Below, one piece after another: positions 1-64,000 of a DNA stretch of 64,000 nucleotides. The translations under genes and the position numbers were made by a program. The stretch comes from Mytilus edulis (lineage: Eukaryota). Position 1 is the first letter of the stretch. Each line of letters opens with the position of its first letter. Below the pieces are notes generated by a model. The model searched no databases. It was given only the letters and a program-made list of their open reading frames with translations, and was not told where the DNA came from. Location of the stretch: the NCBI RefSeq assembly GCF_963676685.1, contig NC_092355.1, positions 17,360,001-17,424,000 of the forward strand, in the 5' to 3' direction.

Positions 1-464
1 ATGCATTATAAAATATTTTCATCGGGACCTACTTGACTTAATTTATCCTTTCCTCATAAACGTGTTATACGATACGCCGATACGGATACACCAACAAATA
101 CTTGATTAATGCAGACGCGGATACGTCAACGTATACGATACGGTTGATACGTTTGTAAAAGACCGACCTCTAATACAGCGTATAACCGTTGATACTATTG
201 TTTGTTTAAAAAATTACAAGCAAACAAAGACCATTGTTGTAAGGACATTCATAATAAACTATATATTTAATCATACAAAATCTATAGAAAATGTATAACC
301 TAGTTAGATAACACGTTAGTCATAAAAACTATATGTACACACATACATGTATACACACACACATGGTAAGGCTAATTAATGCTGTGTATGTAACGTGTCA
401 ATCGATTTAAAAGGGTTTTATATTAAGTGTAACAAAATGATATTAAAACTTTACAGATTTACTT

Positions 465-610
465 GAAGATTATAATACCTTTATAATTGCCAATCAGTCG
501 TCTAAGGACATAAACAATGTCATAAGAACATGGTCACATGATAACTATATTGATTTCAGAACTACTTCCTGAACTTGATAAAGTTATAAAAGCGCGGGTA
601 TTTTAAAGAA
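465..610 (-). promoter_or_regulatory. Further copy of the promoter/exon-1 module (its gene presumably lies left of the window)
   Basis: tataatacct (donor on minus) at 471-480, GGTCACATGA, ACTTCCTG and AAAGTTATAAAAGCGCGGGTA in the same order as at 10870-11005. Confidence 0.5.
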
Positions 611-1159
611 TGAGTTTAGTGTTTGAAAACATTTAAGATTATACGATTATTACATCAGAAAGAGGCAAAACAAACCAGCATAAGATAATTATATTTTATT
701 TTTATTTCTATTAAAGTTATAATTTCCGCGATTCGTTGATTGTCTGTAAGTAATGTTATCAACTTGTTGTTCGTTTCATCGTATACAGAATGACGTAACA
801 AACAAAGAACACATTGATTTAACAAATCATTGACAAAAAAGGTAAGTATTTAATCTATACCGATATACAAAAGATATACTAAGTATTTAAATTTGCAGTT
901 CTTTTATATTCACTCCACATTTTGAATAGTAATGAAAGGTACGGTTACTCTTGTATAATTCAAATATGAAACGGAAAAAGTTTAACCTATTCAAGAGCTG
1001 AAGTACAAAAGATGAAATAATTTCACATATTTTGGAATCCGTTTATGACTACTTGTTTTAAAAAAGTTAAGTACTACATCAATGTTACAAATGTTCTGAT
1101 GACTTCCTCATATCACCTAGTACTTTTTTTTTTTTTTTTTTCGTGAAATGCAAGTTTTA

Positions 1160-1742
1160 AGGATTATGTACCCTTGTGTTGATTCAATGCTAAAAATATG
1201 GAAATTTTATAGAAAATCCACAGCATTTATCTTTGTACCCTCATATTTGGCAATTTCATGACTGATAGATATAAGATTATTGCATGCATTGCTAGTATTG
1301 ATTTCCTTAAAACGAGTTTATTAATGTAGCTATTGGTTAAAACAAATATAAACATGGACCAAATCAAGTACACCTTTTAGGGTGTACTCGACTTTAGTGA
1401 CTCAGCACGATGTTTTTTGGAATTTACAGGTTGCTTAGAAAAAAAACCCACTAGCACATCATAGAAAAGCAAGTGAGTAATCTATATTTCAAATTTTATA
1501 ACAAAAATCTCTGTATTAAAGGCTATGGATTTTCTATAAAAATATTGGTTTATTTGCCACAAAGTACTCTTTTTCTATTAAATGCAATGAAACAATAAAC
1601 AATAATGCTTTGCATCAAGTTTCCCTTTGGCATATGTGCAAAATGGCCTATCTCTATTATTCATTACATCTGTAGTTTTGATTCAATTGAAGTTTGAAAA
1701 ATTCGTACAAAAATGGCTATAGAAGGGGTCATAAACCTTAAA
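1160..1742 (+). repeat. Interspersed repeat; second copy in inverted orientation at ~14872-15466
   Basis: For example aaatggctatagaaggggtcataaaccttaaa (1711-1742) is close to the reverse complement of tttaaggtttatgaccccttctgtagccattt (14872-14903); similarity extends ~580 bp. Confidence 0.8.
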
Positions 1743-3011
1743 GAAATGTATTAAGACCCAATGTTTTAACCATTTTTCAACATGGATGCGCCCTATGTTA
1801 TGTTAATTCGTTGCAGTCTAAATACACTTTTTAGACGTAAAACGAACCGTAAGTGCATGAATATATAACATGACGTCACTGTCATACAATAAAGATACCA
1901 AAATTCCAATATTATTTTTATCAAATTGGCTGATAGTTTTTAAAATATGAAGCAAAGTATCTTGATTGTATCGTTTACTTTTTGTTGGGGAATATCCTAG
2001 ATTCAGGTTTTGTATTCAAAATTTGTATTTGGCGTACATTATGATTATGAAAATGACTTGCTTCTTTCATTTTGTAAACAACACCGTGATAAAATTTTCG
2101 ATAGATCTATACTGTATGAGGGTGAGAAACTGTTTGTGCCGAATACAAAAAGTTTATATTTTTTTATGAAATTGATCTTCTAATGTTTTTATACAGCTTT
2201 TAATGTATACATTGATAGTCTTATAAAATTATAACACACATTTCAAACTAATTTTCAACCCTGATTACGGAAAAGTGTTCCACGACGACATCGACATTGC
2301 ACATAAAAATGCAGAATAAATAAAATAAACACATTTTGTTGCAGCATACATCATCGTTTTTACTCATTCCAAGCTAATTACGTTGTTGTTTTCGCGTGAC
2401 AAAAATAACAAAATATTAATCAGTTCAATTTATTTTTAACAATATAAGAAAATGTTATTTTTTTGGTAATCGAATATAAAGTATAAAGTAGGTTGTTTAA
2501 AGGGGGCGTGACACGTAACAGCCCATTTTGTGCATTTTAATGCGTTTGTAAAAGTAGATATACTGTGATTATACTGGTTGACGAAAATAGGTATATTAGA
2601 ATTAAAATCATTTGTAACCCACATTTTCATAGGAAAATAATTCTTACTGAACGCATATAACAGTCATGCATGTTTTTTAATGGATTTTTTTTCGAATGTA
2701 AGGGTATATTGTACAACTATTTTATCATTTTAAACGTGATTTCAGACGTTGACACGATCAAACGGTTCAGACTACAACGTACATTGCTGTTATGTTCTTA
2801 TTACGGATAAATATGTTGCAGCTGATTTTGACTGACTGAGTTATAATATCATATTCTGTTAACTGTCTTCAAAATCAGTAGCTTTAAATAAGTACACTTG
2901 TAAAATAAAAGAACATAGAAAATGTTTCGACTCATGCAATGATCATAAGTGGTCGTACTGTGGTTTATTTGGCTTGGTATACATGATGGCGAGAGGGACT
3001 TTTACAAAACC

Positions 3012-3292
3012 AGTTATCATTGATACGGTAATATTTATAAATTAACTGTTTGCAAAATTTTGGTTAGAATTTTTGAAATACTAAGACTTTTCTACCTCAG
3101 GAATAGATACCTTAGCTTTTTTTTGCAAAACTTTGAGGAATTTTGGTCTTCAATGCTCTTCAAATTCGCACTTTATTTGTTTTGTTTTTTTACTTTGTGG
3201 AATTCGAGCGTCACTAATGAGTCTTTTGTAGACGAAACCCGCGTCTGGCGTAAATACAAATTTTAATCCTGGTATATATGATGAGTTTATTT
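3012..3292 (+). mobile_element. Retrozyme-family repeat fragment with mutated hammerhead (3208-3251)
   Basis: Same sequence family as 33880-34501; core reads CUAAUGA instead of CUGAUGA. Confidence 0.75.
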
Positions 3293-3734
3293 GCAAGGAT
3301 ATTTAACAATGAATAAACTATTTACTTTGAAAATTGACGGTAAAACGTTTACTTTAACTAAATAATTATATACGTATTCTTCATGACTAGAATGTGTATG
3401 TTTCTTGTTTATCTAGATCTGTTATCATTGTATACTTACAAAACACGACAACATTTGTAAATAATAAAAAAAAAGACAATGTATCAATATCCTAACAATA
3501 TTTTTAAGGATACTCTAAGGGAATAAAAAGTATGTTGCATAAGGGCAACTTTATACAAGGTGCACAGACCACGATAAATAATACGGTATCAAAAACGAAT
3601 CAAATTAGAGATGATGCGAGCTAGAAAACCATAATGATAACAAATAGTAATGTAAATATTTGATGAAAAGAAACAAGTGGAAAGCCTCTTCAACTTCGTA
3701 CTTTATTTGGCCTTTTTAATTTTTTTGGATTCGA

Positions 3735-3778
3735 GCGTCACTGATGAGTCTGTTGTAGACGAAACGCGCGTCTGGCGT
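3735..3778 (+). ncRNA. Minimal type I hammerhead ribozyme, intact core
   Basis: GCGUCA-CUGAUGA-GUCU(guugu)AGAC-GAAA-CGCGCG-UC-UGGCGU: stem I GCGUCA/UGGCGU, 4-bp stem II, short palindromic stem III (ACGCGCGU), GUC cleavage triplet at 3770-3772. Confidence 0.88.
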
Positions 3779-4376
3779 ATATACAAAATTTAGTCCTGGT
3801 ATCTATATATGATAAGCTTTATACATATTTAAAACAAAATTTGATACATGGTAACTCCAGGCAATACAAGTATACATCAAATACAATTGTCAATGAGGAA
3901 TACCACTAGATACTTTAATTTCCATAATGGATTAACGTATATAATCATAGAAAAACAATGGATGTTGTATTAACTCTTGTACATTGTTATACAAATATAT
4001 ACATCGTGTCAAACAATCAATACACAAGTGTTTTCTATAATAATAAAAATTAAGACAGCCGAATGTTGCCTTAGAATGAATTAAATAAATTTGTTAAATA
4101 TTATTGTTATTACATATAGCAAAATATAAGTCAACCAATCGTGAACATTTAAAAAAAAACCGTCACCACAAGAGCTAGAGGAAGGAATGAAGGCAAAATA
4201 GTCAGACGCTAACGACTTCCAACACCATTACGTTATTATAGCGCGGGGATTCGAATATGATATCACTGCAGCTGATACATGTTATACATCGGGAAAAGTT
4301 AATGTAAGAGACAATACACATTGTAAAACAATACTAATATGCATATACAATGATGATGCCTAGGTTTTTCTGACGT

Positions 4377-4973
4377 AGTCGGCATAGTTTCGGTTTATGC
4401 CCTTTGAACTTAAGGACGCTTAACTATGGCAACAGAAAACGCATGCTCGAAAATCCTTTCTGTGATTGGACAAAATGCTGTCATGGTGGGTGATTTGGGT
4501 GTGTTTGAAAAAAAACGTCTCGTTAATTATATCGTGATGGAAAGCAAGTAAATATTTGAACTATATCTTACAAAGATTTATATTTTTATTAAAATAATTG
4601 TTTCTCCAATAGCTCTTTGCATCCATGACAGCTGTTTATTCGGGACAATTATAATAATTTTTAATGTTTACTTTGTTGTACGAATGTACATGACTTTTAG
4701 AACGCATCTTGGCGATTGAGATTTCCGCGGGGTTTTGGTGAATGTAAACAGAAAGATACGAGAACCGAGAATACTGAACAAAAACAGAGAACACGTTATT
4801 TAAATGGTAAATCACTTATTTAAATATAATCGGAATATTCACAAAACAATTTTTAACGTTCTTTTGTTGGTAATTCATTGATTTTGAGATAGTTAGAACA
4901 TTCTTGTTCACAAGATGAAGGTAGTGAACGGGCGTTGCCACCAAGGACAAATTGTGTCAAACTATGCAGGTTA
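4377..4973. mobile_element. Candidate MITE
   Basis: Imperfect inverted ends GCATAGTTT (4382) / AAACTATGC (~4959-4967). Confidence 0.35.
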
Positions 4974-5860
4974 GTGCACTGCAATGTAGTTACATTCAGA
5001 TGGAGATTTAATTAAAGAGGTGCTGCATCATTAAGTCATTGTGCTTTTGAAGGTTATCGAAATTATAGTTTTAATCATATAGTCAAATTTAAATACGTCG
5101 GATATTTTTTTTTTAAGATAGTTCTTGTTTTCTATATTGTTACATCAGTTGAAACTATATGTTACATTTGAAACAACATTGAAGTTTTTACAATGCATTT
5201 CTGTAAAGAAATAAGTAAACATCCACTAAATAGTGCAGGAGTAGATATTCAGTTTCTTTGTGATAAAGTAGAATATTTTACCTTACAAGTTGGTAAATTC
5301 AAACTCATTAGTCAACAACAAAATGAATACTGTAGGGAAAGAACGACACGCGACGAAAAGACAAACAACATTTCATAAAAAACAACATGTATAATAAAGA
5401 TAGAACAAACACTAGGAGTGGTGTCAGATGCTCTGGACGTGATTGGTGTTGCTCAGTAAGTTTAATCCTGCTGATAAGTGAAATTTTGTGATAAGCATAG
5501 TTCGTTTTCATAGGGAAGCCGACAATGTGTATGGCTGGTGTATTCATTTATCGTTGTCGATATAATAACATTTTATGCAACTGTCAAACAACAGAGAGGT
5601 TTAGCTAGCTGTACAATTTAAAATATCTCAATACGTCATTGTAAATAGTTTAAGCATGTCACAAATTCAGGTTGCTCCGTTCTTTAACGCCAATTTAATA
5701 GTGCGTTTATTTATGAAAACGGCAAATATTTGCTTCCACCTAGAGCACTTCGTTCCAAGAGAATTGCCGTAATTGTCCTATAAGAATAGAAATAATTCGA
5801 GCCCCCATGAATAATGTCTTTAACAAAAAGGTTCTGAGTTTAAAGTTCACAGTAGTTATT

Positions 5861-7546
5861 TTAGGAAACATCAAATAGAAATGCAAATTTAGTTTCATTG
5901 GCAACTAAAAACTTGTTACTTGTTGGTTCGAAATGCATTGCACGCGGCTTACTAAGGCCATCACGAGAGGATAATATTGTCTTGCAACGCTTTCCATCAA
6001 GCGTAATGATGACAACGCTGTTTGTATCCATACTGGCCACATACACGTTTCCATTGTTGTCTACAGCTATACCCTGTGGATATCGCAGGTTTTTTGTATT
6101 CTTAAATGTCCATTTTAAATTTCCAAGGATATCATAGCATGTTACAGAATGGTTGTCTTTATTTGTATAATACATATTGTCACCATACACAGCAACATAC
6201 GAAAAAGATGGCATATCAAGGCAAACAAGTGTCTTTTCTGATTCACCATTCAATTGCACTTCCATTATCCCTTTACCTTCCTTACAGTATACCAGGGTAT
6301 TTTTCTTCAGTGCTATACCATATGGATTTGCACTAGTTTTTATAGATCTCTTTCTCGTTCTGTTGACGTTAATAATATGAATTGATTTTCCAGAATAACC
6401 AGTGGTAACGGCTATGGTATGTTCTCCTTCAATATACGCCATATCAAATGCGGCTGTATTTAGCGCGATGTCTAAATCGTGCGAACAGTTGTCTTTCAAC
6501 GCGATTGTTTTTATACCCTCATTATCAGAAAACAGCATCTGCCCATTTGGCAGAATTGCGCAACCCCTTACATTCCCAGAAGATTTCAAATTTATTTCCA
6601 TTTTGTTGCTTAGTACGATATCATCAATGCATTTGGAAATTACAATAGGTACCATCATCTGAGCTTGTTTGTTTTTGTAACTGTCAATAACAACTTTGAA
6701 CGACTTCGACTCAACACTAACGGACCCAAAACAATCAGCCCTGTCAATGTTTTGTACGTCTTTGTTAACCTCCAAAGCCAGTGTTTTTATCTTCATGTCC
6801 TCGTTCTTAAGGACGGACTGAATACATTCTGCTTTATCAGAAACCTCTTTTTCAATGTGCTTTAATGCTAAAAATGTTTGAAGTTCTGATGCATGTTGCC
6901 TTATGTTATTTTGGTTACCTTGGAGGTCAGAAATTCCCTTTTCAATGTCTTCAATCTCACACAACAACAGCTTTATTCTCTTACTTTCATTTTCTTCATT
7001 AGCATATAATTCTTTAATTGTTTTGTCATGTATTTTGTCTAAGTGGTCGTTGATCATTTTCCGGGTTTGGTTTATATCACGTTCAATCTCTACCCTCTGA
7101 TCCTGTAGACATTTTAAATTTTCTGTGCGATCGTTACGAATTCTTTGTACATTTTTCAACATTTGGACCAATGTTTGCTCTACCTCTAACCACGCATTCG
7201 ATGACTTGACATTTTTGACGATGTCCTCTATTGCTGTCAAATCATTACAATCATTGTGTGTCTCAATAACACACCTCCTACAACACGGGCAATCATGTTT
7301 CTTACAGAATATTTGATAGTGTTCTTTGTGTTTTTGACATGTTTGTGTTATCTCTAACACATTTGGTTGTAGCTTCTGATATTCTGTAATTGACATAGTG
7401 TCATGGTTCCTAGTTGATTTTGATGCACCATGGTGCTCTCTACACTCGCCACAAAGTCCCTCGTCACATTCTGAACACCACACTACTGATGCTTTGTTGA
7501 TGTTTCGGTAATTACATAAACCACAAACAGTCCAATTACTCGCCAT
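5861..7546 (-). CDS. RING-less TRIM-like protein, B-box1/B-box2/coiled coil/NHL beta-propeller (copy 1, A-type, 561 aa)
   Basis: Intact ORF. B-box1 CGLC-x12-CSEC-x4-CGEC-x3-H-x8-H; B-box2 CQKH-x7-CKKH-x4-CRRC-x4-H-x2-C; heptad-rich middle; NHL-like repeats (PYGIAL, YPQGIAVDNNGNVYVA, PRAMHF). True start is MASNW at 7546, preceded by the splice-acceptor-like TTGTTTTTTAG|A. Confidence 0.92.
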   Translation of the reverse strand: MASNWTVCGLCNYRNINKASVVWCSECDEGLCGECREHHGASKSTRNHDTMSITEYQKLQPNVLEITQTCQKHKEHYQIFCKKHDCPCCRRCVIETHNDCNDLTAIEDIVKNVKSSNAWLEVEQTLVQMLKNVQRIRNDRTENLKCLQDQRVEIERDINQTRKMINDHLDKIHDKTIKELYANEENESKRIKLLLCEIEDIEKGISDLQGNQNNIRQHASELQTFLALKHIEKEVSDKAECIQSVLKNEDMKIKTLALEVNKDVQNIDRADCFGSVSVESKSFKVVIDSYKNKQAQMMVPIVISKCIDDIVLSNKMEINLKSSGNVRGCAILPNGQMLFSDNEGIKTIALKDNCSHDLDIALNTAAFDMAYIEGEHTIAVTTGYSGKSIHIINVNRTRKRSIKTSANPYGIALKKNTLVYCKEGKGIMEVQLNGESEKTLVCLDMPSFSYVAVYGDNMYYTNKDNHSVTCYDILGNLKWTFKNTKNLRYPQGIAVDNNGNVYVASMDTNSVVIITLDGKRCKTILSSRDGLSKPRAMHFEPTSNKFLVANETKFAFLFDVS

Positions 7547-10500
7547 TCTAAAAAACAAATGAGTCTTGAATTTTACAAATGGGTGACACTGTAGTTGTAA
7601 CTTAACAAAATGTGAACATGATATATTTTTTTCATTTGGATGATTATGTTCGGCTTGTCATAGTTCACGGATTTCGATTGGATAATGATAGGTCGTTAAA
7701 AAAATATGCCACGGGTGTTGTTGTTACCCACTACCACGGGCCTTTTTTGTTTTGTCCAGTAGTTGTTATATGTGCAAACTTGATTTCGGTAGATTATCTA
7801 TGATGTTGTTGGTTTTTTTCATCAAATATGTAAACAACTAACGATATTATCAGTGTATACAATGTCGTTAATTAGTGGGACTACTGACCTAGTTATGCAA
7901 ATTACCCACGTTGATTTTCCGCTGTCTAAGACTATATTTAGATATATGTAGCGTTACCTTACATACGGTAAAAGAAATGTGGAATTGTAAAATTAATAAT
8001 AACATTTTTTGATAAATTATTTTTAAAAAGTTGCTTTTACTTAACACCTTTTTCCTTAATTCTTTTAGAAATATCACCCGATTCGGATATAAACCGGGAA
8101 CATTTTGTTATCTACGTTCATATTCGTGGATTACTCAATATATGTTATTGAGCATTTCCGTTATTGTCCCAATATTACCGACTTATTTGTTTGGGTTGTT
8201 TCCCTTCAGTCGACACTTATTGAAAATGTTATGCTAGTGTTAAGAGCGAAGGACGTGATTTATTTTTGCCAAATATATTGCCTTTTCTGTCATCATTTTA
8301 TAATAATAAAAAAATAAAAGGTTCTTAAATTGATCTATTCCGAAGACCCAAGTGCTAGGGAACAAATGATTGTTTTATAAGTGAACATCGACGGCTCCAT
8401 AACCCACAATTTTCATGTATAAGTATTGTCAAAACTGTGTGCTTTTAACGACATTTAATCTTAAGGAAATCTTAAGCTGCAATCTACGATCTATTATATC
8501 AAATAACCAAAAAGGAGTCAATAATTATAATAGATTCGTAGACACAGTTATTATCTGCTGCAGGGGTTGCAGCTAAAATGGATTACGCAAAACAAACTTT
8601 TGGTTATACATTGGTCCAAACTTTCAACACAAATAATGAATAATATTAATTCAGAAGTCATTATCAACTTATTTATGGCTCAGGTTGTTTGTCGGGTTTT
8701 GGCCCATTCATTATTATTTTTTCTTTTTTAAGCTCTTCTTTTGTTTAATAAGTTTTTGAAAAGAAATTAGGACCACATATTTTATTGCTCAAACTAGGTA
8801 GAATACTCGGCAAATGAACTGCTAGACCAGTAATCAATTACAATACTTATATGTTGTATTTTTTGGGTTTTTTTTTTTTTGGTTTTTTCATTTGTTCGAC
8901 ATGTTTAATAAGATATGGAACTTTCAAATATATAGCTTTGTTCATCACTGAAGAGGCATTTATGGTCAAAATGCGCATCTGTGCAGCGCAATTAGTACAG
9001 TTAAATGCCAACAAAGAGTTTATTTTGTATAAATACTCAAGTAGTAGATTATCTATGTCAAATATATAGTAATGAAACCCGATCAAAAAACGCATTAAAA
9101 TTGTAGGATCTATTTATTATCAGATTATCAAGACTGGTATAGCAACTCTAAATCTAAAATTAAAAATATTATCCGACAATGTCAAATAAATCTTGTTTGT
9201 GTATAAACAATATTAATATATAAATCAGTTTTTCTTATTCTTTATTAAAAGTTCAGTTTGAACAAGTTCTGGAATGATCGATTTTTTAAAATAAATAGAT
9301 CAAAACAATATGTTTTACACTTCAGGGTCTGGATATGGCTACGAATTATACATTGATGGGCGAAATAATGAAATAAAGAAAATATGGCTGAAAGAATAAA
9401 AATAACGACCATTAAGCACCCGCTTTCTAGAATATCATTCTAAAGAGGTCACAATGACATTTTTTTTTTAAGTTCCCTAATCTGACTACCTTTATCATTT
9501 ATAATTATATTCTGTTTATCTGAAAATGAATTAATTTAACTGTCCCTCTGGTATCTTTCGTCCCTCTGGTATCTTTCGTCCCTCTGGTATCGTTTGTCCC
9601 TCTTTTGCATCTCTCTTTGCACTCACACGTTCACAGTAATTGAATTGACCATCAAACTGCAAACTAAACCAGTTAAGATATTTTTACCAATCTTACAGGT
9701 TAAGTTCTAAATCTTTATAACTCACTACTTTTTTATTATAAAAGTAACGTTTCACATTCTTTAAAAAGGTGAAAGTTCATGAATAGTCAAAATTGGTCCT
9801 AAGATTTTGAATGTTTTTTTTTAATCAGGCCATGATAAAACAAACAGGATAAAGAAATTGTTAATATGATATTACAAAAAAAAACTTAAGTTTTACACAC
9901 CATTTTAAATATGACGATGTCTTGATTATTTCAACACTGTTGATTTTCAATAATTCTTAACCTTTTTTAGCATATTTTACTTTATCCGTCATCAAAAATC
10001 CAGAACGTTATTGTGTCTAGGGATTCAATCTCATCATTATTAGCAAATCTTTGTAACAGACCATTCGTATCCTAGGTAGAGCCAAAGAGATTCCCTAGGC
10101 TTTTAGGTCCGAAAATGCACACAATCATCGTATTTTGATTTTGTAGCTAAAAATGTACGCGTATCGAGGGATTTTTTTTTACAAGGAAGTAAATCATTTG
10201 AAATAGATCCATTGATAGATAACCAAATCTGGCCATTAGGACATTTTGTGATAAAGCTGAAGTTCAACGTTATGCATGGTTTGCATGGTAGATATTGTGT
10301 GTGTCTTAACTGAAATTAGTCTGAATAAACTATTACCATTCCAACTTAATAACAAACGAAAGCAGTGAGTGCTTTGGAGTTCGCTATTGTTTTGTTTTAC
10401 TTTTTGGTATGCAGTTGATATGACCGGTCTCTCTATTTTAGTACATAAAGGTTAATTTGATCATTATAAGACCGGACAGGTCTACCTTACAAAATATTAT

Positions 10501-10874
10501 TAATTTAAAATTGGTTGCATTTTCATATCAATGAGTTTCTCATATTAGTTTATAATGTTGAAGTGGTTGCATATCACTCTTTAAAAAGGACATTTAAAAA
10601 AAAGGGCGTGTGGGTACCCTTTGATTCTTTCTGAAGTGAAATAAATAATTATAGACAGTTGGTAAATATCATATTATCTAGCTATAGTACAGATTAGCTA
10701 TGGCAAATCTAGATCTCTGAACACATATATACAAGGTTAAATGTGTGTGTAATGTAGGCGTCATTCCATTTCGTATTAAATTTACATAACAAACTGGTAT
10801 GCTTTAGTAAATATGATGAAGACAGTCACATTTAACAATGGAATGATTAAAATGGATTATGTATAGATTATAAT

Positions 10875-11005
10875 ACCTGAAAAATCATGAAAAGACGTCA
10901 AAATGGTTACAAAAATAAAAACCGTCGCCACAACAAGGAAGGTTAATATGGTCACATGATAGCTACTTCCTGTAAACAATAAAGTTATAATGGCGCGGGT
11001 ATTTA
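10875..11005 (-). promoter_or_regulatory. Candidate promoter, non-coding exon 1 and splice donor for copy 1
   Basis: Block conserved upstream of copies 1-3: donor CAG|GTATTA (exon end 10877), GTCACATGA E-box (10951-10959), ACTTCCTG ETS core plus TGTAAACA forkhead-like site (10965-10978), GGCGCGGGTA. Implied intron 7548-10876. Confidence 0.55.
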
Positions 11006-13177
11006 AAACAACATGTTATTGTGATAATAAAATCAAGTCAAAATACAATTTCATGGTTTGAAAGAGAATATCGACACTTTTGTATGTGAGTGCACATAAA
11101 TAAGGTAACATAAAATATAAAGTGAATCAATGATGACCTGTCTGGTAGTATTCACGAGTATAGGAAATTATTCAGGGTTACATTTCAATTTTCGAAATAT
11201 TTTAAAAAATTTTTGTATTCAGATATTTATGAGGTATATATATATTGAATACATGGTAGTTGTAATTCATTAAAGATGTTTGTTCCGATTCTACACTATA
11301 AGGGGGATGACTTTAAGGGAATTGAAAAATAAGTTGCCAATATATCATGTATATAATAACTTTTTGCAGTAAATGTTAAAATTTTAAGATTTTACAATAC
11401 CACACAACTTAAAAAATTAAGATAAAATATAACGTTTTATGAAAAATAAGCTAAGATCTATCTATCCTAAACCAACATAAAACAAATATACAAAACTATT
11501 TAACGAATATAGGGTGTTCAAACTAGTTTACATTACATTAATAATAGGTTTTAGATAAGTTTTACTTTCTAATCCAAAAGAAGAAGTTGGTAAAACTTAA
11601 AAAATTCAAACGCTATCTATCAACAACCCTACCATATTCATTACTAAGTATAAGATGACGGGTTAAATCTGGTTTTGTAGCTAGCTAAACCTCAAACTTG
11701 TATGAATATTATGTTGACAGATAAACAACATAAAGTGACATGATAGGTTAATCTAAATTAAACATACATCACAAATATACAACACAGCAGACTAACAGAT
11801 TCAGACAAAAATAAAAATTAATCCTGCCTAAAAGTTTTAGTCGTTGATTGTACATGTGTTCTAATCACAACTTAGGACACATCTATAACTGGGACTGCAA
11901 TGCTGACGTCTAAGATATGATTCGATTTATCAGTAAAATACATTTCCCAAAATTGAAATTTTTCCCCGGATGCATTTGTCCTGATAATGTGGGAAATTTC
12001 TTTTGAAGTGTCGCTACGCGGCATGGATATTTGAAAAGGTGTCAAAATTTTAATCCAAGCTGCAAGTATTTTGATTTAACTGCTATAAACTAAATATCCA
12101 TTATAAGTGAAATTAACAATGCGAGAACCTAATTATTTTTAAAATTTTCCTCATGATAATATGTACAAATTTCTTAAATTCCACCAATTAAGTTTGAAAA
12201 AGCACTGCATTCTTAAATTAGTCAATTCGACCAATTTGATTGGTCGTTTTGACTGTACTCTAGATGACAATGCACTTTAATCATTTTGACTCTGCTCTTA
12301 GTCGTTTGATTAGATGGTTAGTCACATTTAATTAAGTAGGGTGGTAATTATGAATATGTTAGGAAGTCCAAATGACTATATGTTGTACTCGTTATGACGA
12401 TTTGGATTGTTCAATTGACTATGCAATTTGACAATTGAATGTAGTCCATATGTCTTATTGAAATGTCCGACCATGACCATGTTGGTTAGTCAACATGATT
12501 ACTGTGAATAGTCACGACTGTTAGACTGTTATTTTAATTTGTGTTGTATTTTATTTTCTACCATTTTAGTTTTTGTGTGTGTCTATCTCGGTGTTTCGTA
12601 CTTTTATGTTTTATTTCCTCTGTTATTCTACTTTATGTTGTTTCTCTTCCATAGGATTCACAAAAAAATCTGGAATATAATATCATTAAAAATACCACAG
12701 CAGCACTACTAACAATAACAAAAGTATAGGACCACAAAGCGCTCAATTTTCAAAACCTTGCTATATGTTAAGTTTCCATGTATTACCATTACTCATTGAC
12801 ATAATTTTTTTTATCAAAATCTAAAAATTAAATAAAAGAAATATATTTATTATAAACTCATTGTTACATACATTATGATATCCCAACTTAAATATATAGT
12901 TTATACATTTTCAGTATGTCAGAATTTGAAGTGTTTATTTCAGATATATTGTCTGTATCAACTCTGTATGTGTCAGTGTAATATTTTCTGCGGTCAAAAA
13001 TCTCTTCACTGCAGTGATCTTATAAATAGCAATGTCTCCATTTGCTGAAAATTATAATTATATCATTTTAGAAGCTAAAATATAACAATAAACAAGTATA
13101 TCAATCATGTTGAAAGTTTATAGAAAAAAAATCAAAATCTTTTATCTAGTGATTTAGTCACTCATCTGTATCACAAC

Positions 13178-13314
13178 ACTGTAATGTAACACCGGGATCT
13201 TGACAGCCACCCATCTTATACCACACCATTGTGATGTAAGCACCAGGATCTTGACAGCCTACCATCTTAGAACAGAACAGTGTAATGTAAGCACCAGGAT
13301 TTTGACAGCCACCT
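13178..13314. repeat. Tandem repeat, ~3 x ~50 bp
   Basis: tgtaatgtaagcaccaggatcttgacagcc repeated three times. Confidence 0.8.
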
Positions 13315-13699
13315 GAGGTTTTTGTTTTTGTTAATATCGATTTCAGTGTTTATTTTTAACAGTTTTTGATCACAAGAAAAAGATATAGCTAAAACTCTTT
13401 TCAAACGACAATGCGTTGTAATATTTTCATTTCCGGGTGTTAAAACAAGGCGTTTAGAAACTGATGAATACTTGGCATACCTGTAACTTTAAATATTATA
13501 TTTTTTATCGAACGAATTTTTGTTTGTCTTTTGAAAGCAATATAAAATTGAGAATGGGAATGTGTCATATACATTCCACAACTGAGATGGAACACATAGA
13601 GCATAACTAGGAACCAGTATGTAAACAAAATAAATTTTCTATGAATATTCAAGATGGTTTGAGAACAGCTGTATTTACAAAGTGCAACCTAAAATTGCG

Positions 13700-14225
13700 T
13701 ATATTTCTTATGCATGTTGCTGTATTTTATTCTAATTAAAATGTAAATCAAAAAATCGTTCTCAATCATTGACAACGCATGTTTCATTGTCTTGCTTAGA
13801 TTTTTACCTTGGCATATAACTCGTGTAATAAAGAAATGCATTCTGTGATGATATTTTGAACACTATTATCGATTGCTCTCGGATCTCTACATTATGTCTA
13901 TTTAATATATCTCTTTGTGTTCCTGGTGAATATTAATCCAGAAATGCACTTCGGACGCATGGAATTTGTAATATGTTGTTTTCGTTCTTTTTCCACAACA
14001 CGGAAAATCATTCTTTTTACGGACATATTTGTGTGAGTTAGTTGCAATCAACGGTAGTTAATGGTTCTCTGTAACAGGTATAATGCTATGTTTTTAGATG
14101 CAGTTACTGCACCATGCATGTCCTTTACTACACACTTAACTCATTAAGTTGGAACCCGACACGACGGACGATTTTCTATGTTTGGGATGTTACAAAGGCC
14201 ACACACTGTCAAATTATTACCCAAA
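13700..14225 (-). pseudogene. Ancient decayed TRIM-like paralog, relic 1 (N-terminal part)
   Basis: Minus strand reads GNNLTVCGLCNIPNI after a retained TTGTTTTAG acceptor; nucleotide similarity to the B-box and coiled-coil regions of intact copies and to relics 2 and 3; many indels and stops. Confidence 0.75.
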
Positions 14226-14732
14226 CTCTAAAACAAAGCAAGAACTAATTTGACATGTTTTTGCATTAATAAAAGCAATAAACTCTTTTTTAAAGTACCT
14301 GTGGGCATTTCGACAATTACCTGTTTCAGTAACAGTCAAGGCCAAAATATTTCGAATAACAAAAATATGATTCAAAATCTGGATAATTGATAGAGATCTG
14401 TAAATGTTTATAATAAACATCGTGCATTTTTAGTTGGCCACGTTTTTTTTAATGATACTGTCAAGTTGACCTAATATTGTCTTCATACATGTGTTATGGT
14501 AAAACAGATTTGAACATAAGAAGACGATTCCTTGATATCAATCTGAAAATATAAGGCGTGGAATTTCCTGCTATATAACATAATTATTTATTTTTCCAAT
14601 TTATTAGTTTATAAGATTTAAATAAGCCAACCAAAGCTAATAGAAAGGATAGCATTGGTACTTATGCAAAGTGACAAAAATACACCACTAAACACTAACA
14701 AACGACAGTTCCATGTCCTGTTAATAAATATA

Positions 14733-15890
14733 CCGTAGAGCGGGTTAATTCGCGGGTTGTTTATTTTTGCTTATTTTGTCAGATAAAAAAATTCAGCGCA
14801 AATTTATGCATACTTCCGGTATTTTCTAATAGCTAAATCGTCAGTCGGTAGGCCAATAACGATATAGTTTGTTTAAGGTTTATGACCCCTTCTGTAGCCA
14901 TTTTTGTAAGAATATTTCAAACTTCAATTGTATCAAAACTACAGATATAATGAATAAAAGAGATCAGCCATTCAGTACATATATCAAGGGGAAACTTGAT
15001 GGAAAGCACAATTATTTACTGTTTCATTGCATTTACCAGAAAAAGAGTACTTTGTGGCAAATAAACCAAGATTTTTATAGAAAATCCACAGCCTTTAATA
15101 CAGAGATTTTCGTTATAAAATTTGAAACAAAGATTACTCACTTGCTTTTCTATGATTTGCTAGTGTTCATTTTCTACAAAATGTTTTAACCAACCTGTAA
15201 ATTCAACAATACCTCGTGCTGAGTCACTAAAATCGAGCGCACCCTCAAAGGTGTACTTGATTTGCTCCATATTTTTATTTGTTTTAACCAATAACTACAT
15301 TAATAAACTTTGTTTTTATAAAATGAATGGTAGCACTGCATGCAATAATCCCATAGCTATCAGTCATCAAATTGCCAAATATAAGAGTACAAGGATAAAG
15401 GCTGTGGATTTTCTTTAAATTTCCATATGTTTAGTATTGAATTAACACAAGAGAACATAATCCTTAACAACATGAACAAAAATGGTATCGAACATACATG
15501 TATTTTATAAAAAATGAATGTCACGTTATATCTGTATTAATTAGTGTCAAATAGATTATGAGAGTAGGGTACTCTATCAGGTAATCCCCCTTTATAAATA
15601 AGTGTCAAATTGCATAAGAGATGTAAATCAGTCTTGAAAACTTTATAACCTAATTAGTAACAACATCAACGTTCCGGTTAAGTTCAATACAGAGGACGTC
15701 ATTTAGGTAAACAAATCATTAAAGTTGCTTCTCGATTTTTCAATATTTTCTATGCAACAATTTCAGTATCCACCCAAAAAATTATTTGAGATTTTAAGAA
15801 TCCACCAAAATAAAAACCATCAAAATTTTTCGTATACTTTTTTGCCCCTAATGACGAAATTTCACACCCGCGAAAATAACCCTCTATACC
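14733..15890. mobile_element. TA-flanked (Tc1/mariner-type) MITE containing a nested repeat
   Basis: TA|CCGTAGAGCGGGTTAATTCGCGGG ... CCCGCGAAAATAACCCTCTATACC|TA imperfect TIRs; empty site ctaataaatatatatctc at ~32287-32304. Confidence 0.7.
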
Positions 15891-17194
15891 TATATCTAAA
15901 ACATGGTGCATAAATTGGAAACATCCAAATGAGTTTATTGATGCATTAATGTATAATTGAACACACATGCTCTAGAGACCAATAACATGAACAGCTACAT
16001 ATATAAAATGATGAGAGTTGTGGGCATTCACACGATTGTCAAAAACATAACAATTGATACTTTCTTAATAAAATTTGTAGTTTTAAATTATCAATGGACA
16101 TTGTAATAATAACAAACAACAAAGAAAAACTGCAGAATGGGAAATACAAAAGTCCTTAAAAAACCGGGGTGTTTTAATGTGCTCCGGAGTAGTGAGCTGA
16201 TCTTACCAAACATGTGATACTCGTCGGGTTTCTCTTTTGAAATACGTTGATGCGTTATATCAACTGATTAGACATCGCGCAATAGCGGACTGTTTACTGA
16301 CTTATTCAATATTAATACATTGTTAAATTCATAAACTATGGGTCATGTATATTTTCCAACCCTTTTATAGTAAATCAAATTCTAAATTTTGAAGTTAAAA
16401 CATTTTTTTCATGACACAGGATAGATAACTGATATAAACATCCTATGCATCAAAAAAGCTCCCAAAACACATATAAAAACTAAAGCATACAAAACATAAA
16501 CCAGCAAAGCCCGAAACACCAGTATTCTGCCTACTTTGAGTAAGTGTGCGTGTTGCTCATTCCTAAGAGTTCAATGTTCAATGCTTTATAGAATGATGTA
16601 AGTCTTTTATTCTGATTGCCTAGGGTGCTGTCTATTTTTCTCCGACTTTATAATTCTGATTGTCCTGTTTGTACCTTAAGGACCGTGCATTATTTATCAG
16701 GCAGGTGGGGACGGTGCAAATTCTAATAAGGACAAAAAAGTGTCCTATGACTTGAATGCAGAAAAAAGTGTCTGTCCTATAAAACTACAAACTGCACAGA
16801 GTCCAAAGAAACATATTTTGACTGGTCGAGCACTATCTCAACAGCACTCTTTGATCTTATCTTTATTTGATATATTAGTCTGATTGATGACTTCATTATC
16901 TTGGTATAATCTGAATATGGGCTCAACGATTTGGTAGATAATGTATAATTGAACACGCATGATCTAGAGACCAATAACATGAACAGCTACATATATGAAA
17001 CGATGAGAGTTGTGGCCATTCACACGATTGTCAAAAACATAACAATTGATACTTTCTTAATCAAATTTGTAGCTTGAAATTATCAATGGATATTGTATTA
17101 ATTGTTAAAAGTTTATAAACTACGTGTCGAACAATCATTACTAAAGTATTTTCTATAATAAGTCAAATGAAGACAGCACATGTGTTGGATATCA

Positions 17195-17350
17195 TATTAC
17201 CTAAATCATCGTCAATCAGTCGTCCTAAGGAATTAACTCGAAGGGAAACCATCTTCACAAGAACTTGACGAAGGAGGAATGCCAACGTAGTGATATGATT
17301 ACAGCTGTCGCACACACTGACGTAATAATAGCCATTTCATCAGGAAGAGT
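17195..17350 (-). promoter_or_regulatory. Diverged promoter/exon-1-like module of relic 1 (homologs at ~4110-4260, ~32695-32810, ~58625-58740)
   Basis: attacctaaa (TAG|GTAAT donor on minus) followed by an aaaccgtc-cacaa-gaagg-like block resembling the module upstream of intact copies; located upstream of each relic. Confidence 0.35.
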
Positions 17351-17556
17351 GCATGATTTAGTATGAGACAACACACAGCATCAATATTTATATGACAGAA
17401 ATATTTCTACCTTTTTTCTACAGGAAAATATATGAAAGTCTTAAGTTTATATAACCTGTATAACTTTCATATTTTCAAAAGAAAAATGTGTATAGTGCAG
17501 ACAATCAATTGTCTGTTGGGGGCACAAACGTCGAAAACAAAAACATCTCCCGATTC

Positions 17557-17898
17557 AGTCTATATGTCTTAGTGATGTAAGTGTAGAGAGAATGTCACAT
17601 AAACCATATATAATAACTCTTTAGTCTATATGCCTTAGTCATGTAAGTGTAGAGAGAATGTCACATAAACCATATATATAATAACTCTTTAGTCTATATG
17701 TCTTAGTCATATAAGTGTAGAGAGAATGTCACATAAACCATATATATAATAACTCTTTAGTCTATATGCCTTAGTCATGTAAGTGTAGAGAGAATGTCAC
17801 ATAAACCATATATATAATAACTCTTTAGTCTATATGTCTTAGTCATATAAGTGTAGAGAGAATGTCACATATTCCACATATATAATAACTCTTTAGTC
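17557..17898. repeat. Minisatellite, 5 x 66-68 bp
   Basis: Unit agtctatatgtcttagtcatgtaagtgtagagagaatgtcacataaaccatatatataataactcttt starting at 17557, 17623, 17691, 17759, 17827. Confidence 0.95.
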
Positions 17899-18292
17899 GA
17901 AATCAAACTGACAAACGAGAAAGGACCAACAGACAAACAACAAAGAAAAACTGCAGAATGGGAAATACAAAACTCCTTCAAAAACCGGGGTGTTTTAAAA
18001 TGAAATACGTTGATGCGTTATATCAAGTGATTAGACATCGCGCAATAGCGGACTGTTTACTGACTGTATCTAACATTAATACATTGTTAAATTAATAAAC
18101 TATTGGTCATGTATATTTTTCAACCCTAATAGTAAATCAAATTCGAAATTTTGAAGTTAAAACATTTTTTTCATGACAGAGGAAAGATAACTGATATAAA
18201 CATCCTATGCATCAAAAAAGCTCCCAGAACACCTATAAAAACTAAATCATACAAAGCATAAACCAGTAGAGCCTGAAAAACCATTATTCTCC

Positions 18293-18374
18293 CTACTTTG
18301 AGTAAGTGTGCGTGTTGTTCACTTTGAGTAAGTGTTCGTGTTGTTCACTTTGAGTAAGTGTGTGTGTTGTTCAT
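18293..18374. repeat. Tandem repeat, 3 x ~27 bp
   Basis: actttgagtaagtgtgcgtgttgttc repeated three times; single copy at ~16533, ~34600, ~60152. Confidence 0.85.
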
Positions 18375-19744
18375 TCCTAAGTTTTCAATGTTCAATGCTT
18401 TATAGAATGATGCAAGTCTTTTATTCTGATTGGCTGAGGTGCTGTCTATTTTTCTCCGACTTTATAATTCTGATTTTCCTGTGTGTACCTTATACCTGTT
18501 CTTAACTAAAATTATGGTGTCTTGTTGGTGACAATATCCTAAAGTTGGTTGATGTTGCATTTTTACTCATATATTCTTTTTAACTTTAATAACCACGAAT
18601 CATGCGTGCCTTTAATGTGATATAAACATATATACAAACGTATCGTGTTTTTCTAAACACGTATTTGTAATTTATCGAAATTAAAACAAAAACGACTATT
18701 ACTTGAGTATGTACAACTACACAAACAGTTTGAAAAGCGTCAACATTTTAGGAATGAAAGGAACGATACATGCATAGATTAAATCTTGGTTAAAAGAGAT
18801 TGATTCTAAATGAAGCAGTTTCCCAAATTTGGACAACGTTTTTCAAATATTATTATATATTATCTACTAAGTATTCAAAACAGTGGTAATACGTATTTGG
18901 TCAATGATAATCTAATATTTTAAGTTAAAGTGTCGGTTAGTGTATATAAAGGTATATACTATGAAACTTAGAGCGAGGGGCTTGTCATATTTGTTACTCT
19001 TTATTTAAATGCAAGAAACGTTAAATCGATCCAAAGATTAAATAGTAGGATGTTTAAACAGGTCGGGACCACTACCTTATATGGAAATGCATAACTTAGC
19101 ATACTTATGTTATCGCACATGTAATTGTTTATTTACATGTGACGCAATTTATTTTTACCTACGTGTTTTTACCAATCCATTAAATGAGTAACAATGCACG
19201 ATGGACTACTACGTGTTTACAATCAACCGAGAACATTTTCATTTTGTGTATCCTCATTTATAGTTCGTGATACAAAGTATTCCTTCCATGCTCAGATTAA
19301 CGAAGAGCTGTTTCTATGCGAAAAAAAAGGGTTTGAATTATCCGATATATAGCAATTAATATGTTTGATGATGGCACGGAGATTTCATGTATTCGTCCAC
19401 CAGACAGCAACGAAACCACAGCGAAAAACAATTACCCATGCGAAAAACTTACTAGTGTAAAGTAAGCCGTCGATAACAGCCAATGCTAATATTCACGAAT
19501 ACAGCAATGTCCGTATAGATAATTAAAGGCAAATGTGTGATCCGTGAATTGTGTGTTCGTAAAAGTAAGAAATATTTACATACATGGCAGTGTTAACAAA
19601 ATCTATAAGTATTCGTTTTTGTCACATTTCAGTATATGAGACTTCCAAACTGTTCACTTTGTTTTGAAAGTAGTAAAGCCAGCAACTGTAGTTTCATTTT
19701 GTTTTCTTTTTTTAACGAGATCGGACATTTGCCAAACAGAATAA

Positions 19745-20002
19745 ATCATTACAGCTGATTTCCTAATGCTTGCAAAGTAAAACTTTGGTTAGCTTGCTTG
19801 CTTTGTGTGTATAGTTGTTTATACAAGCTTTGAAAATAAGATTGACATCTTTAAACAATATATATAGGCATAGTTTAACTTGTATATTTTATATTTGAAT
19901 TTAATTGGTTGTTATCCTAATATGATTGTACAATATACAAACAAAGCAAGCAAGCTAACCAAAGTTTTGCTCTACATGCATTAGGAAATAAGCTGTAATG
20001 AT
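19745..20002. repeat. Foldback inverted repeat, ~75-bp arms
   Basis: atcattacagctgatttcctaatgc...aaaactttggttagcttgcttgctttgt vs acaaagcaagcaagctaaccaaagtttt...gcattaggaaataagctgtaatgat. Confidence 0.8.
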
Positions 20003-20672
20003 GTTATCCATATGTATGTGCGATGAGGAGGAAAATTTGATGTGTTTTGTGAAACCGTACGGCCTTCAACAATGAGCAAAGCCCATACCGCATAGTCAGC
20101 TATATAAGGCCCTGATATGACAATATAAAACAATTCAAACGAGAAAACTAAAAAAAACAAATATGTAACACATACACAAACGACAACCACTGAAATACAG
20201 GCTCCTATATGTATACAAACCTATATATTTTATTTATTAGATAGATTTCTTCTCCTTATATATAATATATTGGGCCGGTTTTTTTTTGGTTTTTTTTTTG
20301 GTTTTTTTTTTGTTTATTGTTTTTCACAAGTAATTTTGGGGTCATTTATAGCGTACTTTTGGCATTGAACCTATGACTGCTTACTTTAATAGATTACGTC
20401 TTTTTTAGAAAGATGTCTTATTTGGCACTCATACCTCATCTTCTTATTTCTATATACAAAGCCACGTTTTAGAATAAAAATAATAGGTAATATGGCACCC
20501 ACTGTGATCCAGAGGCTTTAAATATCATGGTGATATTTCACATACGTCAACATTATAGCAGCCGAACGATAAAAAACCTCTGAGATATATTTTGTTATAA
20601 AATTAGCAACAAACGGACTCTATCGATGGATGAAGCTATACAAAATGTATTAAGCTATATACCGTACACGCT

Positions 20673-20823
20673 CAGTGGCGGATCCATAGGGGAGAGGGTT
20701 CCGGGGGTTGGACCCTTTTTTTTTGAACGATCAATGCATTTGAATGGGGATATGTAGTTTGACCCTCACCACCTTTTGTTCTGGGTCAGGACCCCCCTTT
20801 TAAAAATGGCTGGATCCGCCTTG
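20673..20823. mobile_element. Short GC-rich MITE
   Basis: Termini CAGTGGCGGATCC / GGATCCGCCTTG; TSD not clear. Confidence 0.7.
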
Positions 20824-21926
20824 CCGCTTTCATAACACTTATTTTTAGCATACAGAATATTATGATGTTCTTACTTTTAATTCAGGTCCTGATAAAATTT
20901 TTACACACATCCAGTACTGAAAGAAGTGTTTCAATGAAAGTTTTCGTGTTTTTCTAGGCAGAAATGATTTTGGAATGACATTATACAGGTTGAAAAGAGC
21001 TCAAAAAATTTCATAATGGACAGTGGTCATTTCATCTGAAATTTCACTGTTTCAGGTCGTAAAATTATTGCACAGGTACAATTCATAACAATGAAAAAAA
21101 ACTGTTCAACAACTTTTACAAAGCGAAAAAGAAAGTCGAATAGTGAAGCCCGTAAACAATACTTTTTTAATCTGAGCATGCAAGTTGAAGATTATGTTAT
21201 ACATTTTACAAAAAGCACATTCGCAGAACAAAAACATATATATTCCACGTGTTTTCCGGTTGTAGTAAAATCGTAGTACCCCACAATGCATTGTAGCTCA
21301 TTGAGTCCATTGGTCAGTTTTTCAAGGCCGAATTGGCCTTGTGTTTGGGAAGTTACTATGCAAATATAGTCTGCCGTAAAGAAATCTAGAGTTCTCGACC
21401 TGTTGAAAATTAATATGAAAACTAATTACAAACTATATAGTTTAATTTGGAACACAACATATTTTTCCAAGTAGTCAGTGGCAATTTTTATTTCAATATC
21501 TTGATTACGATACAATGAAATCTTATCCGTGTGGTCATTCATGCGTAGTTACTTAGTACACGGGAAAAGTATGTACTATGAAAATTAGAAGGCACATTCA
21601 AGCAATTTGATTGGACGAGATGTTGTAAGTATGTGCTAAAATGGATATATTTAAATTGTGTTTTGATTTTGTTTTTGTTTCATATTTATTACAAATGTAT
21701 GTAAGCTGCACAACTCTTTATTAAACAAGAATAAATAATTATTAATCAAATTAAAATATGATGTTCTGTGATAAAGACAACGGTTTGGTTATAATTATTT
21801 TCCCATGTTATTGCATAAAATCTTATAACATTTTACAATTATCTGAGAATATGTGCGTAAACATGGTAAATGATAAAAACAATAAATTACAACGAAGTTC
21901 GCAGTTAAAAGTCGACAGTTCTTTTT

Positions 21927-23615
21927 TCAAGAAACATCAAATAGAAATGCGATCTTGTGTTCATTTGCAACTAACAACTTGTTACTTGTTGGTTCGAAAT
22001 GCAATGCGCGCGGAACACGAAGGCCATCACGAATGGACAATATTGTTCTGCAACGCTTTCCATCAGGGGAAATGATGACAACGCTGTGTGTATCCGTACT
22101 GACAACATACACGTTCCCATTGTTGTCTACAGATATACCCTGTGGATATCGTAGATTTTGTTTATCCTTAAATTCCCATTTTAAATTTCCATGGATATCA
22201 TAGCATGTTACCGAATGGTTGTCTTTATTTGTATAATACATATTGTCACCATGCACTGCAACATACGAAAAAGATGGCATACTAAAGCTAACACGTGCCT
22301 TTTCTGATGCACCATTCAATTGAACTTCAATTATTCCTTTACCTAACTTACAGCATACCAGGACAGTTTTGTTCAGTGCTATACCATATGGAGTATCACT
22401 ACTTTGTATAGTTCTCTTGATTGTTTTGCTGTAAGGGTCAATAATGTGAATAACATTTGAACCATAGCCACTTGTAACGGCAATGGAACTTTCTCTTTCA
22501 AAATATGCTAAATCAAATGCGGGTGTACCTAGCGGAATTTCAAACTCATGCATACCGTTGCTTTTCAACACAATTAAATTTTGATTATTATAATCACAGA
22601 ACATCATCTTGCCATTTGGTAAAATTGCGCAACCTCTAACACTTACAGCAGATTGCAAATCAATTTGCATTTTGTTGCTTAGTTTAATATCATATATGCA
22701 TTTGGAAATTAAACTAGGTATCATCATCTGAGCTTCTTTGTTTTTGTTACTCTCAATAACAACTTTGCACGATTTTGAATTAACACTAACGGACCCAAAA
22801 CAATCAGCCCTGCAAAAGTTTTGTACGTCTTTGTTAACCTCCAAAGCCAGTGTTTTTATCTTCATGTCCTCGTTCTTAAGGACAGACTGAATGCATTCTG
22901 TTTTATCAGAAACCTCCTTTTCCATTTTCTTTAATGCTAAAAATGTTTGAAGTTCTGATGCATTTTGCCTTGTGATATTTTGATAACCTTGTAGGTCAGA
23001 AATTCCCTTTTCAATGTCTTCAATCTCACTCAACAACAGCTTTATTCTCTTACTTTCATTTTCTTCATTAGCATATAATTCTTTAATTATTTTGTCCTGT
23101 ATTTTGTCTAAGTGGTCGTTGATCATTTTCCGGGTTTGGTTTATATCACGTTCAATCTCTACCCTCTGATCCTGTAGACATTTTAAATTTTCTGTGCGAT
23201 CGTTACGAATTCTTTGTACATTTTTCAACATTTGGACCAATATTTGCTCTACCTCTAACCACGCATTCGATGACTTCACATTTTTTACGATGTCCTCTAT
23301 TGCTGTCAAATCATTACAATCATTATGTGTCTCAATAACACACCTCCTACAACACTGGCAATCATGTTTCTTACAGAATGTTTGATAGTGTTCTTTGTGT
23401 TTTTGACATGTTTGTGTTATCTCTAACACATTTGTTGGTAGCTTCTGATATTCTGTAATTGAAATAGTTTTATGGTTCCTAGATAATTTTGATGCACCAT
23501 GGTGCTCTCTACACTCGCCACAAAGTCCCTCGTCACATTCTGAACACCAAACTACTGATACTTTGTTGATGTTTCGGAAATTACATACACCACAAATAGT
23601 CCAATTACTGGCCAT
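21927..23615 (-). CDS. RING-less TRIM-like B-box/coiled coil/NHL protein (copy 2, chimeric A-5'/B-3', 562 aa)
   Basis: Intact ORF with the same motifs as copy 1; acceptor TTGTTTTGTAG|A directly before ATG 23615; TGA stop and 3' flank shared with copies 3 and 5. Confidence 0.92.
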   Translation of the reverse strand: MASNWTICGVCNFRNINKVSVVWCSECDEGLCGECREHHGASKLSRNHKTISITEYQKLPTNVLEITQTCQKHKEHYQTFCKKHDCQCCRRCVIETHNDCNDLTAIEDIVKNVKSSNAWLEVEQILVQMLKNVQRIRNDRTENLKCLQDQRVEIERDINQTRKMINDHLDKIQDKIIKELYANEENESKRIKLLLSEIEDIEKGISDLQGYQNITRQNASELQTFLALKKMEKEVSDKTECIQSVLKNEDMKIKTLALEVNKDVQNFCRADCFGSVSVNSKSCKVVIESNKNKEAQMMIPSLISKCIYDIKLSNKMQIDLQSAVSVRGCAILPNGKMMFCDYNNQNLIVLKSNGMHEFEIPLGTPAFDLAYFERESSIAVTSGYGSNVIHIIDPYSKTIKRTIQSSDTPYGIALNKTVLVCCKLGKGIIEVQLNGASEKARVSFSMPSFSYVAVHGDNMYYTNKDNHSVTCYDIHGNLKWEFKDKQNLRYPQGISVDNNGNVYVVSTDTHSVVIISPDGKRCRTILSIRDGLRVPRALHFEPTSNKLLVANEHKIAFLFDVS

Positions 23616-26600
23616 TCTACAAAACAAATGAGTCTTAAATTTTACAAATGGGTGACACTGTAGTTGTTACTTAACAAACAAAATGTGAATATGATATATT
23701 TTTTCATTTGGATGATTATGCTCGGCTTTTCATAGTTCACGGATTTCGATTAGATAATGACAGGTCGTTAAAAAAATACGCCACGGGTGTTGGTGCCACC
23801 CACTACCACGGACAACTTCATGCCTTTCTTGTTATGTCCAGTAGTTGTTATATGTGCAAACTTGATTTCTGTAGATTATTTATGATGTTGTTGTTTTTTT
23901 CATCAAATATGTAACCAACTATTAATATAAACGATATTATCAGTGTATGCTATTTCCTGGCATTCATTTTAGTTAATGCATCACTTGGTTACAATGTCGT
24001 TAATTAATGGGACTACCGACCTAGTTATGCAAATTACCCACGTTGATTTTCCGCCGTCTAAGACTATATTTAAATATATGTAGGGTTACCTTACATACGG
24101 TAAAAGAAATGTGGAATTGTAAAATTAATAATAACATTTTTTAATAAATTTTTTTTAAAAAGTTGCTTTCACGTAACACCTTTTTTCTTAATTTTTTTAG
24201 AAATTTCCCCGATTCGGACATAAACCGGGAAAATTTTGTTATCTACGTTCATAATCGTGGATCACTCAATATATGTTATTGGACATTTCCGTTATTGTCC
24301 CAATATTACCGACTTATTTGTTTGGGTTGTTTGGGTTGTTTCCCTTCAGTCGACACTTATTGAAAATGTTGAGCTAGTGTTAAGAGAGAAGGACGTGTTT
24401 GCCAAATATTGCCTTTTCTTCCAATATAATTATAATAATAAAAAAATTAAAAGGTTCTTAAATTGATCTATTCCAAAGGCCCAAGTGCTAGGGAACAAAT
24501 GATTGTTTTATAAGTGAACATCGAAAGTTCCATAACCCACAATTTGGATGTATACGTATTGTCGAAACTGTGTGCTTTAACGACATTTAATCTTAAGGAA
24601 ATATTAAGCGGCTGCAGCTAAAATGAATTAAGCAAAATAAACTTTTGGTTAAACATTGGTCCAAACTGAATTTCAACACAAATAATGAATAATAGTAATT
24701 AAGAAGTCATTACTGTTTTATTTATGGCTCAGGTTATTTGTCGGGTTTTTGGCCCCATTCATTATTTTTTTTCTTTTTTAAGCTCTTCTGTTTAAACATT
24801 TTTGAATTAAAAATATTTTTACTTTTGGCATCACTAAAAGGACAAGAGCGATCAAAATGAGCACCTTGAAGAGAAATTAGGACCCCGTATTTTATTGCAC
24901 AAACCAGGTAGAATACTAGACTAATGAACTGCTAGACCAGTAATCTATTACGATACTTATATGTTTGGGTTTTTTCTTTTGTTCGACATATTTATAACAA
25001 CCATGTCAATTTCAGCATGCATGTTTAGTGAATGTCGAGTCTGAAGCGTAGGACAACTCACACTTTAAATATCAGCTGTATTTGTACTCTGCTTGAAACA
25101 GGTGTATTAGCTCGCTAAAAGCTTGCATACACCTTGTTTCTTAGCCTCGTACTAATACAGCTGATATTTAAAGACTCTAAACAGTTATTGTCTATGTTCC
25201 TAATTTTTTGTTATTGTTTGACATGTTTAATAAAATATGGAACTTTCAAATATCTAGCCTTGTTCATCACCGAAGAGGAATTAATAGTCGAAATGCGCAT
25301 CTGTGCAATTAGTACAGTTAAATGCCAAAAAAGAGTTTATTTTGTATAAATACTCAAGTAGTAGATTATCTATGTCAAATATGTAGTAATGAAACCCAAT
25401 AAAAAAACGCATTAAAGTTGTAGGATCTAATTATTATTAGATTATCAAGACTGGTGTAGCAACTCTAAATCTGAAATTAAAAATAGTATCCGACAATGTC
25501 AAATAAATCTTGTTTGTGTATAAACAATATAAATATATTGATGAATTGTCGTATTGTTTTTTATTCTTTATTAAAAATTCAGTTTGAACAAGTTCTGGAA
25601 TGATCGATTCTTTAAATAAATAGATCAAAACAATATGTTTTACACTTCAGAGTCTGGATATGGCAACGAATTATAAATTGATGGGCGAAATAATGAAATG
25701 AAGAAAATATGACTAAAAGAATAAAAATAACGACTATTAAGCACCCACTTCCTAGAATCTCATTCTAAAGAGGTCACAATGACATTTTTTTAAGTTCCCT
25801 TATCTGACTGCCTTTAACATTTATAATTATATTCTGTTTATCTGAGAATGAATTAATTTGACTGTCTCTCTGGTATCTTTCGTCCCTCTTTTACATCTCT
25901 CATCGCACATACACGTTCACAGTAATTGAATTGACCATCAAACTACAAACTAAACCAGCAAAGATATTTTTACCAATCTAACAGGTTAAGTTCTTTATAA
26001 CTCACTACTTTTCTATTATAAAAGTAAAGTTTCACATTCTTTAAAAAGGTGTAAGTTCACGAATGGTCAAAGTTGGTCCCAAGATTTTGAATGTTTTTTT
26101 AAATCAGGCCATAATACTACAAACAGGACAAAGAAATTGTTATGATATTACAAAATAACTTAAGTTTTACACATTTTGAATATGACGATGTCTGTTGATT
26201 TCCAATAATTCTTAACCATTTTTAGCATATTTTACTTTATCCGCCATCAAAAATCCAGAACGTTATTGTGTCTAGGGATTCAATCTCATCATTATTAGCA
26301 AATCTTTGTAACAGAGCATTCGTATCCCAGGTTGGGGCAAAGGGATTCCATAGGCTTTTAGGTCTGTAAATGCACACAATCATCGTATTTTGATTTGTAG
26401 CCAAAAATGTACGCGTATCGAGGGATTTCTTTTTACAAGGAAGTAAATCATTTGAAATAGATCCATTGATAAATAACCAAATCTGGTCATTAGGAAATTT
26501 TGCAATAAAGCTGAAGTTCAAGGTTATGCATGTTTTGCAAGGTAGACATTGTGTGTGTCTTAATTGAACTTAGTCTGAATAAACTATTAACATTCCAACT

Positions 26601-27131
26601 TAACAATAAACGAAAGCAGTGAGTTCTTTAGAGTTCGGTGTTTTTTGTTGTTTTACTTTTTGGTATGCTGTTGATATGATCGATCTCTCTAATCTAGTAC
26701 ATAAAGGTCAATTCGATCATTATAAGACCGGATAGGTCTACCTTACAAAATATTATTAATTTAAAATTGGCTGCACTTTCATATCAATTAGTTTCTCATA
26801 GTAGTTTCTAATGTTTAAGTGGTTGCATATCAACATTTATAAACGGAATTTTTTTAATAAAATTGTCGATAAGGGTGATCTATTGATTTTTTCTGAAATG
26901 AAAATTATAATTATAGATAATTTAGAAATATTTTATCAAATAGTTATAATACAGATAAGCTATGGCAACGCTATATCTATTAAAACATAAAAGGTTCGTG
27001 TGTGTGTTATGTAGACGTCATTCCATTAATCCGTATAAAACTTACATGCACTGGTATGCTTAAGTAAATATGATAAAGACAGTCACATTTAACAGAAGAA
27101 TGATCAAAATGGATTAAATATTGATTATCAT

Positions 27132-27262
27132 ACCTTAAGAATCATGAAAAAGTCGTCAAAATGGTTTCAAAAGGAAACCGTCGCCACAAAAAGGAAGGTA
27201 AATATGGTCCCATGATAACCCCTTCCTGTACACAATTAAGTTATTATGGCGCGGGTATTTCA
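27132..27262 (-). promoter_or_regulatory. Candidate promoter/exon 1 for copy 2 (E-box, ETS and FOX motifs mutated)
   Basis: Homolog of 10875-11005; donor AAG|GTATGA (exon end 27134); motifs read GTCCCATGA and CCTTCCTGTACACA. Confidence 0.5.
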
Positions 27263-27376
27263 AACAACAGTTTATTCTGATAACAAAATCAAGTTATATG
27301 ACAATTTCATGGATCAGGGGACAAAATACGACATTTATATATATGAGTGCATGTAAATAAAGTTATATAAATGAAT

Positions 27377-28214
27377 GACTTCATACAGGAACTTCTGAGG
27401 AAGAAATATAAGAAGTTAGCAATATCCTTTAACTCTACTTTTCGCTATATAGATGATGTTCTTTCACTAAATAATTAAAAATTTGGTGACTATGTCGAAC
27501 GCATCTATCCCATTGAATTAGAGATAAAGGATACAACAGATATGTTAAGTCGGCCTCATATCTTAACTTACATCTAGAAATGACAATTAGGGTCGATTGA
27601 AAACAAAACTATACGACAAAAGAGATGATTTCAGCTTTCCAATTGTGAACTTTCCATTTCTAAGTAGCAACATTCTAGAAGCACCTGCATACGGTGTATA
27701 TATCTCCCAATTGATACGATATTCCCGTGCTTGCATTTCCTATCATGATTTTCTTGATAGATGGTTGTTGCTCACAAGGAAGCTATTAAAACAAGAGTTC
27801 CAACTGGTGAAGTTGAAATCATCTCTTCATAAATGTTACGGACGCCATCACGAGTTCGCTGACCGTTGTGGAATAACCGTTTCACAAGTGATATCGGATA
27901 TGTTCCTTACGTCGTAACTACAATCCCCTTCCATTTCATAAATTTTGCCTACCGAATTAGACTATTTACCGGATTTGTTATCTCATAAGCAACACGACGG
28001 GTGTCACATGTGGAGCAGGATCTGCTTACCCTTCCGGAGCATCTGAGATCACCCCTAGTTGTTGGTGGAGTTCGTGTTGTTTATTCTTTAGTTTTCTATG
28101 TTGTGTCATGTGTGCTGTTGTTTGTTTGTCTTTTTTTCATTTTTAGCAATGGCGTTGTCAGTTTGTTTTAGATTTATGAGTTTGACTGTCCCTTTGGTAT
28201 CTTTCGTCCCTCTT
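27377..28214 (+). mobile_element. 5'-truncated Penelope-like retroelement (RT C-terminus plus 3' UTR; Naiad-like architecture)
   Basis: Translation DFIQELL..FNSTFRYIDDVLSLNN*KF..IYPIELEIK..KTKLYDKRDDFSFPIVNFPFLSSNI..AYGVYISQLIRYSRAC (YIDD catalytic motif); ORF ends soon after the RT thumb with no C-terminal GIY-YIG; 3' end gactgtccctttggtatctttcgtccctctt recurs many times in the window. Confidence 0.85.
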
Positions 28215-30234
28215 CTACAAGATCTGGCAATTTTATAAAATAAGATGGACATAATATGTATGACACCAATGTAGAATAATACTTTGACATTAAAACAACT
28301 GATCTTATCTTTATTAATTTTACTTGCAAATGTTATTCAATAAACAACTATAAAACAATAATATTATAGCATTGGACACGTATCTCTGTATTTTCATCTT
28401 CGGCAATGCCAGTATATTTGGTTCTCGTATTATAATTATAACGTACATGTTAATAAAGTGTCGTTAAGTGTAGATTTTCAAAGCGGATTTGCAAACAACG
28501 TAATCCACATACCTTTACTTTGCAATTTCGACAACTTCTAATATCCTTGATTAATTTTGTGTCCGCCCCATAATGGATACTCTTAACATTAGATAACGTA
28601 TTTGATAACACTATATATAGTATCTCAATTTAACAGATATCAGAATAGATTAAATTTTTCTGATATGAAATGAGTGCGTCTGACCTATTGATTTATTTTT
28701 GTTTACATTTAAATCTTTCCCTTTATTTATCCATGATGATAGGTGTTAAATGAACGTATTCAACTGTCCCTGTCATCAAGATACGCTGTTTATTTATATT
28801 TAAACTATATCTAACAGCTGAATATTCGTGTTATTCTCTCTGGTTTTCTGGGGACAAAAAACGGATAAAAACAACATAAAACATTGCAGTTCTTTACGAG
28901 AGAAGACGCAAACTAGATAAGTTTAAGGCTTGTTTTGACCATATTTACAAATTGTCAATTCTTTTCAAATGGTTGCAAACGTTTAAGTAATACAGTACAG
29001 CTTGATAAAATAAGAGACGAGTAAAACGTTTATTTAGTCAGGTTTGTAATAACTTTAGTTGTCTTATTTCAATGTTATCAGTTTTAGCTTTTAAGGGATT
29101 CCTCACAAAATCCAAACATAATTAAGATCCTAGGAAACTGTGATCACTCCCAAAAAGAATTAAGAGGATTGTGTTACATAGTCTTTATAGTTTTATGTAT
29201 ACTGCACTGTTCTGTAACTTTTCGTGTACTGCCATGACATTGCCAATTTACCGCAGTTAAGAGTTGTAAATATCATCTTTATATGTTCAACTTCCTTTAA
29301 CTGTATGAAAATTAGAACACTACTTTAATTTTTATGCCATTAACCTTTTTTTTCATTTTACTGAAACATATACCATTATGATATTAAGAATTGAAACAAA
29401 GATGTTAATCATATCTTAAGAAATATATATAACAAAAGGTATCTTAAGAAAGATACAGAGGGTCACTCATAAAAACATGTTTTTTATTTTCATTTGTTGA
29501 CTGAAACGTATGCCATTATGATCTTGATATTAGTAAGGGTTTTGCACAAGTTTGGCTTACTAGTGTTTCTGATGTCTCTTGCAGTTATAAAAAAAAACCT
29601 AAAGAGGGGCTTTAAATGCATTTTAATGTGTTTTTTTTTTATTTTTGCTTCTCCATACTTTTTTTAAAAGATATTTGTCTGTCAATACCCAGTAATGACA
29701 GACACATATCTTAATAAAATATTACAATGAAATTCGGGCAATCGATAGTTCGAATATAGTTTTGACTTACCGTTGACGTTGAGAGGTGTAGCATGATATC
29801 CTTACACACTTGTGGTTTGATGCTTCCAAAAAGATTTACAACTTTATTTTAACATTTAGATAGATGTTTAAATCCAGCAAAAACCATAAATGAAAAACAT
29901 TAAGCGCAGAAAAATTAAACAAATTTTCGCGCGTATTTCATAGGACGAAGTTGTAATACGAAAAAAAAAGAATGAAAAAAATGTGTTGTTAGATATCTGA
30001 AAACTATCATATGCATTATAATTTAGTTTTTTATAGTATATTTACATGTAATATTATATAGATCTAACGATTTGCTGTCATGTACATTCCCATCTTAACC
30101 ATAATTTTAGAATGATTCTTAAATCAAATAGACAGTGTGTTCTTATAAACATTTAATGATTTCATGTATTAAACAAACAGTTCAGTCTATATACTGCACG
30201 CATAACGATAGCAAACATAGCTTTCAAATTTATT

Positions 30235-31754
30235 GAAACAGCGAAAATAAAAATATATGCAATTGGTAATTGAAATTAGAAATATGCCACTTAATTTAAT
30301 TCGCTGTGTCTTTTACTGAAATATATTAGTTAACCGTTTAAAAAGAGGGGCGAAAGATACAAGAGGGACAGTCAAACTCATACATCGAAAATTAACTGCC
30401 AACGTCATGGCTAAAAACTAAAAAAACAAACAGACAAATAATACTACAAAGGACACAACCTAGAAAAGGTAACGAATAGGCAACACGAACCCCGCCATAA
30501 AAATTGGGGTATTATCAGGTGCTCTGGAAGGCTAAACAGATCCTGCTCCACATGTGGCACTCGTCGTGTTGTACATGTTATTCTAAACCCGGTAAATAGC
30601 TAGTCTAATCTGTTTAACTGACACATACACAAAAGTAATATCTTTCTATAATGATTTCTACCTGCGCGTAAAACGACAATGATGTAAGTATCGACGGTTG
30701 TCTATAGATGCAGCATATGGATATTTAAGATTTGTTCTATCTCTAAACACATTTGTATATTATTGAAGAACGTTTAATGTTATCAGATAAGATGTTTTGT
30801 TAACCAATCATGATGTCCAACATTTGAGTAATGAAATATAATGAATTATTACACAATAAATCAAAGTTAATAATTGGACGGATTAAAGTACATTTAAACA
30901 AAAAACATGTATACACATTTTGCAATGTAAACAATATAATTGACAAAACTTAACTGTGCTCGACTTCGACTCGACATGAACTGACTTAACATTTGACTCA
31001 ATTCATTCTCTACTTGTTCATTACTCACAGACGAAAGAGATTTTCTTCCTGCATTCACTTTAAATACCAAACTGAACCATCTTTTTGAATGTGCTTAAAT
31101 GCTATAATGTGTGTAGTTTTAAAGACATGTTGTTGTATTTTATTTTAATTAACATGTAAATCAGAAAATCGTTCTCCTCAATCGTTGACAACGCATGTTA
31201 AATTGTCTTGCTTAGATTTTTGTTTTTGCATATATTTCGTTTAATAGATTCTCTTGTAATTTGTGTAATGGATCGTTCATCAATGCACTCGTGAAAGGTT
31301 TATTATTTCAATATATTATGCCACAATTCGACCATCATTTGTTTTACCACAAGAAATGCATTATTGGTATGTGATTTTATATTTTTAACAGTATTATCGA
31401 TTTCCCTCGGATCTGTACATTATATCTTTATAACACATCGTCTTGAATTCCTGATGAAGATTAATCCAGAAAAGCGCTTTTGATGCATGGAATTTATAAC
31501 ATTTTGTTTTCATTTTATCCACAACAAGAACAATCATACTTCTTACAGACTCGTTAGTGTGATTATTAGGAAATTCAACGGTAGTTTCTGGTGCTCTGTA
31601 ACAGGTATAATGCTAAGTTATATAGATGCAATTACTGCACAATGTTATCTACACCCTTCACAAAGTCCCTAATCACAGACGAAACACCGCACAACAGACG
31701 ATTTTTGTATTTTTGTGAAGCTACAATTGCCACACACTGAATAATTATTAGCAT
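30235..31754 (-). pseudogene. Ancient decayed TRIM-like paralog, relic 2
   Basis: Minus-strand translation SVCGNCSFTKIQKSSVVRCFVCD*GLCEGCR*H...VTEHQKLP at ~31560-31750; FRDRTNLKYPYAASIDN (cf. FKDKQNLRYPQGISVDN) at ~30697-30748; internal deletions; interrupted by a PLE 3' fragment at ~30343-30600. Left boundary is tentative. Confidence 0.82.
30343..30600 (-). mobile_element. PLE 3'-end fragment (also ~37681-37775, ~39565-39880, ~54890-55145; short copies ~9535-9603, ~25858-25890)
   Basis: aagaggggcgaaagatacaagagggacagtcaaactcat... is the reverse complement of the 3' end of the 27377-28214 element. Confidence 0.75.
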
Positions 31755-34054
31755 TGATTAAAACCAAAACCAAAAACTTAATTTGACATAATTATGCCTT
31801 AATATATTGTATGGTCTCCTTTTTGCGATACAAGCGGGCTTTTTGAACGTTTTTGTTTTCAGTGAATATCAAAGCCAGAATTTTCAAAAACCAAACAGTT
31901 GATATAAAAGTTGATGCGCTGCTACAATTAAAAGAGACCAAATGTTTGTCAAAACCCGGATAATTCATGGAGAACTGTAAAATGTTTACAAGGAACATCA
32001 AGGGTTTTTTATCAAGTTTTTTTTAATGATACTGTCAAGTTGACATAGTAATGTCTTCAAAAATATGTTTTAGATTAAAAAAAAAGGAATATAGGAAGAC
32101 GATTCCTTATTATCAAATTAAAAGTGTAGGGCGTTGAATTTCCTGCTATAAAAGACAAGTCTTATTTTTTTCTAAATTTTTAGTTTCTATTATCAAAATT
32201 ATCAAACAAAGGCTTATAGAAAGGATAGCATTGCTTACTCAATGTGACAATTACCCACCACTTAACACCAACATACGTATGTCTGGCTAATAAATATATA
32301 TCTCAAGCATTGTGCAATAATTGCAAACATCCGAATGAATTTCGTTATGCATGCATGTATAATTTAATCAAGCATGCTGGAGACCAATAATATGGAAAGC
32401 TACACTTATGAAACTTTGGGTGTTGTGGGCATTCATATAAATATATAAATATTTACAAAGGGCAATAAGTTTATTGATGAAACACAATTATTGTCAATAA
32501 CGAATGCCAATTAATAATTTCCAAAATCAAATGTGTAGTTTTAGATTATCAATGAATGGTGTATTAGTTGTTTAAAGTTTATAAACTGCGCGTCAAACAA
32601 TCATTACAAAAGTATTTTCTATAATAAGTAAAACGAAGACAGCCGCATGTCTCATTAAAATGAATTAAATGAAATTGTTCGATATAATAATTATATAACC
32701 TAAATCTTCATTAATTAGTCGTCAAAGGAATTAACTCTAAGAGAAACCGTCGTCACGAGAACTCGATGAAGAAGGAATAATAGTCATTACATCAGGAAGA
32801 GTGCATGTGAGTTTAGGGAGTGTGAGACAACATAGAACATAAATATGTATATGACAGACAGATTCCTTTTCTTTTTGTCTCCAGCTGTATTTAGTTCTCT
32901 TATATTTGATACGTTTTCCTCAGTTTAAGTTTGTAACCCGGATTTGTTTTTTCTCTATTGATTTATGAGTTTTGAACAGCGGTATACTACTGTTGCCTTT
33001 TTTTATATTCCACGTACAAATTTCAAATTTTCAAAACGTATTTTGTAAAGAAATACAAGGAATAGGTGCCTAGTGCATCTCAATTGCGTGTTGGGGCATA
33101 AATGTCGAAAACCAAAAAATTCTCAATACAATCTATGTGTTAGTGTAGAGGGAATGCCACATATACCACATATATAATAACTCTGAAGTCGAAATCATAC
33201 TGACAAACGAGAAATGACCAATATACAAACAGCAATGCACAAATCACAACATAGAAAAACTCGAAAATGGGGAATACGAACTCTTCATAAATCGGAGCAA
33301 TTACATGATCTCCGGAATAGTAAGCTGATCTGACTCCACATGTGACACTCGCCGGGTTTCTCCTTTAAAATATGTTTATAAGTTGTATCACGTCATAAGA
33401 CAATGCGCAATACCCGACTGTTAACTGACTTTTATCTAACCTTTAGACATCATTAAAGTTATACACTATTGGTCATGTATATTTCAAACCCTAATAATTA
33501 ATCAAATCGAAATTTTGAAATTAAAACATCTTTTCATAACACACGATAGATAACGGGTATCAACAGCATATGCATTTAAGAAAACTCTACGAACATCTAT
33601 AAAAACTAAAGCATACGAAACACAAACCCGATCGCAGTTGTTCGGGAAAGTTGAACAAACCCTGCTTAAGATATTCCTCATGTGGTATTGCTCGTGTAAA
33701 TGTGTAAGTGTAAAAGTCTAATTGGGAAACGTTATTTTCAAGATGAAATTATATGTAAGAAATGTGCAGGTCGTAGATTACGACCCTTGTAGGAGTTATG
33801 TAATCAAATTATGTAAAACAAACAATTTTCGTTGCCACAGCCTCATCATTTTATACCCTATTATAACACTCACTTATATGTTCATAATTATAAATTAACT
33901 GTTAACAAAGCTTTGAATTTTTGAAATACTAAATGCTTTTCTACCTTAGGAATAAATTACCATAGCTGTATTTGGCAAACCTTTTAATACTTTTTGGTCC
34001 TCAATGCCCTACAACTTCATACTTTATTTGGCCTTTTTAACATTTTTGATTCGA

Positions 34055-34098
34055 GCGTCACTGATGAGTCTTTTGTAGACGAAACGCACGTCTGGCGT
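34055..34098 (+). ncRNA. Type I hammerhead ribozyme, intact core
   Basis: GCGUCA CUGAUGA GUCU uuugu AGAC GAAA CGCACG UC UGGCGU. Confidence 0.85.
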
Positions 34099-34413
34099 TA
34101 ATATAAAATTTCAATCCTGGTATCTATGACGAGTTTATTTACACCCACTGAGTCTATGCCACTGCTGGTGTAGATTTATTTCCACGAGGGTATTACCAGC
34201 CCAGTAGTTAGCACTTCTGTGTTGACTTGAGTTATCATTGATTATAATTATAAATCAACTGTTAACACAACTTTTAGTTTTTGAAATACTAAGGCTTTTC
34301 TATATTAGGAATAAATTACCTTAGCTGTATTTGGCAAACCTTTTAGGAATGTTTGGTCCTCAATGCCCTACAACTTCGTACTTTCTTTGGCCTTTATAAC
34401 ATTTTTGATTCTA

Positions 34414-34457
34414 GCGTCACTGATGAGACTTTTGTAGAGGAAACGCGCGTCTGGCGT
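34414..34457 (+). ncRNA. Type I hammerhead ribozyme, stem II mismatched
   Basis: CUGAUGA GACU uuugu AGAG GAAA CGCGCG UC; two stem II mismatches. Confidence 0.65.
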
Positions 34458-35460
34458 AAATATAATAAAATTTCAATCCTGGTATCTATGATGAGTTTAT
34501 TCATAGAACTTTGTTCTTGTTATAAACAATCGACGGATGCTATTTGCGCTGCAATATCTCAATTTAACATTCTTTAAGGCATTCCAGTATTCTCCCGACT
34601 CTGAGTAAGTGTGCATGTTGCTAATTCCTACATTTTCTGTTCAATGCTTTATAGAATGATGTAAGTCTTTTCTTTCTGATTGGCTATGGTGCTGTTTTTT
34701 TCTAAGACTTTATAATTCTGATTGTCCTGTTTGTATTTTGTGTCTCTATTCTTAACTAAAATAATGATGTCCTGTTGGTGATAATGTCCTAAACTTTGTT
34801 GCTGGTGCATTTTTACTTTTTTATAATATTTTGTCTTACTACCAAGAAGTATGCGTGCGTTTAATGTGATATAAACATATACGAACGTATCGTGTTTTTC
34901 TAAACACATATTTGTAATTTATCGAAAATAAAACAAGGACGAATTTTACTTAAAAATACCAGTTACTAACATGTGGAACTACGCAGTTTGAAAAGCGTCA
35001 ACATTTTTAGGAATGAAAGTAACGCCACTTGAATAGATCAAGTTCTGGTTAAAACAGATTGATTCAAAATGAAGCAGTTTCCCCAATTTGGACAACGTAT
35101 TTCAAATATCATTATCTATGATCTATTCAAAACGGTGATAATACATATTTAATCAATGATAATCTATAAATTTAAAATTGATATATTTCAATTGTGTTTT
35201 GATTTTGTTTTTGCATCATATTTATAACAAATGTATATAAGCTGCTCAACTCTTTATAAAACAAGAATAAATAAGTATTAATCAAATTAAAATATGATGT
35301 TCCGTGAAAAAGACAATGGTTTGGTTATATATTTTCCCATCTTATTGCATTAAATCTTCTAACATTTTATAATTATCTGAGAATATGTGCGTAAACATGG
35401 TATATGACGAAAACAATAAATTACAACGAAGTTCGCAGTTAAAAGTCGACAGTTCTTTTT

Positions 35461-37151
35461 TCAAGAAACATCATATAGAAATGCGGACTTGTTTTCATTT
35501 GCAACTAACAACTTGTTACCTGTTGGTTCGAAATGCAATGCACGCGGATAACTAAGGCCATCACGAATGGACAATATTGTTCTGCACCGCTTTCCGTCTG
35601 AGGGAAATGATTACAACGCTGTTTGTATCACTACTGACCACATACACGTTTCCATTGTTGTCTACAGATATACCCTGTGGATATTTCAGATTTTGTGTAT
35701 CCTTAAATTCCCATTTTAGATTTCCATGGATATCATAGCATGTTACAGAATGGTTGTTTTTATTTGTATAATAAATATTGTCACCATGCACTGCAACATA
35801 CGAATAGGATGGCATAATAAATTGAACAAGTGCCTTTTCTGATTCACCATTCCATTGAACTTCCATTATTCCTTTACCTGACTTACAGTATATCAAGGCA
35901 TTTTTATTTAGAGCAATCCCATATGGATATTCACTACTTTGTATAGTTTTTTTGATTGTTCTGCTGTTAGGGTCAATAAATGTGAATAACATTTGAACCA
36001 AAACCACTGGTAACGGCAATGGAACTTTCTCTTTCAAAATATGTTAAATCAAATGCGAGTGTATCTAGCCTAATTTCAAACTCATGCATACCGTTGCTTT
36101 TCAACACAATTAATTGTCGATTTTGATAATCACAGAACATCATCTTGCCATTTGGTAGAATTGCGCAACCTCTAACATCTCCAGTAGATTGAAAATCAAT
36201 TTGCATTTTGTTGCTTAGTTTGATATCATCTATGCATTTGGAAATTAAACTTGGTATCATCATCTGAGCTTCTTTGTTTTTGTTACTGTCGATAACAACT
36301 TTGCACGATTTTGAACCAACACTAACGGACCCAAAACAATCAGCCCTGCAAATGTTTTGTACGTCTTTGTTGACCTCCAAAGCAAGTGTTTTTATCTTCA
36401 TGTTCTCGTTCTTAAGTACTGACTGAATACATTCTGCTTTATCAGAAACCTCTTTTTCAATGTGCTTTAACGCTAAAAATGTTTGAAGTTCTGATGCATG
36501 TTGCCTTATGTTATTTTGGTTACCTTGGAGGTCAGAAATTCCCTTTTCAATGCCTTCAATCTCACACAACAACAGCTTTATTCTCTTACTTTCATTTTCT
36601 TCATTAGCATATAATTCTTTAATTATTTTGTCCTGTATTTTGTCTAAGTGGTCGTTGATCATTTTCCGGGTTTGTTTTATATCACGTTCAATCTTTACTC
36701 TTTCATCCAAAAGACATTTTAAATTTTCCGTGCGGTCATTACGAATTCTTCGGACATTTTCCAACATTTGGACCAGCGTTTGCTCTACCTCGACAAATGC
36801 ACTCGATGACTTGACATTTTGGACGATGTCATCTATTGCTGTTAAATCTTTACACTCATTGTGTGTCTCTATAACACATCGTCTACAACACGGGCAATCA
36901 TGTTTCTTACAGAATATTTGATATTGTTCTTTGTGTTTTTGACATGTTTGTGCAATTTCTAATACATTGGATGGTAGCTTCTGGTACTCTGTGATAGATA
37001 TAACGCTATGGTTTCTAGATGATTTTACGGCTCCATGTTGTTCACTACACTCGCCACACAGTCCCTCGTCACATTCTGAACACCACACTATTGATGCTTT
37101 GTTGATGTTTCGGAAATCGCATACACCACACACAGTCCAATTACCCGCCAT
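35461..37151 (-). pseudogene. TRIM-like B-box/coiled coil/NHL copy 3 (B-type), two +1 frameshifts (pseudogene or assembly indels)
   Basis: Track ORFs 35973..37163 and 35561..36037 are two frames of one gene. Extra A at ~35978-35980 (ggtcaataaatgtg vs ggtcaataatgtg in paralogs) and an extra base at ~35601 (ISLRRK vs ISPDGK). The homologous C-terminus (..RDGLSYPRALH..LYDVS*) continues to TGA at 35461-35463. Confidence 0.85.
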
Positions 37152-40100
37152 ACTACAAAACAAGTGAGTTTAGAATATTACAAATGGATGACACTGCAGA
37201 TGTGCAAACTCTACAGAAAAATGTGAATATAATATATGTTATCATGTGATCAACTTTAGAAATGAGTATGCCTGTCATGTCATTTTTCGCGGAATTTGAT
37301 CAGCTAATGACACGTCTTTTAAAAACCAGAGCACAGGTGTTGAAGCCACGCATTTCCACGGACAACTCCATGCGTGTTTTTTATACCTGTGGTTGTTTAT
37401 TGCAAAAATGATTTCTGTAGATTATTCATGATGCTTTTTTTTAAATATGTAATCAACTAGCTATGTTATCATTGTATGCTATTCACCGGCATTCATTTTA
37501 GTTAATGCATCACTTGGCTATAATGTCGTCCATGCCTAGAACTTCTGACCTTATTATGTAAATTGCCCACGTTGACATTTCTTCGTCTAAGACTTTTTTT
37601 GAAAGAGCTGTATGGTTACCTTACATACGGTAAACGACATGTTATATAACGTTTTAAATAATAAAATAAAGTTGCTTTCAAGAGAGGTACGAAAGATACC
37701 ATAGTAACAGTCAAACTCATAAATCAAAAACAAACTGACAACGCCATGGCTAAAAATGACAAACAGACAAACAATAATTTCAAGTTACACCTTGATTCCG
37801 AATTCTTTTTTTAAAATCACCCGATTCTATCTTAAAGCGGGAAATTTTATCTACGTTCATATTTGTGGGTAATTCAAAATATGTTATTGGGCATTTCCTT
37901 TATTGTCCGCTTATTAGCGATTTATTTGTTTGAGTGGTTTCTCTTAGGGCGACACTCTTTGAAAATGAAGAGCTAGTGTTAAGACCAACAGACGTGGTTC
38001 ATATTTTGCCAAATATTACATTTTATTTCAATATATTCAAATTAATATAATTAAAAAAGAAGGGTTCTTAAATTGATCTATTTCAAAAGCCGAAATGTAA
38101 GGGGAAAAGGTTATTTTTAATAAGTGAACATCGTAGGCTCCAAAGTCCAAAGTCCACATATGTATTGTCAAACGATGACAACTTTGTGCTTTTTTCGACA
38201 TATAAGCTTGAAGAAATCTTAAGTTACAGACTACGATCTATAATGTCCAATAACCAAAAGGATTCAATATGTATGATAGATTTGTAGACACGGTAATTAT
38301 CGAGATAATGGGTGGTGGCCAAAGTTATTTAAACAAAAAAATTGTTATTATGTTGGCAAAACAATGATGAAAACAGATTTATCAACACAAATAATGAATA
38401 ATTATGCAGTCATTACTTCTTTATTCATATTATTTATAGCTCAAATTATTTGTACAGCTTTGGCCGCACGAAGTATTATTTTTCCTTTATAAGCTTTTCG
38501 TTTCTGTAGTAACTTTAGAATTAACTTTTGAATTAAAACATGTTTTGTCTTCGTTCATCACTCAGTGGACAATAATGAACGAAATACGCATCTTAAAGAG
38601 AAATAGTATTGCTAAGCCTAAGTATGTAACTCGGCTAATGGACTGCAAGTCAAAAGAAGGTAAAACCCGACAAAGGGCAAGTGATATTTACACACAAGTA
38701 ATGAAGTGTTAAGTTGCTTTGTTTCAAATTTTGGAAATTCATTTTAAATAACGAATATATATCTCCCTAATGCAAGGTCTGAATTCCTTTCACTTTTTGT
38801 TCTTTTTGTATCTTTTTAACTTTTGATTTGTTTAATAATATTAAGAATTTTGAAATAATTACAAAAATGTAGCCTCGTTCATCACCGAACAGACATTCAT
38901 CGTCCAAATTCGCATCTGTACAGCGCACTTAGTACTGTTGGTGCTATTATAAGTCATATGCCAAAAAGAGTTTATTTTGTAAAAATACTTAAGTAGTAGA
39001 TTATCTATCTGAAATATGTAGTTATATAACCCAATAAAAACGCATTAAAATTGTAGAATTGATATATTTTTGTTTATCAAGACTGGTGTAGAAATTCTAG
39101 ATCTCAATTAAAAATATTATCCAACAATTTCAAATAAATAAATTGTTTGTGTATAAAATAACTACAGTTAAGAATTGTCGTAAATTAGCTATACTAATAG
39201 TTCGATTCGAATAGGTTCACGCATTGATTGTTTTTCTGTTGGCTTTCATGTCTGAAAATGCACACAATCATCGTATTTTGATTTAAAAGCCAAAACTGTA
39301 TAAAGAGGTTTCTTTATATAAGAAGGTAAATTTTTCGAAATAAGTCCATCTAAGAACAAAATTCTAGCCATTTTTGAATTTTACTATAAAGTTTAAACTC
39401 GAGGCCATGCATTGTTTTGCAAGCTACACATTGTGTGTGTCTTAACTGAAAATAGTCTGAATAAGCTGTTAACAGTCCAACTTGATTAAAAAACGAAAGC
39501 AGTAAGTACTTTGGAATTCGGTATTTTTGTTGTACGACCGATCTGTCTATTTTAGTACATAAAGGAGGGTCGAAAAATACCCGAGGGACAGTCAAACTCA
39601 TATATAGAAAAAAACACCATGGCTAAAAATAAAAAGACAAACAGACAAATAATAGCACAAAAGACACAACATAGAAAACTAAATATTAAGCAACACGAAC
39701 CCCAACAAAACTGGGGGGAATGGTGATATCAGGTGCTCCAGAAGGATAGGCAGATCCTGTTCCTCATGTGGCACCCTTCGTGTTGCTCATGTTAACAAAA
39801 CCCGGTAAGAAGTCTAATTCGGTAGGTCACATTCGTAGTAAAAAAAGGAAAGTGGATTGTAGTTACGAAAAAAGGAACATATGCTTAATAATCTGTGATC
39901 ATTATAAGGTTGGTATGTCTACCTTCAGAAGACTAACTTAGTGTAAAATAAGTTCATAGAGTTGCCCTTTCATATCAACGTGTTTTTTTTATATGTATAA
40001 AATTAATAAGTTTATAATGTTTAGGTGGTTATATATCAGTCTTTTAAAATGGCAATTTTGCAAAATAAGGGCATGTGGGTGATCCATTGATTCTTTCTGA

Positions 40101-40343
40101 AGTAAAATAAATACTTATAAATAATTGGTAAATATCATATTAACTAGCTATAGTACAGATTGGCTATGGAAAATCTAGATCTCTGAACATATACGAGTTA
40201 AATCAGTGTGTAATGTACCTGTGTACGTGGCATTCCGTTTCGTGTAAAACTTACAATACACACTGGTATGATGAAGAAAATATGGTAAAGACAGTCACAA
40301 TTAACAGTAGAATGATTAAAATGGATTATATATTGATTATCGT

Positions 40344-40475
40344 ACCTTACGAATCATGAAATCGTCTTTAAAATGGTTTCAAAAGGAAACCGTCGCCACA
40401 ACAAGGAAGGTAAATATGGTCACATGATAACAACTTCCTGTAAACAATTAAGTTATATTGGCGCGGGTATTTCAA
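40344..40475 (-). promoter_or_regulatory. Candidate promoter/exon 1 for copy 3
   Basis: Homolog of 10875-11005; donor AAG|GTACGA (exon end 40346); intact GTCACATGA and ACTTCCTGTAAACA. Confidence 0.55.
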
Positions 40476-41509
40476 ACAACAGTTTATATAGATAACTCAA
40501 TCAAGTTATATGACAATTTCATGGATCAGGATACAAAAGAGACATTTATATATTATATGAGTGCATGTATTAAATAAAGTAATACAAACGTATGATGACC
40601 TGTCTGGTTGTATTCAATAGTATATATCATTTAATTTAGGGTTATTTTTCAGTTTGCGAAATATGTTTTCAATACAGATATTTGTGAGATAAAAATAAAC
40701 TACATGCATGGTAGTTGTGATTTCATAAAGGAGACCAGTTCAGATTCTACAATATGAGGGAATAGAATAACTTTAGCAAACTGTCAATTAAGAAGCAAAT
40801 ATAGTAACTGTTTGCTCTAAATGTTAAATTAAAACACAATTTAAATAATCAAAATAAAATATAAGGTTTTATGAAATTTATGCTAAGATTTTCGCTACTA
40901 AAATGCGTAGACGAAAGTAAAATAATACTGAAGTCCAAATGAAAATTCAAATCGAAAAGTCTCTATTCAAATGTTGAAATCAAAACCTTCAATACATCAA
41001 ACGAATAGAAATCAACAGTCCAATTCCTGCCTTGATGCAGGCATTTCCTTATGTAGATCGCTTTGAATAATTGCTTTGTCAGTCTACATTGGCTCAGTTT
41101 CAACCAACATAAAAACAAAACAATTAAACGAATCAAAAGAAGGGTTTCAAAATTAGTTTACAATACATTAATAACAGATTTGATGTAAGTTTTGCTTTCC
41201 CAACATACAGTCGGCATTCTATATTTATTCGTTGTTTCTATATTGAATTAATCAACTTTTATGTTGGCCCTTTTATCTCGCCTACTATCGGTAATGTCGG
41301 TGTCAACGTGCAAAAAATGATGACTTATATACCGAACTCAAATAAAAACTTGTAAACTCAAAACGCAGATGTTAGCATGGTTAGTAAAAACTGACTAATT
41401 CAAACACTATCAATCAACGGGAAAATATCCGGCAATAATCATGACTTAGTAAAGGCATTGCCGTATAAAATTATGAGTAAAACCTGGTTTTGTAGCTTGC
41501 TAAACCTCA

Positions 41510-42055
41510 ATGTTCTTATCCCAGGCAGAAAACCTTAGCCCTATAAGGCACAACTTTTTTTTTAACTTTTTGGTCCTCAATCCTCTTCAGCTTTGTACTT
41601 GTTTTGGCTTTTGAACTTTTTCATCTGAGCGTCACTGGCTAGTCTTGTGTAGACGAAACGCGGACTGGTGTATTAAATGATAAAACGGGTACCTTTAATA
41701 GCTATTATTCGTGTGTTTCTCTGTCCTATGTGTTCTTCCATTTATTTGTATTGAAGTCCTGTCGAGTAATATGGTTATTTTAATGTTATATTTAACATTG
41801 CCATAAAAGCATGAGGTTTGGCTATCCACAAAACCAGGTTCAACCCACAATTTTTCTTCTTAAAATGTCCGGTTCCAAGTCAGGAATATTGCCATTGTTA
41901 TATTTTATTATTTCGTTTCTGTGTGTGTTACATTTAAGTGTTGTATTGCAGTTCTCCTCTTATATTTGATGTGCTTCCCTCAGTTTTAGTTTGTAACCCA
42001 GATTTTTTCCTCAATTGATTTATGAATTCTGAACAGCGGTATAATACTATTGCAT
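41510..42055 (+). mobile_element. Interspersed repeat with degenerate hammerhead (41629-41670); retrozyme/PLE-associated
   Basis: gagcgtcactggctagtcttgtgtagacgaaacgcggactggtg resembles the hammerhead family; the 3' block gtttgtaaccc...gaacagcggtata recurs at ~32890-33005 and ~58820-58935. Confidence 0.55.
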
Positions 42056-42884
42056 ATATAAGCCAATAAAGATACAAGGGTGAACAAAAAAGAAAAAAAC
42101 ACTGTCAAACACCTGTTTGTTCGAATTTCACTTAAGGGCATACGATACAGTTTTGATCCCGTATTTACAAGTTGATGAAAATTTGCATATAGGCTATTTT
42201 TTACCTGATTAAATCCAATATGGAATAAAAAATATACCTTCATGTGCTTTTTTTTGGAGTTAAATGAGGTCGACATTTTGTATATTTGCTCAAAATTCGG
42301 ATTTGTGGCTGTATTTTCCCTTTCGAAAGAAAGACAACTTTTTTATTTTAAAAGATAAACAAAAAGTGTTTAATTCTCTTGTTTAAAAGAGGTTTGTCGA
42401 AATAGAAACCCATTGACGCTCAGAAGTTAATCCATCGGACACTGATCCTTTTCTGTAGAAACTATTTTTAGTATACTTTTGTATGTTATTTTGAGGTCGG
42501 TTTAGGGTTAGGTCTGGTACTGTCCGGACCTTGATTATATAGTTTAAAGTATTGGTATTCCGTCTTTCAGTTATTATAACACGGAAAACTCCCGTTATAA
42601 TATGTTCAAATCTCGTTAATTCCATGAAGGTTCGACTTAGTTATATATAGTTAAAAATTATCAACCGCATATGCATGCTTAATTTAAATGGTCACTACGA
42701 CGTCAAAATGTATGATTGCTATCTCGCTTTCGCGACTTTTATCACAGAAGAGACAAACCAAACTTATACCAAAATTAAAAGTAGTAATTTTATTGGTCCA
42801 GATGTACATTTCGAAAACTATTTTTTATATACTTTTGTATGTTATTTTGAGGTCGTTTAAGATTGCAAAAACTTATTAGATGGG

Positions 42885-44034
42885 GCCGACATGGTTAACG
42901 AAGCAAGAAAATAACTATTTGCACAAAAGGGAAGGCTAATTGAGGCTATTTCCTCAATTTGGTCTAGTCTTTTCCAGCATGTAATACGTGCAATATACTA
43001 GGGCAGGTGTTTAGGGGGACGAGCATCGGATTGGCTCTTATGCTACCCAGTCCAGGCGCTAATGAATGGCGAAGGGACAAAGAGGATCTTTTTTAAATAA
43101 AACTCTTTCTAAGACCTCATCATTTTGTCAGAAGCTTGTACATTGTAGATGTAAGAAAGGATGTCGCAGTCGTTGTTAATGTGGTCTCCAGTGCACTGCT
43201 TTATGTGCATGCGGGGTGACTGTGAATAAACATGCAATTTTGGCCGAATAGTAGTATTAGTTTTAAAAATGTTTTAGTATATAATAGTGATTTTATTATT
43301 TTTCAATCAATCCATCCAAAATTCTACATCAAAGAAATGAATTGAGGACTCATCTTTGAAATTTACGCCATTTTTTTACCCGAAGTGTCAACTTTGTATT
43401 TAAATATTTACAAAAGAATAGAATTAGGGGTTTTGAGGATGACTTCAAGCCAACAGTTTAATAACCAGCAAAAAAAAAAAACATTTTCTTTACATTTTGA
43501 AAAAAAGTTGAACATTTAAATAATGAATTGATATTTCTATGTCCGCCATTTTAGATATTACCGGAAGTAGGGGATTTCAAGACAGATTTCTTATACATTG
43601 TATCCATTAGAAGCACCAAAGAAAGGTTCCGGCGCAATGTAATGATAGTAGCAATACGTTAAAACACATTTCAATTAGCTTCCCTAAAAAAATAAGCTTA
43701 TTTTAGTACAATGTTCGTCATGTTGGAATTTACTGAATTAGGGTATTTGAAAACATCTAATCTATAAAATATATCCAAAAGTAGTACAAAACAAAGATTT
43801 GTACCAACTATTATGATTGTAGCATGAACACCTTTTCAAATACTAGCCTTCGATATTGGGCTGATATAAGTATGAAGTCCGCCATTTTGGATTTTACCAG
43901 AAGTGAGACATTTTTTTCAAATGCCTCCCTATCTGAAATATAAGAGTTATAGTTGAGGAAGGTCTATGCAAAATTCCATGCTTGTAGCAGGATGTGCACA
44001 ATTCATCTGAAATACGCTTGTAGCCGCCGGACTA
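42885..44034 (+). mobile_element. Academ-like DNA transposon remnant (transposase C-terminus and 3' end)
   Basis: Plus-strand translation DMVNEARK*LFAQKGRLIEAISSIWSSLFQHVIRAIY*G...CQKLVHCRCKKGCRSRC*CGLQCTALCACG (42888-43215), a Cys-rich C-terminal finger like that of Academ transposases; region ends AGCCGCCGGACTA at 44034. Confidence 0.65.
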
Positions 44035-45799
44035 TCTTGTTAAGGTCCAACGGTGAAAATGAATCAAGTAACAATATGTTTTTCCTAGTTAAGCCACACA
44101 AAGAAAAAAACTTCTTAGATACAAAAAAAATCTTCATATCATGGATACTCTAATCTGTTTATCAGAACAATTTGTAAATGTATTTATAATAGCATGTATA
44201 TTTACACCAGATGATTAATTCGGAGTTCTTCGATTATTATTTCAATCTGTGCCTGATGGTTAATAATTTGCTATGTTTCTATTGAAATGTTGATACATAG
44301 ATATTGTCAGTGGAATGGCGGCTGAGGAGAATGTTTAAAATTGTTTTTTCTATCTTTTATGAAATAAAAATGACAAGAAGTATATTCTTTACGTCTGCAT
44401 GGTAAACAATGTCAAAATTAGAATAAAACAAAGAGCATTTTATTTACACTAAGCCCATTTCGTTTATATATGACATATTGGTATAATAAGGGTGAACAAC
44501 AACGTAAACTACTTTTCAATTAATAGTAAAATGTAAAAAAACACGTTTTTGTATCCATTTACACAAAATTGAGGATATTCATCTTCTATTTCTTTACCAA
44601 CAATAGATTTTCTAAGTTGCAAACCAATGTAAAAACAACCAAATGTAATACAAATTGCCAGAAAAAAGTATTAATTATATAATGATTTGATTTTTCTTTT
44701 TTACCAAAAAAAAACATAAATTTTGGTTGTTATGGTATGGTTAAATACTTGATCTAACACAAATGAGAGAGAGAGAGAGAAAAGATACCAAAGGATATTC
44801 TTACTCATTAGAAAAAAATACAAAAAAAGAAAAACGACGAGAAGACAAACATTTTTTATAAAACAAACACAGAGCAACACAATACTGACCAACCACTAGA
44901 GGTAATCTCAGCAGATCCGACGGAAAAGCAGATTCTGCTTTACATTCGTGGTGTTTTTCACTTAGTTTAAAAATCATATCCTAATGAAATTGAATACAAG
45001 TAAAAGGTTGAGCTAGTTGTAAAACAAGGTTTTAATCCACAAATTTTTCTACATACGAAAATGCATGCACCAAGTCAGGAGTATGTTTTCCATTCGTTAT
45101 GTGTGATTTGGCTTTCGAACTTGACATTTGATTGGGACTTACCGTTTTGGATTTGTCTGGGAGTTCGTTATTTTTGTTATTTTACTTTTTGTAAGTCACT
45201 TTCGAGGAAAGAAAGACGGGATGTGGTTATCATGGTTATGAAAGTAAACATGGTATGCCTGCACGGGACCAGAACCTCTTTCAAATATCATCAATATATA
45301 CAGACTTTTCAAATGAGGTTTACCTAATTCAAATATATTTTTTTATAATTTATATTAAACAGATGTTATAATTTGTTTGTCAATCTCTCTAAATAAGTCT
45401 ACAACTGTATGTATATTGGATGTATACCGGATTCAATTAAAATCAGTTTTCCACTAGTGGAAACTGTCAGGATACATTTAAGGTTGATGGATATAATACC
45501 TGCTCACTTGTTTAGTGTTTTGTCATTATAATCCTCAAGTGTTATATGTTTGTTTAAAACTATGTTTTCGTAGATAAAAGAAAATGGTTTGACTTTTATA
45601 ATTGCATTGAGTTATTTGTGTCATATTTTTTCAATTAATTACACTATTGCATATTAATTAAAACACCTTTTCATGAAAAAGAGAAATGCCTTGAATTTTT
45701 CTCTTCATTTGACTCTTTCCTTATAATCCAGAGAATTAATGATAATCTGAATATAATTATGTGGACATAGGTTTAGAGTAAAAGTTCACAGTAGCTGGT

Positions 45800-47488
45800 T
45801 TAGGAAACATCAAATAGAAATGCGGTCTTAGATTCATTGGCAACTAACAACTTGTTACTTGTTGGTTCGAAATGCAATACACATGGACTTCGAAGGCCAT
45901 CACAAGAGGACAATATTGTCCTGCAACGCTTTCCATCAGGGGTAATGATAACCACACTGTTTGTAGCCATACTGGCAACATACACGTTTTCATTGTTGTC
46001 TACGGATATACCCTGTGGATATTGCAGGTTTTGTCTATTCTTAAATGTCCATTTTAAATTTCCATGGATATCATAGCATGTTACAGAATGGTTGTCTTTA
46101 TTTGTATAATACATATTGTCACCATACACAGCAACATACGAAAAGTGTGGCATAATAAATTGAACAAGTGCCTTTTCTGATTCACCATTCCATTGAACTT
46201 CCATTATTCCTTTACCTGACTTACAGTATATCAAGGCATTATCATTTAGAGCAATCCCATACGGATATTCACTACTTTGTATAGTTCTCTTGATTGTTCT
46301 GCTGTTAGCGTCAATAATGTGAATAACATTTGAACCATAGCCACTTGTTACGGCAATGGAATTTTCTCTTTCAAAATATGCTAAATCACATGCGCCTGTA
46401 TTTAGCCGAATTTCAAACTCATGCATATCGTTGCTTTTCAACCCAATTACATTTCCTTTAGTATAATCACAGAACATCATCTTGCCATTTGGTAGAATTG
46501 CGCAACCTCTAACACTTCCAGTAGATTTCAAATCAATTTGCATTGTGTTGCTTAGTTTGATATCATCTATGCATTTGGAAACTAAACTTGGTATCATCAT
46601 CTGAGCTTCTTTGTTTTTGTTACTGTCAATAACAACTTTGCACGATTTTGAATTAACACTTACGGACCCAAAACAATCAGCCCTGCAAATGTTTTGTACG
46701 TCTTTGTTAACCTCAAAAACCAGTGTTTTTATCTTCATGTCCTCGTTCTTAAGGACGGACTGAATACATTCTGCTTTATCAGAAACCTCTTTTTCAATGT
46801 GCTTTAATGCTAAAAATGTTTGAAGTTCTGATGCATGTTGCCTTATGTTATTTTGGTTACCTTGGAGGTCAGAAATTCTCTTTTCAATGTCTTCAATCTC
46901 ACACAACAACAGCTTTATTTTCTTGCTTTCATTTTCTTCATTAGCATATAATTCTTTCATTATTTGGTCCTGTATTTTGTCTAAGTGGTCGTTGATCATT
47001 TTCCGGGTTTGGTTTATATCACGTTCAATCTCTACCCTCTGATCCTGTAGACATTTTAAATTTTCTATGCGATCGTTACGAATTTTGTGTACATTTTTCA
47101 ACATTTGGACCAACATTTGCTCTACTTCTAACCACGCATTCGATGACTTGACATTTTTGACGATGTCCTCTATTGCTGTCAAATCATTACAATCATTATG
47201 TGTCTCAATAACACACCTCCTACAGCACGGGCAATCATGTTTCTTACAAAATGTTTGATAGTGTTCTTTGTGTTTTTGACATGTTTGTGTTATCTCTAAC
47301 ACATTTGTTGGTAGCTTCTGATATTCTGTAATTGAAATAGTGTCATGGCTCCTAGTTGACTTTGATGCACCATGGTGCTCTCTACACTCGCCACAAAGTC
47401 CCTCGTCACATTCTGAACACCACACTTCTGATGCTGTGTTGATGTTTCGGAAATTACATACACCACAAACAGTCCAATTACTCGCCAT
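45800..47488 (-). CDS. RING-less TRIM-like B-box/coiled coil/NHL protein (copy 4, A-type, 562 aa)
   Basis: Intact ORF, MASNW start at 47488 after acceptor TTATTTTGTAG|A; TAA stop and 3' flank (aaagttcacagtag) shared with copy 1. Confidence 0.9.
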   Translation of the reverse strand: MASNWTVCGVCNFRNINTASEVWCSECDEGLCGECREHHGASKSTRSHDTISITEYQKLPTNVLEITQTCQKHKEHYQTFCKKHDCPCCRRCVIETHNDCNDLTAIEDIVKNVKSSNAWLEVEQMLVQMLKNVHKIRNDRIENLKCLQDQRVEIERDINQTRKMINDHLDKIQDQIMKELYANEENESKKIKLLLCEIEDIEKRISDLQGNQNNIRQHASELQTFLALKHIEKEVSDKAECIQSVLKNEDMKIKTLVFEVNKDVQNICRADCFGSVSVNSKSCKVVIDSNKNKEAQMMIPSLVSKCIDDIKLSNTMQIDLKSTGSVRGCAILPNGKMMFCDYTKGNVIGLKSNDMHEFEIRLNTGACDLAYFERENSIAVTSGYGSNVIHIIDANSRTIKRTIQSSEYPYGIALNDNALIYCKSGKGIMEVQWNGESEKALVQFIMPHFSYVAVYGDNMYYTNKDNHSVTCYDIHGNLKWTFKNRQNLQYPQGISVDNNENVYVASMATNSVVIITPDGKRCRTILSSCDGLRSPCVLHFEPTSNKLLVANESKTAFLFDVS

Positions 47489-48908
47489 TCTACAAAATAA
47501 ATGAGTCTTAAATTTTACAAATGGGTGACACTGTAGTTGTAACTTAACAAACAAAATGTAAATATGATATATTTTTTCATTTGGATGATAATGTTCGGCT
47601 GGTCATAGTTCACGGATTTCGATTGGATTATGATTGGTCGTTAAACAAATATGCCACGGGTGTTGGTGCCACCCACTACCACTGACAACGTCATGCCTTT
47701 TTTTTTGTTTTGTCCAGTAGTTGTTACATGAGCAAACTTGATTTCTGTAGATTATTTATGATGTTTTTTTTTCATCAAATATGTAAACAACTAACGATAT
47801 TATCAGTGTATGCTATTTTCTGGCATTCATTTTAGTTAATGCATCACTTGGTTACAATGTCGTTATTTAATGGGACTACTGACCTAGTTATGCAAATTAC
47901 CCACGTTGATTTTCCGCCGTCTAAGTCTATGTTTAAATATATGTAGGGTTACCTTACATACGGTAAAAGAAATGTGGAATTGTAAAATTAATAAGAACAT
48001 TTTTTAATAAATTATTTTTAAAAAGTTGCTTTCACGTAACATAGTGTAACACCTTTTTTTATTAATTCTTTTAAAAATATCCCCCGATCCGGATATAAAC
48101 CTGGAAAATTTTGTTATCTCCGTTCATATTCGTGGATTACTCAATATATGTTATTGGACATTTCCGTTATTGTCCCAATATAACCGACTTATTTGTTTGG
48201 GTTGTTTCCCTTCTTTCGACACTTATTGAAAATGTTGAGCTAGTGTTAAGAGAGAAGGCATGATCTATGTTTGCCAAATATTGCCTTTTCATTCAACATA
48301 ATTATACCAATAAAAAAATTAAAAGGTTCTTAAATTGATCTATTCCAAAGGCCCAAGTGCTAGGGAACAAATGATTGTTTTATAAGTGAACATCGAAGGC
48401 TCCATAATCCACAATTTGGATGTATACGTATTGTCGAAACTGTGTGCTTTTAACGACATTTAATCTTGAGGAAATCTTAAGCTGCAATCTACGATTAATA
48501 TGGCAAATAACCAAAAAGTTGTCAGTAATTATAATAGATTAGAAGACACCGTTATTATCTGCCGCAGGGGTTGCAGCTAAAATGAATTACGCAAAACAAA
48601 CTTTTAGTTTAACATCGGTCCAAACTGAATTTCAACACAAATAATGAATAATAGTAATTCAGAAATCATTACTAACTTATTTATGGCTCAGGTTATTTGT
48701 CAGGTTTTGACCACATTCATTATCATTTTTTTAAGCTCTTCTTTTGTTTAATAATTTTCGAATTAAAAATATTTTGGCATCAATTAAAGGACAATAGCGA
48801 TCAAAATGACCATCTTGAAGAGAAATTAGGACCGCATATTTTATTGCACAAACTAGGTAAAATACTCGGATAATGAACTGCTAGACCAGTAATCTATTAC
48901 GATACTTA

Positions 48909-49643
48909 TATTTATCCTGCAATTGGGTGTTCTACTATACAGATACAGCTCTAATGATATCGCTATGTTGTATCTGTATACTATACAGACATCGCTTTAA
49001 AGTTCCGCCCACTGCCGGAATGAGTTTTGAATGAACCTGCGTGACCTTAGAATGTGTATTGCAGTTGCATTCCAATGACGTATTAATTGCGAATTAACAA
49101 TTACTTTTATACGTTCTGTTTGTTTTCAAACATTTCTTTAGAGCAATATGAATCACACCAATTTTCTAATAACATACAAACATGAACACCTATCGATTTC
49201 AAAACTTAAATGTGTTTGATTGTGTAACAAAAACAACCATGTCAATTTCAGCCTGCATGTTTAGTGAATGTCGAGTCTGAAGCGTAGGACAACTCACACA
49301 CTCCTGTTTCAAATTGGACAATGTTTTGTTATTTGTTTTTACTGTTGAAATTATTCGTTATGTTAAGATAAATAATTATTCGCCTTGAGCGATGTATTAT
49401 TATTGACCATTCCAGATTCGTTTTTACGCACCCGTCTTCAGCTGAATGTGTGGTTACTGTATCGTATTACTGCACGGGTCCTCAAGGGATTTCAAATCGA
49501 AAATACATGCAAAACATGTGTTTTTTTGTCTTTTAAAACACAAATAATATACAGAATTAATTGCAGGATAAAGACAATATGAATCGCTAGAAGCTCGCAT
49601 ACACCTTGTTTCCTAGCCTTATACAAATACAGCTGATATGTAA
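48909..49643. mobile_element. Non-autonomous element in the copy-4 intron with asymmetric inverted repeat (Helentron/HINE-like)
   Basis: TTTATCCTGCAATT (48911-48924) / AATTGCAGGATAAA (49559-49572), with ~70 bp beyond the right IR; absent at the homologous site in copy 1 (~8850); partial at ~25000-25172. Confidence 0.55.
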
Positions 49644-50576
49644 ATCACTACTCAATTATTGTCTATGTTTTTTTTTTTTTTTTTTTTATTTGTTCGACAT
49701 GTTTAATAAGATATGGAACTTTCAAACATCTTGTTCGTCCCCGTAGAGGCATTTGTGGTCACAATGCGCATTTGTGCAGCGCAATTATTAAAGTTAAATG
49801 CCAAAAAAGAGTTTATTTTGTATGAATACTGAAGTAGTAGATTATCTATGTCAAATATGTAGTAATGAAACCCAATCAAAAAAGCATTAAAATTGTAGGA
49901 TTTATTTATTATTAGATTATCAAGACTGGTGTAGCTACTCTAAATCTGAAATTAAAAATATTATCCGACAATGTCAAGTAAATCTTGTTTGTGTATAAAC
50001 AATATAAATATATTTATGAATTGTCATAAATCAGTGTTTTTATTCTTTATTAAAAGTTCAGTTTGAACAAGTTCTGGAATGATCGATTTTTTTAAAGAAA
50101 TAGATCAAACAATATGTTTTACACTTCAGAGTCTGGATATGGCAACGACGCCAATAATCAAATATTGAATCGATAGGAGATAAACTGTAAATATTTGAAC
50201 ATACAGTTTTGGGGTTTTTTTCCATTAATTTCCCCTATTACGGTATCAATAAAAAAAAATATGTTCTAATGAACTCAAAATCGTTTTTTCGCACTTTTTT
50301 TTATTTTTTCCGCTTATGCGCAGAAATCTACTTCCTTATTCCGTTCTCGTTTGTCATGGGACTTTGAGATAGCGTTAATTTGTTTACATTGAATATAACG
50401 TCATAACTTAAATAGCGTCACAACTAAAATCTCTAACAACAGAACCAAAATCGGAAACATAACGGTATTTCTGTTTCCTTTTTAACAGATTTTGAAGTTA
50501 TAATATGTTTGAATTAAAAATAAATCAAACAGACTTCGTTCCTTTTCACAGGTAATGCCTGCCTCATATTAAATTA

Positions 50577-51530
50577 TATGCTCGTGTATGTAACAACGTA
50601 TTAGATTTTAGCGAGAGAACTTTCTGTATTACTGAAAAATTATTACACCGGGGTTTTCGATATTACAAACTAGTCAAAACATTTACTAAATTGTATCATC
50701 GGTATAAGGAAATAATTCGTAAATATAACTCAACATGCAGACATCTTATACGTTCAGGTATTTCATATCCAATCATTCATGGTAATATTTTTTATAAAGC
50801 ACAAAAATGTCAGTATTTACCTCGAAAGCTTACAAAACCTTTAAACAGACTTATTAAGAATGGATATGGTTACGATACTGTTGTCAGGTCATTAAAGATT
50901 GCATATTTTGGCTTTAATATTGATTCACTTATAGTGTCTTTGCATCGGAACTAAACACATTTATTTAAAAAACAGTTGTTTGCATAACACGGGTTATGTT
51001 CTTCTCATATATTTGATGATAGTATAATACTAAACCCCTAACGGGAGGGATTGTACCTGATATTCATATGACGAAGACATAATCTTTCAATCAGGTTAAT
51101 TGAGGTCTGGAGCTGGCATGTCAGTTAACTGCTAGTAGTCTGTTGTTATTTATGTATTATTGTCATTTTATTTATTTTCTTTTGTTACATCTTCTGACAT
51201 CGGACTCGGACTTCTCTTGACCTGAATTTTAATGTGCGTATTGTTATGCGTTTAATTTTCTATATTAGCAACAGGTATAGGGGAGGGTTGAGATCTCATA
51301 AAACATGTTTAACCCCGCCGCAATTTTGCGCATGTCCCAAGTCAGGAGCATCTGGCCTTTATTAGTCTTGTATGATTTTTAATTTTAGTTTATTGTGTAT
51401 AATTCAGAGTGTAGTATGACGTCCATTATCATTGTACTAGTGTACATATTAAATAAGAGGCCAGCTAAAGGACGCCTACGGTTGCGGGAGTTTCTAGCTA
51501 CATTGAAGACCTATTGGTGACCTTCGGCTG
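50577..51530 (+). mobile_element. 5'-truncated Penelope-like retroelement fragment, second family
   Basis: YARVCNNVLDFSERTFCITEKLLHRGFRYYKLVKTFTKLYHRY aligns with YSRACISYHDFLDRWLLLTRKLLKQEFQLVKLKSSLHKCYGRH of the 27.4-kb RT; continues as track ORF 50691..50954, then UTR-like sequence. Confidence 0.75.
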
Positions 51531-53783
51531 TTTGATATTTGATAAATAAATCATTCTGTATTTTTATTTCCGTATGTAAAACCAAGGCGTTAAGATACTG
51601 ATGAATAATTGGCATACCTGTTACCTTAGATACCATATTGTTACCCGAAGGATTTGTTATTTGTCTTTTTAAAGTAATATGTTTATTTTGAATGCAATAA
51701 AATGATCCCAGTAAACATTTTTTTTTAATTTTATAACTTATTTACTATACACTTATAAGTCTCCGCACACAACCTCGTTGATGTTTGTTACCTTGATTGT
51801 TGACTGACCTGTTCCTCATCGATGTTCTTAGATTAAAGCATTGGTAAACTATTGTTGAATTGATTTATTTCTGATACATATTTTTATCATTTGAGTACCA
51901 ATCTACCTAGGAATGAGGCAGTGGTGACAACATGACAAGGACACACCCGTTCAACCTTACATTAATTCACGTTCAGAATGTTTAGTGCATACTGGTAAAT
52001 ATAACTTTTTTTTTTCTTTCCCTGTGTTTGGTGATTCAAGATATAATTTGATTGAAATGGACTAGAAATTAACTCCGTATTGGAATACCTTTAAAATAGG
52101 GTAAGTAGGTCGGTCAGATTTTTTCAGACATGTTTTGAGAATTTTCTAAATTCAATTTGCCTGATTCATAAAAAGACTTGCAAGATATTGATATGTGTTG
52201 ACATTTAGAATACGTATATATGTTACAAGATCTGGCAATTTTATAAACTCTGCACGTTTAGAATAAAATAAGATGGAAATTATATGTATGACACCAATGG
52301 AATATTACTTAGACATTAAAACAACTGATCCTATCTTTATTAATTTTACTTGCAAGTGTTATTCAATAAACAACTATAAAACAATAATTATAGCTAGGAC
52401 ACCTATCGTTGTATTTACATTTTCGGCAATGCCAGTTTATTTGGTTATCGTATTATAATTTTAACGTACATGTTAATTAAGTGTCGTTAAGTGTAGATTT
52501 GCAAAGCGGATTTGCAAACAACGTAATCCACATACCTTGACTTTGCAATTTCTACAACTTCTAATATCCTTGATTAATTGTGTATCCGCCCCATAATGGA
52601 TACTCTTAACATTATATAACGTATTTGATAACACTATATATAGTATCACAATTTAAAAGATATCAGAATAGATTATATTTTTCTGATCTGAATTGAGTGC
52701 GTCTGAACTATCAATTTATGTTTTACATTTAAATATTTCCCATTATTTATCCATGGTGATAGGCGTTGAATTAATGATTTCAACTGTCCCTGTCATCAAG
52801 ATACTATGTTTATTTATATATAAACTATATTTAACAGCTGAATATTCGTGTTATTCCCTGTGGTTTTCTGGGGACAAAAAACGGATAAAAACAACTTAAA
52901 ACATTGCAGTTCTTTAAGAGAGAAGACGCAAACTTGATAAGTTTAAGGTTTGTTTTGAGCATTTTTACAAATTGTCGATTCTTTTCAAATGGTTGCAAAC
53001 GTTTAATTTATACAATACAGCTTGATAAAGTAAGAGACAAGTAAAAGGTTTATTAAGTCATGTTTTAATAACTTTAGTTGTCTTATTTCAATGTTATCAG
53101 TTTTAGCTTTTAAGGGATTTCTCACAAAATCCAAACATAATTAAGATCCTAGGAAACTGTGATCACTCCCAAAAAGAATTAAGAAGTTTGTGTTACATAG
53201 TCTTTATAGTTTTATGTATACTGCACTGTTCTGTAAACTTTTCGTGTAGTGTCATGACATTGACATTACTGAAGTTAAGAGTTGTGAATATCATCTTTAT
53301 ATGTTCAACTTCCTTTAACTGTATGAAAATTAGAACACTACTTTAATTTTTATGACAATAATATTTTTTTTTCATTTTACTGAAACATATGCCATTATGA
53401 TATTGAGAATTGAAATAAAGATGTTAATCATAACTTAAGAAATATATATAACAAAAGGTATATAAAGAAAGATACAGAGGGTCACTCATAAAAACATGTT
53501 TTTTATTTTCATTTGTTGACTGAAAAATATGCCATTATGATCTTGATATTAGAAAGGGTTTTGCTCATATCTTATGAAATATATATGTAATGTTATTCGA
53601 TAGATTTTTAACACATTGATGCGTTATAATTCGTTATGATATTTGATTTTAAGAATCCAAAGTTTCTGCAAAATTCTACATCTAAGAATGTAAACCAATC
53701 AGACAACAACAAGAGGTTTCTAAAGAAAGATACCTAGGGTCATCCAAAGCTAAGTCGGTATAATATGACAATGCCAAGGCAAC

Positions 53784-53969
53784 ATCAATAACGATGAGTA
53801 AACAGCCTCTATATTCAAAACTACAGATTGAGCAAAAAGAACCCCACAAAAACCCTTTGGTGGTCTAAGGTAATAACGATCAATAACGATGGGTAAACAG
53901 CCTCTATATTCAAAACTACAGATTGAGCAAAAAGAACCCCACAAAAACCCTTTGGTGGTCTAAGGTAAT
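53784..53969. repeat. Tandem duplication, 2 x 95 bp
   Basis: atcaataacgatg..ggtctaaggtaat at 53784 and 53879. Confidence 0.9.
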
Positions 53970-55287
53970 CTGGGATAATATGCAGACTCTGCTCGTCGAG
54001 AGACACCCATTGTTTTACATGTTTTACTCTTTGTGAGAAAAGTCTGAAGTATTTTGTAAAAGAAAATGGTCCTGTACAGTATAATATCATACACAAGTTT
54101 GGCTTACTAGTGTTTGTGATGGCTCTTGTAGTTATAAAAAAACTTAAAAGGGGGCTTTAAATGCATTTTTATGTTTATTTTGGCTTCTCCATACTTTTTT
54201 AAAAGATATTTGTCTGTCAATACCCAGTAATGACAGACAAATAAGTTAATAAAATATTACAATGAAATTCGGGCAATCGATAGTTCTAATATAGTTTTGA
54301 ATAACCTTTGACGTTGAGAGGTTTAGCATGATATCCTTACACACTTTGAGGTTTGATGCTTCCAAAAAGATTTACAACTTTATTTTAACATTTAAATAGA
54401 GGTTTAAATCCAGCAAAAAACATAAATGAAAAACATTAAGTCCAGAAAAATTAAACAAATTTTCGCGCGTATTTCATAGGACGAAGTTGTAATACGACTT
54501 TTAAAAAAAGAATGAAAAAAATGTGTTGTTAGATATCTGAAAACTATCACATGCATTATAAATTCGTTTTTTTATAGTATATTTACATGTAATATTATAT
54601 AGATCTAACGATTTGCTGTCATGTACATGCCAACCTAACCATAATTTTAGAATGATTCTTAAATCAAATACTAGTAGACAGTGTGTTCTTATAAACATTT
54701 AATGATTTCATGTATTAAACAAACAGTTCAGTCTATATACTACACGCATAACGATAGCAAACATAGCTTCCGAATTTATTGAAACAGCGAAAATAAAAAT
54801 ATATGCAATTGGTAATTGAAATTGGAAATATGCCACTTAGTTTAATTCGCTGTGTCTTTTACTGAAATATATTAGTTAACCGTTTAAAAAAGAGGGGCGA
54901 AAGATACAAGAGGGACAGTCAAACTCATAGATCGAAAATTAACTGACAACGCCATGTCTAAAAACTAAAAAAACAAACAGACAAATAATACTACAAAGGA
55001 TACAACCTAGAAAAGGGAATGAACAAGCAACACGGACCCCGCCAAAAAAAATTGGGTATTCTCAGGTGCTCCGGAAGGCTAAACAGATCCTGCTCCACAT
55101 GTGGCACTCGTCGTGTTGTACATGTTATTACAAACCCGGTAAATAGCTAGTCTAATGTGTTTAACTGACACATACACACAAGTATTATATTTCTATAATG
55201 ATTTCTACCTGCGCTTAAAACGACAATGATGTAAGTATCCACGACTGTCTATAGATGCAGCATATGAATATTTAAGATTTGTTCTAT

Positions 55288-56642
55288 GAGGGGGGGCTAG
55301 ACCATTTTCGGGACGCCGGGATCGGCTGATTTTAGCAACGGGAAATCGGGATTGCCTTGTTTAAAGATCGGGAATTCGGGATAGAAAAACATTGGGATAC
55401 GGGAAAGCCAAGTTTTTAGCCACGGGAAATTGGGATTATTATGTTGAAATATAACGGGATTGACAAACAACTGTACCTTGGACAAATAAAAGTGCCATTT
55501 TCATTATACTTCAATTAGAATCGCATCTAGAAACAGAGTAGATCCAGATCAGAGTACATGTAAACCCCAAGGGTGACTGAGTTGACTTGGTCTTCTCCCG
55601 ACCGGCAGTTACACGCTTGCTGAAGTTGGGCGTCGGTTTGGCTGTGCGGGATGTATCATGTTCGCAGTCACGTCGGTCAGAATGGGGACTTAAATCGGAT
55701 GCCTCGTGTAAAGAGAGTGCCATGCTCTTTGCACGTTAAGAACCCTTGCAACAACTCTTTGAGGCCTGTTGCAAGGCAAAATTTCTGTCCCTATCCAATC
55801 TACCCTCATTTTCCAGTGGCAGTCCAAATATCTCCGACCATCATTCCCTGAAAGAGCCTCTATTATGACAAGACCTACATATTGTATTTATTGTGAACTT
55901 GTTCTCGTCCTGAATATGCATGAAGTATTTGCCACTGGACGTTAAGCAACCAACAATCAATCAAATCAATAAGAGTACATGTAACAGTAAGTTTAGAGAT
56001 AAGCTTTGAGCTCGGATCAGGTCTTTAATTATACCGTTTACTAAACGATTTTGATTTAATTACATATATAAACTTCCTGTAGCAGACGATGTATTTTGCA
56101 GAAGATTCTCAAGTTATATCAATTAGAACCCTTTTGTTGTTCCACAAAGACGAACATTCCTTAAGGAAAAAACAAACATTGTGCTAAAGGACAGCAAAAG
56201 CTTCGGTCACTGACTTAAACAAATTTAAATAATGTGTTATCAATTATTTTGGAATTAATGAATCGGCCTGTGAAAAAGGAATGGGGAGAAATGTTAATAC
56301 AAAGATAGGACGGCAATACAAAGATGACAAGGGAAAAGTAATAAACTTTTCCATTTATACACAGCATCAATGGGATCACGAGAAAACATTCCTTCAAACT
56401 GAAAGATCAAATTTGATAGGTGCATGTAGAAAATTATCTCTCTCTGTTATAGTACTAATAAGTATTCATTCAATCAACTTGAAAATATCGACGTTTAAAT
56501 CGTAAGCATTGAAACTTTAAACTTTTAAATTTTGGAACAAATTTATCGGGATCGGGATTTTTAACAAAATATGTCCGGGATTTCGGGATTTTCTGATATT
56601 AAAACCGGGAAATCGGGATGAGACCCCCTCTAGCCCCCCCTC
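55288..56642. mobile_element. Non-autonomous TIR DNA transposon, 13-bp TIR, 6-bp TSD
   Basis: TIR GAGGGGGGGCTAG (55288-55300) / CTAGCCCCCCCTC (56630-56642); TSD TTCTAT (55282-55287, 56643-56648); paralogous empty site tttgttctatctct at ~30731-30744. Confidence 0.9.
55564..55971 (+). mobile_element. SINE (Meta-core-like, RTE-type tail) nested in the TIR element
   Basis: 13-bp TSD AGAGTACATGTAA (55551-55563, 55972-55984); internal GCACGTTAAGAACCC; 3' GGACGTTAAGCAACCAACAATCAATCAAATCAAT tail. No tRNA-like head recognised. Confidence 0.75.
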
Positions 56643-59605
56643 TTCTATCTCTATCTTGTATATTTTATCAATAATGGTGTGTGTTTGAAGAACGTATAAT
56701 GTTATCAGATAAGATGTTTTGTTAACCAATCATGATGTCCAACATTTGAGCAATGAAATAGAATGAATTATTACACAATAAATCAAAGTAAATAAATTAG
56801 AGTGATAAAAGTACATTTAAACAAAAAACATGTATACACATTTTGCAATATAAACAATATAATTGACATAACCTAACTGTGCTCAACTTCGACTCGACAT
56901 TAACTGACTTAACATTGGACTCAATGCATCCTCTACTTGTTCATTACTCACAGACGAAAGAGATTTTTCTTCGTGCCTTCGCTTTAAATACCAAACTGAA
57001 CCATCTTTTTCAATGTGCTTAAATGCTAAAAATGTGTGTAGTTTTAAAGACATGTTGTTGTATTTTATTCTAATTAACATGTAAATCAGAAAATCGTTAT
57101 CCTCAATCGTTGACAACGCATGTTAAATTGTCTTGCTTAGATTTTTGTTTTTGCATATATTTCGTTTAATAGATTCTCTTGTAATTTGTTTAATGGATCG
57201 TTCATCAATGCACTCGTGAAAGGTTTATTATTTCAATATGTTATGCCACAATTCGACCATCATTTGTTTTACCACAAGAAATGCATTATTGGTATGTGAT
57301 TTTATATTTTTAACAGTTTTATCGATTTCCCTCTGATCTGTACATTATATCTTTATAACACATCGTCTTGAATACCTGGTGAAGATTAATCCAGAAAAGC
57401 GCTTTTGATGCATGGAATTTATAACATTTTGTTTTCATTGTATCCACAACAAGAACAATCATACTTCTTGCAGACACGTTAGTGTGATTTTTGGTAAATT
57501 CAACGGTAGTTTCTGGTGCTCTGTAACAGGTATAATGCTAAGTTATATAGATGCAATTACTGCACAATGTTATCTACACCCTTCACAAAGTCCCTAATCA
57601 CAGACGAAACACCGCACAACAGACGATTGTTGTATGTTTGTGAAGCTACAATTGCCACACACTGAATAATTATTAGCAATAATTAAAACCAAAACCAAAA
57701 ACTTAATTTGACATAATTATGCCTAAATAGATTGTATGGTCTCCTTTTTGCGATACCAGTGGGCGTTTTGCACGTTTTTGTTTTCAGTGATGATCAAGGC
57801 CAGAATTTTCGAAAACCAAAACGTTGATATAAAAGTTGATGCGCTGCTACAGTCAAAAGAGACCAAATGTTTTTCAAAACCCGGATAATTCATAGAGAAC
57901 TGTAAAATGTTTACAAGGAACATCAAGGGTTTTTTTGTGAAGTTTTTTTTAATGATACAGTCAAGTTGACATAGTAATGTCTTCAAAAATGTGTTTTAGT
58001 TAAAAAAAAATATTGAACATAGGAAGACGATTCCTTATTATCAAATAAAAAGTGTAAGGCGTTGAATTTCCTGCTATAAAAGACAATTCTTAATTTTTTC
58101 AAAATTTTTAGTTTCTATTTCCTAAATTATCAAACAAAGGCTTATAGAAAGGACAGCATTGGTGCTTATTCAATGTGACAATTACCCACCACTTAACACC
58201 AACATACGTATGTCTTGCTAATAAATATATATCTCAAGCCTTGTGCAATAATTGCAAACATCCGAATGAATTTCGTTATGCATGCATGTATAATTTAATC
58301 AAGCATGCTGGAGACCAATAATATGGAAAGCTACACTTATGAAACTTTGGGTGTTGTGGGCATTCATATAAATATATAAATATTTACAAAGGGCAATAAG
58401 TTTATTGATGAAACACAATTATTGTCAATAACGAATGCCAATTTATAATTTCCAAAATCAAATGTGTAGTTTTAGATTATCAATGAATGGTGTATTAGTT
58501 GTTTAAAATTTATAAACTACGCGTCAAACAATCATTACAAAAGTATTTTCTATAATAAGTAAAACGAAGACAGCCGCATGTCTCATTAAAATGAATTAAA
58601 TGAAATTGTTCGATATAATAATTATATAACCTAAATCTTCATTAATTAGTCGTCAAAGGAATTACCTCTAAGAGAAACCGTCGTTACGAGAACTCGATGA
58701 AGGAGGAATAATAGTCATTACATCAAGAAGAGTGCATGTGAGTTGTGGGAGTGTGAGACAACATAGAACATAAATATGTATATGACAGACAGATTCCTTT
58801 TCTTTTTGTCTTCAGCTGTATTTAGTTCTCTTATATTTGATACGTTTCCCTCAGTTTAAGTTTGTAACCCGGATTTGTTTTTTCTCTATCGATTTATGAG
58901 TTTTGAACAGCGGTATACTACTGTTGCCTTTATTTATATTCCACGTACAAATTTCAAATTTTCAAAACGTATTTTTGTAAAGAAATAAAAGGAATAGGTG
59001 CCTAGTGCAACTCAATTGCGTGTTGGGGCATAAATGTCGAAAACCAAAAAATTCCCAATACAATCTATGTGTTAGTGTAGAGGGAATGCCACATATACCA
59101 CATATATAATAACTCTGAAGTCGAAATCATACTGACAATTGAGAAATGACCAATAGACAAACAGCAATGCACAAATCACAATATAGAAAAACTCAAAAAT
59201 GGGGAATACGAACTCTTCATAAATCGGAGCGATTACATGATCTCCGGAATAGTAAGCTGATCTGACTCCACATGTGACACTCGCCGGGTTTCTCCTTTAA
59301 AATGTGTTTATAAGTTGTATCACGTCATAATACAATGCGCAATACCTTACTGTTAACTGACTTTTATCTAACCTTTAGACATCATTAAAGTTAAACACTA
59401 TATATTCAAATATTTCATATATATTTCAATCAATAATACTTAATCAAATCGAAATTTTGAAATTAAAACATCTTTTCATAAAACACGATAGATAACGGGT
59501 ATCAACAGCATATGCATTTAAGAAAACTCTACGAACATCTATAAAAACTAAAGCATACGAAACACAAACCCGATCGCAGGTGTTCGGGAAACATTTTTGA
59601 TTCGA

Positions 59606-59649
59606 GCGCCACTGATGAGTCTTTTGTAGACGAAACGCACGTCTGGCGT
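59606..59649 (+). ncRNA. Type I hammerhead ribozyme, intact core
   Basis: GCGCCA CUGAUGA GUCU uuugu AGAC GAAA CGCACG UC UGGCGU; the stem I U-G pair is C-G here. Confidence 0.85.
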
Positions 59650-59964
59650 TAATATAAAATTTCAATCCTGGTATCTATGACGAGTTTATTTACACCCACT
59701 GGGTCGATGCCACTGCTGGTGTAGATTTATTTCCACGAGGGTATTTCCATCCCAGTAGTTAGCACTTCTGTGTTGACTTGAGTTATCATTGATTATAATT
59801 ATAAATCAACTGTTAACACAAATTTTAGTTTTTGAAATACTAAGGCTTTTCTATATTAGGAATAAATTACCTTAGCTGTATTTGGCAAACCTTTTAGGAA
59901 TGTTTGGTCCTCAATGCCCTACAACTTCGTACTTTCTTTGGCCTTTATAACATTTTTGATTCGA

Positions 59965-60008
59965 GCGTCACTGATGAGTCTTTTGTAGAGGAAACGCGCG
60001 TCTGGCGT
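59965..60008 (+). ncRNA. Type I hammerhead ribozyme, one stem II mismatch
   Basis: CUGAUGA GUCU uuugu AGAG GAAA CGCGCG UC UGGCGU. Confidence 0.72.
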
Positions 60009-60636
60009 AAATATAATAAAATTTCAATCCTGGTATCTATGATGAGTTTATTCATAGAACTTTGTTCTTGTTATAAACAATCGACGGATGCTATTTGCGC
60101 TGCAATATCTCAATTTAACATTCTTTTAGGTGTTCCAGTATTCTCCCGACTCTGAGTAAGTGTGCATGTTGCTAATTCCTACGTTTTCTGTTCAATGCTT
60201 TATAGAATGATGTAAGTCTTTTCTTTCTGATGGCTATGGTGCTGTTTTTGTCTAAGACTTTATAATTCTGATTGTCCTGTTTGTATCTTATGTCTCTATT
60301 CTTAACTAAAATAATGGTGTCCTGTTGGTAATAATGTCCTAAACTTTGTTGCTGGTGCATTTTTACTCTTTTATAATATTTTGTCTTACTACCAAGAATT
60401 ATGCGTGCGTTTTATGTGATATAAACATATACGAACGTATCGTGTTTTTCTAAACACATATTTGTAATTTATCGAAAATAAAACAAGGACGAATTTTACT
60501 TAAAAATACCAGTTACTAACATGTGGAACTACGCAGTTTGAAAAGCGTCAACATTTTTAGGAATGAAAGTAACGCTACTTGAATAGATCAAGTTTTGGTT
60601 AAAAGAGATTGATTCAAAATGAAGCAGTTTCCCAAA

Positions 60637-61215
60637 GGAGAAGGTCCGGTAAGGCCCCTTTTTGGCCCAAAAATATAACAGTTTTACAAAATTGTTAAAA
60701 TGTAAACTTTTAGTTATTTATTGGACAGTTGAATGCTTTTGCTACATAAATATGGGCTGTTTTTGACAATACAATGCACACATATAGGGTTGTATCACCA
60801 TTAAGTCATGGTAAATTACTGAAATCTTCAAAATTTAATCATTTTAGTTAAATTTTAGACGGTTTCCGTGTAAAACGAAAGTGGCCGCATTCGTGTTCAT
60901 CCTTAATATTGCAATGAAAGTTGTATTTTATGATAATACATAACATATATAAAGGTTGTGGATGAACACGGATGCGGCCACTTTCATTTTTTGACAAAAA
61001 TCATCTGAAAAGTGACGTTTTTTGGCATATTTGAGAGATTTTTCATATTTGAGCTTCAATCGGATCGTTTTTAATGACTTAATCAGTTAAAATCTTTCAC
61101 ATAAACTAATTGAATTGAGTGAAATAGACACTTAAGTGTTTAAAACATGGTCAAAATCTTTCGTCAGATGAAACTGAAATTTGAGGCCAAAATGAGTCCT
61201 TACCGGACCTACTCC
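60637..61215. mobile_element. Spy-like MITE inserted between AAA and TTT, no TSD
   Basis: TIR GGAGAAGGTCCGGTAAGG / CCTTACCGGACCTACTCC; flanks cccAAA| and |TTTggacaacg; empty site cccaaatttggacaacg at ~18822-18838; internal inverted repeat at ~60878-60902/60960-60984. Confidence 0.85.
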
Positions 61216-61585
61216 TTTGGACAACGTATTTCAAATATCGTTATCTATGATCTATTCAAAACGGTGGTAATACATATTTAATTAATGATAATCTATAAAT
61301 TTAAAATTGATATATTTCAATTGTGTTTTGATTTTGTTTTTGTATCATATTTATAACAAATGTATAAAAGCTGCTCAACTCTTTATAAAACAAGAGTAAA
61401 TAAGTATTAAAATATGATGTTCCGTGAAAAAGACAATGGTTTGGTTATATATTTTTTTCCCATCTTATTGCATAAAAACTTCTAACATTTTATAATAATC
61501 TGAAAATATGTGCGTAAACATGGTATATGTTGAATAAAATAAATTACAACGAAGTCGCAGTTATAAAAAGTCGACAATTCTTTTT

Positions 61586-63274
61586 TCAAGAAACATCATA
61601 TAGAAATGCGGACTTGTTTTCATTTGCTACTAACAACTTGTTAATTGTTGGTTCGAAATGCAATCCACGCGGAATATTTAGGCCATCACGAGAGGACAAT
61701 ATTGTTCTGCAACGCTTTCCATCAGGGGAAATGATGACAACGCTGTGTGTATCCCTACTGACAACATACACGTTTTCGTTGCTGTCTATAGATATACCCT
61801 GTGGATATCGCAGATTTTCTGTATCTTTAAATTCCCATTTTTGATTTCTATGGATATCATAGCATGTTACAGAATGGTTGTCTATATTTGTATAATACAT
61901 ATTGTCACCATGCACAGCAACATACGAAAAAGATGGCATATTAAGACGAACAAGTTCCTTTTCAGATTCACCATTCAATTGAACTTCCATTATTCCTTTA
62001 CCTGACTTACAGTATACCAGGACATTTTTATTCAGTGCTATACCATATGAATATTCACTGCTTTGCATAGTTCTCTTGATCGTTCTGCTGTTAGGGTCAA
62101 TAATGTGAATAACATTTGAACCGAAGCCACTGGTAACGGCAATGGAATTTTCTCCTTCAATATACGCCATATCAAATGCGCGTGTATCTAGCCGAATTTC
62201 AAACTCATGCGTACCGTTGCTTTTCAACCCAATTAAATTTCGATTATTATAATCACAGAACATCATCTTGCCATTTGGTAAAATTGCGCAACCTCTTAAA
62301 CCCCCAGAAGATTTCAAATTTATTTCCATTTTGTTGCTTAGTACGATATCATCAACGACTTTTGAAATTACAATAGGTACCATCATCTGAGCTTCTTTGT
62401 TTTTGTTACTGTCAATAACAACTTTGCACGACTTTGACTCAACACTGACGGACCCAAAACTAGCAGTGTTGCAAATGTTTTGTACTTCTTTATCAATAAC
62501 CAATGAAAGGGTTTTTATTTTCATGTCCTCGCTTTTCAGGACAGACTGAATAATCTCTTCTTTGTCCAAAATCTCCTTTTCAATGTGCTTTAATGCTAAA
62601 AATGTTTGTAATTCTGATGCATGTTGTTTGATGGTATTTTGGTTAACCTGTAGGTCCGAAATTCCCTTTTCGATCTCCCCAATCTCAGACAACTACTGAT
62701 TAATTTTCTTACTTTCATTTTCTTCATTAGCATATAATTCTTTTATTATAGTCTCTTGCACTTTGTCTAAATGGTCGTTGATCGTTTTTCGGGTTTGGTT
62801 TATATCACGTTCAATCTTTACCCTCTCATCCTGAAGACATTTTAAATTGTCTGTGCGGTCATTACGAAGAATTCGTACATTTTTCAACATTTGGACTAGT
62901 CTTTGCTCTACCTCCAGAAAGGCATTCGATGATTTGACATTTTGGACGATATCATCTATGGCTGTTAAATCTTTACACTCATTATGCGTCTCTATAACAC
63001 ATCTTCTACAACACGGGCAGTCATGTTTCTTACAGAATGTTTGATATTGCTCTTTGTGTTTTTGACATGTTTGTGTTATCGCTAACACATTTGATGGTAG
63101 CTTCTGATATTCTGTAATTGAAATAGTGTCATGGTTCCTAGTTGATTTTGATGCCCCATGGTGCTCTCTACACTCGCCACAAAGTCCCTCGTCACATTCT
63201 GAGCACCACACTACTGATGTTTTGTTGATGTTTCGATATTCACATACACCACAAACAGTCCAATTACTCGCCAT
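61586..63274 (-). pseudogene. TRIM-like B-box/coiled coil/NHL copy 5 (B-type) with one in-frame TAG in the coiled coil
   Basis: ORFs 62693..63301 and 61586..62692 are in the same frame and abut. SKKINQ*LSEI aligns without gaps to SKRIKLLLCEI of copy 1 (TTG->TAG at 62693-62695). Total length 1689 nt, same as copies 2 and 4. Confidence 0.88.
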
Positions 63275-64000
63275 TCTACAAAACAAAAACATTAAAAACA
63301 CTGCAGATGTTCAAACTCTACAGAAAAATGTGAATATAATATATTTGTTCATGTGGTCAACTTTATAAATGAGCACTTGCCTGGCCTGTCATATTTCGCA
63401 GATTTCAATCAGCTAATTATGACACGTCGTTAAAAATCCAAAGCACCGGGTTTTGGTGCTACTCATGACCCTGAAAAACGTCATGCTAGTTTTATGCTTA
63501 GACCTGTGGTTGTTCCTGTGCTAAAACTGATTTCTGTAGATTATCCATTATGTTTGTTATTCAATATGTAGTAAACTTACAATTTAATCATTGTATATAT
63601 GCTTTTCGCTGGCATTAATTTAAGTAAATGCATCTCTTGACTACAATGTCGTCGATGAATGTGATTACTGACCTAGTTTTGCAAATTGCCCACGTTGATG
63701 TTCCGTGGTCTAAGACTATATATATACCTGTAACTTACATACGGTAAAAGAAATGTTTAAATAAAAAAATTGTTTTATATCATTTTCAAATAATAAAAAG
63801 TCACCTCATTCGGACTTAGACCGACAATGTCCCGTATTACGATATTAATTTGTTCGAGGGGTTTCCCTTGGGCGACATTCATTGACAATTAAGAGCTAGT
63901 GTTTAGATCAAAGGACGTTGTCTATTTTTGTCAAATAATGCATTTTTCCTTCAACCTGATCATAATATACAAAAATAAAAAGCTTCTCAAATAAAGGCAA

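Follow-up and report, generated by a model that had tools for sequence, protein, structure and literature searches.

A tandem array of RING-less B-box/NHL genes in Mytilus edulis with a diversified propeller top face

The mussel Mytilus edulis carries a tandem array of genes for proteins with two B-boxes, a coiled coil, and an NHL propeller, and with no RING. Purifying selection maintains the propeller core and the scaffold of Zn-binding domains and coiled coil; diversifying selection acts on some twelve positions in the b-c and d-a loops of the propeller. Tandem duplication, frequent pseudogenization, and gene conversion or recombination among the copies have shaped the array. We consider it fairly probable that the constrained scaffold and the diversified top face of this RING-less array together provide copy-specific binding of a fast-changing ligand.

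The window, a 64-kb stretch of M. edulis C12 (17.36-17.42 Mb), contains five homologous B-box1/B-box2/coiled-coil/NHL genes, each with a single coding exon and all on the minus strand, at the five places where an initial annotation of this DNA had put a tandem array. In the present assembly, the one from which pseudogene status was read, three copies (1, 2, and 4) are intact and two (3 and 5) are pseudogenes:

5861-7546, minus strand: copy 1, intact, 561 aa plus stop
21927-23615, minus strand: copy 2, intact, 562 aa plus stop
35461-37151, minus strand: copy 3, pseudogene with 1-bp insertions at ~35980 and ~35599
45800-47488, minus strand: copy 4, intact, 562 aa plus stop
61586-63274, minus strand: copy 5, pseudogene with an in-frame TTG>TAG change at 62693-62695 (codon 194; TTG in the other copies)

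Residues are numbered as in copy 2 throughout. The six sets of variable propeller motifs quoted in the initial annotation are all found at homologous positions, provided that the two inserted bases in copy 3 are skipped. Copy 1 is annotated at NCBI as a protein and has two relatives of at least 90% identity in another M. edulis assembly. NCBI labels the array genes as uncharacterized, TRIM2-like, or TRIM71-like, and the annotated proteins are 561-562 aa long with B-box1 at the N-terminus. Apart from the five copies, the spacers of the window hold no ORF of 150 aa or more, and among the spacer ORFs 90-132 aa long, four were scanned against Pfam and gave no match. Nothing in the window reaches the Rfam gathering score, the stretch for which a hammerhead retrozyme had been proposed included.

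The five genes had been described as five recent copies, a count that proved too small: the array comprises at least 22 same-strand, head-to-tail copies over ~390 kb (C12:17354440-17741495), and the five window copies include two broken ones. Over the whole array, 11 copies are intact and 11 are broken; with half of its copies dead, the array is in part decaying. Identity among crown copies is 85-90%, and their best M. trossulus protein match is 81-82% identical. Pseudogenization of half of the copies and lineage-specific tandem duplicates bear out the birth-and-death evolution that had been suggested for the family.

Exchange among copies is visible in several ways. Between the intact window copies, dS is 0.03-0.12 in the coiled-coil half versus 0.20-0.32 in the propeller, and the N- and C-terminal trees disagree in topology. 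Copy 1 is a mosaic, its N-terminal half grouping with the crown clade of copies 2 and 4 and its propeller with distant array members. The coiled coils are indeed very similar, as first remarked, but selection is not the sole cause; because dS is low there as well and the trees conflict, the N-terminal similarity is partly the result of gene conversion. A further trace lies between copies 3 and 5:

28235-35083, no strand assigned: copy 3 3′ flank, 93-98% identical to 52263-60633 (copy 5 3′ flank)

The gene bodies beside these near-identical flanks are just 85.6% identical. Since the flanks exceed the gene bodies in identity, the sequence of this region suggests that a segment was recently duplicated and that its gene bodies were afterwards replaced or converted.

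The domains of copy 2 are arranged as follows:

23466-23594, minus strand: B-box1, ANCHR-like, residues 8-50 (Pfam PF22586; invariant Cys/His)
23301-23414, minus strand: B-box2, residues 68-105 (invariant C70, H73, C81, H84, C89, C92, H97, C100)
22875-23267, minus strand: coiled coil, residues 117-247 (AF2 model)
21933-22682, minus strand: six-bladed NHL propeller, residues 312-561 (AF2, 24 strands, pLDDT above 90)

PF22586 (residues 8-50) matches every copy at or slightly under the cut-off; PF00643 (residues 68-98) is above the cut-off in copies 1, 4, and 5, and copy 2 gives just a weak match elsewhere. In a 94-sequence family alignment, C8, C11, C27, C32, and C35 are invariant, as are the B-box2 Cys and His residues listed above. 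The Zn ligands of both B-boxes are kept in all five window copies, which agrees with their near-invariance noted at the outset; the sole change at these positions is H38Q in copy 3, where the neighboring H39 is retained. The AF2 coiled coil is made up of helices 117-218 (~100 residues) and 221-247 (27 residues), and profile positions 11-207 align with the RBCC (B-box/coiled coil) of TIF1-beta (E 1.3e-10). The linker (248-311) is modeled as two short strands and a disordered stretch, nothing more. Pfam recognizes an NHL/SGL-type propeller beside the two B-boxes, the NHL repeat match being weak and near threshold. The best Foldseek matches of the propeller are the NHL domains of Thin, TRIM2, TRIM3, NHL-2, and Brat (E 1e-15 to 1e-13; target-normalized TM-score 0.70-0.77), and the family profile matches the TRIM3/TRIM2 NHL at E ~1e-14 to 1e-13 and Brat at 5e-10.

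The genes had been called RING-less, and a six-frame, stop-free scan of the 64-kb window finds no C3HC4 or C3H2C3 pattern, nor does Pfam find a RING in any copy. A RING exon hidden in the window was considered and rejected, the pattern occurring in none of the six frames. Pfam detects no filamin/IG-FLMN domain in the copies. Under strict TRIM/RBCC criteria, the predicted proteins have the B-boxes and the coiled coil and lack the N-terminal RING. Vertebrate class VII TRIM-NHL E3 ligases (TRIM2, TRIM3, TRIM32, TRIM71) share the B-box, coiled-coil, and NHL modules and provide the best structure and sequence matches, but the mussel proteins have neither their RING nor the filamin domain. The filamin domain is also absent from Brat and TRIM32.

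We fitted codon site models to the 11 intact array copies with our own implementation, which fixes branch lengths from M0 and whose M0 log-likelihood equals the IQ-TREE value. In the propeller half, 2dlnL is 70.7 for M2a versus M1a (p 4e-16; 4.9% of sites at omega 6.2), 88.4 for M8 versus M7, and 64.9 for M8 versus M8a, and ~61% of the codons are at omega 0.2. The N-terminal half has an omega of 0.27, and no positive selection was detected in this B-box/coiled-coil half (2dlnL 0.5). Recombination inflates site-model tests and was handled solely by splitting the alignment into segments; on segment-specific trees, blades 1-2 give p 3e-9, blades 3-4 p 0.10, and blades 5-6 p 0.011. The M2a, M8, and M8a tests and the two of three segments that keep the signal on their own trees thus support a dN/dS well above 1, as had been anticipated, at a subset of the variable sites. 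Tree-free pN/pS is 1.19 (CI 0.87-1.71) in top loops, 0.76 in bottom loops, 0.39 in strands, 0.23 in B-boxes, and 0.34 in the coiled coil, so that the top loops taken as a whole class are near neutrality only.

Relaxed constraint and gene conversion in a decaying, largely nonfunctional array could also produce such values, omega above 1 being in that case an artifact of recombination and tolerant loops. The 11 broken copies out of 22, the clear mosaicism, the weak evidence for expression (below), the one segment that is nonsignificant on its own tree, and a top-loop pN/pS that as a class does not exclude 1 are all in keeping with decay. The intact copies, however, are constrained in the propeller (omega 0.2 at most codons) and in the N-terminal half, and neutral decay would bring omega to ~1 rather than to 5-10 at a few sites.

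Faces were assigned from the strand topology of the AF2 model together with the published definition of the top face of the NHL domain by its b-c and d-a loops (PMC4015489). Naive empirical Bayes posteriors from the 11 sequences single out 12 selected sites (325, 343, 345, 361, 365, 407, 408, 424, 443, 448, 534, and 555), 10 of which are inside b-c or d-a loops (p 3e-5) and all of which are within one residue of them (p 2.5e-6). The bottom loops (46 residues) are equally exposed yet contain none of the 12 (Fisher top versus bottom, 0.0035). Placement of the variable sites on top-face loops of a six-bladed NHL propeller, put forward in the initial annotation, is therefore what the AF2 strand map and the published definition give. 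Two independent arrays on other chromosomes show the same pattern: in the C1 array (p 1e-8), seven of seven selected sites are in top loops, in the C7 array (p 6e-5) three of three, and positions 343, 365, 408, 448, and 325 are common to different arrays. M2a is not significant in the C10 array, where power is low (four copies). In a set of 81 paralogs at <50% identity, the top loops have an entropy of 2.48 bits and the bottom loops one of 1.48 bits (p 2e-7). Chance does not account for the variation: the site models, the mapping onto the fold, and both independent arrays concur. Recombination leaves the one-face clustering unexplained, and the recurrence of this face, with some of the positions shared, in two independent arrays likewise argues against decay, which we hold to be very improbable as the explanation of the signal.

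As to what the diversified face binds, the closest precedents are Drosophila Brat and the C. elegans NCL-1/NHL-2-type proteins. Like the mussel genes, they combine B-box1, B-box2, a coiled coil, and a six-bladed NHL propeller without a RING; binding takes place on their top face, with its b-c and d-a loops, and their fold and profile matches to the mussel family are significant. The mussel proteins could by this token be RNA-binding repressors of the Brat/LIN-41 kind with diversified RNA specificities, the top face binding, for example, viral or transposon motifs or hairpins and the bound RNA being repressed or decayed. The identity of architecture with Brat, the fact that the nearest folds and sequences are TRIM-NHL RNA binders, the binding of RNA by Brat through the same face (PMC4015489), and top loops rich in aromatic residues in the intact copies fit this idea. 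The charge of these loops does not: canonical TRIM-NHL top faces are electropositive (PMC4015489), whereas every one of the 11 intact copies has a top-loop net charge of ~0 (-4 to +2), by a crude residue count and not a surface potential. Brat, moreover, exists as one conserved gene that acts in development, and it binds RNA through an electropositive top face, in contrast to dozens to hundreds of single-coding-exon mussel paralogs that stand in tandem arrays with half of the copies pseudogenes and whose near-neutral top loops are under diversifying selection. Judged from the sequence, binding of RNA in the manner of Brat or LIN-41 is not favored, and we regard a repertoire of RNA repressors as unlikely.

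If the array instead provides copy-specific binding of a fast-changing ligand, as we prefer, the top face would be the ligand-binding surface, each copy would bind a different variant, and the ligand would be less likely to be RNA than a protein or some other molecule that is not a nucleic acid. Dimerized through the coiled coil or assembled through the B-boxes, the gene products would probably sequester this ligand or bring in partners rather than work through an E3 ligase activity of their own. Defense against viruses, transposons, and other intracellular parasites would be our leading guess; an immune role, for which the initial annotation spoke of sensors that signal, is one that we only infer.

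Expression and upstream sequence were examined with this role in view. At ≥97% identity, copy 2 has no reads in one RNA-seq run and few, from the N-terminal half, in another, 6-18% of each run having been read. Transcript-like coverage came from two contig sets, the RNA origin of both being our guess. Taken together, expression of an intact copy is weakly indicated. One element directly precedes the coding exon:

23616-23635, minus strand: pyrimidine tract with a terminal TAG that adjoins the copy 2 ATG, conserved in five of five copies

By its sequence, this tract with its TAG is probably the acceptor of a 5′UTR intron, and the promoter would then probably lie further upstream, beyond the intron. 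No conserved ISRE/IRF-E, NF-kB, or GAS motif occurs within 1.5 kb upstream, but this says little because the 5′UTR intron acceptor adjoins the ATG.

A diversified repertoire need not serve defense. It could act in self/non-self or gamete compatibility or in the control of doubly uniparental mitochondrial inheritance, or it could regulate paralog-specific endogenous targets. The sequence offers no link between the family and immunity, ISRE, NF-kB, and GAS motifs are not conserved upstream, and TRIM-NHL proteins of model animals work in development and germline RNA control. By analogy, though, 50% pseudogenes, an expansion specific to the species complex (M. trossulus 81-82%), and focal omega values of 5-10 would be most typical of host-parasite conflict, and a nondefense role strikes us as quite improbable.

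TRIM-NHL genes count among the conserved TRIMs of "group 1", which have 1:1 orthologs, and group 2 TRIMs are clustered, lineage-specific, birth-and-death multigene families (PMC2533329). The mussel genes behave like the fast-evolving group 2, unlike group 1 TRIM-NHL genes. In TRIM5alpha/TRIM22 and the finTRIMs of fish, which carry B30.2/SPRY domains, positive selection concentrates on loops at the surface of the C-terminal domain responsible for recognition. The mussel family resembles them in forming clustered birth-and-death families with selected loops in the C-terminal recognition domain. It differs in having an NHL propeller instead of B30.2/SPRY and an invertebrate host, and in the missing RING, which means no autonomous E3 signaling. 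A tentative extension of our preferred reading is an extensive set of cytosolic receptors, encoded in the germline and built on an NHL scaffold, a possible invertebrate counterpart of the TRIM5/finTRIM B30.2 systems, in which the loops would be directed against viruses, transposons, transmissible cancer, or other intracellular parasites, conversion would shuffle the loops, and the RING-less proteins would work through coiled-coil/B-box assembly or together with RING-bearing partners.

Expansion of such genes in bivalves has been noted at the level of orthogroup counts, the B-box-type zinc-finger orthogroup OG708 having 8.9 genes per bivalve versus 0.1 in other taxa (Regan et al. 2021, PMC8382680). 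The mussel array adds structure, gene conversion, and top-face selection to these counts; in open-access and bioRxiv full text, we found no description of bivalve array structure, gene conversion, or NHL top-face selection for this family.

NHL-type TRIMs are the textbook slow-evolving 1:1 developmental regulators, and the mussel version of this scaffold evolves in the manner of the fast-changing antiviral SPRY TRIMs of vertebrates, with big tandem arrays, quick turnover, gene conversion, and focal selection on the known ligand-binding face. About 12 candidate specificity-determining positions, together with natural variants at them, are now defined. Bivalves show extreme presence/absence variation and, to our knowledge, have no adaptive immunity. 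The one-face positive selection fits a diversified intracellular binding repertoire, and the family is a candidate intracellular addition to the mostly extracellular recognition families (C1q, FReD, TLR) that are expanded in bivalves.

In the window (C12:17360001-17424000), five homologous ORFs follow one another on the minus strand at intervals of 10-16 kb, each made up of one coding exon:

5861-7546, minus strand: copy 1, intact
21927-23615, minus strand: copy 2, intact
35461-37151, minus strand: copy 3, with a 1-bp insertion near each of 35980 and 35599
45800-47488, minus strand: copy 4, intact
61586-63274, minus strand: copy 5, TAG at codon 194 (62693-62695), where the other copies have TTG

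Intact copies 1, 2 and 4 encode proteins of 561-562 aa. The initial annotation had read this stretch as an array of five RING-less genes with hypervariable propeller loops. All five homologues are there, and every motif string it quoted is found at homologous positions in copies 1-5, but it overlooked the lesions in copies 3 and 5; the observation is confirmed once these and the size of the array are corrected. A pyrimidine tract and TAG lie immediately 5′ of the ATG in all five copies (23616-23635 in copy 2), which suggests a 5′UTR intron and, upstream of it, a non-coding first exon. Between the copies there is no ORF of ≥150 aa and no RING-like pattern in any frame, and at the gathering threshold Rfam gave no family anywhere in the window. 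Two stop-free stretches in the spacers, 27591-27914 and 50556-50951 (both plus strand; 108 and 132 aa), have no Pfam match and may be mobile-element remnants.

In the proteins, Pfam places an ANCHR-like B-box at residues 8-50 and a B-box2 at 68-98, gives weak NHL/SGL propeller matches, and detects neither a RING nor a filamin domain. The AlphaFold2 model, computed from a 94-sequence alignment (mean pLDDT 83.8), depicts two Zn modules, a ∼100-residue helix followed by a shorter one (residues 117-247), and, beyond a disordered linker, a propeller of 24 strands at residues 312-561 with pLDDT >90. The top Foldseek matches are the NHL domains of Thin/TRIM32, TRIM2, TRIM3, NHL-2, Brat, and Mei-P26. 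The family profile matches TRIM3/TRIM2 NHL domains (E between about 1e-14 and 1e-13), Brat (5e-10), and TRIM71 (1e-8), and its N-terminal part matches the TIF1-beta RBCC at E 1e-10. Together, these results give the mussel proteins the architecture of Brat: two B-boxes (B-box1 and B-box2), then a coiled coil and an NHL domain, and no RING.

The array reaches far past the window. When the whole genome was searched in six frames, with scores computed for 77 of the 2635 first-look candidates, at least 22 copies came to light within ∼390 kb (C12:17354440-17741495), every one of them on the minus strand; clusters on chromosomes C1, C6, C7, and C10 hold over 50 further full-length relatives, 38-44% identical. 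Half of the C12 copies (11/22) are intact, and the other 11 carry stops, frameshifts, or truncations. The proteins of the window have identical M. edulis entries at NCBI, where the genes are annotated as uncharacterised or TRIM-like. Crown copies, among them copies 2 and 4, share 85-90% identity with one another, and their best matches reach no more than 82% in M. trossulus and about 75-77% in M. coruscus. Much of the expansion, or its homogenisation, is accordingly confined to the M. edulis lineage. At C12:17354440-17356125, 5.5 kb before the window, lies an intact divergent member (L019; 59% identity to copy 2) that matches single proteins of M. trossulus (80%) and M. coruscus (75%) better than it does its array neighbours; this member may be an older founder at the array edge that has been conserved as an ortholog.

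We analyzed selection on a codon alignment of the 11 intact C12 copies. Nei-Gojobori dN/dS (ratio of means) is below 1 in every domain: 0.28 for B-box1, 0.12 for B-box2, 0.27 for the coiled coil, 0.66 for the linker, and 0.57 for NHL. Site models were fitted with our own GY94/F3x4 implementation on IQ-TREE trees and branch lengths, and the M0 log-likelihoods are identical to those of IQ-TREE. In the N-terminal half (codons 1-285), M2a gives no gain over M1a (2ΔlnL 0.5). Elevated dN/dS at individual sites appears in the C-terminal, propeller half (codons 286-564), where M2a is favored over M1a (2ΔlnL 70.7, p 4e-16). The fit puts 4.9% of sites in a class with omega 6.2, a further 34% at omega 1, and 61% at omega 0.2; M8 vs M7 gives 88.4 and M8 vs M8a 64.9.

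The contrast between similar coiled coils and variable propellers is partly due to selection, and part of it reflects coalescence depth, through exchange between copies. This follows from three observations. Among the intact copies of the window, dS rises from 0.03-0.12 in the B-box/coiled-coil half to 0.20-0.32 in the propeller. Trees of the N- and C-terminal halves are discordant with good support, copy 1 falling in the crown clade N-terminally and with array members L012, L019, and L013 C-terminally, and three propeller segments yield three differing trees. Finally, flanks can be more alike than genes: 3′ of copies 3 and 5, ∼7 kb of spacer (28235-35083 vs 52263-60633) is collinear at 93-98% identity, whereas the adjoining gene bodies are 85.6% identical, with a sharp fall at 35083/60633, where copy 5 has ∼580 extra bases. 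This pattern points to a recent segmental duplication of two units, after which the gene bodies were replaced. Because recombination can inflate site-model tests, the propeller was re-tested as three segments, each with its own tree, giving p 3e-9 (omega2 10.7) for blades 1-2, p 0.10 for blades 3-4, and p 0.011 for blades 5-6. Tree-free pooled pN/pS is 1.19 in the top loops (CI 0.87-1.71), 0.76 in bottom loops, 0.39 in strands, 0.34 in the coiled coil, and 0.23 in the B-boxes.

Twelve sites have a posterior >0.9 (copy-2 numbering): 325, 343, 345, 361, 365, 407, 408, 424, 443, 448, 534, and 555. They overlap five of the six variable motif clusters originally noted. Strands were assigned to blades by the register of the NHL motif (P-x-G-[IV]-x-V-D as strand a), the first strand closing blade 6. 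The NHL top surface is by definition formed by the b-c and d-a loops and is the RNA-binding surface of Brat (PMC4015489). The placement of variable sites in top-face loops, proposed from sequence, agrees with the modeled fold: 10 of the 12 selected sites lie within b-c or d-a loops, all 12 are at most one residue from such a loop, and none is among the 46 bottom-loop residues (top-loop enrichment, hypergeometric p 3e-5 and 2.5e-6; Fisher top vs bottom loops, 0.0035). Since loops alternate faces along the chain, clustering on one face is independent of which face is named top.

The C1, C7, and C10 arrays were given the same analysis, and those of C1 and C7 are independent tests of the C12 pattern. 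Top loops hold all seven selected sites in the C1 array (6 copies, 89-94% identity; p 1e-8) and all three in the C7 array (7 copies; p 6e-5); the site-model test is not significant for the four C10 copies. Sites 343, 365, 408, and 448 are selected in both C12 and C1, and 325 and 343 in both C12 and C7 (overlap of ≥4 sites: p 1e-4 over the whole propeller, 0.006 inside the top zone). In a set of 81 paralogs with less than 50% identity, top loops have a column entropy of 2.48 bits, against 1.48 for bottom loops and 1.43 for strands (p 2e-7), and each top loop exceeds its flanking bottom loops. Copies 1 and 2 are also distinguished from their nearest relatives in a second M. edulis assembly chiefly by propeller residues. 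In copy 2, top loops account for 18 of the 29 propeller differences; for copy 1, top loops are not enriched (5-6 of 18-19), and the differences from one relative are bunched in blade 1 in the manner of a conversion tract.

Reads were mapped to copy 2 and its flanks at ≥97% identity. One true RNA-seq run (6% of reads sampled) placed zero reads on copy 2, and a second (18% sampled) placed a few at 22967-23360, with variants possibly derived from paralogs. Two contig sets, whose RNA origin is guessed rather than recorded, span only 21391-23557, that is, the CDS and ∼500 nt downstream, and leave the flanks bare except for two short high-copy repeats; this coverage looks transcript-like, short of proof. 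The repeats, 35-65 nt elements 5′ of copy 2 (24996-25060 and 25857-25893), draw many RNA-seq reads and high-depth contigs that run on into unrelated sequence on both sides, and are probably pieces of a transcribed SINE/MITE-like high-copy repeat. No conserved ISRE, NF-kB, or GAS motif was found in the proximal 1.5 kb, and the promoter is probably beyond the 5′UTR intron. By residue count, top loops carry close to zero net charge (-4 to +2) and contain 4-11 aromatics per copy vs 0-2 in bottom loops, a composition that looks unlike the basic face with which canonical TRIM-NHL proteins bind RNA (PMC4015489). The sensor, signalling, and RNA roles suggested initially are inferences for the array proteins.

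Among TRIMs, the NHL-type genes fall in the conserved "group 1", while the clustered, fast-evolving, species-specific, SPRY-bearing "group 2" is missing from invertebrates (PMC2533329). A bivalve-expanded B-box orthogroup is known from gene counts (PMC8382680), and in full-text searches of open-access papers and bioRxiv we met no account of how the array is built or of selection on the NHL top face. The analyses above support the structural and evolutionary part of the initial interpretation. The mussel genes form a RING-less, birth-and-death TRIM-like family, a putative recognition family with the NHL propeller in place of B30.2, in which exchange between copies is also a route for shuffling loop combinations.
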